From the NCBI GenBank assembly GCA_041601615.1, contig JBFIHX010000001.1:96001-160000 (forward strand): DNA of 64,000 bases, read 5' to 3'. The position numbers and the translations under genes were made by a program. The DNA comes from Thermoplasmatota archaeon. GTDB lineage: Archaea; Thermoplasmatota; E2; JACPAO01; JAHFTW01. Positions 1-64,000 of the stretch are shown in pieces. How positions within the stretch are numbered: the stretch's first letter is position 1; the number at the start of each line of letters is the position of its first letter. Under the pieces are notes generated by a model, which saw only the letters and a list, made by a program, of their open reading frames with translations, had not been told where the DNA came from and did no database searches.

Positions 1-443
1 TTGACTTTCAGATTGTTGGCGCGGGCAAGCACTCCGTGTCCGCCTTCGTGGACGACGAGGGTGATGATGAGCGCGATGATGCCGTACCATAGGGGTACGA
101 ACGGATTGACTCCTGGAATGACGAGGATTTCGCTGCCCTTCAGGGGCTCCACGTCGTTGGCAGGGTCAAGCACGACCGCCACAGCAAGCAGAATCAGGGC
201 GGTCATGAGCACCATGCCCACGAGCGTCATGGCGATACCAAAGTCGCCAAAGATGTTCCAGAGCCGTTTGGGTCGGGCAATGACGTCGAGGGTGCCGCGT
301 CCTTTCTGGGTGCGAATCATCAGGATGAAGCCCATGAACAGGGACAGGTTCCATTGCTCCATCTTGCCGCTGCGAAGCAACCAGAAGAGGAGGATGACGT
401 ACGCCCAGACGAGGGCGGCCGTGATGAGCCAGCCGTTGACCAC
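1..443 (-). CDS. Site-2 protease (peptidase M50) membrane metalloprotease, 3' end runs off the window
   Basis: Not in ORF track. Manual translation from GTG at 443: VVNGWLITAALVWAYVILLFWLLRSGKMEQW...VIPGVNPFVPLWYGIIALIITLVVHEGGHGVLARANNLKVK. HExxH motif lies in a TM helix, preceded by the IPGVN motif typical of archaeal M50. Confidence 0.9.
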   Translation of the reverse strand, partial: MVNGWLITAALVWAYVILLFWLLRSGKMEQWNLSLFMGFILMIRTQKGRGTLDVIARPKRLWNIFGDFGIAMTLVGMVLMTALILLAVAVVLDPANDVEPLKGSEILVIPGVNPFVPLWYGIIALIITLVVHEGGHGVLARANNLKV

Positions 444-509
444 GTCGCGGCCACGAGGAATGACGGCGATAAGGGTTGGTGTCGGGGTGCGCAACATCCA
501 AGCCGGGCC

Positions 510-875
510 GTGGGTTCTGGAAGCGTGGACGCAGAGGCCCCCGGCCCGGCCGCAGAAAACTGCATGGTGCTGTTGCAAAGCACCTACGCATCCGAGGCAG
601 ACGCAGAGCTCGCTGCCCGCCGGCTCCTGGACCGCCGGGTCGCCTGTTGCGTCCATCTCTCGCCGGTGCGCAGCCTCTATCGGTGGAAGGGCCAGCTCGA
701 AAACGACCAAGAGTGGCGCTTGGAGGCCCGCACGCCGCGTCGTGACCAAAACCGCTGCTGGGAAGCCCTGCTGGACGGCCACCCCTACGAGACGCCGCTC
801 GTGGAAATCGTGGCCGAGACCCAGGTGCCGGCACGGTATGCGCGGTGGGCGCATCGGTGTACGGAGCCGGAGTGA
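510..875 (+). CDS. cutA: Divalent-cation tolerance protein CutA
   Basis: VACCVHLSPVRSLYRWKGQLENDQEW and HPYETP motifs. Start moved to GTG 510 (GTG 525 is also possible). Confidence 0.85.
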   Translation: MGSGSVDAEAPGPAAENCMVLLQSTYASEADAELAARRLLDRRVACCVHLSPVRSLYRWKGQLENDQEWRLEARTPRRDQNRCWEALLDGHPYETPLVEIVAETQVPARYARWAHRCTEPE

Positions 876-941
876 AGTCGGCGTAGGCTCCGGCGGGCTG
901 CCTCCGGCGAAGGTCTTCAACCCTCGAAGCCTCGCCGGTTC

Positions 942-1190
942 GTGGTGGGCGCGTGGAATTCGATCAGGATCGATCTGGAGCCGCGTGACTTGGAGCGGCT
1001 AGCAGACGGGCTTGCCAGCGAGGGGTTTCCGGTTCGGGTTGAAGGTCATTGCCTGGTATTTTCAGATCCATTGTTGGCGGATGCCGTGCGGGCGTGGTAC
1101 ACCAAACTCACGCTGTACAATCGACTCATCCACCGCGCCGCCCGAATTCGGGGCAAGCCCATCACCATCGCAAGCCCCGGGATGAAGTGA
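942..1190 (+). CDS. Hypothetical protein (possible antitoxin, or N-terminal part of a frameshifted Doc-like gene)
   Basis: 82 aa ORF with TATA-like CTTCAA about 25 bp upstream. Stop overlaps the next GTG (GTGA). Confidence 0.55.
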   Translation: MVGAWNSIRIDLEPRDLERLADGLASEGFPVRVEGHCLVFSDPLLADAVRAWYTKLTLYNRLIHRAARIRGKPITIASPGMK

Positions 1191-1489
1191 ATTTGTATCT
1201 CGCCATCATCGCAGGGTTGCAGCGAGGCGAGCTGCCGGCGATTGTGCACGAGGTCATTTGGCGGCAACCGTTTTTCAATGCAAACCACCGCACAGCGGCG
1301 GCGGCCATCCAAGACGAGCTCGATGTTCGATTGGATGAACAACAAGCACGGCTGTTGACGACCGACGTTATTTTGGAAAGCAAAGCGCTCCTCGACGGAT
1401 CGGATACCTCCCTCTCGAACGAGGAAGCAAAACGGCGCCATTACGGGGCGATGCAGCGCCTTGTGGCTGCGATTCAATCCATCAAGTGA
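1187..1489 (+). CDS. Fic/Doc-like protein with degenerate motif
   Basis: QPFFNANHRTA resembles the Fic/Doc motif HxFx[D/E][G/A]NKRTA, with the catalytic His replaced by Gln. Confidence 0.5.
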   Translation: MNLYLAIIAGLQRGELPAIVHEVIWRQPFFNANHRTAAAAIQDELDVRLDEQQARLLTTDVILESKALLDGSDTSLSNEEAKRRHYGAMQRLVAAIQSIK

Positions 1490-1608
1490 ACGACAGACGA
1501 GACGATGTCGCGCACTTTCTGTTTCCCCTCGGCAGACAACTGGTCGAAGTCCGTCCGAGTCCCCTGGAGCAACTAGCCCACGAGTCCGACTTCAGCGCCA
1601 TCGTATAA
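1486..1608 (+). CDS. Putative 40-aa small protein
   Basis: GTG overlaps the upstream stop (GTGA). Translation VNDRRDDVAHFLFPLGRQLVEVRPSPLEQLAHESDFSAIV. Below the ORF-track cut-off. Confidence 0.3.
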   Translation: MNDRRDDVAHFLFPLGRQLVEVRPSPLEQLAHESDFSAIV

Positions 1609-1727
1609 AAACTCAACGTTCTTCCAAGGGTGGCTCCTTTTGACAGACGATGCCCCCGTCGCGGCATCCTCGCCAGACCGTTCGTTCGGTCGCCCGGCAA
1701 GCGCTTGCAGTTCCAATCGGGGCTGAG

Positions 1728-2417
1728 CTAGGCAGGAACCCAATGCTCCACTCGCGTGGCGCCCCGTTCGGCAGCGTCGCCGAGGATGCGGGCGGCCCAG
1801 GCGAGTTTCCGACGCTTGATGACCGGATCAGTGTGGTGGCTGTAGCGGCCGGCCTCTGCTTCGAGGTCGAAGGCGACAAGCCGGACCCGTCGCACGTCCA
1901 TGGCTTCGCATAGCAACACTGCTCGATCGCCATCGGTGAATCCCCCGTGGTTGCGCACATGGTCTGCGGGAGGGGCGGCCTGGCAACTTGGCGCGACTAC
2001 GGGCCAGTCGGAGGCCATGGGCAGTCTGTCTTGGTTGTGGCCGTGGGCGTGGACGACCATGCTGGCGCCTTGGTGTGCCGCCCAATGGAGGCCTTCGGGG
2101 TCTCCGTCGAGGTCCGTGGTGACGACGCGGGGCGTGATGCCAATTTCACGCAGGCGGCTCGTGGCACCGTCGGCGGCGAGCACAATGCCCGAGGGCAGGT
2201 CCGAGGCTTGGAGCGTGTCGAGGCTGGGGCCGCAGCCGACGACCACGGCATCTGGACGGTGTTTGAGGTCCGTGCCGATGTGGCGCCAGGCGGCCCGCGC
2301 GTGTGCTGCGGGGATGAGATTGGCGAGCGCTACTGCTGCGGCTTCGTCCAGGCCTTCATCCCATTGAAAATCAGATAGAATCGCCCGGTACGTGGGGCTC
2401 CAGTCTTCCCAGTGCAA
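1728..2417 (-). CDS. mptE: 6-hydroxymethyl-7,8-dihydropterin pyrophosphokinase MptE (DUF115)
   Basis: Motifs W..Y..IL.DF, VVGCGPSL, AADGA, VTTDLDG, VHAHGHN, GGFTDGDRA and KRRKLAWA. Confidence 0.85.
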   Translation of the reverse strand: MHWEDWSPTYRAILSDFQWDEGLDEAAAVALANLIPAAHARAAWRHIGTDLKHRPDAVVVGCGPSLDTLQASDLPSGIVLAADGATSRLREIGITPRVVTTDLDGDPEGLHWAAHQGASMVVHAHGHNQDRLPMASDWPVVAPSCQAAPPADHVRNHGGFTDGDRAVLLCEAMDVRRVRLVAFDLEAEAGRYSHHTDPVIKRRKLAWAARILGDAAERGATRVEHWVPA

Positions 2418-2418
2418 G

Positions 2419-3525
2419 TCAGTGCTCCATGGGCGGGTTGCCGCCGTCTACGAAGAAGCTGCGAACGTATCGGCTGAGCAAGACGCCGGCGGCGGCGACA
2501 CTGAGGCCGGCGGCAAGCTGCATGACGAGTTCGAAGGTAATGACGTGGTCAAGGGGCGCTTCTTGCAGCACTGCGAGGGTCACGTTGAGCACCACGTTGC
2601 CGATGAAGCCGACGGCGATGAGCGTGAAGGCCGTGGTCCAGTGACGCAGCCCTACTTGTCCCTCGCGCACCCATTCGTCCACGAGCATTCCAGCAGCGCG
2701 CACCAAGAGGGCGGCCACGAAGTAGAACAGGAACGATTGTAGGAACACGAGGGTGCGGTAGAAGGCGCCCTCGTCGGGCCCGGGTAGCTTGGAGTAGGAT
2801 TGCACGGCGCCGATTGCGAGGAGCCCTATGGTGATGATGTTGGCAAACAACTGCATTTTGCCCGATCGCATGCCTTCGCCAAGGTCGCGGAAGAACCGCT
2901 CCATGCGGTCTTCCCAGTGCATGGCGTGGACAATCATCCAGAGGCCCATGACGGCAAGGGTGACGCCCCAAGCGTATTGGGCGATGTTGAATAGAAATGC
3001 GCCGCCCCAGATGAGCGTGACAAGGCCAATGGGCAGGACATAGCGCCTTGCCAATTTTTTGTCCTCGATGATGCGCGTGAGTGTGTAGTAGAAGCCTTCG
3101 AGGCGAGGGGCTTGGCGCACGATGGTGCGGTGGACGTGCGCAACACGGACGCGGCTCGTCAGAATCGGGAGAATCTGTTCGTCTTCTGCCCCGTCGCTTA
3201 CGAGCACCACTTCGTCGGCGCGGCTTAGTTCAAGCACTTCGTCCAGTTCGCGTGCGAGTTTGCGGTCGCCACGGATGCCCATGGCGCGGTGTCCGGTGAT
3301 GGCGGCCACTTCTACTTGGTTGCCCTTTTGGATCGCGCTGGGAAGCTCCTTGTCGTACAGGTGGATGGCCGCAAACAAGCTGTTGGTGTCCGAGTCTTCG
3401 GGGTCAGCAATGCCAAGCTTGGTCGCTGCCTCAATGAGCCGGCGGCGGCCCACGATGGGGGTGTCGACTTGCGCCTTATGGCCCACGTCGTCATCCCGGT
3501 CCACAGACAAGATGAGCGTCTTCAT
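2419..3525 (-). CDS. DUF373 family archaeal membrane protein
   Basis: LILSVDRDDDVG, DPEDSDTN, VSDGAEDE and VRQ motifs, followed by multiple TM helices. Confidence 0.9.
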   Translation of the reverse strand: MKTLILSVDRDDDVGHKAQVDTPIVGRRRLIEAATKLGIADPEDSDTNSLFAAIHLYDKELPSAIQKGNQVEVAAITGHRAMGIRGDRKLARELDEVLELSRADEVVLVSDGAEDEQILPILTSRVRVAHVHRTIVRQAPRLEGFYYTLTRIIEDKKLARRYVLPIGLVTLIWGGAFLFNIAQYAWGVTLAVMGLWMIVHAMHWEDRMERFFRDLGEGMRSGKMQLFANIITIGLLAIGAVQSYSKLPGPDEGAFYRTLVFLQSFLFYFVAALLVRAAGMLVDEWVREGQVGLRHWTTAFTLIAVGFIGNVVLNVTLAVLQEAPLDHVITFELVMQLAAGLSVAAAGVLLSRYVRSFFVDGGNPPMEH

Positions 3526-3631
3526 CCCAGCACAATCCAGAGGGCGACCTCACGGTATTTGGGCCTGTCGGCGTGAGGATCGATGTTTGACGAATCAACC
3601 ACCCGCGAGGGGTCGGCGCGATAGGCCGGTG

Positions 3632-4450
3632 TCATGGCTTGAACGCTCGACCCATCACGAAATTGATCAACCCATCTGGCAATACCCGCTTCAGAACATT
3701 CCCCGCCTTGGCATCCAGGGGCGCCAGGTAGTGGAATCGAGGCCGCCGACTCAGACAGGCGTGGTTGATGCGCTTGGCGATGACGCGTGGATGTGCGCGT
3801 CCTTTGCCTCCGACGAGTTTGTCGAATCGTCGGTACAGGTTTGCGTAGGGCCCCTCTGAGCCTCCGAGCCCGGCGACTTCTTGTTCCTGTTCGGCACGGG
3901 CTCCAAAGCTCGTGCGGATGCTGCCGGGTTCGATGAGGGAGACGTGGATGCCGAAAGGGCGCAGTTCGGCCGCCATGGCCTGCGAGAGGCCTCGGAGGGC
4001 GAATTTGGTCGCCGAGTAGGCGCCGATCATGGGAAATCCGATGTGGCCGGCAATGCTGCTGACGTTGACGATGCGGCCGTGGCCTTGGTTGCGCATGTGG
4101 GGCAGGACTTCTTGGGTGAGGCGGTGGGCGCCGAGGAGGTTGACGTCGAGCATCGCTTGGAACGCGGCGAGCGAGGTTTGTTCGACGGGCATGAAAGCGC
4201 CAAAACCGGCGTTGTTGACTATGGCGTCGATGCGTCCGAAGTGTTCGAGGGTGTGGGCTACGGCGGCTTGGATGCTGGCTTCGTCGGTGACGTCGAGTGG
4301 ATAGACGCTGACGTTTTTGGAAGCCAGGTCTTGGATGGTGTCCACGTTGCGGGCGGTAGCTACGACGGTGGCGCGACGGGCAAGGTGCAGTACGGCTTCG
4401 CGGCCAATGCCGCTGCTGGTTCCGGTAACGAGGACGACGGGACGACTCAC
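3632..4450 (-). CDS. Short-chain dehydrogenase/reductase (SDR)
   Basis: TGTSSGIG, NNAG and YSATK motifs. Start at GTG 4450 overlaps the upstream stop. Confidence 0.92.
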   Translation of the reverse strand: MSRPVVLVTGTSSGIGREAVLHLARRATVVATARNVDTIQDLASKNVSVYPLDVTDEASIQAAVAHTLEHFGRIDAIVNNAGFGAFMPVEQTSLAAFQAMLDVNLLGAHRLTQEVLPHMRNQGHGRIVNVSSIAGHIGFPMIGAYSATKFALRGLSQAMAAELRPFGIHVSLIEPGSIRTSFGARAEQEQEVAGLGGSEGPYANLYRRFDKLVGGKGRAHPRVIAKRINHACLSRRPRFHYLAPLDAKAGNVLKRVLPDGLINFVMGRAFKP

Positions 4451-4890
4451 GGATTGTAGCGAGTCTCGTCTTCCACTTCGTCCTTCTGTTTGGCGGCCAG
4501 GCGTGCCGCCTTGCGTCCTTCCCGTTGCAGGCGCGCCTCCGTTCGCCGCGCATTGCGTGCTGCTTGTTTCTGCTCCCGCGTCTGCGACACGGTCTCCGGG
4601 TCTGCGTCCGGCGTCGGCTCGCTCCACGCGGCTGGCGATTCTGCGAATTTCCCGATACGTATGGCGTCCACGATGGCCCATCCGAGGCCGGCGGCGCCGG
4701 GAATCAAGAGCGGATAGGAACCAAAGACGATGAGGGCGGTTTGGGCAATGCCGCGGCCAAGCAAACCGCTGTGGGGGTTGCGGATGCCTGCGATGATGGC
4801 GCCGACGCCGGGGAGCGGGAACACTTGTAGGGTCACGACGGCGGGCTTGAGGCGCGGGCCTAGAAGCCAGGGCCGCATGGGCTTACGCAT
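4447..4890 (-). CDS. SPEC3/Stum-like small membrane protein with charged C-terminal tail (paralog 4)
   Basis: LQVFPLPGVGAIIAG...GIAQ...GLGWAI pattern shared with the neighbouring paralogs. Confidence 0.6.
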   Translation of the reverse strand: MRKPMRPWLLGPRLKPAVVTLQVFPLPGVGAIIAGIRNPHSGLLGRGIAQTALIVFGSYPLLIPGAAGLGWAIVDAIRIGKFAESPAAWSEPTPDADPETVSQTREQKQAARNARRTEARLQREGRKAARLAAKQKDEVEDETRYNP

Positions 4891-5206
4891 GGGCCTCGCC
4901 GTGCGACCGCAGGAAAATTAGAACGCCCCAGGCCCAGGCCCATAGGATGGATGCCAAAAACAAGCCAATGCCGAGGCCGCGCACGGGGCCGACGAGGAAG
5001 ATGCCGGCAACGAAGAGGGCAAATTGCAGAAGGCCAATGATCCAGGTCTGCGTGTCGCGGCTGGCGCCAGCAGCGGTCATGGTGGCCATGCCGGGGAAGG
5101 TCAGGAAGCTCGCTACGAGCACCAGGAGGCCCCAGGGCTGGCGTGGAATGCTTGGAATCAAAGGTGGCGCGGGGGACGATTCGGGTTCCTGGGCTTCGGC
5201 GGGCAT
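4883..5206 (-). CDS. SPEC3/Stum-like small membrane protein (paralog 3)
   Basis: PSIPRQPWGLLVLVASFLTFPGMATMTAAG...GLLQ...ILWAWAWGVLIFLRS. ATG at 5206. Confidence 0.65.
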   Translation of the reverse strand: MPAEAQEPESSPAPPLIPSIPRQPWGLLVLVASFLTFPGMATMTAAGASRDTQTWIIGLLQFALFVAGIFLVGPVRGLGIGLFLASILWAWAWGVLIFLRSHGEAHA

Positions 5207-5211
5207 GGGTA

Positions 5212-5430
5212 TCACCGGCTCTTCATGAACAAGAGAATGCCCCAGATCCAGGACCAGAGGATGCCGACAAGGAACACAGACAGGAGTGCTTGGAGCAGGC
5301 CGTGGACGAAGAGGCGCGTCTCTTCCATGTTGCCGGCGGCAATCATCGTGCCGCTGCCGGGCAGGAAGATGTTCATCACTAGGACAATGATGCCCCACGG
5401 CTTGCGCTTGATGCTGGGGAGGTTTACCAT
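5212..5430 (-). CDS. SPEC3/Stum-like small membrane protein (paralog 2)
   Basis: MVNLPSIKRKPWGIIVLVMNIFLPGSGTMIAAG...GLLQALLSVFLVGILWSWIWGILLFMKSR. TATA-like element about 27 bp upstream. Confidence 0.7.
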   Translation of the reverse strand: MVNLPSIKRKPWGIIVLVMNIFLPGSGTMIAAGNMEETRLFVHGLLQALLSVFLVGILWSWIWGILLFMKSR

Positions 5431-5672
5431 CTTGCATCGAGTCGATGCTGCAGACAAAAGGGTTGGCTTCTCTGGCGCCGCTTCCGCGTGTGAGTGGCTA
5501 ACGCCTGCTCCATCTGGGTAAATTAGACGGTTCGAGATTCCTAGCTGCTCGACATCGTGGGCGTGCGGGCCCCGGCGAGGGCGTATGTTCGCGGTGCAAT
5601 CCCACAACAACGCGGCCCAAGAAGGGCTCAAAGTGAAGTAGAGAAGGAGGAGAAGGAGACCGAATCGTCGGT

Positions 5673-5900
5673 TTAGTCGCTCTTGGCGAAGATCAGGACG
5701 CCCCAGACGACGGCCCAGATCCATCCGAGACCAAGTAGGAGTGTTGCCACAATTTGTAGAACACCGATGATGATGGTGTCCTTGTGCTTCTCCACGATAC
5801 CGGTGATTAGGATGCCGAACCCACCGAGGATGATGCCGAGAACCAGGGCGAGGATGCCGCCCGGGCTGCGCTTGAAGTGGGGAATCTCGAAGAGGCCCAT
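5673..5900 (-). CDS. SPEC3/Stum-like small membrane protein (paralog 1)
   Basis: MGLFEIPHFKRSPGGILALVLGIILGGFGILITG...GVLQ...GWIWAVVWGVLIFAKSD. Followed by a pyrimidine-rich tract. Confidence 0.65.
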   Translation of the reverse strand: MGLFEIPHFKRSPGGILALVLGIILGGFGILITGIVEKHKDTIIIGVLQIVATLLLGLGWIWAVVWGVLIFAKSD

Positions 5901-5978
5901 ATGTCTTGGATTCTCATCAGGGAAAAAAGCCCGCCGTATTGCATCCATGGGCGCCGAGGAGGCTGGCGCATCGTCCCG

Positions 5979-5990
5979 AACCCTCAAAAC
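5979..5990 (+). promoter_or_regulatory. Degenerate archaeal BRE/TATA element of sucCD (leaderless)
   Basis: AACCCTCAAAAC lies 24-34 bp before ATG 6013. Similar elements precede many genes in the window at the same spacing. Confidence 0.45.
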
Positions 5991-6012
5991 GGGGTCCCGT
6001 GTCGCCGCCCCC

Positions 6013-7167
6013 ATGGACCTGTATGAATACCAGGGTCGCGACCTCTACGAACGCTTCGGCGTGCCCTGCGCCCGTGGCTTTGTTGTGGAGTCGATGGCCG
6101 ACCTCGCATCCCACCTTCCCACCGTCGGATACCCCGTCGTGGTCAAGGCACAGGTCCTCGTGGGCGGCCGTGGAAAAGCGGGCGGCGTCAAGTTTGCCCA
6201 CAATGAGTCGGAACTCCTGGAGCACACGGAAGCGATTCTGGGCATGGACATCAAGGGACACATCGCTCACAAGGTGATGGTTGCGCAGATGCTCGACTTC
6301 ACGGCCGAGTACTACTGTTCCTTCCTCATCGACCGCAACGCCCGCAACTACCTGATGATCTTCAGCCAAGACGGCGGCATGGACATTGAGAGTGTCCCCG
6401 AGGCGCGCCTTGCCAAGATCAACATCAACCCGCTCGAAGGATTCACCGACGCCCACGCCGAGGCTGCCTTCGAGAAAACCACCTTCGATGCCGAAACCAA
6501 GGCCGGTGTCAAGGCGCTCATGCACAGTCTCTACCGCATGTTTACTGAGATGGATTGCGAACTCGTGGAGGTCAACCCGATGGCCAAGACCACCGACGGC
6601 ACCATCGTCGCCGCCGACAGCAAGGTTACCATCAACGACAGCGCCTTGTTCCGCCACCCGGAATTCAAGCAACGCGACCAGAGCCTCACGGAGCTCGAAC
6701 AAGAGGCCCGCGACCAAGGCGTTGCCCTCATTGAACTCGACGGCAACATTGGCGTCATCGCCAACGGCGCCGGCCTCACCATGGCCACCCTCGATGCTCT
6801 GAGCGTCTACGGTGGAAAACCCCGCACCTTCCTAGACTTGAGCGGCGCTACGGACCCCGAAAAGGTCGCCCAGGCTGTCCGCTTGATGAAGAAGTCCAAC
6901 CCCGGCGTCATGCTCCTGAACTTGTTTGGTGGCATCACGCGCTGCGACATCGTCGCCGAGGGCCTCGTCAGTGTCATTGACAACGAAGGCGTCGATTTCC
7001 CTATCATCACCCGCATCAAGGGCACCAAGGAAGCCGAAGCCAAGGAAATCCTGGCTCGCTACGGCTTCAAGGTCGCCGACACGCTGCAAGAGGCGGCGCA
7101 AATCGCCACCGAAATGGCCAAGGACATGCCCATGGCCGGCACCCCCCTCGCACAGGAGGCAACCTAA
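6013..7167 (+). CDS. sucC: Succinyl-CoA synthetase beta subunit
   Basis: MDLYEYQG, VVVKAQVLVGGRGKAGGV, EVNP and NGAGLTMATLD motifs. Confidence 0.96.
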   Translation: MDLYEYQGRDLYERFGVPCARGFVVESMADLASHLPTVGYPVVVKAQVLVGGRGKAGGVKFAHNESELLEHTEAILGMDIKGHIAHKVMVAQMLDFTAEYYCSFLIDRNARNYLMIFSQDGGMDIESVPEARLAKININPLEGFTDAHAEAAFEKTTFDAETKAGVKALMHSLYRMFTEMDCELVEVNPMAKTTDGTIVAADSKVTINDSALFRHPEFKQRDQSLTELEQEARDQGVALIELDGNIGVIANGAGLTMATLDALSVYGGKPRTFLDLSGATDPEKVAQAVRLMKKSNPGVMLLNLFGGITRCDIVAEGLVSVIDNEGVDFPIITRIKGTKEAEAKEILARYGFKVADTLQEAAQIATEMAKDMPMAGTPLAQEAT

Positions 7168-8051
7168 TGTCCGTCGTTCTCAACGAGCAATCCAAGATCG
7201 TCGTCCAGGGCGCCACGGGCTCCGTGGGCAAGTTCCACATCAGCCAGATGCAAGAATACGGTGACTACGTCGTCGCCGGTTGCACCCCAGGCAAGGGCGG
7301 CGAAGAAGTGCACGGTGTTCCTGTCTTCAACAGTGTTGCCGAGGCCAAAGACGCCACCGGCTGCAACACCAGCCTCGTCTTCGTGCCCGCCCGGTTCGCG
7401 AAGGCTGCCGTCATCGAAGCCGTTGATGCAGGCATGGAAACCGTCATCGTCATCACGGAGCACATCCCGGTGCACGACGCGGCGCACTTTGTCAACTACG
7501 CCAAGAGCAAGGGCGTTACCCTGATTGGCCCCAACTGCCCCGGCGCCTGCACCGCGGGTGTTGCCAAGGTCGGCATTCTGCCGGGTCAAATCTTCACGCC
7601 CGGCGGCCCCGTGGCTGTCGCCAGCAAGTCCGGCACCCTCACCTACGAAATCGTCGGCGCGCTCTCTGCTGAAGGCATTGGCCAGACCACGGTTCTCGGC
7701 CTCGGCGGCGACCCGATTCCCGGCACCAACCTCTTGGAAGCCGTGAAGTTGTTCGAAAAGGACGACGCTTCCAAGGCCATCGTTCTCGTTGGCGAAATCG
7801 GCGGCGGCGCCGAAGAGGAAGCAGCCGCATACATCGAGTCCGTCAACCTCACCGCTCGCAAACCCATCTACGCCTTCGTAGCCGGCCGCTCGGCCCCCGA
7901 AGGCAAGCAAATGGGCCACGCAGGTGCGCTCGTGGAGAAGGGTGTTGGCACCGCCGAATCCAAGATGAACGCCTTCAAGAAGGCCGGCGTGAAGGTCGTG
8001 GATTTCCCCACGGACATCATCCCGCTCGTCAAGGCCGACCTCGGACTCTAG
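7167..8051 (+). CDS. sucD: Succinyl-CoA synthetase alpha subunit
   Basis: VQGATG, IGPNCPG, SKSGTLTYE, GLGGD and the MGHAGA phosphohistidine motif. Coupled to sucC. Confidence 0.96.
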   Translation: MSVVLNEQSKIVVQGATGSVGKFHISQMQEYGDYVVAGCTPGKGGEEVHGVPVFNSVAEAKDATGCNTSLVFVPARFAKAAVIEAVDAGMETVIVITEHIPVHDAAHFVNYAKSKGVTLIGPNCPGACTAGVAKVGILPGQIFTPGGPVAVASKSGTLTYEIVGALSAEGIGQTTVLGLGGDPIPGTNLLEAVKLFEKDDASKAIVLVGEIGGGAEEEAAAYIESVNLTARKPIYAFVAGRSAPEGKQMGHAGALVEKGVGTAESKMNAFKKAGVKVVDFPTDIIPLVKADLGL

Positions 8052-8065
8052 TCGAGGCCGAAAAC

Positions 8066-9415
8066 ATGCGTGCTCCGGTGCAAAACTCCCTCCTGGCGTT
8101 CGGGCTCTTGATGGCCTTGCTCTTTGCAGGCTGCCTTCAGGACCCAGGCACCGGAGACACGCAAGAAACTGCCCCGCAGCCGGGCCCCATGGCCCATGGC
8201 TTGCAGGCGGCGGGGTACGAAGTCGTGGTTCATGCCCCGGGTTTTCTCGGATATGAGCCGACGATTGGCGTAGGTCCGACGGGAAGTATTTTCGTTGCCG
8301 GTGCAGGCCAAGCATTGGACCTTTCCGGGTACGAGGCGGTGCGCGCATCCTCCGTGCTGCGCAGCGTGAACGGCGTGGATTGGACAGTGGTCAACGATTT
8401 TCCGGCCACCTTTGACCCCGTGCTGCATGTGGATCTACGATCGGGCTATGTGTACCGCGCCCACCAATTGTCAAGTTCCTGTGCCACCCTGGCCTTCAGC
8501 GACGATGATGGCTCGACATGGCAGGAGCACCCTGGTGCTTGCGGCGATGTGGGCGTGGATTTTCTGAAACTTGCCAGTGGAATTCCCGGTCCCGACGCCA
8601 ATGCGCTTGCCACGGGCGTGGAACAAGTGGTGTACTTGTGCCACAACCGCAATTCGGACTCCGCTCGTTCCGTGTGCGCGGCGAGCTTTGACCATGGGCG
8701 CACTTGGCCCCAGGATCGAGTCATTGCCTTGCGCGACCGCGACGGTTGTGGTGGCGTTACGAGTTTTCCCGTCGTGGGCCCCGACGGCACCATCGTTGTG
8801 CCGCTCGGCGCTGGCTGCGATGCCGTTCATTTGGCCACGAGCAATGATTCGGGCGATACGTGGAGTGTTACGAAGCTTGGATACAAGGGCGCCGGCAGCG
8901 TCACGCCCAGGGCTGCGTTCGACGCGGACGGCCGCCTCTATGTGCTCTCTCGGGACTGGAGCCAACGCCTTCAACTCAGCATCCAAGACGCCCCCGACGG
9001 CCCCTGGGTGGATCATGATGTGACACCGGATGGGGTCCGGAGCCTCGGGTTTGTGGCCATGGACGTGGCTCCAGATGGGCGTGTATTCTACGCATTCATG
9101 GGCGCCGAAACCACCAATGTCTCAGCGTCCCAAGCGGAGCCAGGAACTGAATGGATGCTGTATGCAGGTGTGTGGAGCCCGGGTGGGTTTGCAGCCGAGG
9201 CCGTGGAGCTGATGCACGTTGGTCGCGTCTGTTTTGGAGGAGATGGGAATTGCCCCCGCAATTTGGGAGATTTCATGGACGGCGCCATGGGCCCAGATGG
9301 TCGGTTCTGGGTCTCCTTCGTGGACGGCTGCGACGACTGCGGCCAATCCCAGAGCACCGGCACCGCACTCAAGATCCTCGAAGTCCGCCCCATAAGGGCC
9401 CCAGCAACGGCTTGA
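8066..9415 (+). CDS. Lipoprotein with BNR/Asp-box repeats (sialidase-like beta-propeller)
   Basis: Lipobox FAGC. Asp-boxes SDDDGSTW, SFDHGRTW and SNDSGDTW. Confidence 0.8.
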   Translation: MRAPVQNSLLAFGLLMALLFAGCLQDPGTGDTQETAPQPGPMAHGLQAAGYEVVVHAPGFLGYEPTIGVGPTGSIFVAGAGQALDLSGYEAVRASSVLRSVNGVDWTVVNDFPATFDPVLHVDLRSGYVYRAHQLSSSCATLAFSDDDGSTWQEHPGACGDVGVDFLKLASGIPGPDANALATGVEQVVYLCHNRNSDSARSVCAASFDHGRTWPQDRVIALRDRDGCGGVTSFPVVGPDGTIVVPLGAGCDAVHLATSNDSGDTWSVTKLGYKGAGSVTPRAAFDADGRLYVLSRDWSQRLQLSIQDAPDGPWVDHDVTPDGVRSLGFVAMDVAPDGRVFYAFMGAETTNVSASQAEPGTEWMLYAGVWSPGGFAAEAVELMHVGRVCFGGDGNCPRNLGDFMDGAMGPDGRFWVSFVDGCDDCGQSQSTGTALKILEVRPIRAPATA

Positions 9416-9534
9416 CACGGCCGAATCGTGCTGCGCCGCCGCGTCAGCTCAATTTCAGAGATGGAACTTGAACCTCTAGGGAGGATTGCGCAATCTTGGC
9501 AAGTTATCTAAGGTGTTCAAAAGGTGACTTTGCC

Positions 9535-9741
9535 ATGACCGTTACGCGCCTTGCGCTCGCCGTCGGCCTGCTTTTGATCGTTGGACTCGCCATGGGCCCC
9601 GCCCAGGTTTCTGCGGGCGGAGAACCTGTTGGAGGCTGCGGCGCGACCCAGGTGGAAGTTTGTTGGGTGGTGTGCGTTACGGAGCCCTGTGACGCCGCCA
9701 AGGTGTGCGTCCACGCCATCGAGACCTGCAAGTCTTTGTAG
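9535..9741 (+). CDS. Small secreted 6-Cys protein
   Basis: Signal peptide MTVTRLALAVGLLLIVGLAMGPAQVSA. Mature part ~41 aa with 6 Cys including CVTEPC. GGTGA SD-like motif upstream. Confidence 0.65.
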   Translation: MTVTRLALAVGLLLIVGLAMGPAQVSAGGEPVGGCGATQVEVCWVVCVTEPCDAAKVCVHAIETCKSL

Positions 9742-9885
9742 GGCCCGATGCAAATCTCGGAGTCTCGATTGAGCAGAGAATCCGATTTTTTCCTCTTATG
9801 CTTCGACCACTCTTGTTTTGGAAAAAGAGCCCACCGCCACGCAAAGAGGGTACGCTTTGCCGGTTGCGGTGGGTACGTGCTTCGA

Positions 9886-10173
9886 TTAGAAGGCACACCA
9901 GCGGTCCACGCTAGGCGTGACCGGGAATTGGCTGGCGCTGAGACCGACGCCAACGAAGCATCGCGTCATGTTGCCAAAGCGGCAGTCGGCGCTGGCGCCC
10001 GCGTGGGTGGCCGTGATGACGTTGCCTCCGGCCGCCACGTCGCAGCGACCCACGGTGGCTTGGCAGCCTACGGTGGGTGCACTGGTGTCGCAGGGAGCGG
10101 CTGAGGCGCCAGGTGCGAACGCAAGGGAGGCGAGTAGGAGTAGGCTGATGGCAAACGCGGGGCGTAGGTCCAT
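9886..10173 (-). CDS. Secreted Cys-rich protein, single 6-Cys module
   Basis: Signal peptide ending LAFAPGASA. Cys spacing C-x8-C-x6-C-x19-C-x7-C-x20-C. Confidence 0.7.
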   Translation of the reverse strand: MDLRPAFAISLLLLASLAFAPGASAAPCDTSAPTVGCQATVGRCDVAAGGNVITATHAGASADCRFGNMTRCFVGVGLSASQFPVTPSVDRWCAF

Positions 10174-10305
10174 GGCATGGCATTGGCGCCATGATTTCAA
10201 AGATTGGGCGACGGTTCGGACCTATCGAGTGGAAGCCGTGGCACGGGAGGGGCTTGGGACAAACATGGCGCAATCATGAATGTCTTGGGCGGCAAAGTTG
10301 GCTGT

Positions 10306-11313
10306 ATGGCACGACCCACTTTGGCAATCGTTGCCAGCAGTCCAGTCCTTGCCCACACGGCATGGATGAGTCTGCGGCGCCTGGGTCCCAGTCCGGTGGT
10401 CATGCTCGGACCCAGGCGCGCTTTGGCACGAGCGTCACGAATGCAGGTGCAGGGATTGCCGACGCCCGACGCGGTTACGGATGAAGATCTGCGTGAAGCG
10501 GTCGCCGGCGCCGATGGCGTATTTCCCTGCGACGAGCGAAGCCATGTGCGGCTGCTGGATGCCAACATTCCCGTACTTGGGCATGGAGATGGTTCGGTGG
10601 TGCGCCGGCTGGCAGACAAAGGCGCGTTGCCCGATTTGGCGCGTGCTGCCGGCTTCCAAACTCCTCCGTTGATCCAAGACTTGTGGACGGATGGGTATGG
10701 CAATTTGAGACGGTTCATGGAGAAGCCCCGCTACGGAGGCGGCGGCGTGGGCGTCAAGGAGTGGCACCCGGGAGAACCGCGCCGTACAGGTGCTGTATTG
10801 CAGCCGTTCATCGAGGGCTATGACGCCGATGTGAGCCTCGCGGCGCTGAATGGAAAGGTGCTTGGCATCACGGCAGAGCAGGGACTCGGGCCGGCGATGC
10901 GTTGCTACGAAAAGCAACCCGAATTGGAAACCGTGGCTCGCGCTCTTGTGCGATCGACTCATTATTCGGGGCTCTTGCATGTGGACTTGCGGGTGGCAAA
11001 GGACGGCACGCCGTGGGTGGTGGATGTGAATCCGCGACTCTGGGCGTCGCACTGGATGGCGGCTGCCATGGGCATGGATTTTGTCTCGTTGTTTGTGCAT
11101 GAGGCGCGGGGCGAACCGGTGCCTTGGAAGCGTCGCACGGGCGTAATGGCGCCACCGTGGCGGTTCCGGCAGGCAAAGTGTTGGGGGCGACCTCGAATGG
11201 GTGCTGCGCTGCGGGCGGCGCTGGCTCGGTTTGCGGATCCTGGCGTCGAGAGCGCCATGCGTAGGCAAGCTTCGGTGGTGGCGGGTGCCGAGCCGTGGCC
11301 GCAGCGGTTCTAG
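10306..11313 (+). CDS. ATP-grasp domain protein (carboxylate-amine ligase-like)
   Basis: DK..L...A, KPRYGGGGVGV, VLQPFIEG, HVD and DVNPRLW motifs. Start uncertain (10276 or 10306). Confidence 0.8.
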   Translation: MARPTLAIVASSPVLAHTAWMSLRRLGPSPVVMLGPRRALARASRMQVQGLPTPDAVTDEDLREAVAGADGVFPCDERSHVRLLDANIPVLGHGDGSVVRRLADKGALPDLARAAGFQTPPLIQDLWTDGYGNLRRFMEKPRYGGGGVGVKEWHPGEPRRTGAVLQPFIEGYDADVSLAALNGKVLGITAEQGLGPAMRCYEKQPELETVARALVRSTHYSGLLHVDLRVAKDGTPWVVDVNPRLWASHWMAAAMGMDFVSLFVHEARGEPVPWKRRTGVMAPPWRFRQAKCWGRPRMGAALRAALARFADPGVESAMRRQASVVAGAEPWPQRF

Positions 11314-11484
11314 GTTGTCTGGCTCCCGCCGGTTGGATTGCTACGCTGCCTCGGCTCCACTTTCTCCCCTTCGCTTTGTAGGACAACGTTTCACGCCGGC
11401 CTACTCCGTTCCTTCCGGGTTCCTCCATTTTCGCCGGACTGCCCGTTTCAGGAGTGTTTTGAGCGCCAACGCGAGTCGCCGGTT

Positions 11485-12081
11485 GTGCAATTTGAGGATG
11501 TGCTGACTTTTTGGTTCGGCAATGACCCGGAGACTCCGTGGGCAAACGCCCCCATGTGGTTTGAAGCCGGTCGAAGCTTGGACCCAGTGGTGCGAGAACA
11601 GTTCTTGCCCACCATTGAAGCGGGGCTGAGAGGACAACTGGATTCCTGGACCGAAACCCCTGCCGGCACCCTTGCGCTGATTGTGGTGTTGGATCAATTT
11701 ACGCGGCACGCCTTCCGAGACACCCCTCGCTTTGTCGAAGGAGACAAGCAAGCGCAGCAGTTGACTTTGGGCCTGTTGGATGCGGGCGCAGAAGCATCCT
11801 TGAATACGGCCCAGACGATGTTTTTGTTAACTGCCTTGGAGCATGCAGAGGACCGAGCCATCCAGGAACGCGGGTTGGCCGAAGCAAAACGCCTTGGACA
11901 ATTGCATCCGGAGGACCTTGGGGGCATGGTGCAGTATGTCCAAGACCACCATGACATTGTCATGCGGTTTGGTCGGCTTCCTGATCGAAATGCACTGCTT
12001 GGCCGCCCGTCGACTCCGGAGGAACAGGAGTTTTTGGCTACGGAGTCGCGGCCATGGTTCGAACGTTCGGTGCCAGCCTGA
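11485..12081 (+). CDS. DUF924 family protein
   Basis: VLTFWFG, WF...D...REQF, LALIVVLDQFTR, EHAED and RFGRLPDRNALLGRPSTPEE. Confidence 0.9.
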   Translation: MQFEDVLTFWFGNDPETPWANAPMWFEAGRSLDPVVREQFLPTIEAGLRGQLDSWTETPAGTLALIVVLDQFTRHAFRDTPRFVEGDKQAQQLTLGLLDAGAEASLNTAQTMFLLTALEHAEDRAIQERGLAEAKRLGQLHPEDLGGMVQYVQDHHDIVMRFGRLPDRNALLGRPSTPEEQEFLATESRPWFERSVPA

Positions 12082-12124
12082 CGTAGACGAGACATTGAAT
12101 GCTGCGCGGCACTGAGGGGGTTCC

Positions 12125-12700
12125 ATGCACAAATTCTGGGCTTCTTCCTTGACCGTGGCTTTCCTGCTGATGTCTGGTTGCACCGCACCCATCGAAGGAA
12201 GCGACGATGATTTGCCGCCAAAGCCGGACGAGCCTGGAAGCGGCGGGACTTCTTCGCCAGGGCCCGGTTTTGCTCCTCAGTCGGGTTTCTCGGAGGACCA
12301 TGAAGAAGGCCTGCACTTGTCGGTTCAGTTCGAGGCGTGCAAGTCGACGTACTGCCTGGATGGGCTAGCTGAGAACGAGGGGACGGTGACGTACTACGTT
12401 TCCAACATCTGTGTCTCGCCGTTTTCGGACAAAATGGAATCGGAAGGCAAGACCGTGCAGCAACGCGAGCCGGTGGCGCACTGTGAGGCGTTTGGTCTGG
12501 CTCCGTTCAAACCTGGTGCCACCATGACGGCCAATATGACTTGGGACGGCCAGCTTTGGAATGAAGAGACGGGAGAGCTGGAGGAGGCACCGCAGGGGTC
12601 CTACCAATGGACCATGGTGTTCGAGGCGTACGAGCACGAGAACGGCGGTGAGAAAATCGTCCTGGAAGCGACCGTGAACGTCATCATGGGCGAGACGTAG
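12125..12700 (+). CDS. Lipoprotein with BsuPI-like Ig-fold domain
   Basis: Lipobox MSGC and low-complexity linker. PG.T.....TWDG....G...P.G.Y pattern. Confidence 0.6.
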   Translation: MHKFWASSLTVAFLLMSGCTAPIEGSDDDLPPKPDEPGSGGTSSPGPGFAPQSGFSEDHEEGLHLSVQFEACKSTYCLDGLAENEGTVTYYVSNICVSPFSDKMESEGKTVQQREPVAHCEAFGLAPFKPGATMTANMTWDGQLWNEETGELEEAPQGSYQWTMVFEAYEHENGGEKIVLEATVNVIMGET

Positions 12701-12713
12701 GCCGTAGCGATTC

Positions 12714-13211
12714 CTAGAAGTCGCAGGTGATGCGCTCTAGGTCCAGGCTGTCAAAGTCGATGATGCAGTCGGCGATGCTTGCGCAGCCTGCTTCCAGCCA
12801 CTGGTCGTACTTGGGGGTGCTCGTGTAGGCGCGACCGGCGTCACAGCCAAGAACGTGCACGCCGCACCAGCCGTCGCCGTTGATGCCGTCCCAGCATTCG
12901 ACGGGGTTGGAACTGCCAAGCGGCGGCAGGGCGGCGGTGGGTGCGTCGCATTGAGGCACGCCAGGAACAAGCGCGCGAACAGTGAGCGTGCAGTCGACGG
13001 TGCCGTTGAGGCAGTGTACGTCCGCTTCCTGCACGGGTTCAATGTGGTAGAACCGCGCCTGGCCGTGGCATACAAGGACGTTGTAGTTGCACCAGTCCCA
13101 TCCGAGTCCTTGCTCGCATGGCCCCACTTCATTGGGGTCGATGGCGTTGGCGGCGGGAACAAAGGCAAAGGCGGTCAAGAGGACTATCAGGGATGCGAGG
13201 AATGTACGCAT
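12714..13211 (-). CDS. Secreted Cys-rich protein, two 6-Cys modules
   Basis: Signal peptide ending FAFVPAANA. Modules C-x8-C-x6-C-x18-C-x6-C-x13-C and C-x9-C-x6-C-x19-C-x5-C-x13-C. Confidence 0.75.
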   Translation of the reverse strand: MRTFLASLIVLLTAFAFVPAANAIDPNEVGPCEQGLGWDWCNYNVLVCHGQARFYHIEPVQEADVHCLNGTVDCTLTVRALVPGVPQCDAPTAALPPLGSSNPVECWDGINGDGWCGVHVLGCDAGRAYTSTPKYDQWLEAGCASIADCIIDFDSLDLERITCDF

Positions 13212-13322
13212 GGGCCCAACATAAGTAGACGGCCCTTGGAGGTTTGCGAGCGTACCGTCGATAGCTAATGGTGGCACAATCCGCCGAAACGGGCACCCCT
13301 GGTTTGATCTGCGTGCTCAAGC

Positions 13323-13586
13323 TTAGGAGAGCGTGCAGTCCCAGTCCTTGAGGGAGCCGTTGTAGAGCAAGAAGTCGCACTCGAAGGCGCCGCAGTCGAT
13401 GCTGGTGTAGCGCAGACCGTTGAAGGTGGTGGTGTCGCGGGCTTCGCAGACCACGAGGTTGTACTCGCACGTGAAATTGTTCCCTGGACCGGAGTAGCAT
13501 TCGACGGGCATGGGGCGGGCTTCCGCGCCGGGGACAAAGGCGAGGGCGGTCGTAAACAGGAGTGCGGCGACAAGGATTGTTCGCAT
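13323..13586 (-). CDS. Secreted Cys-rich protein, single 6-Cys module
   Basis: Signal peptide ending LAFVPGAEA. Cys spacing C-x9-C-x6-C-x17-C-x4-C-x13-C. Confidence 0.75.
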   Translation of the reverse strand: MRTILVAALLFTTALAFVPGAEARPMPVECYSGPGNNFTCEYNLVVCEARDTTTFNGLRYTSIDCGAFECDFLLYNGSLKDWDCTLS

Positions 13587-13727
13587 CGACCTAGCACGGA
13601 GCCTTGGCATTATGGCGCTTTTGCATCGGTTGGCTCTGTTTGCGCCCGATACGCTCATGTCATATACCCCGGGCGTGTCGCCAAAGATAGGATGGGCCTA
13701 GTGTCCATCTATCAAGGAGAAAAGAAA

Positions 13728-14021
13728 ATGGGTTTTGACCGCGCTCCTCGCGAGGAGCACGAGGTCGTCTGCGCCGAGTGTGGCGCCAACACGACCGTCC
13801 CCTTCAAGCCGACCGGCGACCGCCCGGTCAAGTGCCGCGACTGTTTCCAGAAGGATCGCCCCCCTCGCCGTGAAGGCGGCGGTGGCCGAAGCTTCGGCAA
13901 CGACCGTGGCCCTCGCGAAATGCACGATGCAAAGTGCACGCAGTGCAGTGCCTCCACGCAGGTTCCGTTCCGGCCCACGCCGGGCCGCCCTGTGCTGTGC
14001 CAGAACTGCTTCCGTCGATAA
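13728..14021 (+). CDS. CxxC-x17-CxxC zinc-binding domain protein (two copies)
   Basis: CAEC...VPFKP...RPVKCRDCF and CTQC...VPFRP...RPVLCQNCF, joined by a Gly/Arg linker. SD AAGGAG upstream. Confidence 0.9.
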   Translation: MGFDRAPREEHEVVCAECGANTTVPFKPTGDRPVKCRDCFQKDRPPRREGGGGRSFGNDRGPREMHDAKCTQCSASTQVPFRPTPGRPVLCQNCFRR

Positions 14022-14211
14022 ATCGGTGGTAGCCCAGGCTCCTTTGGTGCCTGGATCAGTGCTTCGGCGCTGAAGTTTGGCAGTCTTTGGGTTTTCCCGA
14101 GACTGCACTTTTCGTCCCTTGTGGACGAGGCTTCCTCTTCCTACCTTCTCTTCGTTTTTTGGGGCCTGCTACTTCGCAAGGTCCTTCCCTCAACAATCAT
14201 CACGGCGAACC

Positions 14212-14997
14212 GTGGCGACGCGAGGGCCGATTGCGCTGTTGTTGGGTGATCCTGCCCAATTGCAATCCTCGGCCTGCCGTTTGCCGGGTACACGCCCTGG
14301 TCTTGATGCGGAAGCGGCGCGTCGCCAATGGGATGCTTTTGGGGACGCCTTGAACGCTTTAGGGGCCCAGGTGCATGTGTTGGAGCCGCGTACGGCCACG
14401 ACCTGTTTTGTACGCGACGCGGTGCTGGTGGGCGGTACGGCGCGGGGCCCGGCGTTTGTTACGACGCGGCTGGAGGGTCAGCGCGTTGCGGATCCCTCGG
14501 CGGTGGGCAGTTGGTTGCGTGACCAAGGGGTGCGGCGCATTTTGTGGACGGCGATTCGTCGCGTTGCGGGCGGAGATTTGATCTGGAGCGATGTGACGTT
14601 GCTTGCGGGGGTTGGTCGGGCCTCTTCGCCAGTGGCTGCGCGGGCGGTGGCGCAGAGTTTTGGCGCCAGGGCTCTGCCGTTGCCGTTGGTGGATGCGCGC
14701 TGGCCGACCTTGGATCAGGCGCTTTGTGTTCTTGGCGAGGGTCGAGCACTTTGGGTTCCGCAGGCGTTTGATGATGCTGGGGCTTCGGCGTTGCAGGCGA
14801 TGTATCCTCGCTTGGCTGCGGTGGATTGCCCTAGTGCGCTGCGCGTGGGGGACTATGTGGTGCTGGATCGGGGCGCAAAGGAGGCCCATGCTGCGGTGGA
14901 GGAGCTTGATTTGGACCCGGTTTCGGTGGATCTAGGTGCTTGGCTTGATGCGGATGCGGGCCCGGCGGCACTTGTGTGCCCGCTCGATGCTCGCTAG
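14212..14997 (+). CDS. Amidinotransferase/dimethylargininase-fold protein, degenerate active site
   Basis: A..QW......L...G..V, FVRD, GGD and C-terminal G...L.C patterns are present. The HLD catalytic motif reads TLD. Confidence 0.7.
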   Translation: MATRGPIALLLGDPAQLQSSACRLPGTRPGLDAEAARRQWDAFGDALNALGAQVHVLEPRTATTCFVRDAVLVGGTARGPAFVTTRLEGQRVADPSAVGSWLRDQGVRRILWTAIRRVAGGDLIWSDVTLLAGVGRASSPVAARAVAQSFGARALPLPLVDARWPTLDQALCVLGEGRALWVPQAFDDAGASALQAMYPRLAAVDCPSALRVGDYVVLDRGAKEAHAAVEELDLDPVSVDLGAWLDADAGPAALVCPLDAR

Positions 14998-15034
14998 GGC
15001 CGGAGCCGACAAACGTATCCGTTAGCGCCGCAAA

Positions 15035-15661
15035 TTGGACTTCGTGGCCTCGCTGCGGCCGTCGAATGTACTGGATGCGTGGGCGCAGGCGCTGCCTTCG
15101 ACTCAGTGTGAAACTTGGATTGATCCGCACAATCGGGCGATTGCGGGGCTTGCGTCGCGGTTCCGTGCGACGGTGGAGTCGGCGTTGCGGCACGACTTGG
15201 ACCGTTGGCATCGTAAAAGTGGTGGATCTGTGGCGTTGGTGTTGCTGCTTGATGTGTTTGCTCGTTCCCTTTGGCGGGGCGAGGTTCGGAGTTTGTCGGG
15301 TGATTTGCATGCCCAGTCGCTTGCACTCCAGGCGGTGGCGGTGAAGCGGGACCGCCGGATGATTCCCGATCATCGTGCGATTCTGTTGTTTCCGTTGATG
15401 CACGCGGAGGTCTTGGATATGCAATCGCGGTCCGTGGAGGGGTTTTCTAGACTGGTGCAGGAGCATGGCAATCGGTACCGGCCCTTGTTGGAGCATGCGT
15501 TGGAGCGCCAGGAAATCATCGAGCGTTTCGGGCGGTTTCCGCATCGCAATGATTTGCTGGAGCGTAAGGATTCGGTCTCGGAGGCGTCTTGGTTGGCCAC
15601 CGATGCTCCGGGTTGGGCCGTGCCGTGGACATCTTCAGGCAGCGGGCCAAAAGCCCCATGA
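15035..15661 (+). CDS. DUF924 family protein (divergent paralog)
   Basis: ALVLLLDVFARSLWRG, PLMHAE and IIERFGRFPHRNDLLERK. Confidence 0.8.
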   Translation: MDFVASLRPSNVLDAWAQALPSTQCETWIDPHNRAIAGLASRFRATVESALRHDLDRWHRKSGGSVALVLLLDVFARSLWRGEVRSLSGDLHAQSLALQAVAVKRDRRMIPDHRAILLFPLMHAEVLDMQSRSVEGFSRLVQEHGNRYRPLLEHALERQEIIERFGRFPHRNDLLERKDSVSEASWLATDAPGWAVPWTSSGSGPKAP

Positions 15662-15679
15662 CCTCGGCGCGTTGCGGGG

Positions 15680-16672
15680 TTGGTGGTGGTCGAACGGAAT
15701 ATCTTGCCCGACGGCAGGATTCTTGCGTGGAATCGGTACGGAACGGGGCGGCGCGTGGTTGTGCATTGTCATGGTTCCCATCATAGCGGAGTAGAGGCGG
15801 GTTTTCTCGATGCTGCGACTTTGGCAAAGTGGACGGTGCTTGCGCCGGACCGGCCGGGTCATGGACAAAGCGACCCGTGTCCTGGCCAGAGCCTCTTGGA
15901 GTGGGCCCGGGACGTGTGGGTGGTGTTGCGGCGGCATGGGATTCGTCGGCCCTTTGTGACGGGTTGGTCGGCGGGTGGTCCGCACGCCTTGGCGCTTGCG
16001 GCTACGGGCAACGTAGCAGGCATTGGATTGCTTTCGTCGCTTGCGCCCATGGACCGGTCGGATGCCTATCGAGGGATGCGTCCTAGCAGTCGTTTTGGCG
16101 CGGCGTTTGCTCGTCGTTTGCCTGGGACTGCGTTGCGGCTCGCGCATGGTGTGACGCCCTTGTTTCGGCGGACCCCGGCCTTGATCATGGCGCTTAGTAC
16201 TTCGATGCAGCCGCGCACGGATCGTCGCAGCTTGCAGGGGCGTACGCGAGCCGTGGCGCTGGCGGCGAGCAGGGGTGCGTATCGCCAGGGCGGTGCGGGT
16301 GTTGCGCATGATGTGCATCGGTTTCTTGGTTCCTGGGGCTTCGATGTTGCAGACCTGGATGTGCCGATGTTGTGTTGGGTTGGTTCGAGAGATCGGATTA
16401 CGCCGCCTGCCATGAGCGAGTACATCGCGGCTCGGGCGCCGCGGGGTTCGCTTCGGATTGTCCAGGGCGCGGGGCATTTTCTTGCGTATGGGCATCTGGA
16501 TGCGATGCTGACGGCGTTGCCGCTCGTGGCTCGTGGCTCGGGCTCGGTTCCGGCCGAGTCGAATTTGTTGCGAGCGATTACCGGAGGGGTTTCGGGCGTG
16601 GCTCGGCGGAGTCAAAAGGGGAAGAAGAAGGGGGACGGGCGAGGCGCCGGGCCTCGTTTGGATTCTGCTTGA
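15680..16672 (+). CDS. Alpha/beta hydrolase
   Basis: LPDGRILAW, HG, PDRPGHGQS, nucleophile elbow GWSAGG, and GAGHF. Confidence 0.9.
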   Translation: MVVVERNILPDGRILAWNRYGTGRRVVVHCHGSHHSGVEAGFLDAATLAKWTVLAPDRPGHGQSDPCPGQSLLEWARDVWVVLRRHGIRRPFVTGWSAGGPHALALAATGNVAGIGLLSSLAPMDRSDAYRGMRPSSRFGAAFARRLPGTALRLAHGVTPLFRRTPALIMALSTSMQPRTDRRSLQGRTRAVALAASRGAYRQGGAGVAHDVHRFLGSWGFDVADLDVPMLCWVGSRDRITPPAMSEYIAARAPRGSLRIVQGAGHFLAYGHLDAMLTALPLVARGSGSVPAESNLLRAITGGVSGVARRSQKGKKKGDGRGAGPRLDSA

Positions 16673-16932
16673 TGCCTCGAAGCGGCGTTTGCACCGTGCT
16701 GCGTTTTGCCTGATCGTGGAACAGTTCGCTCATGCAATCGAGATCGCCGCAAGTTGCACCGAGGCCTCTCTTGGGGCCGCCCATCGGTTTGTTGCAAGGG
16801 GCCGGTTTTCGGCCCTCTGCACATCGCTCGATTCTTGGCGCAAGTCCGACGCTCTACCGGCGACCAGTTCGGAGGCCGGGAGAGGCCTGCGCCTTCGCGG
16901 TTGAAGGGCTTCGAGACGGTGTCGCGGGTGGT

Positions 16933-18069
16933 TTAGGGGGGCGTGCAGCGGTAGATCGGTTCGACGCGTCCGTTGTCGTACAGGGCGACGCCGGCTTCGC
17001 AGCCACCGCCTTCGTAGCCGCAGAACGTGGAGGTAGCATGGTCTTGGCAGAAGTCTGCGCTGGCGGCGGCATTGGTTTGGCAGTAGGGGTCGATGACCCA
17101 GAAGGAGTCGTGGGCGTAGTAGCGCACGTCGACGTAGCAGGGTCCGGCGCTGATGTAGCACTGGTAGTAGCCGGGTTTTTGTTGGCACGGGGCGGCGGCG
17201 CTGGGGCCGGCGGTTTGGGCGTGGGGTAGGTGCTCGGCGAGGAAGTCCTTGCAGTCGAGGCCTTGTTCGTGACCGTAGACTTGGTGGGTGTAGTAGCTGC
17301 AGGTGCTGTTTTTGCCGTAGCAGTTGGCGCCGACGACGTAGAAGGCGTCATGGTAGTAGTAGCGGGTTTCGGCGTCGCAGAGGCCTAGGTCTACGCGGCA
17401 TTGTTCGTAGCCGGGCATCTCTTCGCAGGGGTCCCCGGCGGTACCGGAGGGGCTGGACATGGCGGATTCGGTCGTGCTGAGGCGGGGTTTCTGGCAGTCG
17501 GGTTCAATGACGTAGAAGGCGTCGTGGTAGTAGTAGTACGTGTGGACGGTGCAGGGGCCGGCGCGGTATTCGCAGTGCTCGTAGCCGGGGTGCTCGTGGC
17601 ACGGAGCTACGGCGGCGCCGTCGGTGCTGCTCGCGGCCGACAAGGGCAAGCCGCAGTGGGGGTCGAGGATGAATTGCGCGTCGTGGTAGACGTAGTAGAC
17701 GGTCAAGGTGCAGGGGCCGGCGGGGTAGTCGCATTGGCGGTAGCCGGGGTGTTCCTCGCAGAAGTCGCCGTTGCTGGCGTCCACGGGCCAGACGGTGGTG
17801 TAGGTGCTGCCGCAGTGGCGCGTGACTAGGAGGGGCATGGCGTAGGCGTCGACGCCGCAGCGGCTTTTGCCGTCGTTGGGTTGGCATTCTGCGTGGGCGT
17901 GCCAGTCGCCTTGAAAGAGTTCTTCTCCAGCATGACAGCGGCCGAGTTCGACTTCGCAGTATTGATAGCCGTCCAGGGGCCCGTGGCAATCGACGGGTTC
18001 GGCTGCGGCGTTGGGCAGGAAGGACGTGGCGGCCAGCACGAGTGCGGCGGCAAGAAGGATCTGTTTCAT
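16933..18069 (-). CDS. Secreted Cys/Tyr/His-rich tandem-repeat protein (six modules)
   Basis: Signal peptide MKQILLAAALVLAATSFLPNAAA. Six modules starting C-x8/9-C-x6-C, four of them with PGY and YHDA/AHDS motifs. Confidence 0.8.
   Translation of the reverse strand: MKQILLAAALVLAATSFLPNAAAEPVDCHGPLDGYQYCEVELGRCHAGEELFQGDWHAHAECQPNDGKSRCGVDAYAMPLLVTRHCGSTYTTVWPVDASNGDFCEEHPGYRQCDYPAGPCTLTVYYVYHDAQFILDPHCGLPLSAASSTDGAAVAPCHEHPGYEHCEYRAGPCTVHTYYYYHDAFYVIEPDCQKPRLSTTESAMSSPSGTAGDPCEEMPGYEQCRVDLGLCDAETRYYYHDAFYVVGANCYGKNSTCSYYTHQVYGHEQGLDCKDFLAEHLPHAQTAGPSAAAPCQQKPGYYQCYISAGPCYVDVRYYAHDSFWVIDPYCQTNAAASADFCQDHATSTFCGYEGGGCEAGVALYDNGRVEPIYRCTPP
17080..17760 (-). repeat. Four diverged intragenic copies of a 36-aa Cys module
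   Basis: CEEHPGYRQCDYPAGPC..YHDA..C, CHEHPGYEHCEYRAGPC..YHDA..C, CEEMPGYEQCRVDLGLC..YHDA..C and CQQKPGYYQCYISAGPC..AHDS..C. Confidence 0.85.
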
Positions 18070-18173
18070 GGTCATAACCTTGGTCCGAGGACCACGGCTC
18101 GCACAGCGGGATGAAGGGAAGAGGGTTGGTGGATGGTTCGATTCTATCCAAAGTTCGGCGCTGTGGCGTCCCT

Positions 18174-18587
18174 TTACGGGAGGAGGTACTGCGTGATGTC
18201 GCCGAGCACGAGGGTCACGGGGTAGTTGCCGATAAGGCAAAAGAACTCGGCGGTGGGCGGGGAACTTGTGTAGTACACGATCAGTTCGCAGGGGTTGCGC
18301 GGGTCGTTGTCGCAAACGATTTGGAATTGGGCCGGCGGGGAGAGCTTGAGGTCGTATCCGCAATCGGCGACGCTGTTGCATTCGCCTAGGATGTCGATTT
18401 GGGCTTCCGTGTCTTCTCCTTGGATGAGGGCACAGTCGAAGATCCAGCCACAGTGCAGAAGTCGCGGCATGGGGCCTACGTCGTCGATGGTGCAGGGCCA
18501 GTCTTCAGGAGCCGCGGAGTCGTCGACTTTGGCGCTTCCGGCGGGGACGAGCATAAGGCATGCGAGCATGATGAGCAAAATGCGCAT
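18174..18587 (-). CDS. Secreted Cys-rich protein (8 mature Cys), divergent member of the family
   Basis: Signal peptide ending LVPAGSA. CNSVADC resembles CASIADC in the 12714 protein. Confidence 0.65.
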   Translation of the reverse strand: MRILLIMLACLMLVPAGSAKVDDSAAPEDWPCTIDDVGPMPRLLHCGWIFDCALIQGEDTEAQIDILGECNSVADCGYDLKLSPPAQFQIVCDNDPRNPCELIVYYTSSPPTAEFFCLIGNYPVTLVLGDITQYLLP

Positions 18588-18668
18588 GGGCAGCGATTGA
18601 CCCCGAGGTCTTCAAGGTCTCTCGGGACGTTTGGACAACACTATGCCCGGCGGCTGTGTCCGAAGCTT

Positions 18669-19133
18669 GTGCCCGTCACTGTTCGCGCTGCCACGCTCGC
18701 CGATCTGGATGTGCTTGTGTCCAACTGTCTTGGGGTGGCTCGGGAGTCGGAGGGATTGGAGCCGGATCCTGTGCAGGCACGTGCAGCGGCCGAGGCGGCC
18801 CTGACGGATCCTCGCAAGGCGCGGTATTTTGTCGCCGAGGACACGGATTCGGGTGCTGTGGTGGGGAGTTTGTTTGTCACCTTTGAGTGGAGCGATTGGA
18901 AGAACGGTTGGTACTGGTGGATGCAGGGTGTGTTTGTGCAACCAGACCGGCGCGGGGAAGGCATCTATTCGCGCATGTACGAAGCTGTGCACGCGGCGGC
19001 GAGGGCGGCGGGCGACGTTCGCAGCATTCGGTTGTATGTGGACGAGGGCAACGAGGCGGGGCTTCGGGCGTACCGTGGCCACGGCATGACCGAGACGCGA
19101 TATCGCATCTTCGAGGCCATCGTAAGCCAATGA
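18669..19133 (+). CDS. GNAT family acetyltransferase
   Basis: VRAATLAD, TFEWSDWKNG, VFVQPDRRGEGI and LYVDEGN. Confidence 0.9.
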   Translation: MPVTVRAATLADLDVLVSNCLGVARESEGLEPDPVQARAAAEAALTDPRKARYFVAEDTDSGAVVGSLFVTFEWSDWKNGWYWWMQGVFVQPDRRGEGIYSRMYEAVHAAARAAGDVRSIRLYVDEGNEAGLRAYRGHGMTETRYRIFEAIVSQ

Positions 19134-19156
19134 TAGGTTGGTGCAAATGGCTCAGT

Positions 19157-19188
19157 TGTTGAAATGGTGCGATGTTGAAATGGTGCGA
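19157..19188. repeat. Perfect 16-bp tandem direct repeat TGTTGAAATGGTGCGA x2
   Basis: Read directly at 19157-19172 and 19173-19188, in AT-richer intergenic DNA. Confidence 0.85.
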
Positions 19189-19481
19189 TTATGTATCTAT
19201 GACATAGCATATCAATCAACAAATGATCCGTAACGCACCATCCTAAAATCAAGCACCCTTTGTACGCACCGCAACCTTCGTTGCCAAGAGACTCTCTGAC
19301 CCACCTGGATTCGAATCCGTAGCTGCATTCTTGTCTCCAAACCACTGCCTGCCGAACGCTCGCGGGCCCCTGAAGCACACTCCATGATTGAAGAAATCAC
19401 CCTTTCCGAAACCGAGGCACGTACGAACATGGGCCGCGGCGAAGCCGACGAGAACAAACGCATCCTCGAGTTGCTCTACTG

Positions 19482-19886
19482 ATGAACAAAAAATCCCTAT
19501 CTCCACTCTTGTTGCTCGCGTTCGCAGCGTCCGTCGGGGCGGGCTGCACGATCCAAGTGTTCGCGTCGCGCATTCCGTCCGAGGCCACAGGAACCGCCGT
19601 TGTAGTCGTTACCATGGTGGCCCTGGGATTGATTGCTGCCCTTTGGGGGTACGGCAGCGTGGGTGCTGCGGCGGCAGGAACATGGCTTGGGACATTCATC
19701 GGTGGGACCACGTTACCGGCCCCGTCCGACGACGCACCTTCGTTTGCGGACCCGATTGTGCTCGCTGTGTTGGCAGGAACGTACCTCGTGCTGTTTGCCG
19801 TGCCCGTCTTGATGTCCGGATGGACCGCCCGGCGCCTTCGCAATCGTGGTGGACGATCAAAGTCTGCATTGGGCCGTGAAGCATAA
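19482..19886 (+). CDS. Hypothetical membrane protein (~4 TM)
   Basis: 134 aa ORF with four hydrophobic segments. Confidence 0.6.
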   Translation: MNKKSLSPLLLLAFAASVGAGCTIQVFASRIPSEATGTAVVVVTMVALGLIAALWGYGSVGAAAAGTWLGTFIGGTTLPAPSDDAPSFADPIVLAVLAGTYLVLFAVPVLMSGWTARRLRNRGGRSKSALGREA

Positions 19887-19956
19887 CAGGCGCTTGGCCC
19901 CCAATGGACCGTCGGCCCGTCGTCCCTGAACAACACGGTCAAGTCCGCACGCCGCA

Positions 19957-20847
19957 GTGGCCCGCTCGATGCTTGGCGCCACGGGGCTTGCAAAACGCTA
20001 CGGCGACCACGAGGCGGTGCGGGGCTTCGATCTCTCGATTCCAGAGGGTCGCATCGTGGGCCTCGTGGGCAACAATGGTGCCGGCAAAACCACGGTCATC
20101 AAGATGCTCGCGGGCCTCCTGGAGCCAACGTACGGGACGGTTCGGGTGGATGGGCGTGATCCACTCGTGGCGCCGGTTCGTGCCCGCATTGGCTACTTGC
20201 CCGAAGATTCACCCTTGTACGACGACATGACGCCGCTTGGGTATCTTGCCTATTTTGGCGCCTTGTATGGCATGGACCGCCGCACTTGCAAATCTCGCGC
20301 CAAGGTCCTCCTAGGCCGTCTGCGCTTGGAAGAGCGGCATTGGAGCATGAGCATCGGAAAACTCAGCAAAGGCAGCGCTCGCAAAGTGGCCTTGGCTCGA
20401 TGCTTGTTGCATGATCCAGCACTGGTGATCCTGGACGAGCCTCGAAGTGGCCTGGATCCAGCCACACAGCACGTGCTTGATTCGTTCCTATTGGAATTGC
20501 GCGCCGAGGGAAAGGCGATTTTGCTTTCTGCCCATGACCTGGATCAAGTGGAACGGGTCTGTGACGAGGTGTTGGTCTTGGACCACGGCAACGTGGTACT
20601 ACGGGGTACATTGGCAGAATTGCATGGACGCGGCGGACCGATGGAATACCGCATCCGAGCGACTCTGGCGTTTCCTGGCAGCCGCCCAGATGGCACCGAC
20701 CATGTTCGGCACGTCACCAAGTGGCGCGATGTGGAAGCGTGTCTTACTGCGATTCGGGACGCCGATGGTCGCGTGTTGGACCTTGGCAGCGAGTCGCCTC
20801 GCCTTGCGGATGTTCTGCAAAGCCTTGTGGAGTCCGAGTCCGGATGA
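19957..20847 (+). CDS. ABC-2 type transporter ATP-binding protein
   Basis: Walker A GNNGAGKT, signature LSKG, Walker B ILDEP, and H-loop SAH. Confidence 0.93.
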   Translation: MARSMLGATGLAKRYGDHEAVRGFDLSIPEGRIVGLVGNNGAGKTTVIKMLAGLLEPTYGTVRVDGRDPLVAPVRARIGYLPEDSPLYDDMTPLGYLAYFGALYGMDRRTCKSRAKVLLGRLRLEERHWSMSIGKLSKGSARKVALARCLLHDPALVILDEPRSGLDPATQHVLDSFLLELRAEGKAILLSAHDLDQVERVCDEVLVLDHGNVVLRGTLAELHGRGGPMEYRIRATLAFPGSRPDGTDHVRHVTKWRDVEACLTAIRDADGRVLDLGSESPRLADVLQSLVESESG

Positions 20848-22619
20848 AGGACGCAATCCGGCTTGCCTTGGAGGAGGCTCGGCGCCAAGGTAGCCGCTTC
20901 GACCGGCGCACCCTGATTGTGCTTGCGCTCGTGGGCCTCGTTACTGGCGTCGTCGTGGCACTCGCCCCTCCGCCGGCGCCGAGTCCCGGCACCGACTTGT
21001 TTACCCTGGAAAGTGCCCCAGACAGCCTGTTTCGAGACGCCGCACGGTCCGATCATCGGCTGCGGGTGTTGGACGGGGACGGTTCGAGGTTCCAAGCCGG
21101 CAATGCCGACCTCTATCTTGCAACGGACGCCGTTCACTTCGACCGGGACAACGAGGCGAGCCTTGCTGCTCTCGAAGTACTTGAATCGGCGGTGCGCCGC
21201 TGGATGGACCAACGACTGCTTGCAGAAGCAGACGACGCCGCGGCATTCCCTCTCAGCATCACGCTCGTGTTCGAGCCGCGCACCTTGTCGGTCGCACCGA
21301 ATCCCGAATCCTCGGACCCAGGCCCCCCGGCACCCCCTGCACCACCCACGGACCCAGGAACCGAGGAGCCCGGTCCCGGCAGTGAGGGCGGCCCGGGCGG
21401 AAGCGACGATCCTCCCGAAGCACCCTCGACTCCGAATGTACTGGACACAGCCGAGCCCACGGGCGCCGTGCAGCGCAACATTCGCCCCGAACAAGTGGAG
21501 CCACCGTTTCCCATCCGAAGTCTGCTGCTGACCTTCGCGTACGTCTTGCCCGCTGGCCTATTGGCGCAAGTGCATGCCAGCAACCTCCATGCGGAACGTG
21601 TGCGCCGTCGGGGCGTGTTGCTGCTCTCGGCACCCTTGACCAGCCGCGATATCCTGATTGGCAAAAGTCTGCCCGCACTGGCCCTTACGGTGCTGATTGC
21701 CGCCGTGGTCACCGTCGCCCTGGGAGCAGGCATCCTCGGATTCCTGGCGAGCCTCAGCTTCCTCGGTTTCCTCTTCACGCTCACTACGTTTCTGGCGGTG
21801 CTGGCGCGATCCCCTCGTGAATTGAGCCTCTTGCAAGTGGCGGCCACCACCCTGCTCAATGCGTTTCTGTTTCTGCCCGCCATGTTCCCAAGCTTGCCGC
21901 CCGTGGCGTTTCTGAGCCCGGTGCATGTGGTGGCGGCCGGCATCCGAGGCGACCCCGTAACCATGGGGCAATTCCTGTACGCCACCCTGCCGCTTGGCCT
22001 CGGCGCGCTCGCCCTTGGAGCCCTCGCCATCGGCATGACCCGAGAAGAACTACTGTTCAGTGTACGAAGCGGCACGGCGCGGCTGCTGGATGCCCTCGGC
22101 GCCGTCACCACCAAGCGCCGCCGCGTGCTTCTGGCTGGAATTCTTGTGGTCCCCTTCGTATTCGTGGCCGAATTGATGGTGTTCGTGCTCGCGGCAATCC
22201 TCGGCATCGGCGCTGCACTCGGCATCTTCCTTGGGCTCTCCGTGGTGCTAGAGGAACTTGCCAAAGGCGCCGTGGTTTGGGCAGGCCGCCGACCCGGCAA
22301 ACACCTACCGGAAACCCCCATCACGCCCACTGTGCTCGGGATTCTGGCGGGCGCCGGTTTCTGGGTTGGGGAAAAATCGTACCTGATTCTCACGCTCGTG
22401 GGCTTTGAGGACTTGCCATTTGCGCGAGAAGCGCTCCTCGTGCTTGGCACCGGACCCGGCATCATCGGCATCACCATTCCGCTCTTTTTGCATGTCGCCA
22501 CCGGTCTTGTCATGGCGCACGGAGCGGCGCGAGGCCGAGGCTGGATGGTTGCCGCGTTCTTTGCTGCCGTAGCGCTTCATTTTGGCTACGATGCGGTGCT
22601 CTTGGGAGGGTATCTATGA
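20844..22619 (+). CDS. ABC permease fused to a PrsW-family intramembrane protease domain
   Basis: ABC-2 permease motif E......LLSAP....ILIGK. C-terminal EELAK, E, LH and LH..YD PrsW-like residues. Pro/Glu-rich linker. Confidence 0.75.
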   Translation: MKDAIRLALEEARRQGSRFDRRTLIVLALVGLVTGVVVALAPPPAPSPGTDLFTLESAPDSLFRDAARSDHRLRVLDGDGSRFQAGNADLYLATDAVHFDRDNEASLAALEVLESAVRRWMDQRLLAEADDAAAFPLSITLVFEPRTLSVAPNPESSDPGPPAPPAPPTDPGTEEPGPGSEGGPGGSDDPPEAPSTPNVLDTAEPTGAVQRNIRPEQVEPPFPIRSLLLTFAYVLPAGLLAQVHASNLHAERVRRRGVLLLSAPLTSRDILIGKSLPALALTVLIAAVVTVALGAGILGFLASLSFLGFLFTLTTFLAVLARSPRELSLLQVAATTLLNAFLFLPAMFPSLPPVAFLSPVHVVAAGIRGDPVTMGQFLYATLPLGLGALALGALAIGMTREELLFSVRSGTARLLDALGAVTTKRRRVLLAGILVVPFVFVAELMVFVLAAILGIGAALGIFLGLSVVLEELAKGAVVWAGRRPGKHLPETPITPTVLGILAGAGFWVGEKSYLILTLVGFEDLPFAREALLVLGTGPGIIGITIPLFLHVATGLVMAHGAARGRGWMVAAFFAAVALHFGYDAVLLGGYL

Positions 22620-22762
22620 TGCCCGCCTCGCCACCCAGCAAAACCCCACCCCACTGCAGCCGTATGCCCTGGCGCACCTCTGCACACCTGTTCTCGACGC
22701 AGTTCCCGACGCAGTTCCCGACGCAGACCTGGATGCAGTTTGGCCTCGGAGGTTCCGCATGA
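22616..22762 (+). CDS. Putative 48-aa intercistronic peptide
   Basis: ATG overlaps the upstream stop (ATGA) and the TGA overlaps the downstream ATG (ATGA). SD GGAGG precedes it. Confidence 0.4.
   Translation: MMPASPPSKTPPHCSRMPWRTSAHLFSTQFPTQFPTQTWMQFGLGGSA
22695..22726. repeat. 12-bp tandem repeat CGACGCAGTTCC x2.7
   Basis: Read directly. Encodes TQFP-TQFP-TQ in the small ORF. Confidence 0.75.
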
Positions 22763-23808
22763 CTGCGCTGGCTGCTTTGTCGCGCAAGGAATTGCGGGAT
22801 GTACTTCGCGAAAAGAGCCTCATCACGGCATTCCTGATCCAAATGCTCCTAGCGGGATTCAGCGCCCTCTTGCTTGCCGGCCTTACTGCTTTGCATTCTC
22901 CTGAGACCCTAGACGCCGCCCCGGACGCATCGGTTGCCTATGTGGGGGCACAAGAGTTCGAGGTCTGGTTGCGACAAACCGGAAACTTGGACGTGACCAA
23001 CACTGATGGAGCAAGTGCCGTTGCCGGCTTCCGAGACGGCACCTTCGACGCGGTCATCCAAGAGGAAGCCACGGATCCTGAAGGTGTTCGATCCCTGACA
23101 TTGATTTTGGCGGATGGCGAGTTGGAGACGACGCTCCTGTCCACGCAACTTCGCCAAATGCTCATCGACTACGAGACACAGCTTCGCCAGGAGCGCAGTG
23201 AACGATTGGCACAGACTCTTGTGTTGCTTGACAAGGGACCGCGCTCCGAGACCCCTTATGCGTTCGTCTACACAACCCTGGTGCCATTGCTGGTCATCAC
23301 CCCGGTGTTTCTAAGTGGCGCCATCGCGGGCGATGCACTGAGCCAGGAATCCAAGACCCGGACGCTGTTGATTCTGCGCTCTGCGCCCGTGTCCCCGACG
23401 GTGCTGGTGTTTGGAAAGCTCCTGATCCCAGTTCTTCTGGTGCCTGTGCAGGTTGCCGTCTGGTTGGGGCTGTTTTGGCTCAATGGATTTCCCACGGAAT
23501 CTCCAGGCCTAGTGCTCCTGGCGGCCACCGTCATGGGCGTCTTGCTCACGGCCGCCGGCACCGCCATTGCCGCCACCGTGCGCAACGAAAGCACCACCCA
23601 AGCCGCTTACGCGGTTCTCGTGCTTGCGCTTGGCGTCCTCTCGCTTCTGTTACCGCGTGATCCGCTCAATTTGATCGCGCTGCTGTCCGTGGGCGTCGTG
23701 GAACCCAAAGGAGTGGCAACGCTGTTGCTGTTGTCTGGGCTTGCCGCATTGAGCCTCGTGGTGGCGGTGACGTTCACACGCCGCCGCATCGTCTCCGACG
23801 CGCTCTAG
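22759..23808 (+). CDS. ABC-2 transporter permease
   Basis: RKELRDVLREKS N-terminus and ESKTRTLLILRSAPVS...GK motif. SD GGAGGT upstream. Confidence 0.85.
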   Translation: MTALAALSRKELRDVLREKSLITAFLIQMLLAGFSALLLAGLTALHSPETLDAAPDASVAYVGAQEFEVWLRQTGNLDVTNTDGASAVAGFRDGTFDAVIQEEATDPEGVRSLTLILADGELETTLLSTQLRQMLIDYETQLRQERSERLAQTLVLLDKGPRSETPYAFVYTTLVPLLVITPVFLSGAIAGDALSQESKTRTLLILRSAPVSPTVLVFGKLLIPVLLVPVQVAVWLGLFWLNGFPTESPGLVLLAATVMGVLLTAAGTAIAATVRNESTTQAAYAVLVLALGVLSLLLPRDPLNLIALLSVGVVEPKGVATLLLLSGLAALSLVVAVTFTRRRIVSDAL

Positions 23809-24110
23809 TTGGCGTCCATGCGGAAGGTGCGTGCAAGCACCGTGGCCCCACGCGCTTGGATCCAATCGCGCACAAATGCAACGTGTCCGTCGCTGATGCG
23901 ATACGGCTCCACGTCGGCCTCGCTTGCAAACCCAATGACGAATAGAACGTCTTGGTCCTCGTCGAGGGCGGTGCCGGCGCGAAACGTGGTGACGCCAGGA
24001 AACGTTGGAAACGCGGAGCGGGCCTCCTCCACAACGGCCGCGCGGTCGGCGGTGGTGCGATACGCATCGGCGAATCGAAAGAGGACGATGCGGACAACGG
24101 GGGCATCCAT
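23805..24110 (-). CDS. Dabb family stress-responsive alpha/beta barrel protein
   Basis: RIVLFRF, PGV...AG and F.S......Y.....H..FV patterns. Confidence 0.75.
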   Translation of the reverse strand: MDAPVVRIVLFRFADAYRTTADRAAVVEEARSAFPTFPGVTTFRAGTALDEDQDVLFVIGFASEADVEPYRISDGHVAFVRDWIQARGATVLARTFRMDAN

Positions 24111-24186
24111 GGGGCGGGCAGGGGCGCGCCACGCTTGAATCGTGGGCCATGGGCATTTTCTACCCGCGGGGGCAAGGTTGTGAAAA

Positions 24187-24588
24187 TCAGTTCAGGCCGT
24201 TGAAGTCTGGATCCGAACAACTCGAAGCTTCGAAGCCTAGCTCCGTGGCCTCCATGCCGAGTGCGTCTCCTTCTCGAATGCCTGATTCCGTCGGAACGAG
24301 AATGCCGTGGACGAGTTCGCGCATGGCAACCAGGGGCACCAGTTCTTCGACGCTGCCGGCGCGAAGCGGTTTCATGGAAATGGTGCGCACACTTCGGTGA
24401 TCTTCGGATGAGACGTCCATGACCAATGCGCCGTCGATGGTGGCGACCCAGTCGTTGGCGGTGCGGCGGCGGAAGAAGCGGACGCTGGCGGTTTGGTCTT
24501 GCCAGTACTCGAATCGTTCTGTGCTGCCATGGTAGAGGATTTCGACGCGGTGTACGCTGTTCATCACGAGGAGCTTACCGTGTGGCAT
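24187..24588 (-). CDS. Hypothetical protein
   Basis: Open frame with protein-like composition. Start uncertain. Confidence 0.45.
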   Translation of the reverse strand: MPHGKLLVMNSVHRVEILYHGSTERFEYWQDQTASVRFFRRRTANDWVATIDGALVMDVSSEDHRSVRTISMKPLRAGSVEELVPLVAMRELVHGILVPTESGIREGDALGMEATELGFEASSCSDPDFNGLN

Positions 24589-25097
24589 ATCAGGGCTTGA
24601 GGTACGGCCGTTGCGCATGGCCAACACTTGTTCTAGACGAAGGGGCGAAAGGGCCCTGTCCCGCCCGCCCAATGGTACCAAAACGGCCTTTCCATGGGAG
24701 TTGTTTGCATCATCATGAGGAGGTTCTGAACCCGGCCTGCGTAGATCTTTTGCAGTTTTGACATATTGGAGTGCGGAATCTCGGGCATTGGAACCGACCA
24801 TAGCGCGACGATCTAGGTCTGATCGGGACGACTCTATTCAATTCCCGAATATCATAGGAGTTTTCACTCATCACTAGGGTTTTTCTTCTCCAGTTCTCGG
24901 ATTGGGTTGGATTTCTCAGGGCTGTGGATGACTGCAAATGCGATACTTTCGGGACAATCCAATTTATGTTTTGTTATACCGACCAGTACACAGAACCAAA
25001 AACAGCGTTCTGCGCCTCCATGCTGGTCTCGACCCCGCCGAGATTCAAAACGGAAACCTTCAAGAGACTAAGGCGCTCCGAAGCTTGGGTGGTCACC

Positions 25098-25631
25098 ATG
25101 CCGACAATTGCAATCACTGACCAAGAAGAGTTTTCCGACATCGACTTCCCGCTCAAGGGCACCCGCCTAGAGCTGGTGGTCGACTTCGGTACCGAAGTCC
25201 CCGAGGCCGCTTACGGTCGGTTCCTCGCCCAGGCCCTGCGCAGTCTTGCTGACCGCGCCGAGGCCGGCAAGGCGTCGCTGACGGAGCTGGAAGAGGGAGA
25301 GACTGCACCTGGTGAGATCGCCGCGGACGCCGAGAACTGGCGCGTACCCGACGATCTGCACATGAAGAGCGCCAAGGCTGCTCACCGATTCCTGGTGAGC
25401 ATCGCCAGCCTCGAAGAGCGTGGCCCTGCGCCTACGCTTGCCGAGGTTGCCGAGAAGGCCCGCCTCAGCATGCCGCCGGTCTACCGCTTCGTCGACTTCG
25501 ACACACCGGCCGGAGCCTACATCTCCAGCCTCGTGAGCGTGTCCAAGCGCGGCCGGGCCAAGGTCATCGACCTGACGCCCCTCGGCCGCAAGGTCGCCAG
25601 CCGCATCCGCGCTGGCAGCCTTCCCAGCTAG
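25098..25631 (+). CDS. Winged helix-turn-helix transcriptional regulator
   Basis: PTLAEVAEKARLSMPPVYR HTH and wing KRGRAKVIDLTPLGR. Acidic N-terminal domain. Confidence 0.7.
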   Translation: MPTIAITDQEEFSDIDFPLKGTRLELVVDFGTEVPEAAYGRFLAQALRSLADRAEAGKASLTELEEGETAPGEIAADAENWRVPDDLHMKSAKAAHRFLVSIASLEERGPAPTLAEVAEKARLSMPPVYRFVDFDTPAGAYISSLVSVSKRGRAKVIDLTPLGRKVASRIRAGSLPS

Positions 25632-25644
25632 GACCATCGGAGAA

Positions 25645-25684
25645 CTCCCTTTTCCTTCCCTCCCTTTTCCATACCTTTGTTTTG
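25645..25684 (+). terminator. Pyrimidine-rich archaeal terminator
   Basis: CTCCCTTTTCCTTCCCTCCCTTTTCC...TTTGTTTT directly after the stop codon. Confidence 0.45.
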
Positions 25685-26164
25685 GGCGCCTGCACGCGCA
25701 GCAAGCCCTCTTTGATTTCCTGACCACGGGAGCCCTGTGACGTGTTGCACGTCGCTGATTCCCACGGTGCACGCTTGCATTCTTTCCTTGGCGCAGCTTC
25801 GGCTTGCGCGGTCCGCCATTGAAGCCGCCTCGCCACGCGCCTATGGGCTCCCGCAGCGCGCCAGGAAGGCACTACAGCCCAAATGCTGCTAAGGCAAGGG
25901 GAATCAACTGCTTCCCTTGCCGCATTCTAACCCCGAAACTTGACTCCAGAATAGGTGCCCGAGGCCCACGTTGGCCGAGAAAGGGATACTGCGGCCAAAG
26001 ATTCAGCCGAGCGTACCCCCTCAGCAATGCAGAGAGGGACAACCGTCAAGGTTCCATGGTCAGGATCCTCAAGACAAGGTTGTGCCCTTCGTGGGTCGTT
26101 CATTCCAACGACCCCAAGGGGTGAAAAGGAGGAAAAGGAGCAGACTATGCTACGAACTCGCAGC

Positions 26165-27652
26165 CTAGTTGCGGCGGCGGCGCAGGAGCATGGAGCTTCC
26201 TACAGCCACACCGATGAGAGCACCGACTCCGAGGCCAGGCGTCTTCTTCTTGCCGCCCGTGGTGTCCGTGGGGTCTTCCTCGTCACCCGTGGTAGGCTCA
26301 GGGACGACCGGAGGCGACTCGGGAACGCCCGGGGGCTCTGTGGTGTTTCCGCTGGGATCCGTCACCACCGGTGGGTCAACAGGGCAGGCCGTACCGCAGC
26401 CGCCACCGCCGCCACCGCCACCGGGTACTCCAACTTTCGTGGAGCCGGCAACGAAGGAACTGTAGTGCGTGATCCCTACTTCGAACAAGTAGGGATCGTT
26501 ATCTGTTCCGACGCGGTTGACAACGGGTTGCTTGAAGAACGACTTGAGGGCGCCATCCGATTGGAAAGCAAACACTCGGAAGTACTTGACCGCCTCTGCC
26601 TCATTGACGAAGATGTTGCTCTTGACAAGATCCTGGAAGTAGCTGGCGGGCACTTCAAGGACGGGTGTTGTCCTGAGAACTCCATTGAGGTCCGTGGTGG
26701 TGGAACCGTCGGGCTTCTCCAGCACGAATTGGAACTGGATGAGCGGCTGGGACACTGGGAACATGCCGCTGAGGTCGAGGATACCGAACGATGGGGCCTT
26801 CTTGTCCACTTCCTGGGATTTCAGGATGTTCAAGCGGCTGCCCGATTCGATTGTTTTGCTCACCGGAGTCACAGAGATGGACTTCATGCCAAAGCCGTGC
26901 GGCAGATCTACGGGGTTGGTTTTGATTCCAACGGGCAAGTCGCCGCCTACGACCGTGGCGCCACTTCCATCAGGCTTGACGGAGCCGTCCGATGTGGACA
27001 CGTAGCCCTTGTTGGCAAACACTGCGGTGAGGGGGAAGCTGGGTAGGGTGTGCGCCGCGTCTCCGCCTACGAAGGCCTGGATGCGGAAGGTTTCGAAGGC
27101 ATCTGCGGAGTTTCCGGAGGGGCCGCCGGTGAAGAAGTTGCAGCCAGACACCTTGATGACGACTTCTACGGTGACCGTGGCGGAGGGGGAGCCGTAGCCG
27201 TAGCCGTACCCGTAGCCGGAGAAGACGTTGCCTCCGCCGGAGAAGCTGAGGCCTTGGCCGTAGCTGTATCCGTAGCCGCCGTCAACGCCCGTAATGGTAT
27301 ATCCGTAGCCGGAGAACTCATTGTGGGTGGCCGAGGCACCGACGACTGTGGTGATGGTGGCGGAGGGGGATCCGCCGGTGGTGGCGATGCAGAAGGGCGT
27401 ACTCAGGACGCCGCCGGCCAGAACCGAGGATTGGGGGGCGACCAGCACTTTTGCGTAGTTGAGCGGCACATGCTCCCCTGCGGGAATTGTGACCGTTGTT
27501 AGGAGTGTGAAGGCGCCTGTGTCGTCCAGGGCACCAGAGGTAAGGTTGGTGACCTTTGCGGCTTCCGCTGTCTCTGGAAACAGAACGAAAATGCCGAGCA
27601 GTAAACTTCCTGTGACCACCAGCGTGGTGGCAGTGTTCTTTAGTCCGACCAT
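26165..27652 (-). CDS. Cell-surface (S-layer-like) protein with PGF-pre-PGF-like domain and PGF-CTERM-like anchor
   Basis: N-terminal signal peptide, GYG-rich segment, THYSSFVAG, Gly8 plus Pro/Thr/Glu linker, and C-terminal KKKTPGL-TM-RRRRN. Confidence 0.75.
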   Translation of the reverse strand: MVGLKNTATTLVVTGSLLLGIFVLFPETAEAAKVTNLTSGALDDTGAFTLLTTVTIPAGEHVPLNYAKVLVAPQSSVLAGGVLSTPFCIATTGGSPSATITTVVGASATHNEFSGYGYTITGVDGGYGYSYGQGLSFSGGGNVFSGYGYGYGYGSPSATVTVEVVIKVSGCNFFTGGPSGNSADAFETFRIQAFVGGDAAHTLPSFPLTAVFANKGYVSTSDGSVKPDGSGATVVGGDLPVGIKTNPVDLPHGFGMKSISVTPVSKTIESGSRLNILKSQEVDKKAPSFGILDLSGMFPVSQPLIQFQFVLEKPDGSTTTDLNGVLRTTPVLEVPASYFQDLVKSNIFVNEAEAVKYFRVFAFQSDGALKSFFKQPVVNRVGTDNDPYLFEVGITHYSSFVAGSTKVGVPGGGGGGGGCGTACPVDPPVVTDPSGNTTEPPGVPESPPVVPEPTTGDEEDPTDTTGGKKKTPGLGVGALIGVAVGSSMLLRRRRN

Positions 27653-27692
27653 GGAATGCGTCCATATTTGCTTCCCCTATAATAGGAGTGCG

Positions 27693-29540
27693 TCACGCGA
27701 GGGGAGTTGTGGAACGGAATACGGAGGCCGATAATGGCTGCCAGGCCCCCTGTGGTTCTGCGGGTGCTAGTACATAGTTGATGCCGCGATCGTGCAACCA
27801 TTCTTCGCTGGCGCCGTTGCTTCGCAGATAATATTGCCAATCTGCGTCGTTGACAGGGGCGCTGCCGGGGTAGAGGACGGCGTGGGGTCGGGCGCCGGTG
27901 AGTGCATTGAACATGGGGGCGCGCCAGGGGTGGGAAAGGAAGATGTCGTCGGGTCCGGCGCCGGATTGGACGAGGATTTCTGCATCGTGCCAGCTTTGGT
28001 CTCCAAAGATTCGATAGTATGGCGTCGAGAGGCTTCCCGCCACGGGGGCCGCCAGTGCTGTCGCCGCGAGGAGGAAGCTGGCAGTCATCACTGCGCGTGG
28101 GGCGGCGTTGGGCCAGCGAAGCGCAATCGGGGTGCGGCTTAGTTGTGTGCGGCCAAACTGCGTTGCGGCTCCGAGTGCGAGTCCGGCCAAGGCTGCAAGG
28201 CACAGGAACAATGTGGGAATGAGGCGCGAGTAGGTGGCGTCGCTGTGGTGGTCGGCGCGCAGGCTCAGGGAGAGGCTGATGGCGCAGGTGGCCATGAGCC
28301 AGGCTAGGGTGCGGTGTGGTCCGGTGTTTTTGTTGGATGCCATGAAGGCGACTGCGGCGCCGGCAATGGAGAGGCCCCAAAGAATCAAACCGGGGTGCAG
28401 GAAAATGGTTGTTTCGAAGGGCAGGTTGTTTTCGCTGTCCACGGCGCCGCGTACGTCGAGCCAGATGGGCGGCAAGATCCACAAGAGAGGCAGGAAGACG
28501 GGGAGTGTGGCGGCTGCTCGATCGACGGGGCGGCCCTGGCGACCGAGGGTAGACATGGCGGCGACTGCGAGTGTGAGCGTGCCGAGGACTAGGTGTTGAA
28601 CATAGGCGCCTGTGACGAGTAGGTAGAGGGTTCCGAGCCTGCTTGGTCCTTCGAAGCGGTGGCCAACAAACAATGCGGCGGGAATCCAGGCGAGTGCAAA
28701 GGCACTGGGCACGAGGATGCCGGGGCCGAGGAAGCGGACCGTGGTGGGAATGACGGCTACGAAGGCGCCGGAGATCCAGGCGCCGGGGGCGGGTCGAAGT
28801 GCTGCCACTAGGGCGATGGCCATGTGGCCGGCCCAGAGGGAGGGTAGGACGCGGGCCATGAATGGGAAGCTGGCGCCGGTGAGTTCGTGGACTTGGGCAA
28901 GGCCAAGAGTGAAGCCACGTTCGGATCGGAAGCCTTGCACGGAAAACAGTTCGGCGGCTTCGTCTTGGTCGGTGTAGGGGTTGGAGATGTCCACGACGCC
29001 TGAGCGACTGATTTCGGCAGCGTCGGCGATCATGCGGTATTCGTCCACATGGACCGCGTAGGGGTCGTCGTTGCCCAGCAGGAGGTTGCCGGTTCGATCG
29101 AGGAGGCCCGGGTACGCGCCCATGTTCGACTCGGGGCCGGTTCCGGGCAGGTGCGGCAGGGCGAATACGAGCGCGGTGAAGGCGAAGACTAGGATGGCGG
29201 GCCACCAGGAGCGACTCGTGGCTCGAAGGGAGGCAGCTATTGCCCCGGGCCTCGGGAGTGCTGGGCGATTGCGAAGCACGGGCCACGCCACCACGAACAT
29301 GATGCCCAGGGCGAGGGCGGCGGTGGTTCGGGCTTGAATGGGGACTCCGAACAGGAAGTGAAGCGCGGTTGCCCCGAGTGTCATGAGGCTGAAGCTCAGT
29401 ACGGGTGCAAGGACCAGCCATCCGGGGTGCCGGCCGGCGAGGCGGCGGGCCAGTAGAATGCCAGGCGCTAGGTAGAGGATGGTTCCGAACAATAGGCGCG
29501 GTAGGTCGATTGCATCGGGCGCCAATTGTGCAGGATCCAT
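27693..29540 (-). CDS. Polytopic membrane protein, GT-C glycosyltransferase-like
   Basis: Many TM helices, an HVDEY acidic motif in the first large loop, and a C-terminal soluble domain ending WL.DRGINYVL. Confidence 0.55.
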   Translation of the reverse strand: MDPAQLAPDAIDLPRLLFGTILYLAPGILLARRLAGRHPGWLVLAPVLSFSLMTLGATALHFLFGVPIQARTTAALALGIMFVVAWPVLRNRPALPRPGAIAASLRATSRSWWPAILVFAFTALVFALPHLPGTGPESNMGAYPGLLDRTGNLLLGNDDPYAVHVDEYRMIADAAEISRSGVVDISNPYTDQDEAAELFSVQGFRSERGFTLGLAQVHELTGASFPFMARVLPSLWAGHMAIALVAALRPAPGAWISGAFVAVIPTTVRFLGPGILVPSAFALAWIPAALFVGHRFEGPSRLGTLYLLVTGAYVQHLVLGTLTLAVAAMSTLGRQGRPVDRAAATLPVFLPLLWILPPIWLDVRGAVDSENNLPFETTIFLHPGLILWGLSIAGAAVAFMASNKNTGPHRTLAWLMATCAISLSLSLRADHHSDATYSRLIPTLFLCLAALAGLALGAATQFGRTQLSRTPIALRWPNAAPRAVMTASFLLAATALAAPVAGSLSTPYYRIFGDQSWHDAEILVQSGAGPDDIFLSHPWRAPMFNALTGARPHAVLYPGSAPVNDADWQYYLRSNGASEEWLHDRGINYVLAPAEPQGAWQPLSASVFRSTTPLA

Positions 29541-30181
29541 CAAGCTTGAATCACCCTGCCATCCTGGATTCGGTAGCGCAAGGGGGCTTGCCGCAGTGCA
29601 TCATCATGGCTAGCCACGAGTACGCCTGCGCCGCTTCGTGCCGCTTCCCATAAGGCCGACACGACAGTTGCTGCGTTGTCTCGGTCTAGGGCGCTGGTCG
29701 GTTCGTCCACTAAGAGTAGGGCGGGTTGTTTGGCGAGTGCCCGTGCGATGGCGACGCGTTGCTGTTCGCCACCAGAGAGGATGCCGGGGCGTTTGCCTGC
29801 AAGGTCTTCGATTTGGAACCGTTGGAGCAAATCCGCTACTCGTTGGCGCCGCTGGCTGCGGTGGACGCGGGCCAATACGAGGGGCAGTTCCACGTTTTCG
29901 GCAACGCTGAGTTCACCGATGAGGTTGAGGTGTTGGAAGACGAGTCCAATGCCCCGACCCCGCAGCCGGGCCCAGTCGGATTCTGTGGTGGGCGCGGGGC
30001 CGCCTAGGACGCTTAGGTTTCCTCGACTGGGCGGTAGGAGCCCTGCTGCGATGGCAAGAAGACTGGATTTTCCTGATCCACTGGCTCCTTCCAAGGAAAC
30101 GAGTTGGCCTTTGGGTACTCGAAGGTGGACATCACGAAACACGGGAACTCTTCCTGGAAAAACCAGGCCCAGTCCCTCCAT
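29540..30181 (-). CDS. ABC ATP-binding protein (LolD/MacB family)
   Basis: [35 protein letters not shown] and SHD. Start at 30181 or 30220. Confidence 0.92.
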
Positions 30182-30274
30182 TCGTAGTACGTCCACGCAG
30201 GTGCAGTCACACTCCTCCATGTAACCCTCGTGCTGTGACGCGACCCTTATGTTCAGGCCCCGAGGTGGGGCGTT

Positions 30275-33082
30275 GTGCTCTGGCGGCTGGCCCTGCGTCT
30301 CGACCGGCGGCTCACGGTGGCTGCTGTGGGGATCGGTATGGCGATTCTTCTGCCTGCCGTGGGGACACTGCTGTTGCAGGCGCTTGAGCCCGATGTACGG
30401 CGCGGCGAGGGATGGATTGCCTCAGCGGACGACGCCTCGGCGTTCGGGAGTGTTCCGGCGAGTCGGGTGCGTGCCTTGGTAGAGTGGAGCCAGGACGAGC
30501 TTTGGGTTGGTGCGTTTCAAACCGGCGGGCCGGATCTCTTGTCGTCCCAGGTTCTTCCGATGCCGGGCGCGGATCTGACCCTCGTGGCCTCCAGGTTTCC
30601 CGATTTTGAAGTGTTGCCTCCTCTGAGTCAGCCGTTGCCCTTGGCGCCCTCAGACGGGGTCGTGGTTTCTTCGATTCTTTCGGTGGACGGGGCGACGATT
30701 TGGTTGGATCGCCCGGCTCCGGTTCTTGGCGCTATGCCGGCTCGTGGCGCCGATGCTTTTGAGGCGGGCACCATCGAGGCGTTGCGCAACAACGTGGTGT
30801 GGCTGGTGGCTGCCAGTTTACCGGCTGTGGCGGCGGTTGCGTACACGTTCGTATCCTTGGAGGCCGACCGGTTTGCGCGCACCTCTGCAACCCTGGCGGC
30901 ACTCGGCCACCCGCAAGCGGGTCGGATCATGTTGCTGGCCCGGGTTACGTTGGCGGCGGGGCTTGGGACGTTGTTTGCCGCCTTGACGACCTTTGTTCTG
31001 TGGAGCTTCGGCCCGGATGCGTTTCATCCCGAGGACACGTGGAAAACCGGGCTGTTTCTGGCCTTAATGGTACCGGGCGTTACGGCGATTGCTGCAGGTG
31101 CTTTGACGTTGGGCCGTCCGCTTCGATCGGGGTCTCGACAATTGCGCGACCCGTCTCCCGACGCATTGCCTCCGGAGGCTCGCATTCCGTGGCTGCCGGT
31201 TGCCGCTCGGCCTTTGATGCTTGGGCATCAAATTGTTCTCCTGTTTTTGGTCGCCGGGCTCTTGTTTACGGCGGATGTTGGGATGCCTTTGGCCGCAGCC
31301 CAGGTTCCGGCAGCGCTTGCCGGTGCGCCTGGGGAGTGGGTGCGTGGCGCCCAAGCCGGGATTGTGCTTGGCGGCTCCACGGATGCGGCGGCGGCGGTGT
31401 TGGTGCATGATCCGGATGTCCAAGACGCGGTGGCGGAGATTCTGGTTCCAACGACCATGAATGGCGAGCCCGTGGTGCTGCGCGGAGGCAACTGGGACGA
31501 CATGGCTCGATACCACGGTTTTACCGGAGGCAAGGCGCCTGCGCCTGGCGAAGTGGTGCTTGGGGCGCGGCTGGCGAACCGAATGCACCTGGAGCCGGGT
31601 GATGCGGTGCTTGTGCAAGCGACGCTTCGTCCGCTGGTGTTGCAGTTGCAGGTCTCTGGCTTCTATGATTCTCCGGGCCTTTCGGGAGACGAGGGATTCC
31701 TGCATGAAGACACAGCCCGCAGCCTTACTGGACTCAAGGAGGGTCAAGCTACGTTGGTGCGCGTGCGGCCCGACAGCCTGCCGGCGTTGGCGGCGTTGCA
31801 GCGAACGGAGGCGAGCCTCGAGGTCTTGGAGGTGCGCACAGAGCCAGAATCACCACTTGCCGGGTCCGTGTTCCGAGTGGATGCGACGGTGGCGAACTTG
31901 GGGGCGGGGCCGGGCAGTCGCACATTGACGTTCCGGGTGGGTGGAGAGCCAGTGGAGCAGACTACGCTGCGCTTGCCAGGCTACCAGACCCAGGTGGTTT
32001 CCGCGTTTGCCATTGCTCCAGAGGGAGTGTTCCAAGTGGAGGTCAATCCGACTCAGGACCGGGACGGGGGTGTGGCAGCGGCCCACTTGGAGGCATCCAT
32101 TGCGTTTGCGGACGCTCCTGCTCCTGTGCGGGTGACTCGAAATGGGGAGCCCGTGTCGGACGTGGTCGTTTCGGCGTATGCACGACTTTCGGATGTTGGG
32201 TCGGCGGCGGCTTTGGCGGAGGCAACGACAGACGCGGAGGGCTGGGCTTTCCTGGATGTGCCCGTGGGCAACCATACCGTTGTTGCGTCCGGCTCTGCGG
32301 CTTCCTTGACGGTGTCGCCCGCCTCGTACCGCGACCGCTCGGTGATCGCCATTGATCGCGTATGGACAACACCTGCAGTTCCGTTGGTGGGCGAGACGGT
32401 TACCGTGCACGCAGCGGTGGTCAATCTAGGCGGAGAGACGGGGGACCACAGCATCGACTTTCGCATCGGGGACTTACGCTTCGCGTATCGATACGTGCTG
32501 TTGAGTCCAGGTGAGCACAAGGACGCCACGGCGCAGTTCCGAATGGGGTCAACGTCTGAGACCATCCAAGTGGACAACCAAACGGTTCCGGTCGCGGGCA
32601 AGGTGCAATCCAATGCACCCATTTTGCTTACGGATCCCGATATTCGATCCTCTGATAGTTTGCAGGCGGACGTGGCCGACGAAGTCCTTGGTGATGCTCA
32701 ACGGGCGCTTGCCAGCCTCATGATGGTGGCACTCATGTCCAGTCTAGCCGTGGTGTACTTGGCAACTGAGCGTACGCTGCGCGGACGCGTCCACGTGGCT
32801 CGCATTTTGCATGCGCTCGGTCAGGATGTTGCAGCCATTCGTCGTCGTGCGTCTTGGGAAGCCGTGGGACTCACCGCGGTTGCGTTTTTGGCGGCAACGC
32901 TGCTGATCAAAATGATGCTGTGGTCGTTCCGATTGGCGGGCGCTCCGGTGGTGTTTGCGCACGTCCTTCCGGATCCGTTTGGGGTGCTTTTGACGACGCA
33001 AGCGTTGGCGGCATTCTCTGCCACGGCGGCGCTGGCGGCGACGCTGGCTGCAGGTGCTGTGCTGAACGAGCAACGGTCCTAG
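30275..33082 (+). CDS. FtsX/MacB-like ABC permease with CARDB/Ig-like extracellular domains
   Basis: Two FtsX-like TM blocks (LAALG, LHALG), MacB periplasmic motif EVVLG..LA....L.PGD, and two P..P.aGe.v.V.A.V.NLG CARDB-like repeats. Confidence 0.7.
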   Translation: MLWRLALRLDRRLTVAAVGIGMAILLPAVGTLLLQALEPDVRRGEGWIASADDASAFGSVPASRVRALVEWSQDELWVGAFQTGGPDLLSSQVLPMPGADLTLVASRFPDFEVLPPLSQPLPLAPSDGVVVSSILSVDGATIWLDRPAPVLGAMPARGADAFEAGTIEALRNNVVWLVAASLPAVAAVAYTFVSLEADRFARTSATLAALGHPQAGRIMLLARVTLAAGLGTLFAALTTFVLWSFGPDAFHPEDTWKTGLFLALMVPGVTAIAAGALTLGRPLRSGSRQLRDPSPDALPPEARIPWLPVAARPLMLGHQIVLLFLVAGLLFTADVGMPLAAAQVPAALAGAPGEWVRGAQAGIVLGGSTDAAAAVLVHDPDVQDAVAEILVPTTMNGEPVVLRGGNWDDMARYHGFTGGKAPAPGEVVLGARLANRMHLEPGDAVLVQATLRPLVLQLQVSGFYDSPGLSGDEGFLHEDTARSLTGLKEGQATLVRVRPDSLPALAALQRTEASLEVLEVRTEPESPLAGSVFRVDATVANLGAGPGSRTLTFRVGGEPVEQTTLRLPGYQTQVVSAFAIAPEGVFQVEVNPTQDRDGGVAAAHLEASIAFADAPAPVRVTRNGEPVSDVVVSAYARLSDVGSAAALAEATTDAEGWAFLDVPVGNHTVVASGSAASLTVSPASYRDRSVIAIDRVWTTPAVPLVGETVTVHAAVVNLGGETGDHSIDFRIGDLRFAYRYVLLSPGEHKDATAQFRMGSTSETIQVDNQTVPVAGKVQSNAPILLTDPDIRSSDSLQADVADEVLGDAQRALASLMMVALMSSLAVVYLATERTLRGRVHVARILHALGQDVAAIRRRASWEAVGLTAVAFLAATLLIKMMLWSFRLAGAPVVFAHVLPDPFGVLLTTQALAAFSATAALAATLAAGAVLNEQRS

Positions 33083-33228
33083 TCGGCGTCGTCTGGCTGG
33101 ACGCAGGCTGCTAGGGTACGAAATCAGGAGGTGGGAAGTTGCGAAGGTGCGAGAAGCTGATGTCGCGGGAGTGCGTAGGAGATGGAGATTGAGGGAGAAA
33201 GGGGTGCCAGGGCGCTCGCAGGGTGGCC

Positions 33229-34881
33229 CTATTCCTCGGGTTCGCGCACGACGGTCCAAATGGTCAACAGCATGATTTTGATGTCCATCCACACCGACCA
33301 GTGGTGGATGTAGTGGGTGTCCAGTTCGATGCGTCGGTCGAAGCTGGGGTCGTTTTTGCAGGTGACTTGCCAGAGTCCGGTGATGCCTGGTCGTACGTCG
33401 AGGCAGCGGAAGTAGCGAAAGTCGTATTCGACGTAGGAGGCAACTTCGGAGGGGATGGGGGGCCGGGGGCCGACGAGGCTCATGTCGCCGCGAAGTACGT
33501 TCCAGAACTGCGGAATCTCGTTGATGCTGAATTTTCGCAGCACGCGCCCGACTCGGGTCAGCCGGGGATCGGAGGCGGAGTCTGCTTTGAACCAGGGCCC
33601 TTCTCGTTGGTTTTTGGCCTGCATTCCGAGTTCGATTTTTTGGGCGTCTCGGCGCATGGTGGTCAATTTGACCATGCCAAAGGTGCGGCCTTTGAGTCCG
33701 ACGCGGGAGCCTCGGTAGAAGACGGGCATTTTCCAGTCTTCGATCTTGATGGCCACGGCGGCAAGCAACAGGAACGGTGCCCCGATGGCCAATCCGACTA
33801 GGCCCCCTGCGACGTCCATGCCTCGTTTGGCCCACCATGCGAGTCGGCTCAGGGGGCGTTGGTGGATGTCGAGGAGGGTGTAGGGTCCGGCGGCCCAGGG
33901 TTGGGGTTGAATGCCCAATTCGGGGTAGTGTTCTGGGATGAGGTGGACCCCGATGCCGCGTTCTTGGCAAACAACCAGGATGCTGCGCACAGCATCTGGA
34001 GGTACGTCGGGGCCGATGTACACCTCCTCCACCAGCAATCCGTCGAGGGCGTTCACGACGTCCCCGGGTTCCAGCGTCGCGATGGGGGCGAGGATGTGGC
34101 GGGGTTGGTCGTGGATGGAACGGGTGACGACGGGGGACAAGTCGAGTGTTTGCCGGGAGACGTGCAGGTCATGGCGTTCGGCCCATTCGGTGGGAATGTG
34201 GTCGAGGATGTGGTCGGGATCGTCGGCGAGGAAGCCCACGACGCGGCGGCCAAGTTGGGGGTCTTCGACGAAGGTGCGTGCGAGGTATTGTTGCAGGCGG
34301 CCACTGCCGACGAGGACGATGTTGCGCAGGTCCCGTCCTTCAAGGTGGCGGCGGCGGACGTTGCGTTGCCATGCGCTGCGCCATGCGGCGGTGCCAAAGA
34401 GCACCATGACGGCGTCCATGGCAAGCACGGTGCGAGGCACTCGGGTCACTTCGAGGATGTACAGCATGGCAAGGAGTACGACGAAGCTTGTGACGACGGA
34501 GAGGACGACGCGGTTGTAGCTCCATTTGCCGGCGGGGTGGCGCAGGATTGCGTATTGCCCGGAGGCCCAGAGGAGGGCGGGGATCGCGGTGCTCTGGTAA
34601 ACTAGGAGGGCGGAGTAGCGGTTGGACCAGAAGGTTGGCTCGGGCGCTGCATGGAGGTAGTTCCAAAGCGGTGCCATGGCGTCCAAGTTTCGCAATTTGA
34701 GGGCGATGACGAGGGATGCGGCAACCAGCAATACGTCCAGGGCGAGGGCGGGAGCGGCGGTGGGCGGTGGCGCTCGGAAGGGGGCACCAGGTCGACCATT
34801 GCGTGCCGGCTGGGCGGCTGCGGCGCCGGTTAATTGCGCGGGGGTTACGGACGGGCCGTGTGTCGGGTTGCCCTTACTCAT
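33229..34881 (-). CDS. Polyprenyl-phosphate hexose-1-phosphate transferase (WcaJ/WbaP family)
   Basis: KRGMDV, RVG..G..F...K..TM, DPRLTRVGRVLRKFSINEIPQFWNVLRGDMSLVGPRP, PGITGLWQV and D..Y...WS...DIKI. Confidence 0.92.
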   Translation of the reverse strand: MSKGNPTHGPSVTPAQLTGAAAAQPARNGRPGAPFRAPPPTAAPALALDVLLVAASLVIALKLRNLDAMAPLWNYLHAAPEPTFWSNRYSALLVYQSTAIPALLWASGQYAILRHPAGKWSYNRVVLSVVTSFVVLLAMLYILEVTRVPRTVLAMDAVMVLFGTAAWRSAWQRNVRRRHLEGRDLRNIVLVGSGRLQQYLARTFVEDPQLGRRVVGFLADDPDHILDHIPTEWAERHDLHVSRQTLDLSPVVTRSIHDQPRHILAPIATLEPGDVVNALDGLLVEEVYIGPDVPPDAVRSILVVCQERGIGVHLIPEHYPELGIQPQPWAAGPYTLLDIHQRPLSRLAWWAKRGMDVAGGLVGLAIGAPFLLLAAVAIKIEDWKMPVFYRGSRVGLKGRTFGMVKLTTMRRDAQKIELGMQAKNQREGPWFKADSASDPRLTRVGRVLRKFSINEIPQFWNVLRGDMSLVGPRPPIPSEVASYVEYDFRYFRCLDVRPGITGLWQVTCKNDPSFDRRIELDTHYIHHWSVWMDIKIMLLTIWTVVREPEE

Positions 34882-36125
34882 GGTTGCCTCTTCTGGAATG
34901 CGCGATCATAGGCAGCAAGCAGGATGGGTTCCTGGAAGCGCCATTCGAGTTCGGTTTCCATGCGGCGGCGACCAAGGGCGCCCATGTTGCGGGCGCGTTC
35001 GGGGTCGTCGAGGAGTTCTGCAATGAGGTTGGCGAGGTTTTTCGGGTCGTCGTCTGCGGCATACAGGGACGCGTCGCCGGCCGAGCGGCGGCCTTCGGTG
35101 AGGTCGAATTGCACGACCGGTTTGCCGAGGGCCATGTATTCGAGCACCTTGTTCATGGTGGATTTGTCGTTGAAGGGGCTAGACGTGTCGGGGCTGACGC
35201 ACACGTCGGTGGTGCTGAGGCGTTCGATCAACTGCTTGTCGGGGACGCGGCCAGGGAACTCGACGATGTCATCGATGCCCATGTCGCGGGCGCGTTGGCG
35301 CAGTCGTTCGAGGGCGGGTCCTCCGCCGACGAGCATCCAGTGGATGTCGTCGCGGCCGGTGGTTCGCAAGTGTTGGGCTGCGTCGAGCACATGGTCGAGG
35401 CCTTCTTGTTCGCCCATGACGCCGACGTATCCGACGAGGTGGGCGCGGCCGTTGCGCCATTGGGGGTCTGGCGCGACGGGACTGAAGTCTTCGAGGCGGG
35501 GTCCGCTGCGGACGATGAAGACGTCCTCGGGTGATTTTTTGCCCCGGGTCAGGGCGACCTCTCGGTAGGATTCGTTGGTGCTGACCACCACGTCGGCGGT
35601 CCGGAAGGTGGCTCGTTCCGCGAGCAGAAGGGCGCGGTGGAAGGGGCCACGCTTCCGGTATTTGGCTTCGAAGAGTTCGGGGTTCAGGTCGTGTTGGTCA
35701 AACAGGACGCGAACTCCGTGGAATCGCTTGAACCAGCCCGCCACGAGATACAGCAAGTCGGGGGGGTTGCAGATGTGCACCAGGTCGAAGGGGTGTTCTT
35801 TCCAGATGCGGCGAGCAAGGCGGAATTCCCAGCGCAAGGCATGTGCGTATTCGCGAAAGTATCCCAGTGCGCGTTCGCCCTCGGGGGGGAGGGGGTGGCG
35901 GTGAATGTTGATGCCGTCGATCACTTCGTGCTCAGCGTCATAGCCCTTGCCCGTGGGACAAATGATGGATACTTCGTAGCCGGCGCGTCGTAGGGTGGTG
36001 GCTTCCATCCAAACGCGGCGATCGAAGGGTAGGGGGAGGTTTTCGACGATCATCAGGATGTGGTGGGGTTTCTCCTGATTCTCATGCTTGGGGGTTTGCT
36101 TGGATCGCTTGGACTGCGAGGTCAT
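34878..36125 (-). CDS. Glycosyltransferase family 4
   Basis: VENLPLPFDRRVW.EA, CNPPD, DQHDL.PE and MNKVLEYMALGKPVV. Confidence 0.92.
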   Translation of the reverse strand: MTSQSKRSKQTPKHENQEKPHHILMIVENLPLPFDRRVWMEATTLRRAGYEVSIICPTGKGYDAEHEVIDGINIHRHPLPPEGERALGYFREYAHALRWEFRLARRIWKEHPFDLVHICNPPDLLYLVAGWFKRFHGVRVLFDQHDLNPELFEAKYRKRGPFHRALLLAERATFRTADVVVSTNESYREVALTRGKKSPEDVFIVRSGPRLEDFSPVAPDPQWRNGRAHLVGYVGVMGEQEGLDHVLDAAQHLRTTGRDDIHWMLVGGGPALERLRQRARDMGIDDIVEFPGRVPDKQLIERLSTTDVCVSPDTSSPFNDKSTMNKVLEYMALGKPVVQFDLTEGRRSAGDASLYAADDDPKNLANLIAELLDDPERARNMGALGRRRMETELEWRFQEPILLAAYDRAFQKRQP

Positions 36126-37237
36126 GGGGCACCTGCGATGCTCTGGGTGTACAAGGAGTGGAGCGCTAGGCGCACCGATGCTGGGTCGAAGGGACGTGCG
36201 GCTTCCTTTGCCGCTATGCCGAGTCGTTTTCGTGTTTTGGGCTCAAGGGCGAGGCGGCGCATCGCTGCGGCGATGGCGGGGACGTCTCCGGGGGCAACCA
36301 GTAGGCCGTTTTCTCCGTCTTGGATGACGTCTCCTATGCCGCCGACGGGGGTGACGATGGGGGGTATGCCTGTAGCCATGGCTTCCAACATGGCGACGGG
36401 CAGGCCTTCATTGTGGGACGGGAGGATGAAGACGTCGCTGGCGGAGAGTTGCTCCTGTTTTTCCTCTTCGCTGACCCAACCCGTTGGAAATCGAATCAGG
36501 GACTCGACGCCGAGCGAGACCGCATGGGCGCGTACTTCGTCTACGGCGCCGTCGCCAAGGAGCACCAATTCCAGTTTCGGGAGGGTCTTGTCGTTGGCGA
36601 TTTGTGCGAGGGCGGAGACGAGCTCGAACGTCCCTTTTCGTTTTCCGAGTCGGCCCATGGCAATGAACCGGACGACGCCTGGTGTTGAAGTGCGCGGCAC
36701 GGGGCTTGCGATGGCGGCATTGGGAATCACGGTCACGGGCGCCTTGCAGCCGATTTCTTGTTCGTAGAACCGTTTCCATGCTGCCGAGAGGACGATGATG
36801 CCAGAGGCGCGGTCCAGGGATCGCCGTACCCAACGTTTCCCGGCGGCCGGGAGCGATTCGTACCAGGGCATGATTTGAGATCCGTGACTATGCGCGAGCA
36901 CCGGGGCTCCCAGTCGATGCGCGTGGCGAATCAGGTGTGCTTTGCGAAGGAAGCTCCCTTTCATCGCGAAGTGAATGTGGAACAAGACCGCCGGTTGCGT
37001 ACGGACGATTTTTGTCATGGCTCGTCGCGTTTGGAGGAGGGCTTGGAGATTTCGATATTGTCGACGCTCGTCCACGTATGAGTCAAGGGTCTGCAATTGC
37101 ACGTCCGTCCATTGGCTTGTGGCGATGAATTGTCGGACCATGGTCATCCCGCCTCGGATGTGATCGGCCGGACCGATTTGGACCACTAGGAGGGACGGAG
37201 TTGGGCGTGGAGAATCTTGGGGGGTTTGCCTAGCCAT
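36122..37237 (-). CDS. Glycosyltransferase family 4
   Basis: GRL...KG and DVFILPSHNEGLPVAMLEAMATG. Confidence 0.92.
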   Translation of the reverse strand: MARQTPQDSPRPTPSLLVVQIGPADHIRGGMTMVRQFIATSQWTDVQLQTLDSYVDERRQYRNLQALLQTRRAMTKIVRTQPAVLFHIHFAMKGSFLRKAHLIRHAHRLGAPVLAHSHGSQIMPWYESLPAAGKRWVRRSLDRASGIIVLSAAWKRFYEQEIGCKAPVTVIPNAAIASPVPRTSTPGVVRFIAMGRLGKRKGTFELVSALAQIANDKTLPKLELVLLGDGAVDEVRAHAVSLGVESLIRFPTGWVSEEEKQEQLSASDVFILPSHNEGLPVAMLEAMATGIPPIVTPVGGIGDVIQDGENGLLVAPGDVPAIAAAMRRLALEPKTRKRLGIAAKEAARPFDPASVRLALHSLYTQSIAGAP

Positions 37238-39083
37238 GGGATTGTGGGGTCCCACGGACGGGCCCATTTTGGTGGACGGGGGCGTGCTTGATAGGTTTCA
37301 TCCTCGCGGGGCCGTTTGTGTGCGTCGGATTCGCGTGCGTCATGGATGGGTGGCCTGGCCTTTCTGGATGGAGAGACGCGTCCATTTTGGGGCGTTTCTT
37401 GGAGCAGGCTGCAACCAGCACGATGAGCACAAGGAAAATGAATGTCGTGTGTCCGATGGGGCCACTGATCATGCTCGATTGCAGGAGCAATGCGTAGAAT
37501 ACCGCGTTCAGGGTGACGCGGGCGGGCCCATGTTCGCCGGCTTTGGCCGCGAGTCTGACGGCGAGGAAACCGAGCCCGGACATCATTGCTATGAGGCCGG
37601 GTACGCCCATGGTCAGGAGTGCTTCCATGCCGGCGTTGTGGGAGTGCCCTGGGCTATCGGCGACACGGCCCGTGGAACCCACCAGCAATGTGTCGCTGGA
37701 GTGGAATCCGTATCCTGTAAGGGGTCGTTGCAGCGATAGTTCCAGTACGCGGTCCCAGATGAGGGAACGATTCGAGAACGTGGTCACGTCATCGTACCAT
37801 TTGCCTCTCCGGGCGCTTTGAAACAGTTCGCTCGTGGCCACCGCTTCCCAGGCTTCCGTGCCAAACAGCGTCAGGATTGGGGGGCCAAGAATGACGAGGG
37901 CAGGGGCCACGGGGAGCAGGAATTTGCGGGCCGTCAGCATGAATCGATTGCCGGACCAGCCGTAGGCGAGGATGATGGCCATGGCCATGCCGAAGGGAAG
38001 GGCGGCCATTCCGGTGCGGGAGCTGGCTTGTTGGAGCATCAGGCCACCAACGGCCATGGAAGCAAGGAGGAACGGTAGCATCCAGGTCCACCGTCGGCGG
38101 CGAAGCTCGTTTGCAAATCCAATGGCCTCCGTGAGAAACAATAGAGTACTGACGAATGTCAGCCCTGCTGCGTGCGCCAAGATGCCTCGATATCGAACCA
38201 CGTCGGAGGTGGTGGAGATGAGCTCGCCATGCATGAACGGCCAGAGAGCAGCAGAAACGAGTACGATGGTCCGGAGGGACCATGTGAGCACTTGCACCGC
38301 GACTTTGAGTGGTTCTTGACTCCGTGCAATGGCCCAGAGCGTGTAGAGGGCGACGCAGCAAGTGGACAATGCCACGGCGACGGATGCGAGGCCGGCGAAG
38401 GGATTGTAGAAGACAGTGAGCGCTTGCCAAATGAAGAAGCCTAGTGTAATCCAGCCGAAGGCATCGAACGATATTTTGCGCTGGGCGACTTGGTATACCC
38501 CATACAAGCCGACGGCGACGTACAGGAATGCCTTGAAGACGCGTTGGAGGGAGATGGAGTCTTTGTCCGCGGCGCGAAATAGATCAAATTCAATGAAAAT
38601 CAGCAGTACTGCCGTGATGAGCAGGGTCCAGGGAATCGCGGTGCGCCACAAGGCGGTTCCTTTGTTGATGGGACGTCGGCGGTTCGGTGGGCCCATTGCT
38701 CTGGCCCTTCCCGTTGACTGTCGACGAGGGCTTGGTGTGTACGAGGGGTGGTTTGCAGCCCGCGGGTGCCCGCGCCCGATGGCGGTCGGGGCTTGTGCGG
38801 GAGGCCGGGGACGCCCTCCATCTGAGGCGGTCCCGGGTTCCGGCCGGCCTGCGTCGGGCTGGCGGTATGCGTTGTTCTTGGGTCTTAAAATAGCACTCTC
38901 ACGCTGCGAGGGATTTGGTGGGTTACGTCGGGGACTTGCCGAGTCCTGCTTGGCGTCTCGTACGTAGCCTCCGGAACCCTCCTTACGCAGCGCTGACGGG
39001 GGCATCGATGATTTCTGGGACGCCGAAGGGGCGCTTTGTCGCCGTTGCGACGGCGTTGTACTTGTAGCTCCTTCGTGTTCCAT
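37230..39083 (-). CDS. O-antigen ligase / Wzy polymerase family membrane protein with long disordered N-terminus
   Basis: About 11-12 TM helices. RYRG, SSRTG, R..IW......RPLTGYG and HSHN..ME.L...GVPG (Wzy_C). Start uncertain. Confidence 0.8.
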   Translation of the reverse strand: MEHEGATSTTPSQRRQSAPSASQKSSMPPSALRKEGSGGYVRDAKQDSASPRRNPPNPSQRESAILRPKNNAYRQPDAGRPEPGTASDGGRPRPPAQAPTAIGRGHPRAANHPSYTPSPRRQSTGRARAMGPPNRRRPINKGTALWRTAIPWTLLITAVLLIFIEFDLFRAADKDSISLQRVFKAFLYVAVGLYGVYQVAQRKISFDAFGWITLGFFIWQALTVFYNPFAGLASVAVALSTCCVALYTLWAIARSQEPLKVAVQVLTWSLRTIVLVSAALWPFMHGELISTTSDVVRYRGILAHAAGLTFVSTLLFLTEAIGFANELRRRRWTWMLPFLLASMAVGGLMLQQASSRTGMAALPFGMAMAIILAYGWSGNRFMLTARKFLLPVAPALVILGPPILTLFGTEAWEAVATSELFQSARRGKWYDDVTTFSNRSLIWDRVLELSLQRPLTGYGFHSSDTLLVGSTGRVADSPGHSHNAGMEALLTMGVPGLIAMMSGLGFLAVRLAAKAGEHGPARVTLNAVFYALLLQSSMISGPIGHTTFIFLVLIVLVAACSKKRPKMDASLHPERPGHPSMTHANPTHTNGPARMKPIKHAPVHQNGPVRGTPQSHG

Positions 39084-39257
39084 CCTCCACCGTTCCAGTT
39101 GATGGCCGCTTCTCCATTTGAAGTTGGAAAAGACGTTCCCCCGGACAACCCAGGCCAGAGCATGACAAAAAACCTTGTTGGGTCCAATCAGAGCCCATGC
39201 GCCCGATCCACCAGCCTGGAAGAAGAATGGCCCCAGGGAGAGTAGCAAGCAACAGTT

Positions 39258-40316
39258 ATGGAGGCCATCCTTGTCGCTGACCTGTCGATGACGGAAAGTA
39301 CGCAACGGGAATTGAAGGAGATTGAACCAGTTGTTCGAATCAACGACGGGCCCGAGGCACCATTGGTCTCCGTTTTGGTGACCACCTACCAGCACGAGGC
39401 ATACATTGCGCGTTGCCTCGACTCCATTTTGTCCCAGAAAACCGACTTTGCCTTTGAGATTCTACTTGGAGAGGATGCTTCAACGGATGCGACTCGAGAA
39501 ATCTGCCTGGAGTATGCCAAACGCCATCCGGATCACATTCGCCTGTTTCTCCACAACGACGCGAACCGCATCCCCATCTTTGGCAAGCAATCGGGTCGCT
39601 TCAACGTGATCTACACTCTGTCTCAAGCACGAGGAGCATTCATTGCCATCTGCGACGGAGATGATCACTTTTCGCATCCGGAGAAGCTCCAGAGGCAAGT
39701 GGACTTTCTTGTCCAGAACCCAGATTACAGTGCATGCGTCCATGCGCTCGACGTCGTGGATGCCGAGCGCGGCCACTTGTTTGTCACAAATCTTAGCAAA
39801 GGCATCCAAATCAATAAGCAGGACCCCTATTGGAACGCCACAATTGCGCCCGTCGCAATGATGTATCGGCGCGAACTTGTGGACCCGACCGAACTAATGG
39901 GGGAGTTCTACAGCGCTGATCTTGTGATACTGATGCTCTGCATTCAGAAGGGGCCCATTTGGTTCATGGAGGACGTGATGGCCGTCTACTACCGGCATGG
40001 GGGGAGCCGGACACAATCCTTAGACTACTTGGGAAATGGTCGTCGATTCATTGGATTGCTCAATTGTCTTTCCAGTGTACGTCGCACCATCAAGGCGAAG
40101 GGCGGATCGACGCGGTGGATTCTTCCTCGCGTTGCTGAAGTTCATTTCCGGTTCGCTGTGGTCTCGTTGCGCACAGGCCGCGTAGGCAATGCCCTCCGGC
40201 AAAGCGTGATGGGACTGGGTTTCACTATGGCATCTCCTGTTCGGACCGTGCGCCGAATTGCGCGAGTCCGGCGTTCGGATCGGCGCAACAAGAAGCAGTT
40301 CTCATGGAACGGGTAA
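39258..40316 (+). CDS. Glycosyltransferase family 2
   Basis: PLVSVLVTTYQHE.YI..CLDSIL.Q, EDASTD.T and ICDGDD. Confidence 0.92.
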   Translation: MEAILVADLSMTESTQRELKEIEPVVRINDGPEAPLVSVLVTTYQHEAYIARCLDSILSQKTDFAFEILLGEDASTDATREICLEYAKRHPDHIRLFLHNDANRIPIFGKQSGRFNVIYTLSQARGAFIAICDGDDHFSHPEKLQRQVDFLVQNPDYSACVHALDVVDAERGHLFVTNLSKGIQINKQDPYWNATIAPVAMMYRRELVDPTELMGEFYSADLVILMLCIQKGPIWFMEDVMAVYYRHGGSRTQSLDYLGNGRRFIGLLNCLSSVRRTIKAKGGSTRWILPRVAEVHFRFAVVSLRTGRVGNALRQSVMGLGFTMASPVRTVRRIARVRRSDRRNKKQFSWNG

Positions 40317-40408
40317 GCCGCCCCACATTGCCGCCGGAATTGGATCCGGATTGGGAGTTCTTGCTCCAGTGCTACCGTTTCCGCTGCATGTTGGCGGCGG
40401 GCGTGCCC

Positions 40409-41065
40409 CTAGTGGCGCTTTTGCAAAACGACGCAACTCACCGTGAATCGCCGGAACATCCAAGGCAGCTTTGCAGCCGCGGTTTTCCAGTTGCGCATGG
40501 GCGGATACGGTAGCGCCGCTCGGACCAGGGAGCGCAGTGCTTGGCTTGGTTGGAGCAGAAAATACTGTGCGTATCGATGCGATGCTACGCACTCAGAAGC
40601 GACCACTTCGCATCCTGGGAACATGGCGGCGAGGGTTTCTGGATCTGGGCGCAGTCCGTTGTCTTGGGGCGCGGCGTGGTATGGGAAGTCGCGCGGCACG
40701 GAGACGATGAGGTAGCCGCCCTTTGGCACCAGCGCGGCGAGGTTGTGCGCCAGTGCTTCCGGTGCGTCCACGTGTTCGAGGAGGTTGGCGCAAAGCACCG
40801 AGTCGATGCCGAAGGTGGACAACTCCTTGATGAACGCGTTGTCGCAGAGGTCTCCTGCGGCGTCCACGCCTGGTCCGGGAACCAGGTCGGTGTGCACGAT
40901 TCGATCTGCCAGTTCATCCAACACTTCCATGAGTTGGGCTTGGTGTGGTTGGATGCGCTCCCGCATTTGATCGTCGCCACTGCCGACGTTGAGCAAAACC
41001 CCAAGGCCGTTGGGAATATGTTCGCGGGTTGCGCGGGCCAACCACGCTGCTTCCTCGGGGAGCAC
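40409..41065 (-). CDS. Class I SAM-dependent methyltransferase-like protein
   Basis: LNVGSG motif I, VLCANLLEHV and PKGGYLIVSVP..FPYH. Start GTG 41065 or ATG 41116. Confidence 0.75.
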   Translation of the reverse strand: MLPEEAAWLARATREHIPNGLGVLLNVGSGDDQMRERIQPHQAQLMEVLDELADRIVHTDLVPGPGVDAAGDLCDNAFIKELSTFGIDSVLCANLLEHVDAPEALAHNLAALVPKGGYLIVSVPRDFPYHAAPQDNGLRPDPETLAAMFPGCEVVASECVASHRYAQYFLLQPSQALRSLVRAALPYPPMRNWKTAAAKLPWMFRRFTVSCVVLQKRH

Positions 41066-41182
41066 AGCCACCCAGACCGGCCACTGTGCATGAACTTCAC
41101 GCACTGCTTCGGCCATGCGGTTCCAACCACTTTTGTAGGCGAGATTCGTGGATGCACGCGGGCCAAAACCCGTACGGTGTAC

Positions 41183-42196
41183 ATGTCGATGAAGAACCCA
41201 ACGCGAATCATGGTGACCGGTGGAGCCGGCTTCATCGGCAGCAACTACCTACACCACCGACTGCACGCCGCCGGCGCCGCCGACGACTGTTGCGCAGGTG
41301 AGGAACTTCTTGGCTCATCCGAGGGCGAGCTTCAGGTGCTGAATCTGGATGTTCTGACGTATGCTGCCGACCCTCGCAATCTCGATGGGGTGTCCGGCGA
41401 CTCCCAGTATCAATTCCAGCAGACGGACATCCGCGATGCCAATGCCGTTCGCCGCGCCGTGGCGGACTTCAAGCCGGAAGCCATTGTTCATTTTGCTGCC
41501 GAAAGCCACGTGGACCGCAGCATCGAGGGCGGGGGCGTCTTCGTCGAGACCAACGTCCTTGGCACCCAGAATCTTCTGGACGCAGCGCGCATCAACGATG
41601 TTGAAACGTTCATCCACGTCAGCACCGACGAAGTGTACGGCACCATCGATGAGGGCTCCTTCGTGGAGGGCGACCCGTACGAGCCCGGCTCCCCGTATGC
41701 AGCGAGCAAAGCGGGCTCGGACCTCATGGCGTTGGCCCACCACAACACCTACGGAATTGACGTGCGCGTCACTCGCTGCACCAACAACTACGGCCCGCGA
41801 CAGCACCCGGAAAAATTGGTGCCCAAGGCGATCACGCGCATTGCGGCCGGCGAAAGCATGCCCGTTTATGGCTCGGGAAAGAATGTGCGGGACTGGCTGT
41901 ATGTCCTGGATCATTGCCGCGCCATTGACGCGGTACTTGCCCGTGGTGCGCCGGGAGAAGTGTACAACATCGCTGGCCGAGAAGAGAAAACCAACCTGGA
42001 GATTCTCGACGTCCTCTTGGGGGCGTTTGGCGCCGGGCGGGAGCGATTGGAATTCGTGGCCGACCGACTTGGGCACGATTGGCGCTACAGCTTGGACGAT
42101 TCCAAACTTCGTGCACTGGGCTGGGCGCCGCGCGTGGCCTTTGAAGCGGGTATGCGTCGCACCATTGACTGGTACACCGGGAGGAAGGCTGCATGA
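41183..42196 (+). CDS. rfbB: dTDP-glucose 4,6-dehydratase
   Basis: [44 protein letters not shown] and RDWLYV.DH. Confidence 0.95.
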
Positions 42197-43080
42197 AAGG
42201 CATCATCTTGGCGGGGGGCCACGGCACGAGGTTGTACCCGGCAACGAGGGCGGTCTCGAAGCAACTCTTGGCCATCCACGATAAGCCGATGGTGTACTAT
42301 CCGCTCTCGGTTCTGATGCTGTCTGGCATCCGCGAAGTGTTGCTGATTTCGACGCCGGACGATGTGGGCGGCTACAAGCGCTTGTTTGGCGATGGTTCTC
42401 GTTTGGGCATGAAGATCGAGTACGCAGTCCAGGATCGCCCCCGGGGCCTTGCGGACGCGTTCGTGGTGGGTGCCGATTTCATTGATGGAGAGCCTGTGTG
42501 TTTGATTCTCGGAGACAACATCTTCTTCGGTCCGGCCCTGACCGAGCGCCTGCACCGCGCCGCCTCCCGCACCCAGGGTGCGACGGTGTTTGCATACGAG
42601 GTGAAGGACCCGAGTCGGTTTGGTGTCGTGGAGTTCGACAAGGACCGCAAGGCGATCAGCATTGAGGAGAAGCCCGCGCAGCCGAAGTCTCATTTTGCCG
42701 TGACGGGGCTGTACTACTACGATCCTCGCGTCGTGGAGTTGGCGTGCACAGTTGAGCCGTCGGCCCGGGGCGAAGTGGAGATTACCTCCATCAACCAGGC
42801 CTACTTGGAACAAGGCGAGCTACACGTGGAAATTCTTGGCCGTGGCTTTGCTTGGCTGGACACGGGCACCCACGAAAGCTTGCAAGAAGCGACACAGTTT
42901 GTGCACGCCGTGGAGCGCACGCAGGGCTTCAAAATTGCCTGCCTTGAAGAAATCGCATTCCACAATCGCTGGATCGACGAGGATGGCTTGCGACGGGCGG
43001 CCGCCGAGATGCCCGGTACGGAGTACGCTGCGTACTTGTTGTCCATCCTTGACGAGGAGCGGAGCCGGGGCAACGACTAG
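42193..43080 (+). CDS. rfbA: Glucose-1-phosphate thymidylyltransferase
   Basis: [31 protein letters not shown] and [10 protein letters not shown]. Confidence 0.96.
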
Positions 43081-43148
43081 GCCGGTACGGACCTAGCCGA
43101 CGGAGTCAGCGGTGGCCCAGGGAGCGTGCCGTTGGCCGCGACCGTGCT

Positions 43149-44447
43149 TTACCCGACGATGCTCTCGAAGTCCCAGCCCTCGGGTGCTTGGGCAAACAAG
43201 CCGGCAAGGTCGAGGATGTGGGTTCGTGGTGTGTGTGCCCCGAGGACCTGACGGAACTCTGCTGCTCCGTGCGTGACGACGACGAGGTCGCAGCCTTCCA
43301 GTGCTTCTTCTGCGTCGGGGTACAGGAGCTCCTCGAAGTGGGGCAAGGTGTGGCGAATGAACTCCAGGTTGGTGCCCATCAGTCGGGCCTCTTGCACGCT
43401 GCCGTCGTAGATGCGCACGGTGATGCCTTCACCCAGCAGCGCCTTTACGAGGGGTACGGCGGGGCTTTCTCGCAGGTCGTCGGTGCCGGGTTTGAACGCC
43501 AGTCCGAACACAGCGACTCGGCGTGCTCCGGTGCGCAGCACGAGGTCCAAGGCGTGTTGGATGTGTGCGCCGTTGCTTGCTTGCACTGCCTCCAAGAGTG
43601 GCGCCGTGACGCCGGCCGAGCGGGCGTAGAAACCAAGCGCACGGGTGTCTTTGGGAAGGCACGACCCGCCGTAGGCAAACCCGGGGCGCAGGTGGTGTGC
43701 CGAGAGGTTGTAGCGGGTGTCTTGTAGGAAGATTTCCATCAGTTCGCGGCCATCCACGTTGAGGCCTTTGGCGATGCGGCCAATTTCATTGGCAAAAGCG
43801 ACTTTGGTGGCGCGCCAGGCGTTGCAGGTGGTTTTGACCAGTTCCGCCACGCGCACGTCAACGCTGAGCACGGCGGCGTTCACGGAGGCGTACAGTGCTC
43901 GCAAGGCCCGTTCGGCTTCGGCGTCCTCGGTGCCGATGACGGTGTATGGGGGGGCGTCGTAGTCCTTGAGGGCGCTGCCTTCGCGTAGGAATTCAGGGTT
44001 GAAGGCGACGGGAACGAAACGACCTGCTTCTTCGCGGATGATTTTGGCGCACTCGTGGGTGGTGCCTGGGGGAACGGTGCTTCGCAGCACGACGACGTGA
44101 TCGCCGTCTTTGCTTCGAATGGCGGCGCCGATTTGCCGACAAACGTTCCAGACGTGTTGCAGGTTTGGGCTGCCGTCCACTTGCGATGGCGTGCCGACGC
44201 TGATGAAGCTGACGTCGGTCTCGTGCACGGCGGCGGTGGCGTCGGTGGTGGCGTGGATGCGCCCTGCGGCGACACCGTCGCGCAGTTGCTCGGAGAGTCC
44301 CACTTCGACGATGGGTGCGAGTCCTTGCGCCATGTTGCGCACTTTGTCTTCGCTTACATCTACGCCTACGACCGTGAATCCATCTCTTGACAGGCACGCC
44401 GAAGTGACGGCGCCAACGTAGCCAAGTCCGAAGATGCTTACCCGCAT
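43149..44447 (-). CDS. GDP-mannose/UDP-glucose 6-dehydrogenase (AlgD-like)
   Basis: GLGYVG, NPEFLREG, GFAYGGSCLPKD and FKPGTDDLRES. Confidence 0.92.
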   Translation of the reverse strand: MRVSIFGLGYVGAVTSACLSRDGFTVVGVDVSEDKVRNMAQGLAPIVEVGLSEQLRDGVAAGRIHATTDATAAVHETDVSFISVGTPSQVDGSPNLQHVWNVCRQIGAAIRSKDGDHVVVLRSTVPPGTTHECAKIIREEAGRFVPVAFNPEFLREGSALKDYDAPPYTVIGTEDAEAERALRALYASVNAAVLSVDVRVAELVKTTCNAWRATKVAFANEIGRIAKGLNVDGRELMEIFLQDTRYNLSAHHLRPGFAYGGSCLPKDTRALGFYARSAGVTAPLLEAVQASNGAHIQHALDLVLRTGARRVAVFGLAFKPGTDDLRESPAVPLVKALLGEGITVRIYDGSVQEARLMGTNLEFIRHTLPHFEELLYPDAEEALEGCDLVVVTHGAAEFRQVLGAHTPRTHILDLAGLFAQAPEGWDFESIVG

Positions 44448-44658
44448 GATGGGGCCGCGAGAGGGGGCGCCGTTTTGAAGGGTGGTATCCCAGTCCTGCG
44501 CATTGGCTGGCGGGTTCTACTTGCTTCGAAGGCGTTGGATGGGCTGGGTCGCATGCAAAAACCATATCCATGTGTCCACGGGCTGTGGATTTGGGTTGCA
44601 CGTTGTCCCTTGCGGTTCGTGCGGATTGCGGTGGCGTGCTGGATGGGCCCAGGCTGTT

Positions 44659-46215
44659 TCAAGTGGACCGTCGAAGACTGCGCAAGTGGTCGCGGAATTC
44701 GGGAAGGGCCGGGTTGCGGCCAAGCACATTCAATAGGAGGTAGGCGGCCAGCGTTATGGGCACGAGGATGACGACCTGGAGCCAAGTTGCTTGGGCCTCG
44801 AGCTGCGATGCAATCCATATGCCTCCTGCGGTGACGGACATCGCAGCCACAAGCGATGGGAGTACATCTTGCATTGGGTGCGTGGATTGCCGTTCCATCA
44901 GTCGGGTCACGTAATGGCCGTTGACAAGCAATGCCAGATATGCGACAGACACGGAGCCCCAAAGGAGTGCATAGAACCCAAACAGCACCCCGATCACGAG
45001 AACGACTCCGGAGGCACACAGAGTGAGTACTGCAAGGCGCAACGCTAGGTCTGATCGGCCGAATACATTGAGGAGGTTGCGCATCACGGCGTGCAAGGGA
45101 ATCACGGCCCCGGAAACACAGAGAACTTGGAAGATCGGCACGGCGCCGAGCCATTGGGTGCCTAGTACGAGTTCGATTAAGGGCCCGGCCGTGACGATGA
45201 GTGTCGCCATCATGGGCATGGAAACGAAGGAGACGGAGCGAACGAGCGACCGAAACGACCGAGCCAGGCGCTCGGGGTTGTCCTGCATCCGTGACAGCAA
45301 GGGGTAGGTGACGTCTTGGATGACGCCGCCTAGGGCCATGCTTGGAAATTGCACGAGTACCTTGGAGCGCCGGTATTGGCCCAGGGTTTCGACAGAGAAC
45401 TGTTTGCCGATGACTAGGCTGTACAATTCACGGCTCAATGTGCCAAGAAGCGACGTGAACATCAATTTGTAGCCGAAGCTATAGTGGTGTCGGAAGCGCA
45501 ATTTGTCGAATGTCAAGGAGGGATGCCAGCTAGATGCAATCCAGAAGAAGATCGCCATGATGAGGTCCCGGCTGAAGTGGTATGCAACGATGCTCCATAC
45601 GCCAAAGCCTTGCCATGCCATGGTGATGCCAAGCGCGGCGCCCAGGATGTGGCCCGGGACGCGCATCAGTGCGAGGCGCTTGAATTGAACGCGCTTGAGC
45701 ATGATGCTGCGCTGAATCACCGTGAACGCCGACACGGGCACCATCAGGCCATACACACGAAGCAGCGGCTCGAGTATGGGTTCTTCGTAGAATCGGGCCA
45801 CGAAGGGAGCAATGGCAAAAAGGAATCCATAGAATGCAATGGCCATCACCACGGACGCGTAGAACACCGTCGAAAAATCCCTATCGTCGGCTTCTTTCTC
45901 GCGGATGATGGAGAGGCCCAAGCCACCGTCGATGACTTGGCGGCCGACTTCGTAGAAGACCACGAGAATGGCAATCAATCCGAACTCAAGCGGCGACAGC
46001 AATCGGGCTAGGACGATGGTGGCAAGAAAGCCCAAGCCAGTGAGGAAGAACCGTTCGATGCCCGTCATCAAAAATCCACGACGTGCATGTTTGCGCATGT
46101 CGTCGCGGGGCGCGCGCGTTGAAGCCGCGCCCGGGCCCGAATCGTCGTGTGGCGGGGTGGCTGTCGCCGCGTGGGGCGTGCCGGATGGAGACGGTTCGGG
46201 AGATTGGGGAGTCAT
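44659..46215 (-). CDS. wzx: Polysaccharide flippase Wzx (WzxC-like)
   Basis: LARLLSP.EFGL, DGG....II, FG.K and LGQY motifs, with 12-14 TM helices. Confidence 0.88.
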   Translation of the reverse strand: MTPQSPEPSPSGTPHAATATPPHDDSGPGAASTRAPRDDMRKHARRGFLMTGIERFFLTGLGFLATIVLARLLSPLEFGLIAILVVFYEVGRQVIDGGLGLSIIREKEADDRDFSTVFYASVVMAIAFYGFLFAIAPFVARFYEEPILEPLLRVYGLMVPVSAFTVIQRSIMLKRVQFKRLALMRVPGHILGAALGITMAWQGFGVWSIVAYHFSRDLIMAIFFWIASSWHPSLTFDKLRFRHHYSFGYKLMFTSLLGTLSRELYSLVIGKQFSVETLGQYRRSKVLVQFPSMALGGVIQDVTYPLLSRMQDNPERLARSFRSLVRSVSFVSMPMMATLIVTAGPLIELVLGTQWLGAVPIFQVLCVSGAVIPLHAVMRNLLNVFGRSDLALRLAVLTLCASGVVLVIGVLFGFYALLWGSVSVAYLALLVNGHYVTRLMERQSTHPMQDVLPSLVAAMSVTAGGIWIASQLEAQATWLQVVILVPITLAAYLLLNVLGRNPALPEFRDHLRSLRRST

Positions 46216-46531
46216 ATGGGCTCGGTTGCCGCACGGTACGGCGTGGACAGGATGCGGGGACCGCTCGGTTGCCGGCACGTCGGCGACTCTATTTCATGTT
46301 GGAAGGTCTGCTGTTCCGGCGCACCCCCCGCCCCGTTGGATTTCGGCGTCCGTTGCGTGGCCTCCGCAGATTGGCTGGACCGTGTGGGCGAGGGGCGCGG
46401 GGAGTGGGCAGAGTACCCCCGATGAATTGTTAGGGGAATTGCCGCTCGAGACGGGGAAGGAGCGCATGGGCATTTGTGTGGCACCCTCGATGGAAACCGG
46501 GAAATCCAATCGCAGAGTCGTGGGTAACAAC

Positions 46532-47395
46532 ATGGTGAAATTGGCTCTGGAAAAACTGCGCAATGGCGTGATGTTTCGGGTTCGTAGCCGCCTTGCCCAC
46601 AGACGCCCAGATCGAAAAGTGGAGATTTTCATAGTGGGGGCCCAGAAGGCAGGAACGACGGCACTTTTTGAAATTCTGAGCCATCATTCTGAAATTGCAG
46701 GCGCCGCCATCAAGGAAACCAATTACTATGGAAAAGGTGGAGATGCAGATTCGAGTGCATGGAACAATGTTGGGGGTTTTTTCCACCGAGGAGCATGGAA
46801 AGATCACCGCCTAAAGCTGATGGAAGCAACACCCCGCTACCTCTCGGATCCAGGCAGTCATGAGAAAATATTTGCACACAATACCAATGCAAAAATTATC
46901 ATTATTCTTCGCAATCCAGCGCAACGAGTTCTTTCGGCATGGACTATGTACCATGCCCATTTTAAGACAGGGCGATACGAGCATTACCACGATGCTCGCC
47001 CGTTTGCGCAAGTGGTTAAAGAGGAATTAGCCGCTCCAGGAGATGCGCAATCCAATCCGAAGGGCTATGTCCATCGAGGATTGTATTTGGAGCAGATTCA
47101 ACGGTACCAAAAGCAATTTGGCCAAGATCAGGTCATCATCCTGGAAAACGACGACCTCCGGAATGATTTTGACCGCGTCAGCCGCGAATTGCAAGAATTC
47201 CTAGGCGTGCAGTACGAACCCCTCCAACCTCGGCAAGCGAACCAACGGCGCGTGCAAAACCGAGAGAACTACCCGGAGCAGATGAAGCAACTGTACGCGT
47301 TCTTCGAAGGTCCGAACCATGCGCTGTTTCAGGCGCTCGGGCGCAGCTACCCCTGGGGGCCGCCCGAGGAGCCCGCCAAGGATGCAACCCCATAG
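46532..47395 (+). CDS. Sulfotransferase (Sulfotransfer_1, heparan-sulfate 3-O-ST-like)
   Basis: 5'-PSB GAQKAGTT, KE..Y, EATP.Y, 3'-PB RNP..R..S.W and RGLY.EQI. Confidence 0.88.
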   Translation: MVKLALEKLRNGVMFRVRSRLAHRRPDRKVEIFIVGAQKAGTTALFEILSHHSEIAGAAIKETNYYGKGGDADSSAWNNVGGFFHRGAWKDHRLKLMEATPRYLSDPGSHEKIFAHNTNAKIIIILRNPAQRVLSAWTMYHAHFKTGRYEHYHDARPFAQVVKEELAAPGDAQSNPKGYVHRGLYLEQIQRYQKQFGQDQVIILENDDLRNDFDRVSRELQEFLGVQYEPLQPRQANQRRVQNRENYPEQMKQLYAFFEGPNHALFQALGRSYPWGPPEEPAKDATP

Positions 47396-47450
47396 CGGCA
47401 TGGGGCCCGTCTAGTTCGAAGCGACTGGTTGTAGTGGATTCAATCGCGCT

Positions 47451-48359
47451 TTAGGGTTCCTGCCACAGAACGGGAAACACATCTGGATCCCGGTAGTCCG
47501 GCTTCCCTTGGGCGTCGCGCCTGCATAGGTGATCATAGCTGATGACAATCGGGGAGCCGTCGGGTGCCGTGGCGCCTTTGTACCGATTGTGCGCATCCTG
47601 ATAATGCACCGCCAGAGCCAGTCGATCTCGGCCGGACGTGTTGGACCCACTGGCATGGATGGTGCGGCAATTGTGGAAGCTGACTTGGCCACGTTTCACG
47701 GCGACTTGGATTCGGCGTGCGTTGGGGTGCGTTTGCTGCATCAATGCATCGAGGTCCCCGAGTTGCTGTCGGCCAAATCCAAACGCGCCCGCAAACGGAC
47801 CGTGATCCCACTGGTTGCTGCCCTCTACATAGACTGGCGTGCCCATGTCGACGGTGCAATCACTCAGCGCAATCCAGGCCGTGAGCATTCGAGTGGAGGT
47901 GCAAGTGGGCCAGTAGGCTTTGTCTGTGTGCCAGCCCACAACGGACCCTTCTGGACGGTCTGACGATGGGCGGCTTCGTTTCAAAAGAAGCGAGTCTGCA
48001 AAGTATCGAATCAGAGGCGTTTGCGCCAGTCGCGCAGCAGTGGCAACCACCATCGGATGGTATGCGAGGCTGGCGAGTGCATCGACGCGTAGTGCCACCA
48101 TTTCGTTGTTGATGAGGCGGACTCGCGTATCGTATGGATTGTCTGCTAGGTGCTCCATGCCGCGCAGTTCGTGGTCCCGGTGCCCCTCGTAGAATGCATG
48201 CGCTCCTGCGATGGCGGCTTCCAAGGTGGCGTCGTCGATGATGACGGGAGAAATGTGCCAACCAAGTCGTACGTAGGCTTGCACTTCCTCGGAGCTGGGC
48301 AGCAAGCTGATTTGCTCCGGCGACAAGTCCCTGGTGGTGCTTGCTTGTGGGGTACTCAT
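47451..48359 (-). CDS. PhyH-family Fe(II)/2-oxoglutarate dioxygenase
   Basis: WHTDKAYW (HxD), TAWIAL.D and G.VSFH...TIH.SG.N.S..DR. Confidence 0.85.
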   Translation of the reverse strand: MSTPQASTTRDLSPEQISLLPSSEEVQAYVRLGWHISPVIIDDATLEAAIAGAHAFYEGHRDHELRGMEHLADNPYDTRVRLINNEMVALRVDALASLAYHPMVVATAARLAQTPLIRYFADSLLLKRSRPSSDRPEGSVVGWHTDKAYWPTCTSTRMLTAWIALSDCTVDMGTPVYVEGSNQWDHGPFAGAFGFGRQQLGDLDALMQQTHPNARRIQVAVKRGQVSFHNCRTIHASGSNTSGRDRLALAVHYQDAHNRYKGATAPDGSPIVISYDHLCRRDAQGKPDYRDPDVFPVLWQEP

Positions 48360-49579
48360 CGCATCACATTCCGGAACCGGGCGCGCAATTCGTCTTCGTC
48401 GCCCTCAAGGATCAGCGAAGACATCTTGCGATGGTCGGTTTTGTTGGTGACTGGGTGGCTGGAGGTGCGAAAGTCGCCCATGCCAAAGTAGTGGTTGTCG
48501 AAGAATAGGAGGGTGCCCACAATGTAATCCTCGTACTCGACGCCCCCCACGGATCCCGAGATCAGGCGTTGTTCAATCCATTGCTGCAAGACGAGATTCT
48601 CTCGGCTGGGCCCATCCAGCAGAGTTTCCCACTCTTCTTGCGGCGTCACTTGGCCTGCGTAGACTTCCTGGCTTTTGCCAAGGATACGGTGTTTTATGAT
48701 CCACGCATCCTTGTTTTGCCGCGCATCCTGCCACAAATCCAATCGTTCCGTGGCCGTGTAGGTAGGCACCAGGAATCGCTGGAAAAACGCCCGCTCTTCC
48801 GGTTCCAACACATCCTGAAGCAGTTCTTCCTGGCAGAGGGTGGAAAAGAACCGCTTGTCGTGGATGAGGAATATGGTGCGCAGGTCGTTGATGGACCGCA
48901 TGCGTATGAGGCGAGCCAGAACGTCGTCTGGCAATCTCAGCAATTCATCGAAGGACAATTCGTAGATGATAAGGGGATTCTTCCAGGATGCGATGCGATT
49001 TGGAATCTCTTGGTACGGCACGCATTCCACATCTATGCCCATTCTCTCTAGGATGGGGACGAAGATTTTCGACTCGTTGCGTTTGTCTGCTCCTGTGGCT
49101 ACAACGACGCGGTCTGTTCCTTCCAGGTACGAATAGAGGTGCGCGTGGAGGGGGGAATCACGATCAACAAAAGCCGTGTCCGACGCGTGCTTGGCGTGAA
49201 AATCTCGAGTGAGTCGGGCCATGATGGTGGACAAGAAAATCCCATTGAGGCCCATGCGACATGTGATTTCGATCATGCGGGCTTGGCCCTCCGGATCGAA
49301 GACGAAGTCTGTGCGGTACGTTCCCGGACGGTACGGCACGTCGCGGTACATTTCGAGTACTTGTTCAATGCGAGGCGAAACCGGCATCAAGTGGCGGTAT
49401 CGAGGGTACTCGGTGACGAACCGGGTTACAAGCCGCTCCATGAGGCCTTGCAGCCGCACAAACTCGGCATCCACGCGGGCAGGAACAATGAACGGCTCAT
49501 CGAAGAGCCATTGCTGGTAGTACGGCGCCCGTTCCTTTGCCCATGCCGCAATGGCATCCTGCAGGGTTTTGAGTTCCAT
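48356..49579 (-). CDS. ATP-grasp-like ligase (glutathione/glutathionylspermidine synthetase-like fold), paralog 1
   Basis: RTDF...IEITCR, NDLRTIFLIHDKR, WIIKH...GKSQ.V.AG and VLQQWI. Confidence 0.65.
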   Translation of the reverse strand: MELKTLQDAIAAWAKERAPYYQQWLFDEPFIVPARVDAEFVRLQGLMERLVTRFVTEYPRYRHLMPVSPRIEQVLEMYRDVPYRPGTYRTDFVFDPEGQARMIEITCRMGLNGIFLSTIMARLTRDFHAKHASDTAFVDRDSPLHAHLYSYLEGTDRVVVATGADKRNESKIFVPILERMGIDVECVPYQEIPNRIASWKNPLIIYELSFDELLRLPDDVLARLIRMRSINDLRTIFLIHDKRFFSTLCQEELLQDVLEPEERAFFQRFLVPTYTATERLDLWQDARQNKDAWIIKHRILGKSQEVYAGQVTPQEEWETLLDGPSRENLVLQQWIEQRLISGSVGGVEYEDYIVGTLLFFDNHYFGMGDFRTSSHPVTNKTDHRKMSSLILEGDEDELRARFRNVMR

Positions 49580-49586
49580 CTACTGC

Positions 49587-49623
49587 TCCTGAATGGTTGC
49601 ATCGGATGCAAATACATTCAGGA
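49587..49623 (-). promoter_or_regulatory. Nested inverted repeat overlapping the SD of the ATP-grasp-like gene
   Basis: TCCTGAATG/CATTCAGGA (9 bp) encloses TTGCATC/GATGCAA (7 bp). One arm contains AGGA of the minus-strand SD. Confidence 0.55.
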
Positions 49624-49971
49624 CACCCGCACGGACGACCAGGGCCCCGATAAGCTCCAAAATGGGTGCCCCGGAAGCACCCCGGATCTCTCCTTTTCCC
49701 CTACTACTACGCATGCTGATGCGGCCAGGAATAGCTCGCTAATGAATGGGTTGGAACCCCTCCTGCATCAGCGCTAGAGTCGAGCGCACGGAATTTCGTG
49801 AAGGCCCGATGTTCCACTCCGTCCTGCTCGCCGTCGCCTCGCAATGTTCTGGACTGTCACCCCGGAAATTCCATAACAGATTTTTTCCTCGTGGATGCTA
49901 GGTGTTCCATTGATGCAAAGTCCATCCATGTGCGACCGTAGATGGTTTCCTAGGAACGACCAGGTGAGCAA

Positions 49972-50952
49972 ATGGATCGCAACATGAGCATTCTCCCCGG
50001 CAAACCACAAGGAAATTCGCAAGGAATGCCGCACCCCGTTGGCACCAAGGATTCGGATTTTATTGCATGGATCAACGCGACTTTGCGTGCGCCCGAGCGG
50101 GAGTACTTCACCAGCGAGACCCTGCACCCTACGGTGCATATCCTGGGGTTGCCAAGATCTGGGACCACGTTGGCTTCGCAACTTTTGGTCCGACACCTCG
50201 ACATTGGGTATGTGAGCAACCTGGCGGCCATGTTTGGCAGCGCACCCGCGACGGGTGTGCGAATGCAAAAATTCTTGGGGTTGCGCCCGGGCCAAGCCCC
50301 TTTGGAGTCGACCTTTGGAAAAACACATTCCTTGGATGAGCCCCACGAATTTGGGTACTTCTGGCGGGATTTGCTGGGGAATGATGGCGGGCAGGAGGAG
50401 CCCACGCAGGAGCAGCGAGACGCCGTGGACTGGCCGAGTGTACGCGACAGCATGGCGCGCATTACAGGCGCTTGGGGTGGACCGGTTCTTTTCAAACCCT
50501 TCATTCTTGCATGGTATGCCAAGGAATTCGTAAGTCAAGTTTCATCCAGCTACTTCCTCTGGGTTCAAAGAGACCTAACTCAAATTTGCATATCAATGTG
50601 GGAAATGTACAAACAACAGGGCGAAAATAGTTTCCGAACCCAATCCCTCCAGCCTTCGTCCATCGGCAAGGACCCGTTGGAGCGAGTGGTGCGCCAGGCA
50701 AGTCTACTCCACGAGGCTTTGGAAAGGAATTTGGCGCGGGTGCCCGCCGAAAGGCTCGTTCGCGTGGCCTACGCAGATTTGTGTACGAATCCCGCCGGCC
50801 TCATCGACGTTGTGCAGAACAAAATGGCGATGGAAGGAGCCCACCTGAACCGACTTTCCTGGCCACCTGCTGCACAAAAAATTCGAACGTGGGATGCCGG
50901 CAAGGACCCGGACCACCGTCGGATAGCGGACTTGGTCGCGTCCATGGGCTAG
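49972..50952 (+). CDS. Sulfotransferase family protein
   Basis: HILGLPRSGTTL, P.EFG.FW, RD....S and Y.DL..NP. Start may be 50026. Confidence 0.85.
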   Translation: MDRNMSILPGKPQGNSQGMPHPVGTKDSDFIAWINATLRAPEREYFTSETLHPTVHILGLPRSGTTLASQLLVRHLDIGYVSNLAAMFGSAPATGVRMQKFLGLRPGQAPLESTFGKTHSLDEPHEFGYFWRDLLGNDGGQEEPTQEQRDAVDWPSVRDSMARITGAWGGPVLFKPFILAWYAKEFVSQVSSSYFLWVQRDLTQICISMWEMYKQQGENSFRTQSLQPSSIGKDPLERVVRQASLLHEALERNLARVPAERLVRVAYADLCTNPAGLIDVVQNKMAMEGAHLNRLSWPPAAQKIRTWDAGKDPDHRRIADLVASMG

Positions 50953-50986
50953 CTGGCCCAGTTGAATGCGCCATTCTTGCGGGATT

Positions 50987-51724
50987 TCAAGGAGTGATTT
51001 CGCGGCGTGCCTTCAAAAGCTCCCGCGTTCCCTCTGCGCCCAAATGCATGAGCGTGTCGATGATGGATGCAAGAGGCCGCCCCTGGGCCTGGACCGCTTC
51101 CGTTGTGGGTCCAACGAAGCGTAGCTTGAGTCCGTTTTTTTCAAACGATTCACGCCGATACAACTCGGTCCCACCCATAGGATTCAGATAGGCTCCGGCC
51201 CCCTCGCGTTGGCAGAATTCTATGATGCGTTGCTCCATGGGCTCCAGGCCTGCTTGTTTGGCTCGTTCCTGTAGGCCCTCCTCCACGTCGAGAAACATGT
51301 CATCGCCACGCACCACGGGCGTGTCAATGCCAATCAGAGAGCACATTTCCCGAATGTTTTCGAGATTGTACGCTCCAATGCGCTGCTCCTGGCGATGGAT
51401 CATGTTCTCCAAGGCTGGGTATATTTCATTGAAATGGGGCGCATGACGATAATTCAGGTCAATCGTCTCCAGAGTGCGTCGGCGCCAGGTTCCGTCTCGC
51501 AGCACGCGAATGTCTCTGATTCGAGTAAAGGAGGATTGGCCAGAAACGTCCGCTCGAATCCAGATTGGTTTCTTGGATGTTTTACCGATGACTTGATTGC
51601 GAGTAATCCAGGAGCTTTTCCGGAAATTGAAATTGCCATAGACCACAAATCGATCCGCCGCATCGATAAGTTGGAAGTATCCCAGGTAAGGGAAAAAATA
51701 GGGTTGCATCACTGCTAAGCGCAT
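50987..51724 (-). CDS. WbqC-like protein, paralog 1
   Basis: MQPYFFPYLGYFQLI...D.FV, WITRN, Y..AP.F, YLNP.GG.ELY and SIIDTLM. Confidence 0.9.
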   Translation of the reverse strand: MRLAVMQPYFFPYLGYFQLIDAADRFVVYGNFNFRKSSWITRNQVIGKTSKKPIWIRADVSGQSSFTRIRDIRVLRDGTWRRRTLETIDLNYRHAPHFNEIYPALENMIHRQEQRIGAYNLENIREMCSLIGIDTPVVRGDDMFLDVEEGLQERAKQAGLEPMEQRIIEFCQREGAGAYLNPMGGTELYRRESFEKNGLKLRFVGPTTEAVQAQGRPLASIIDTLMHLGAEGTRELLKARREITP

Positions 51725-52042
51725 GGTGAATCAAGTGGGTTGGTGCATTTCGCCCATAGGCGGATAGATGCTTAAGCCGGTTAATCATTACCATAGCCCC
51801 CCACGTGACGACGCACGCAGCAAAGCACCCATCGGCATGGCACAAAACGGAATCTACAACCCAGCATTCCATCAATGGGGCAACATGAATTACCCCATCG
51901 ATACAATTTTTTTTAGTGCTTTGTTATTTCTCCACGTGCCATGTTCCCAAGGATAGGCGGAACGATAAACGACCTAGACAGCCCCAACGAGACTTTAATC
52001 AATAAGAACATTTCGCCACCGACCTAGCGGCATGGGTGGCCG

Positions 52043-52774
52043 TCATGACTCCTGCCTAGCCGAAAGCAAATTGTGGGTTCCTTCAAAACCTGCGTGCATG
52101 AGGGTATCAATGATGGAGATCAGGGGACGACCCAGTTGGGTTGCAGCTTCGGAAGATGGCCCAACGAATCGTAAGTCGATGCCATGGGCCGCCAAATCCT
52201 CCTTGCGATACAGCTCCACGCCCCCAGGAGGGTTGAGAAACGCCGTGGCCCCCTCTATTTTGCATATATCGACGACGCGCTGGACCCTTGGCTCCAATCC
52301 AGACGCCTGCGCCCTTGCTTCTAGGTCTTTTTCCGCGGCGACATACGCATCATCGTCGTGCATGATGGGCGTGTCGATTCCGATGAGGTTGCAGATGTGG
52401 CGAATGTTTGCCACGTTGTACTTCGCCAAATTGGTTTCTTCTCGCATAACCATTTTTTCGACTTCTGGATACACATCATTGAAGTAATGTGCTTTTTTGT
52501 AATAAAAGTACGCTTGATTAAGAATTCTTGTGCGCCAGTCATTGTTGTCGGAAATTTCTACCGTCCGGATGAGAGCATATGAGGACTGGTTTTTCACTGG
52601 GACACGAATCCAGGAAGGATCCGGAGCGCCGCGTTTTTGAAGTTGATTGCGCGAAATCCATGAATTTTTACGGAAAGTGACGTTTCCACTGAACAAGAAT
52701 TTATCAGCGGCGTCGATAAGCTGGAATTGCCCCAGATACGGGAAAAAGTAGGGCTGCATAACTGCTAGGCGCAT
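52043..52774 (-). CDS. WbqC-like protein, paralog 2
   Basis: MQPYFFPYLGQFQLI, WISRN, FLNPPGG.ELY and SIIDTLM. Confidence 0.9.
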   Translation of the reverse strand: MRLAVMQPYFFPYLGQFQLIDAADKFLFSGNVTFRKNSWISRNQLQKRGAPDPSWIRVPVKNQSSYALIRTVEISDNNDWRTRILNQAYFYYKKAHYFNDVYPEVEKMVMREETNLAKYNVANIRHICNLIGIDTPIMHDDDAYVAAEKDLEARAQASGLEPRVQRVVDICKIEGATAFLNPPGGVELYRKEDLAAHGIDLRFVGPSSEAATQLGRPLISIIDTLMHAGFEGTHNLLSARQES

Positions 52775-52775
52775 G

Positions 52776-53486
52776 CTAGCTCCGGTTCTCCCAAGGCATC
52801 GATTCTACGTCCGAATCGACCCCCAAAAAGGCCTTGATGCGCGACACGGCGTTGGCATCGCGCACGTTGACAACCAAGAGCTGTTCGGGCCGGTCAGCAA
52901 AATGTCGCTGAATCTCCTTGTTGTGTTGGATGTACGAGTCCATCATTTGTGCTTGGTTGTAGAGGTCGTTTTCCGGTGGATCATACAACAGTTCATGGAT
53001 GCGCCAAGCTGCGCCGGGCCGGACGTAGGTTGCGCGCTGCAAGTCTTGTTTGGTCGGGGCATTCCCATCGACACCGAACAGCTTCGTTTGATATCGAAGG
53101 TTGGACTGGTACCACTGCTCAGGGCTGTCTCGAACGGTGAGGATGAATTTGGCTTCGGGGAACGCCGCGTCGAGCGCCTTGTAGGTTCCAGGCAGGCTAA
53201 ACGGTAGGTCTTGGAACGCCTCGCCTCGAAACCGCGCCAGTCGAATGATGCGCCGGAACTCGCCCCGTCCCCAATCCTCCATTAATTTCTCTCCGGCCGC
53301 CTGTGGCCCCATGTGGAAGCCGAATTGCCGCAGGAGTTGTTCGAGGCTCGTGGTTCCCGTCTTGTTGCGACCTATGCAGAACACCTTCCGGCTGTTTCTG
53401 AAGCGCAATGCATCCCGAGGGAGCGTGGCGGCATTGAGAACCCGGCGGGCGAATTTTCGTGCAGGCGTGGCATGAAGTAGGGTCAT
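52776..53486 (-). CDS. Sulfotransferase family protein (Sulfotransfer_4-like), paralog A
   Basis: KVFCIGRNKTGTTSL, QDLP, FP.AKFILTVRD..E.WY.S and HN.....F.DRP..LL. Confidence 0.82.
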   Translation of the reverse strand: MTLLHATPARKFARRVLNAATLPRDALRFRNSRKVFCIGRNKTGTTSLEQLLRQFGFHMGPQAAGEKLMEDWGRGEFRRIIRLARFRGEAFQDLPFSLPGTYKALDAAFPEAKFILTVRDSPEQWYQSNLRYQTKLFGVDGNAPTKQDLQRATYVRPGAAWRIHELLYDPPENDLYNQAQMMDSYIQHNKEIQRHFADRPEQLLVVNVRDANAVSRIKAFLGVDSDVESMPWENRS

Positions 53487-53499
53487 GGATTTGGTGCTC

Positions 53500-54237
53500 C
53501 TAGCTTGCGTGTTGGCTGTGGTTCACGTGTGGCTGCAACACAGCCGTACGCCCTTTGTGTACGAAGGAATGAACTTGCTCGCGCGCATCGGGCGCATGTA
53601 CGTCAACGGAAAGGAACGCTTCCGGGCGGTCCTTGAAGTACGCAGCCACCTCGCGGTTGTGCTGTTCAAAATGGCCCACCAAAATGTCCCGATTGAAAGG
53701 GTCGTCAGCGGGCGTTTGATGGATGGTTTGATGGGCGTGCCACAGCCACCCCGGGCGATGGTAGGTAGCAGCAATCAGTTGTTCTCGCGTCGGCACAGCT
53801 CCATTTCCAAACGTCTTGGAGTAGAATTGCAGCACGGCATCATACCACGCGTTCGAGTCGCGGGTGGTGAGGATGAATTGGCTCTTCGGGAACGATTTGT
53901 CCAAGACCGCATAGACGCCGGGCAGGCGGTAGGGCAGGTCCTGAAACACATTTCCGCCTCGCCCCACGTGGTCGATGATGGCTTGGTGGTCGCCTTCAGC
54001 CCATGCGTCGACGAGCGCTTCTCCAGCCGCCTGGGCTCGGTGATTATAGCCCTCGGAGCGAAGCCATGATTCGACGGTAGAACTGCCGGTTCGATTCTTA
54101 CCAATCAAAAAAATGCGCGGAGCGTTGCTTCCGATCCTGCGGCATGGAACCGCAAATCGGTTGCCAGCCATGGTGCGAAGGCGCTTTTGCAATCGAGCAA
54201 GAATGGACAATGTGGTGTCGTTTCTCGTCGAGTTCAC
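53500..54237 (-). CDS. Sulfotransferase family protein (Sulfotransfer_4-like), paralog B
   Basis: RIFLIGKNRTGSS, QDLP, FILTTRDS..WY and HN.EV..YF.DRP. Confidence 0.78.
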   Translation of the reverse strand: MNSTRNDTTLSILARLQKRLRTMAGNRFAVPCRRIGSNAPRIFLIGKNRTGSSTVESWLRSEGYNHRAQAAGEALVDAWAEGDHQAIIDHVGRGGNVFQDLPYRLPGVYAVLDKSFPKSQFILTTRDSNAWYDAVLQFYSKTFGNGAVPTREQLIAATYHRPGWLWHAHQTIHQTPADDPFNRDILVGHFEQHNREVAAYFKDRPEAFLSVDVHAPDAREQVHSFVHKGRTAVLQPHVNHSQHAS

Positions 54238-55376
54238 GGCGCAACCCCGCTTGGCGCGGGTGCTGGTGCACCTACCGAATCTTCGGCCGATTCCAAAAGT
54301 GCTGCCCGGAGAATCTTGACAATGCGCTCAACTTGTTCGTCTTCCAAGCCCACATAGAGGGGCAGGCAAAGGATGGTGCGCGACACCTCGTGGGACACGG
54401 GTGCGTGGGCAGCCGGCAGGTACGCAACCTCGTCCAGGGACGGGTAAAAGTAGCGCCGGGACTCGATGCCTTCCTTCCGCAAGCGCTCCATGCAGGCAAG
54501 CAAACTTGCTTCGTTTGCAAACAGCACCGGCATGTAGGCGTGGTTCCAAGTCGTGCCTTCTCGGATTTTTGGATAACGAAGACCGGAACCCGTCAGCAAT
54601 TCGTGGTAGAGGGCAACGAGTCGGCGGCGCTCCTCCCGGATTCGGGGAAACTCGTCAAGAACCGCTAGTCCCATCGCCGCGTGGGGTTCGGACATTTTGG
54701 CGTTGATGCCGGGTCCATCAAAGGAATCGGGGCCGATCTGGCCAAAGGATACCGCGGGCCGCAGTCGAGTTTTCAAGGACTCATCAGGGACAAACATGGC
54801 GCCGCCTTCTGCCGTGTGAAACAGTTTCGTGGCGTGGAAGCTACAGGTGCTGACATCGCCGTACTCGAATAGCGAGCGCCCCTTGTATTCCACGCCGAAA
54901 CAGTGCGCCGCATCATAGAGGACGAACAGGTTGTGGCGCCGCGCAATGTCTTCGATTGCTTCGATGGCGCTGGGATTTCCAAAGACGTGGGTGGCGAGGA
55001 TTGCCGTAGTTTGGGGCGTAATGGCTGCCTCAATCAGGGTCTCGTCTATGGTAAGATGCTCTGGGTCGATGTCTACGAATACCGGAGTGCAACCTTCCCA
55101 CGCTATGCTCGAAGCCGTTGCAATGAAACTGAACGGCGTGGTGATGACCTCGCCTCGCCCAGCCAAGCGATTCAAAGCGATTTGCAGCGGCACCGTGCCG
55201 TTGCAAGTAAGAACCGGTTCCGAGGAACGCAGTGCCACGGCAATACGTTCCGTGAGGCGGCGGACCAAGGGCCCTTGGTTGGTGAGCCAAGCAGCATCCC
55301 ACGCGGATTGGATGTGTTGCGTGTACGCCTCCAAGGAAGGCATGAAGGGCTTGGTGACTGGAATGACTGAAGCCAC
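54234..55376 (-). CDS. DegT/DnrJ/EryC1/StrS PLP aminotransferase (VioA-like, dTDP-4-amino-4,6-dideoxyglucose synthase)
   Basis: IPVTKPFMP, WLTN.GP, ITTPFSF.AT, YDAAH, SFHATK.F.T.EGG, GINAKMSE and RRYFYPSL. Confidence 0.9.
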   Translation of the reverse strand: MASVIPVTKPFMPSLEAYTQHIQSAWDAAWLTNQGPLVRRLTERIAVALRSSEPVLTCNGTVPLQIALNRLAGRGEVITTPFSFIATASSIAWEGCTPVFVDIDPEHLTIDETLIEAAITPQTTAILATHVFGNPSAIEAIEDIARRHNLFVLYDAAHCFGVEYKGRSLFEYGDVSTCSFHATKLFHTAEGGAMFVPDESLKTRLRPAVSFGQIGPDSFDGPGINAKMSEPHAAMGLAVLDEFPRIREERRRLVALYHELLTGSGLRYPKIREGTTWNHAYMPVLFANEASLLACMERLRKEGIESRRYFYPSLDEVAYLPAAHAPVSHEVSRTILCLPLYVGLEDEQVERIVKILRAALLESAEDSVGAPAPAPSGVAP

Positions 55377-55393
55377 GATTCTCCTTCGATTCT

Positions 55394-56323
55394 CTACGAC
55401 GCACCCACGATAGCAGTTGCGGAGCTAGGGTGGTCGAACAGTCGAATGCGAAGCAAGTGCCGGTTCGGGTCCGTAAAGGCGCTCCTGCCGTGCAGGGTTG
55501 TCTTGTTGTTGATGAAGATCAAGTCCCCGGTTTTCAGGTGAAACTGGATGGTGGATTCGCATTCCAAGATGATTTTCTTGAGCGATTCAAACGCCTCCAC
55601 CTGTTCTTTGGTGACAAAGTCCGGTCGGCTCGCGATGGCTTTGGCGATGGTGTCGACGCGGAAGCGAATGCCTGCATCTGTGAGAATCGGGCCGTGGTTG
55701 AACTCGTGCGTCTGGGTCGCATTTGTATTGAAAACGTTGGGAACCACGAATGGGAAGTCCGTGGTGCGCAAGATTTCCTCGATGCGGGCGCCGTCGGGTT
55801 GGGCCCGAAGTTTGCAAAGAATGTCGTGCAAATGCAGGAGTTGGGATGCTCCGCCGCCGCATTGGGCGGGGCGCAGGGTCATCAATGCGAAGGAATCCTC
55901 TGGGCGTGCACTGTATTGGCTGTCCGTATGTAGATCAGCATCGTGGTTGTGCTCCGAGTAGGTTTTGATGAGGTTGTCGGAGCTGGCGTTCATTCGGATG
56001 TCCCAGACGATTTTATCACCGACATGGGGCGCGGGAGTACCGACGCGGGCGCACAGGTTCTCAAACGCAGCGCGGAGGCTGGCCTCATTTTCGTAGGCAG
56101 CGTCGAAATGTTCCAGGATGATGTGCCCTTCGTCTCGAAGCGCTTCTTGGACCAGCGGGGCAAGGTCGGCTGGGCTGCATTGATAGGTGCGAGCGTCACA
56201 CGTCAGGAGGCTCGTTCGGGCGCTATCATGACTCCCCCGAGCCGGCTCCTGGTGCTCCGTGCCGGATGGGTCCGGAGGCGCGCCTGAGCCTGTGCATGAT
56301 TCCACGAAATTTTCACTCTGCAT
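55394..56323 (-). CDS. TauD/TfdA (clavaminate synthase-like) Fe(II)/2OG dioxygenase
   Basis: LHTD (HxD), GG.S, GDL...NN...LHGR and RHLLR. Confidence 0.85.
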   Translation of the reverse strand: MQSENFVESCTGSGAPPDPSGTEHQEPARGSHDSARTSLLTCDARTYQCSPADLAPLVQEALRDEGHIILEHFDAAYENEASLRAAFENLCARVGTPAPHVGDKIVWDIRMNASSDNLIKTYSEHNHDADLHTDSQYSARPEDSFALMTLRPAQCGGGASQLLHLHDILCKLRAQPDGARIEEILRTTDFPFVVPNVFNTNATQTHEFNHGPILTDAGIRFRVDTIAKAIASRPDFVTKEQVEAFESLKKIILECESTIQFHLKTGDLIFINNKTTLHGRSAFTDPNRHLLRIRLFDHPSSATAIVGAS

Positions 56324-56571
56324 TTTGTAATAACCGTTGCGGAGCCCCGGGCCAGTACCAAGGTTCGCCGAGGGGGTTTTTCAGCCATTGATTGGAGCCT
56401 TTTTCCGAGCCCTGTGCATTCAAATTTCCAAGGCGACGCAATGCCGCGATGCTGCTGCACATGGCCCAAAATCCCCCTACGCAAAATTCGCCAAAACAGG
56501 CATTCATGGTCGCCACCGGAACCCCAACAGCCATAATGGGACCCCTCGTGGGACGAAATGTGTCATCCCCC

Positions 56572-58269
56572 ATGGTCTCGGCAATCCCCACCGGACATGC
56601 CGACCTTCAACACGATTCGCAGCGAAAAATGGAGCTTATGTCTCTCGTTTCTTCCATGCAATCATGGGACCTAACGGAGCGTCAGCTCTGCGACATTGAG
56701 ATGATTCTCAACGGTGCATTCGCGCCTCTTACCGGATTCCTCAACAAGGACGATTACGAGTCTGTGTGTGCAAACATGCGCCTTGCCGACGGCAGCCTAT
56801 GGCCCATGCCGATTACGCTGGACGTACCGGAAACCTTCGAGGCCGCAGTGGGTGACCGCGTTGCTCTGCGCAACCCCGAGGGCGCCGTGGTCGCCATTTT
56901 GACCGTGGGAAGCCGCTGGAGCCCGGACAAGCAAGCCGAGGCTCAGCAAGTGTTCGGAACCACCGACACCACGCACCCCGCCGTTGCCTACCTCATGAAC
57001 AAGGCCGGCGCCGTGTACCTCGGCGGCAGCCTCGAACTGATGGAGGGCATCCGCCACCACACGTTCCAACGCGACCGCCACACCCCCGCCCAAATGCGCG
57101 CCCTCATCCAAGAGATGGGATGGCAAAAGGTCGTCTGCTTCCAGACACGCAACCCCCTGCACCGCGCCCACTTTGAAATCACCCAACGCGCCGCCCGCAA
57201 GGAAGGCGCCGCCTTCGTGCTCAACCCCGTAGTGGGTATGACCAAGCCCGGTGACGTGGAGGCCTACAGCCGCGTGCGCTGCTACCGCGCCGTCATGAAC
57301 CGCTACGACCAGTCCACCAGTGTCCTGAGCCTGCTGCCGCTGGCCATGCGCATGGGCGGCCCCCGTGAGGCGGTCTGGCACGGCCTCATTCGCCGCAACT
57401 ACGGCTTTACCCACTTCATCGTCGGCCGCGACCACGCTGGCCCCGGCAACGACGCCAACGGCGAGCCTTTCTACGGCCCCTATGACGCCCAGGAACTGTT
57501 TGCGACCCACGAGGCAGAAATCGGCCTCAAAATGGTGGACTTCCAATTCATGGTCTACGTGGAGGACCGCGACCAGTACATGACCGTCGATGAGGTGCCC
57601 GAGGGCGCCAAGACCCTGAACATCAGCGGCACCGAGCTGCGTCGCCGACTGCGCGAAGGCGCGGAGATTCCGTCCTGGTTCAGTTTCCCCGAAGTCGTCG
57701 AAGAACTGCGCCGAGAATTCCCGCCGATGTCCCAGCGCGGCGTGACCATCCTGTTTACGGGCCTGTCTGGCTCCGGCAAATCAACGGTGGCCCAGACGCT
57801 CATGGCCAAACTCTTGGAGGAAGGCAGCCGCCCCGTGACGCTCCTCGACGGGGACGTGGTGCGCAAGAACCTCAGCAGCGAACTGGGTTTCTCCAAGGAA
57901 CACCGCGACCTCAACATCCAGCGCATCGGCTACGTGGCCAGTGAAATCTGCAAGAACCGCGGCATCGCGATTTGCGCCCCCATCGCGCCGTACGACTCCA
58001 CGCGCAAGAGTGTCCGTGCGGCCAACGAGGCCGTCGGTGGTTTCGTGCTGGTGCACGTAGCGACTCCTCTCGAAACGTGCGAGGCGCGCGACCGCAAGGG
58101 CCTCTACAAGTTGGCCCGCGACGGAAAGATCAAGGAATTTACCGGCATCAGCGACCCGTATGAGGTTCCTGAGGATGCCGACGTGGTCCTAGACACGACC
58201 CACAGCACGCCCGAGGATGCGGCGCAGGAAATCTATCTGCACCTTCGGTCGAAGGGCTACATCCAGTAG
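56572..58269 (+). CDS. sat-cysC: Bifunctional sulfate adenylyltransferase / adenylylsulfate kinase (PAPS synthase)
   Basis: LWPMPITL, FQTRNPLHRAH, VGRDHAG, ISGTELR, P-loop GLSGSGKST and FTGISDPYE. Confidence 0.95.
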   Translation: MVSAIPTGHADLQHDSQRKMELMSLVSSMQSWDLTERQLCDIEMILNGAFAPLTGFLNKDDYESVCANMRLADGSLWPMPITLDVPETFEAAVGDRVALRNPEGAVVAILTVGSRWSPDKQAEAQQVFGTTDTTHPAVAYLMNKAGAVYLGGSLELMEGIRHHTFQRDRHTPAQMRALIQEMGWQKVVCFQTRNPLHRAHFEITQRAARKEGAAFVLNPVVGMTKPGDVEAYSRVRCYRAVMNRYDQSTSVLSLLPLAMRMGGPREAVWHGLIRRNYGFTHFIVGRDHAGPGNDANGEPFYGPYDAQELFATHEAEIGLKMVDFQFMVYVEDRDQYMTVDEVPEGAKTLNISGTELRRRLREGAEIPSWFSFPEVVEELRREFPPMSQRGVTILFTGLSGSGKSTVAQTLMAKLLEEGSRPVTLLDGDVVRKNLSSELGFSKEHRDLNIQRIGYVASEICKNRGIAICAPIAPYDSTRKSVRAANEAVGGFVLVHVATPLETCEARDRKGLYKLARDGKIKEFTGISDPYEVPEDADVVLDTTHSTPEDAAQEIYLHLRSKGYIQ

Positions 58270-58290
58270 GACAAGGAGCCTATTGAGTCT

Positions 58291-58330
58291 GGGGTCCGGT
58301 GTTGCACTGGGCCCCGGGCTACCTTTTTCA
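58291..58330 (+). terminator. Hairpin plus T-tract after sat-cysC
   Basis: GGGGTCCGGTG-TTG-CACTGGGCCCC stem (includes G-U pairs), followed by CCTTTTTCA. Confidence 0.4.
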
Positions 58331-58393
58331 TTTGCTTGCCCGAAGGCAAACCTAGGGCCGCCCAACGCCTCGGCTGCCGTGCCTTTAGAGGCT

Positions 58394-59218
58394 TCAGGCC
58401 AGGACTTGGACCGTAAGTTCCGATGCAACTTCTGCCATGACACGTTCCTTGCCAGCGATGTACGTTTGAAGAATCGATGCGACATCGTAGTCTTCTAGCG
58501 AGGCGCCGCTGGCCGCCACCCAGTGACCAATGGCGTCGATGGCGTGGAAGAAGTGGTTGCGTTCCGTCGGGCCTGTGTGTACTTTGATCCAGGCGAGCGA
58601 CGACGCGGGGACCTCGGGGTAGTGGGCCGCAAGCCAATCCGAAAACAGGCCCCAAATGAATTCCACCTCTCCGTGGGTGTAAATTTCATGGCAAAGGGTC
58701 GTTAGGAGACCCACGAGAATATCGGGGTCTTGGAGGGAATTGTGGTCCTTCCAACCCTTGAACGACTTGGCACTTTCTCGAAGGTGTGCCCGCGATTGCC
58801 ACTGGTCATCTCCCGTGATCTGGGTGGCCATGCGGTAGAAGAGCTCGGAGTGTAGAATGTTGCCCACTACGGCTAGGTCCTCGTCCACGATGCGGTTGAG
58901 GCTCGCCACAGAGCGCGCTAGGTGGGCATGGTCTACGGAGTCGTCTCCTTGGTGGATGAGCATGGTGCATCGGTTGCTCAATCCGGCCACCGTCACCGCG
59001 CTGTTGTTTGTGAGGGCCCAGTTGTGGAAGAACACTCGCAGCGCTTCCGGGGATTGGCGCTTCGAAGTGAGCTGACGGAAGGATTCGCAGATGCGATCCA
59101 GGCGCGGTTCGTCCTCCCGGACCTGCTGAATCAGGCGGTCGCGCAGACCCCCCGGCGGCATCCCTTCAAGGACAAGTAGGACGGCGTCGGAAATCGACTC
59201 AGGGCGCAAGTCACGCAT
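58394..59218 (-). CDS. Heme-oxygenase-like diiron (HDO) superfamily protein
   Basis: Helical protein with E-x9-H (DEDLAVVGNILH), a central E (CHEIY) and H-x4-E-x2-H (VHTGPTERNH) ligand pattern. Confidence 0.65.
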   Translation of the reverse strand: MRDLRPESISDAVLLVLEGMPPGGLRDRLIQQVREDEPRLDRICESFRQLTSKRQSPEALRVFFHNWALTNNSAVTVAGLSNRCTMLIHQGDDSVDHAHLARSVASLNRIVDEDLAVVGNILHSELFYRMATQITGDDQWQSRAHLRESAKSFKGWKDHNSLQDPDILVGLLTTLCHEIYTHGEVEFIWGLFSDWLAAHYPEVPASSLAWIKVHTGPTERNHFFHAIDAIGHWVAASGASLEDYDVASILQTYIAGKERVMAEVASELTVQVLA

Positions 59219-59276
59219 ATGGGAATCCAAGTTCCGGGGTAGATAAACCATCCTGAATTGCAATTGCGTCAACCGC

Positions 59277-60191
59277 TTACCAGAGTGGCCCACGGCCCAA
59301 AAACTCGAACAAGCGGGCATCGGGTTCGGCAAAGAATGCGCGCAATCGTACCTCGGTTTCCTTGGGCATTGGCTCTGCGTACGGACGTGCGTGGACTTGC
59401 GGGAATTGCTGGGCTGCCCAATCCATCGGTTGCAATCCCAAAAAGTTCGTCACTTCGTCCATGACGCCTGCTGCGTTGTGGCGCATATCGGCCATGTGGA
59501 TTACATGCAATTGATCGCGGGGAAAGTATTCCAGGTACCGTTGAATCTGCTCAAGGTACAAGCCTCGTCGTAGGAAACTTGGTTCCGCCGGCGGATTGGA
59601 CGTTTCCATCAATGCCATTTCCTCCTCCACTGCGTCCGCAAACGAAGGTAATTCGCCTCCGAGCAATCGTCGCACCCATGCAGCGGAGTCGTGGTTCAAT
59701 CGGTCCATGAGCATCGCCAGATCGGCCCTCCCGTGGCGCGTCTCATTGAGATTCCGATACATGTTCCACTGGGAGTAGGCCCGTTTGACCGGATCTCGGA
59801 CCATGGCAATCAAGCGCGTCGAGGGATCGTATTCGTGGATGCGAGCGGGGACGGCCTGGCCGTACAAGTGTGCGGACGTAGCGTCGATGGCGATGCCATT
59901 TTTTGGCATTTGAAACGGCAGCGGAAACCGGGCGTGGTACCCTGCCAAGCCCTTGGCGTATCGCGCATCCACGTTGAAGTGGTTCAATTCTTTCCGGTCG
60001 GCCAATCGAACCTGTGGGTGACGGTTTAGGTAGGCGGCGATGGCAGAGGTGCCCGACTTTTGTGCGCCAAGAATCATGACGCTTGGGCAAACGTGGTACC
60101 CGAGCCGGCTTGTCACCTGCCCGACGGCTGTGCGCGATTTGAGGTACGATTGCCTCGTGAAGTGTTGAATTCGTTTGATTCCGTATGCCAT
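59277..60191 (-). CDS. Sulfotransferase (Sulfotransfer_1-like), paralog of 46532
   Basis: GAQKSGTS, KELNHF, RDPVKRAYS.W and RGLYLEQIQRY. Confidence 0.88.
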   Translation of the reverse strand: MAYGIKRIQHFTRQSYLKSRTAVGQVTSRLGYHVCPSVMILGAQKSGTSAIAAYLNRHPQVRLADRKELNHFNVDARYAKGLAGYHARFPLPFQMPKNGIAIDATSAHLYGQAVPARIHEYDPSTRLIAMVRDPVKRAYSQWNMYRNLNETRHGRADLAMLMDRLNHDSAAWVRRLLGGELPSFADAVEEEMALMETSNPPAEPSFLRRGLYLEQIQRYLEYFPRDQLHVIHMADMRHNAAGVMDEVTNFLGLQPMDWAAQQFPQVHARPYAEPMPKETEVRLRAFFAEPDARLFEFLGRGPLW

Positions 60192-60296
60192 GCAATCGTG
60201 TCCCTGCTACTTCTTGCCCGCCGCTCGGCGTGCTAGTGGCCCAGGGGCTTTAGACTCGCGGGTAGGTCATAGGGCATAAATTGTGCTTCCCGGTGG

Positions 60297-61553
60297 ATGC
60301 TTCTCATCGTGCAAGACAGCTCGGCGCGTGGCGATAAGAATCGATTCGTGGATGCCTTGAAATCCCCCGTTCGGCAGAGGGCGGACAACTTCACGCCGTG
60401 GACGTTCGAGGAGCCCCTTTGGATCCGCAAGAGTACGGATCAAGATTTTGCGCGTTTGCAGACGCTCATGGTCCGCTTGATTCGCAGGCTTGTCCAAGAC
60501 TATCGAAGCTATGCACACATCATGCCCCTTGATGAGCGGGTGCAAGCGATTCTTGATTTGTGGGAGCCTCGACCCTACCGCGTCGGCACCTACCGGACCG
60601 ACTTCGTCATTGATCGCGGAGGACAGGCCCGGATCATCGAGATTACTTGCCGCTATGCCCTGAATGGCAATTCCACGACTCTTGTCATGAACGAAATGGG
60701 TCGACGGTTTCGTGCGTCGCGGGGAGACTTCGAGGCGCCACAGGATCGCTCGGAACCGCTTCTGCGTCGGTTGTGCTCGTTGCTGGATGGGGTGCGCAAA
60801 TTCTGCATCCTCCAAGGAGCCGATGACCGAAACGACTCCAAGTTGCTCTTGGAACCTTTGCGGGCGGCGGGGTACGAAGTGGAAGTAATTCCGTGTGCGA
60901 TGATTCCGTCGCGCATCGACGATTTGGATCAGGAGGATTGTCTCGTGGTTAGCGAACTGGCCGTGTCGGAGATCGTGGGCTTGGGCATCGAGGTGAACCG
61001 ACGACTGGCACGAATGAACGTCATCAACGACTACCGCACGGTAATTCTCATTCATGACAAGCGGTTCTTTGCCGTGATGGGGGATCCGGAGTTCCTGGCT
61101 TCGGAGCTCAATGACGAGGAGACGGCGTTCTTTCGCAGATTCTACATTCCAACCTTCAGCGCTACGCAACGCCCCGACTTGTGGAAGCAAGCGCCGGAGG
61201 AGAAGGATCGTTGGATTGCCAAGCATCGCAATTTGGGCATGAGCCAGCGGTTGCTAGCCGGCCCCGTGGCAACTCCAGAGGAATGGCGGGCGTTTCTGGC
61301 AGCCGACGATGCTCGAGACTTGACCTTGCAAGCGTGGGTGGAGACCCTGCGCGTCGAGTCCAGGTTGGGCGACGAGGAGCGGTCCGACTATCTTGTCGGG
61401 ACGTTCATGTTCTTTGACGACGAGTACTTCGGCCTCGGCCCTTTCCGACTGTCTAGTTTTCCCGTGACCAACCTTGCCGACGACCGCAAGGCGTTCGGCA
61501 TGGTCGGCGACGCCCAACCTCCAGAAGGCGTGCATCCGATCCTGATGGTGTAG
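60297..61553 (+). CDS. ATP-grasp-like ligase, paralog 2 (of 48356)
   Basis: GTYRTDF...IEITCR..LNG, NDYRTVILIHDKRFF, WIAKHR.LG.SQ and DY.VGT..FFD..YFG. Confidence 0.65.
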   Translation: MLLIVQDSSARGDKNRFVDALKSPVRQRADNFTPWTFEEPLWIRKSTDQDFARLQTLMVRLIRRLVQDYRSYAHIMPLDERVQAILDLWEPRPYRVGTYRTDFVIDRGGQARIIEITCRYALNGNSTTLVMNEMGRRFRASRGDFEAPQDRSEPLLRRLCSLLDGVRKFCILQGADDRNDSKLLLEPLRAAGYEVEVIPCAMIPSRIDDLDQEDCLVVSELAVSEIVGLGIEVNRRLARMNVINDYRTVILIHDKRFFAVMGDPEFLASELNDEETAFFRRFYIPTFSATQRPDLWKQAPEEKDRWIAKHRNLGMSQRLLAGPVATPEEWRAFLAADDARDLTLQAWVETLRVESRLGDEERSDYLVGTFMFFDDEYFGLGPFRLSSFPVTNLADDRKAFGMVGDAQPPEGVHPILMV

Positions 61554-61577
61554 GCGAAAGCAGCGTCGACTTGCGTC

Positions 61578-62393
61578 TTAGAGCTTGGTCGATGGCTTGG
61601 CAAATTGGGTCCAGTCCGTACCCGGTGCTCCTGCAATGAAGTGCGGATTACGCCAGTCCCCGTGGCCATAGCGAAGCGGCAGCCCTTCGAGATCCGTGAG
61701 GGTGCCGCCTGCGCCAAGAAGCACGGCGTTTGCTGCGGCGGTATCCCAGTGCATCGTGGGCCCAAGTCGAGGATAGACGTCGGCGGCGCCTTCGGCGACC
61801 CGACAGATCTTGAGGCTGGATCCATAGGAGTGCTCCGAGACTTGGTAGCCGCTGGCAGCCAGGGCTTCCACGTATCGGTCCACGTCGGGGCCACGGTGGC
61901 TGGTGCTGGCCACCACACGGCAGTCGCGGCCCTGAAGCGGCGGGCATGAAATTGGCTCCCAGGAACCGTTTTGCAGGCTCGATGCGCCCTCTCCCGGCAC
62001 ACCCCACCATGCCTCGTTCAAGACGGGCGCTGTGACCATACCGGCCACGGCTCGACCATTCTGCACCAGAGCAACATTGACCGTCCATTCGTCGCGGCCT
62101 TTCAGAAACTCCTTGGTGCCATCCAACGGGTCAATGAGCCAGAATGCATCGCCGGTCTCCCGTCCCGAGCCTTCTTCGGACACCACGGGCAAATCGAGGA
62201 CGCTTGCCAATCCGCCATCCAGGACCTTATGCGAAGCCAAGTCCGCCGCCGTTACTGGGGAGCGGTCGTCCTTGCTCTCGACTCCAATGGCGCCCGACGA
62301 GAGAAATTCTTGGCGCAGTTTCATTATTTCCTCGCCCGCCATCTCTACCAGCGGCAGCAGGCGCGTGCAAAGGTCCGCAGGAAGTGGCTTCAC
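61578..62393 (-). CDS. cysQ: 3'(2'),5'-bisphosphate nucleotidase CysQ (PAP phosphatase)
   Basis: SPVTAAD, SEE, WLIDPLDGTKEF, GSSLK.C.VAEG and YPRLGPT..WDTAA. Confidence 0.92.
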   Translation of the reverse strand: MKPLPADLCTRLLPLVEMAGEEIMKLRQEFLSSGAIGVESKDDRSPVTAADLASHKVLDGGLASVLDLPVVSEEGSGRETGDAFWLIDPLDGTKEFLKGRDEWTVNVALVQNGRAVAGMVTAPVLNEAWWGVPGEGASSLQNGSWEPISCPPLQGRDCRVVASTSHRGPDVDRYVEALAASGYQVSEHSYGSSLKICRVAEGAADVYPRLGPTMHWDTAAANAVLLGAGGTLTDLEGLPLRYGHGDWRNPHFIAGAPGTDWTQFAKPSTKL

Positions 62394-62529
62394 AAGCGCG
62401 GCACACAGGTCCGATTCATGAGTGCATGGGCGAGACGATGATCACCCTTCGGCCTGCCTCCGTGGGACAACCGACAAAAACCGCTTGAAGCGGCCATTCG
62501 CCACCGAAAAATTGGTGGGGAAGAAGAAG

Positions 62530-62602
62530 TGCTCCTGCCGGGATTTGAACCCGAGTCGACGCCTTGAAAGGGCATCATGATTGGCCACTACACCACAGGA
62601 GC
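62530..62602 (-). tRNA. tRNA-Glu(TTC)
   Basis: Minus strand GCTCCTG-TGGTGTAGTGGCCAATCATG-ATGCC-CTTTCAA-GGCGT-CGAC-TCGGG-TTCAAAT-CCCGG-CAGGAGC-A. Acceptor, anticodon and T stems pair. No encoded CCA. Confidence 0.93.
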
Positions 62603-62671
62603 GCGGGGGGACTTGGCGGCCGACTCAGGTCCCCGTCATAATAGTTTGGTATCGATCCAGGAGGCGCTTGG

Positions 62672-62986
62672 CTAGGCTTCGGCGCTGATTTGGTTGACGG
62701 GAGCCTTGCAGCTTCGGCAGATTTGGCGGGGTTTGTAGTTGAAGGCGCCGCAGCCGGTGCACGATTCTCCGACGGGGCAGGTGCCTTGGTAGTCGCGGGC
62801 TTTGGTGGTGCGGCGTAGGTACCATTCTACGTTGCCTACGGTGAGGACGGTGAGGCCGAGGGCGGCGAGAAACACGGTGACACCTATGCGGGGGCCGGTT
62901 GCGGCGCCGGGCATGATGGTGCCGGTGCCGACGAGCACGGATAGGACTGCGAGCGCGAGGGCCCAGAAGATCGCCTTGCGGTTCAC
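62672..62986 (-). CDS. Small 2-TM membrane protein with C-terminal zinc ribbon
   Basis: Two hydrophobic helices, then CTGC-x10-CRSC. Confidence 0.65.
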   Translation of the reverse strand: MNRKAIFWALALAVLSVLVGTGTIMPGAATGPRIGVTVFLAALGLTVLTVGNVEWYLRRTTKARDYQGTCPVGESCTGCGAFNYKPRQICRSCKAPVNQISAEA

Positions 62987-63360
62987 ATCGCGGGCGAGTC
63001 AGCGGGGGTCTTGGGTGTTCGGGTCTTGGCGGTTGACGGGTCTGCCCGAGGTGCGTGCGGATGGAATTGGGTGCCTCAAGCGGCGTTTCCAAAGTGCTCA
63101 TATACGGTGGGCAAGAATGGGACGTTCGTGACCGACCTGGTCCACCTTATGCACCCGCGCATGACGCGCTGCATGAGCAAGCGACAGGTCGCGATTGTGA
63201 AGCGCACGAATGTGTGCTTCTGCGACGAGCGCGCCTAGACATCCGAAGCGACGCTTGTCGCGATGGAAGGTGTCTACTGATGCGCCCGTTCGGCAACAAA
63301 CCAAGAGCCAGTGCTGCGATCGCCCCTACCCAGTCTGAGGACAAGCTCGGCGCTTCCTCG

Positions 63361-63807
63361 ATGGAAGTGAAGCGCGAAGCGATGAACCTGCTTTTGATGA
63401 CGTGCTTGGGCGCTGTGGACGGCACCATCCTCCTCCTGGCCGCTTCCGGAGCCCTTGCAAGCATCGGATCTGCCGTGGTGGTGGGCCTGACTGTGGTATC
63501 TGGAGCTGGAGCCTGGATTGCGGCATACCAGGCGTTTGGCGGCCGCAAGCACAGTGCTCGTGATTACCGGGCCCTTGCGGGCATCGCGTTGTTGTCGATT
63601 GTTGCGACCGTCGCGGCGGCGTGGCTTGGTATGGCGCTCGGGGAAGCGGTGCGCTTCCATGTTCTGCCAAAAGCCGTTGGCGTTGTGCTGTTCTTGGTGG
63701 GCGCCGAAGTTGCAGGCTTGCGCTTGCCTCGCCCAGGACATGCGCCTTTGCCGCTGCTCGTCGTGGGTGCAGCGGTTCTCGTGGAGGTGGTGTTGTGGAT
63801 CCCTTGA
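63361..63807 (+). CDS. Hypothetical membrane protein (weak resemblance to haloarchaeal DUF5794 N-half)
   Basis: Multiple TM segments and LLLMTCLGAVDG...SGAL. The family resemblance is from memory only. Confidence 0.55.
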   Translation: MEVKREAMNLLLMTCLGAVDGTILLLAASGALASIGSAVVVGLTVVSGAGAWIAAYQAFGGRKHSARDYRALAGIALLSIVATVAAAWLGMALGEAVRFHVLPKAVGVVLFLVGAEVAGLRLPRPGHAPLPLLVVGAAVLVEVVLWIP

Positions 63808-64000
63808 CAGCGAGCCTCTTGGCGGCGTCTGTGGCGTGGTTGAGCATCCTGGCGGTGGTGCATTTGCCTGCGGGCCGCTTGCCAGTGCGTCGGTTGCGCG
63901 TGGTCGGCGGGCTTACCATTGCGGCGTTGGGGGCGGTGGTGCTGGGCGTGCCTTTGCCCGGGTGGGCGCCGGTGGCGGTGCTTGTGGGTGGCGGGTTGGT
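63795..64000 (+). CDS. Hypothetical membrane protein, partial
   Basis: GTG overlaps the previous gene. VDPLTASLLAASVAWLSILAVVHLPAGRLPVRRLRVVGGLTIAALG... stays open to the window end. Confidence 0.45.
   Translation, partial: MDPLTASLLAASVAWLSILAVVHLPAGRLPVRRLRVVGGLTIAALGAVVLGVPLPGWAPVAVLVGGGL

Follow-up and report, generated by a model that had tools for sequence, protein, structure and literature searches.

The window analysed here, a 64,000-nucleotide stretch of Thermoplasmatota archaeon DNA, contains a region that is, on balance and with somewhat better than even confidence, a laterally acquired, strain-specific part of a locus for a sulfated, Wzx/Wzy-dependent polysaccharide, with a rearranged full bacterial tailoring cassette. 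This cassette comprises a DesI/VioA-like sugar aminotransferase of the DegT family, Wzx, WbqC, a Cp1B-like ATP-grasp ligase, a PhyH-family dioxygenase, a GT2 glycosyltransferase and a TauD-family dioxygenase, with or without Sulfotransfer_4 sulfotransferases, and two of its members, WbqC and the ligase, are duplicated in the archaeal locus. To judge from the gene content, the locus probably decorates an amino sugar with sulfate and with an oxidised side group in amide linkage. A sequence-only reading of this DNA had arrived at a similar pathway; its guesses on protein folds and on linkage with wbqC, vioA-like and glycan genes stand, and its inclusion of a heme-oxygenase-like diiron oxidase (HDO) candidate and its emphasis on an archaeal setting do not. 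Contigs from four marine metagenome DNA runs of one study, one of which may be the source of the sequence, cover the stretch, with 30/30 depth bins in runs X1–X3 and 28/30 in run X4.

Gene content and probable amino-sugar supply

All the genes named in the sequence-only reading are present at or near the positions first assigned to them (Table 1), including five sulfotransferases, each of which exceeds its Pfam cut-off. The start of ST1 at 46532 gives Met, and the protein has a GxxKxGTT PAPS-loop motif. The proposed coupling of the PhyH gene to the first ligase gene is seen as a 4-bp overlap of the PhyH gene with the ligase A stop, and the proposed run TauD–DegT–ST4–ST3–WbqC-2 is confirmed with successive gaps of 17, -4, 13 and 1 bp. 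Ligase B is divergent from ST5–HDO, with a spacer of 105 bp. The GT2 gene, the seventh member of the cassette, lies beyond the interval to which the cassette had been assigned, and its product shows 33% identity (E 3e-48) to a GT2 encoded between PhyH and TauD in a Tenacibaculum locus.

Table 1. Features of the polysaccharide locus, with positions in the window
Feature	Position	Strand	Evidence or remark
Initiating polyprenyl-phosphate glycosylphosphotransferase (Bac_transf)	33229-34881	-	Pfam Bac_transf 199 bits; NCBIfam TIGR03025 320.7 vs cut-off 295.55
Two GT4 glycosyltransferases	34878-36125, 36122-37267	-	Pfam Glycos_transf_1 + Glyco_trans_1_4
Wzy-type polymerase	37230-39395	-	Pfam Wzy_C 54 bits vs cut-off 31.7; start codon uncertain
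GT2 glycosyltransferase, homolog of cassette GT2	39258-40316	+	Pfam Glycos_transf_2 75.6 bits
rmlB	about 41183-42196	+	TIGR01181 405.4 bits vs 365.1; several start options
rmlA	42193-43080	+	TIGR01207 464.7 bits vs 360.65; 4-bp overlap with rmlB
Nucleotide-sugar 6-dehydrogenase (Ugd-like)	43149-44447	-	Pfam UDPG_MGDP_dh domains; TIGR03026 392.9 bits vs 189.8
Wzx-type flippase	44659-46278	-	Pfam Polysacc_synt_3 291.5 bits
ST1 sulfotransferase	46532-47395	+	Sulfotransfer_1 63.3 bits
PhyH-family Fe(II)/2-oxoglutarate dioxygenase	47451-48359	-	Pfam PhyH 77.2 bits
Ligase A, Cp1B-like glutathione-synthetase-type ATP-grasp	48356-49579	-	predicted structure and profile
ST2 sulfotransferase	49972-50952	+	Sulfotransfer_3 50 bits
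WbqC-1	50987-51724	-	Pfam WbqC 178.1 bits
WbqC-2	52043-52774	-	Pfam WbqC 177.2 bits
ST3 sulfotransferase	52776-53486	-	Sulfotransfer_4 68.9 bits
ST4 sulfotransferase	53500-54237	-	Sulfotransfer_4 42.1 bits
DegT-family sugar aminotransferase, DesI/VioA-like	54234-55376	-	Pfam 267.3 bits
TauD/TfdA-family Fe(II)/2-oxoglutarate dioxygenase	55394-56323	-	Pfam TauD 77.6 bits
sat-cysC, bifunctional ATP sulfurylase/APS kinase	56392-58269	+	NF004040 864.4 bits vs 669
Heme-oxygenase-like protein, candidate diiron oxidase (HDO), 285 aa	58394-59251	-	predicted structure
ST5 sulfotransferase	59277-60191	-	Sulfotransfer_1 65.2 bits; 25 bp upstream of HDO gene
Ligase B, paralog of ligase A	60297-61553	+	44% identity to ligase A
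CysQ PAP phosphatase	61578-62393	-	TIGR01331 233.1 bits vs 228.8
tRNA-Glu(UUC)	62529-62602	-	ARAGORN; right edge of variable region

RmlA, RmlB, sat-cysC and CysQ pass their NCBIfam equivalog cut-offs, and the best solved relative of the DegT protein is DesI (2po3, E 5.8e-64), in agreement with the sugar supply proposed earlier for RmlA and RmlB. The presence of RmlA and RmlB equivalogs, with neither rmlC nor rmlD seen among the ORFs scanned, makes dTDP-4-amino-4,6-dideoxyhexose a reasonable product of the locus. The DegT protein scores 252 bits against the NCBIfam DesI model, under its 650-bit cut-off, and this counts against the preferred reading. Qui4N (viosamine) pathways involving VioA and WbqC are known, as in E. 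coli O121 with its N-acetylglycine. The enterobacterial Qui4N O-antigen pathways have RmlA, RmlB, a DesI/VioA-like aminotransferase and WbqC-family proteins in common with the window locus, which has in addition the Cp1B-like ligase, two Fe/2OG dioxygenases, the HDO-fold protein and five sulfotransferases. E. coli O antigens are described as bearing glycine, N-acetylglycine, alanine, N-acetylserine and allo-threonine in amide linkage (PMC7685785). WbqC-domain proteins are called functionally uncharacterised in PMC5532660, and the proposal that WbqC attaches glycine in E. coli O121 was not found in a limited literature search. The two window WbqC proteins are 53% identical, and WbqC has no PDB match by sequence or profile and nothing in Atlas.

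A bacterial cassette and its acquisition

A ligase profile has identified 46 bacterial loci. WbqC is found in 37 of them, being the same-strand neighbour of the ligase in 29/37, and PhyH in 24, where it adjoins the ligase in all but one (23/24). TauD is present in 27/46 loci, DegT in 25/46, Wzx homologs in 24/46 and the cassette GT2 family in 20/46; WbqC, PhyH, TauD and DegT occur together in 14/46, and in 13/27 when only loci of at least 20 kb are counted. Bacterial ligase homologs are thus linked to wbqC, vioA-like and glycan genes, and the lack of such linkage elsewhere that the sequence-only reading had named as fatal to it was not found. Of the partners that it had expected to co-occur with the ligase, WbqC, TauD, PhyH and DegT do so, and HDO does not. 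Sulfation genes belong to the cassette in part, only the ST3/ST4 pair being recurrent, with Sulfotransfer_4 genes of this type in 11/46 loci; ST2 homologs are found in 4/46. No WbqC is seen in 9/46 ligase loci, and no other cassette gene in three, of 8.1, 11.2 and 21.2 kb (L025, L036 and L044), which counts against the preferred reading. Among 201 sampled Flavobacteriaceae genomes, the WbqC family is present in 197 and the ligase has one true match, indicating that WbqC works without the ligase. That the ligase is usually next to WbqC, and WbqC often without the ligase, fits a ligase that extends the action of WbqC.

The cassette is not peculiar to archaea; it is a bacterial module, present in at least seven phyla, that the archaeon has acquired. 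Genome comparisons indicate that it was acquired from bacteria and lies within an island of low GC, specific to the strain and flanked on both sides by native DNA, ending at the tRNA-Glu gene. The ligase is found in none of the 60 archaeal relatives searched, and WbqC in one of these 60. DNA synteny with two same-genus genomes extends from position 1 to about 25.6 kb of the window, and none is seen with same-genus genomes over 25.7 to 60 kb, except for part of sat-cysC (56656-57739), which shows 79% DNA identity to genome G001 of the same genus. The GC content of the cassette genes is 0.50–0.59, compared with 0.617 in the native flank. The gene to the right of tRNA-Glu (63055-63807) has a match in 11/20 relatives searched and is 79% identical in a second same-genus genome, G002.

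Ligases, dioxygenases and the HDO candidate

Ligases A and B are paralogs with 44% identity over 385 residues, and neither has a match in the local Pfam copy. The predicted structure of ligase A (pLDDT 91.7) has as its top Foldseek match Cp1B (PDB 9cjn; E 1.5e-22, TMq 0.75), the amide ligase of the fungal E-64 pathway, followed by eukaryotic-type glutathione synthetases, bearing out the ATP-grasp fold guessed earlier. By sequence, the ligase family profile matches Cp1B with E 3.6e-20, and ligase B matches Cp1B with E 3.1e-4. Structural prediction and profile alignment together indicate, for the ligases, an ATP-grasp fold of the glutathione-synthetase type and homology to Cp1B, their closest solved relative by both structure and sequence. 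They share with it the three-domain architecture, the acyl-phosphate-site motifs R-x-D and E and, after these, an RF..NG motif. Alanine substitution of four Cp1B residues abolished or attenuated activity (PMC12568646); the ligases retain three of them (R, D and E), R89, D91 and E104 corresponding to R139, D141 and E163 of Cp1B. Asn-165 of the Mg/phosphate site of Cp1B is replaced by an invariant Thr-106 in the ligase family, and this counts against the preferred reading. According to the same source, what Cp1B couples to the amine of an amino acid is an oxidised dicarboxylic acid produced by an Fe/2OG enzyme (PMC12568646), and the window ligases likewise stand beside Fe/2OG oxygenases. The identity is only about 18%, however, and Cp1B is fungal, with an ANL amide synthetase and a decarboxylase as neighbours, whereas the ligase genes are bacterial or archaeal and neighbour WbqC, a sugar aminotransferase, GT2 and Wzx.

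Both dioxygenases keep the His-x-Asp...His triad. In PhyH, H144-x-D146...H229/H235 and R246 are conserved across 24 sequences, and in TauD, H132-x-D134...H278 and R288/R292 across 17. Among solved structures, PhyH is closest to SnoK (E 3.2e-17) and SnoN (E 2.8e-15), same-family enzymes of nogalamycin biosynthesis, and EvdO2 is also matched. SnoK, SnoN and EvdO2 act on sugars. The substrate of SnoK and SnoN is an anthracycline-bound amino sugar, whereas the gene for the window PhyH lies in a polysaccharide locus, coupled to that of an ATP-grasp ligase; the action of SnoK and SnoN on a sugar ring rather than an acyl group counts against the preferred reading. The best NCBIfam match of TauD is GlaH at 36.4 bits, far under the 333-bit cut-off, and its best matches, though weak (GlaH, TMLD, BBOX, GntD and VioC), are hydroxylases of free acids and amino acids.

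The predicted structure of the HDO candidate (pLDDT 92.2) bears out the heme-oxygenase-like fold guessed for it. It matches UndA (E 4.4e-4, TMq 0.60), PolF, CADD and BesC, HDOs with the same helical fold, and TenA and PqqC score like these true HDOs (Foldseek TMq 0.5–0.64, E from 4e-4). TenA and PqqC bind no metal. His, Glu and Asp residues on the core helices are invariant in the family, those listed being E124, H134, H188, E189, H193, E195, E197, H225, E230 and H233, and at the sequence level the candidate matches no solved HDO and no Pfam family. HDO does not belong to the cassette as had been supposed, and it was not found in five cassette-carrying genomes. The family instead belongs to a separate bacterial operon, HDO–ligase'–GT2–ANL, in which a distant ligase paralog directly follows the HDO gene in 52 of the 54 loci with enough downstream sequence. 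Since the tree groups both window ligases with those of the glycan cassette, outside the HDO-linked clade, and HDO occurs in 0/46 ligase loci, the pairing of HDO with ligase B is one of proximity alone.

Possible pathway and alternatives

RmlA, RmlB and DegT would produce dTDP-4-amino-4,6-dideoxyhexose (viosamine), and WbqC and the ligase would together attach an acyl or acyl-aminoacyl group to its 4-amine through an amide bond, the ligase activating the carboxylate as an acyl phosphate like Cp1B. PhyH, coupled to the ligase, and TauD may introduce hydroxyl groups into the acid or amino acid used as building block, or into the side group once complete, and HDO may supply or edit a second unusual acid for ligase B. 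The cassette GT2 would attach this modified sugar to the repeat unit on its lipid carrier. The five sulfotransferases would add sulfate, with sat-cysC feeding them and CysQ clearing, and the unit would be flipped by Wzx and polymerised by Wzy.

The relationship of PhyH to SnoK, SnoN and EvdO2 raises the alternative that PhyH, and possibly TauD, hydroxylates or radically epimerises the sugar ring, the new hydroxyls being sulfated and WbqC and the ligase adding a simple amide; the recurrence of Sulfotransfer_4 genes in the cassettes is in keeping with this. The adjacency of PhyH to the ligase in nearly all loci that have both and their translational coupling here, however, point to a shared small substrate or product, and the TauD matches also lie with enzymes of free acids, making ring modification unlikely. 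The ligases could instead join an amino acid or amine to a uronic acid of the polymer, through an amide at its C6 carboxylate, with WbqC and DegT serving a separate sugar. The Ugd-like gene could provide such an acid, acyl-phosphate chemistry suits any carboxylate, and ATP-grasp amidoligases acting on GlcA are established (PMC11800379). In Campylobacter jejuni, the ATP-grasp amidoligase domain of Cj1438 (Cj1438C) amidates a uronic acid in capsule biosynthesis (same source), forming an amide on a glycan building block as proposed for the window ligases, which differ from Cj1438C in being standalone proteins of the glutathione-synthetase type and in their linkage to an amino-sugar pathway. Only one of the 46 loci has a Ugd homolog within 10 kb of its ligase, against 37 for WbqC and 25 for DegT, and uronic-acid amidation is distinctly improbable. 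Homology to Cp1B and the resemblance of the oxygenase–ligase pairing to the cp1 cluster would also suit a free E-64-like pseudopeptide, with the position in a glycan locus incidental. This is very improbable: the ligase is set among WbqC, DegT, GT2 and Wzx across several bacterial phyla, the archaeon's own genome (93% complete) yielded no ANL amide synthetase with the HDO-operon ANL as query, and no metabolite-cluster-type exporter or resistance gene was seen among the ORFs scanned.

The preferred reading, an oxidised amide-linked decoration of a sulfated glycan, concerns a cassette that is conserved and widespread among bacteria, yet uncharacterised, and a bacterial-type set of these genes now stands in the surface-sugar cluster of a marine archaeon.

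Gene content of the polysaccharide locus

The host genome (2.79 Mb, 30 contigs, 93% complete) carries the window within its contig C1. A partial SSU rRNA on contig C2 scores best against the archaeal model (747.9 bits), with lower scores for the overlapping matches to the rest of the clan, and the left flank of the window holds archaeal-type genes for DUF373 and MptE-like proteins. Pfam and NCBIfam scans have recovered every gene named in the sequence-only reading, among them five sulfotransferases (ST1 to ST5), the PhyH and TauD dioxygenases, two WbqC proteins with 53% mutual identity, a DegT aminotransferase, a fused sat-cysC and CysQ. The upstream genes code for RmlB, RmlA, a Ugd-like dehydrogenase, Wzx, Wzy, two GT4 and one GT2 glycosyltransferases and an initiating phosphoglycosyltransferase. 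Bac_transf/TIGR03025, Polysacc_synt_3 (291.5 bits) and Wzy_C (54 bits), the set that defines Wzx/Wzy assembly, occur in this one locus, and the region is a Wzx/Wzy-type polysaccharide locus.

RmlA and RmlB exceed the cut-offs of their equivalog models (464.7 against 360.65 and 405.4 against 365.1, respectively). The solved protein closest to DegT is DesI (E 5.8e-64), yet DegT reaches only 252 bits against the DesI equivalog cut-off of 650. Both WbqC proteins belong to the WbqC-like family PF08889 (178.1 and 177.2 bits, Pfam cut-off 21.3). All five sulfotransferases lie above their Pfam cut-offs and are accompanied by genes for PAPS synthesis (sat-cysC, 864.4 against an NCBIfam cut-off of 669) and PAP removal (CysQ, 233.1 against 228.8), so that the predicted sulfation of the product is supported. 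The gene couplings proposed earlier also hold, as PhyH overlaps the stop codon of ligase A by 4 bp and the TauD–DegT–ST4–ST3–WbqC-2 run has successive gaps of 17, –4, 13 and 1 bp.

A promoter and terminator scan of 46–62.7 kb gave no signal above that of shuffled sequences. Between sat-cysC and HDO, which converge, there is a GC-rich hairpin of 16 pairs with a T run after it, probably a bidirectional terminator, although the scan as a whole did not rise above shuffles. The open reading frame antisense to ligase B matches no family and was rejected as spurious. Three proteins encoded on the left side of the strain-specific region, with a CARDB match, a weak DUF6541 match and no family, respectively, could be glycan-associated proteins of the cell surface or membrane.

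Coordinates of features in and around the locus
Feature	Position	Strand	Remark
Left part of strain-specific region	25700-33082
Protein without family	26165-27652	-	495 aa
DUF6541-like protein	27693-29543	-	616 aa
CARDB protein	30275-33082	+	935 aa
Homolog of cassette GT2	39258-40316	+	33% identity, E 3e-48
ST1	46532-47395
Ligase A	48356-49579	-	407 aa
ST2	49972-50952
WbqC-1	50987-51724
WbqC-2	52043-52774
ST3	52776-53486
ST4	53500-54237
Same-genus DNA match	56656-57739		part of sat-cysC
Hairpin	58286-58320
HDO candidate	58394-59251	-	285 aa
ST5	59277-60191
Rejected open reading frame	60267-61226	-
Ligase B	60297-61553	+	418 aa
tRNA-Glu(UUC)	62529-62602
Right-flank gene	63055-63807

The ligases and their bacterial cassette

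Ligases A and B are 44% identical to each other and have no match in the Pfam copy searched, which lacks PF28486, the Pfam label carried by their homologs. The only solved protein matched by sequence is Cp1B (PDB 9cjn), the amide ligase of the E-64 pathway, with E values of 9.9e-8 for ligase A and 3.1e-4 for ligase B, and a profile of 39 ligase sequences matches it over both halves (E 3.6e-20). The AlphaFold model of ligase A (pLDDT 91.7) also has Cp1B as its best structural match (E 1.5e-22, TMq 0.75), followed by human, yeast and plant glutathione synthetases, the glutathionylspermidine synthetase GspS and YgiC/YjfC. The guess of an ATP-grasp fold is therefore borne out in the model, which predicts a three-domain glutathione-synthetase-type fold of the Cp1B-like branch. 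Biochemical work has validated Cp1B as an ATP-grasp enzyme. It couples an L-amino acid to trans-epoxysuccinate, which an Fe/2OG oxygenase provides, and alanine substitutions of the acyl-phosphate-site residues Arg-139, Asp-141, Glu-163 and Asn-165 abolished or attenuated its activity (PMC12568646). The first three residues correspond to the family-invariant Arg-89, Asp-91 and Glu-104, and Asn-165 is replaced by the invariant Thr-106; the numbering of the 9cjn chain is offset by 15 from that of the paper, as deduced from the printed alignment. The host genome, 93% complete, contains no further member found by the search, and no fused form was seen among the longer proteins, which is weak evidence. 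Complex prediction of ligase A with WbqC-1 gave an ipSAE of 0.00 with both of two alignments and is counted neither for nor against an interaction.

Both dioxygenases keep the His-x-Asp...His metal triad. PhyH (PF05721, 77.2 bits, cut-off 22) has conserved His-144, Asp-146, His-229/His-235 and, as 2OG-binding residue, Arg-246 in 24 sequences, and TauD (TauD/TfdA, PF02668, 77.6 bits, cut-off 27) has conserved His-132, Asp-134, His-278 and Arg-288/Arg-292 in 17 sequences. The nearest solved relatives of PhyH are SnoK and SnoN, which are sugar-modifying enzymes, and the best matches of TauD, which are weak, hydroxylate free acids and amino acids. Since TauD scores only 36.4 bits against the GlaH/CsiD equivalog cut-off of 333 (NF002814), the idea that a GlaH-like TauD produces a 2-hydroxyglutaryl amide was dropped as a specific claim.

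A ligase profile scan of 185,579 species, with one genome per species, has yielded 46 loci, all of which are bacterial (Bacteroidota, Balneolota, Verrucomicrobiota, Lentisphaerota, Kiritimatiellota, Chloroflexota, Ignavibacteriota, Bacillota and Pseudomonadota). WbqC, PhyH, TauD and DegT occur jointly in 14 of the 46 loci; for the 27 loci that are at least 20 kb long, the number is 13. Three loci show none of the other cassette genes. ORF clustering has placed a GT2 gene in 20 of the 46 loci, mostly between PhyH and TauD, and the window homolog of this GT2 lies outside the interval covered by the sequence-only reading. The usual order in Bacteroidota is DegT–Wzx–WbqC–ligase–PhyH–GT2–TauD. The interpretation given in the sequence-only reading is partly supported: the linkage of the ligases to WbqC and the VioA-like aminotransferase stands, but HDO does not belong to the cassette.

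Homologs of window proteins in the 46 ligase loci (tblastn; each locus reaching up to 10 kb per side)
Window protein	Loci (of 46)	Placement
WbqC	37	same-strand neighbour of ligase in 29 of 37
TauD	27
DegT	25
PhyH	24	adjoins ligase in 23 of 24
Wzx	24
ST3/ST4-like	11
ST2-like	4
ST1/ST5-like	2
HDO	0
sat-cysC	0
CysQ	0

Three loci from Chloroflexota, Cytophagia and Ignavibacteriales (L042, L039 and L028) have two copies of the ligase and/or WbqC, and so the duplication of these genes in the archaeon has bacterial parallels. All three also contain an ST2-like sulfotransferase and have neither PhyH nor TauD. No account of the cassette and no assay of WbqC were found in the literature searched, and a paper on the Tenacibaculum maritimum O-antigen mentions none of the cassette genes.

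WbqC works without the ligase, because among 201 Flavobacteriaceae genomes sampled (within G061-G265) the WbqC family occurs in 197 and the ligase in one true match; the ligase, by contrast, usually has WbqC nearby. Most of these genomes carry a copy in an ORF of about 210 residues matching only the first 140 or so of 218 model positions, and in about 29 genomes there is additionally a match of more than 185 bits over the full length. The short form, being near-universal, points to a housekeeping role apart from O-antigen variation. Neither WbqC sequences nor a 31-sequence profile matched any PDB entry, and WbqC-domain proteins are called functionally uncharacterised in one study (PMC5532660). 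A Streptomyces operon contains WbqC together with a dedicated ProRS paralog, its tRNA, GT4, LmbE and MurG, as described in another (PMC10404621). This arrangement suggests to us, the claim not being made in that article, that WbqC may carry out an aminoacyl-tRNA-dependent transfer.

Origin of the archaeal genes and the HDO operon

The ligase was found in none of the 60 relatives searched, from genus to class level and many of them incomplete, and WbqC was found in one. The DUF373 gene and the right-flank gene are 94% and 79% identical, respectively, to their counterparts in a genome of the same genus (G002), and therefore the flanks are native. DNA matches to two same-genus genomes run from window position 1 to about 25.6 kb, after which only the sat-cysC segment matches; this segment, 79% identical to same-genus genome G001, is the sole match from 25.7 to 60 kb. 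The lineage therefore seems to share the capacity to make PAPS, whereas the tailoring genes vary. In each of the four metagenome runs the segment shows about double the contig depth.

The GC content of the cassette genes is 0.50–0.59, compared with 0.617 for the native flank and 0.60–0.63 for rmlAB, ugd, sat-cysC and cysQ. The tRNA-Glu(UUC) gene lies 135 bp past CysQ, on the right-hand border of the strain-specific region, and it is possible that it served as an integration or recombination anchor. Contigs of four marine metagenome runs from one study, one of which may be the source, cover 44–64 kb, and a contig of 3,083 bases from another run extends over CysQ and the tRNA into the native flank. 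Three joints in metagenome contigs were dismissed as noise, their sides being only 21–25 letters long, and no RNA run is among those listed as containing the window sequence. Relatives, flanks, synteny, tRNA, GC content and metagenome contigs together indicate that the region is a glycan island specific to the strain. Bacteria were the source of the tailoring cassette, and the sulfate-activation and dTDP-sugar genes look native.

HDO stands apart from the cassette. The annotated form of this candidate begins at Met-28 of a long ORF and matches neither the Pfam copy searched nor PDB sequences. In agreement with the fold guessed earlier, its model (pLDDT 92.2) has a predicted heme-oxygenase-like helical fold, and its top Foldseek hits are UndA, PolF, CADD-like proteins, BesC, TenA, PqqC and HmuO (TMq 0.47–0.64, best E 4.4e-4). 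Five His and more than six Glu/Asp residues on the core helices are invariant in 36 sequences; the diiron ligand set of known HDOs comprises three His and three carboxylates. The protein is likely to be an HDO-type metalloenzyme. An HDO profile scan of metagenomes has yielded 74 loci. Of these, 54 include 1,300 bp or more downstream of HDO, and in 52 of them a ligase paralog, about 25% identical to ligase A, immediately follows HDO. Clustering of 41 HDO loci of at least 8 kb has shown HDO in 39, GT2 in 37, this distant ligase in 36 and an AMP-binding-like ANL in 31. The HDO–ligase–GT2–ANL order forms a conserved four-gene operon on bacterial metagenome contigs (L053-L126; for example L059:9995-14215), and nine loci have a radical SAM/SPASM gene and a methyltransferase just upstream. 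The operon resembles the E-64 pathway in combining an oxygenase, an ATP-grasp ligase and an ANL, but differs from it by the added glycosyltransferase.

A quick maximum-likelihood tree covered 83 ligases, including the very long rows L031, L035 and L036, which are probably miscalled ORFs. It groups the HDO-linked ligases in a clade of their own (SH-aLRT 97) and places ligases A and B at the base of the glycan-cassette clade without resolving them as sisters. HDO is absent from five cassette-bearing bacterial genomes, and a single marginal and partial match among the 201 Flavobacteriaceae genomes (E 4.7e-4) was not accepted as real. No ANL was found in the host genome with the HDO-operon ANL as query, and none was seen among the genes of the window locus. 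In the window, HDO follows ST5 by 25 bp, and the ST5–HDO pair diverges from ligase B over 105 bp; among the 120 loci examined, HDO adjoins a cassette-type ligase only here.

Proposed chemistry and significance

RmlA, RmlB and DegT would yield a dTDP-4-amino-4,6-dideoxyhexose; in the viosamine pathway, RmlA, RmlB and a C4 aminotransferase of the DesI/VioA type make dTDP-4-amino-4,6-dideoxy-D-glucose. Since the cassette contains no acetyltransferase, its amine is most likely acylated jointly by WbqC and the ligase, which, by analogy with Cp1B, would contribute ATP-grasp acyl-phosphate chemistry. The kinship of PhyH with SnoK and SnoN and the matches of TauD suggest that the two enzymes may oxidise a building block of the side group or the sugar.

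An E-64-type cluster, in which an Fe/2OG epoxidase, a Cp1B ligase and an ANL occur together, is not what the locus contains; the ligase partners here are WbqC, DegT, GT2 and Wzx, whereas the cp1 cluster has an ANL. Conceivably, the cassette carries the NRPS-independent logic of E-64 over to a nucleotide sugar; we put this scheme forward tentatively and consider it rather unlikely. An oxygenase would make an oxidised acid, the Cp1B-type ligase would join it to an amino acid, and WbqC, possibly aminoacyl-tRNA-dependent, would replace the ANL and couple the unit to the 4-amine of viosamine, giving a sulfated pseudodipeptidyl surface sugar. Such a pathway would be widespread in marine bacteria and would have passed to a planktonic archaeon, where the second ligase would have been recruited to an HDO taken from an HDO–ligase–GT2–ANL operon. 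Apart from this scheme, the locus is an ordinary Wzx/Wzy sulfated-glycan locus with a conserved, uncharacterised tailoring module that contains a Cp1B-type ligase and was laterally acquired by the archaeon.

To our knowledge, amide-linked amino acids and unusual acyl groups are common on the amino sugars of O antigens and capsules, and most of the enzymes that install them are unknown. Amide-linked glycine, N-acetylglycine (O121), alanine, N-acetylserine and allo-threonine are among those described for O antigens in one article (PMC7685785), and another describes the ATP-grasp amidoligase Cj1438C in capsule synthesis (PMC11800379). Cj1438C and the window ligases are both ATP-grasp enzymes but differ in fold type. 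The conserved seven-gene module, found at 46 bacterial loci in at least seven phyla, sets a Cp1B-type ATP-grasp ligase and two Fe/2OG oxygenases beside WbqC and a viosamine-type aminotransferase, and cultured Arenibacter, Tenacibaculum, Flavicella and Marinomonas make the question of the installing enzymes testable. The separate HDO–ligase–GT2–ANL operon deserves its own study. The locus gives the Cp1B ligase family its first glycan context and is a clear case of bacterial glycan-tailoring genes transferred into a marine archaeon.
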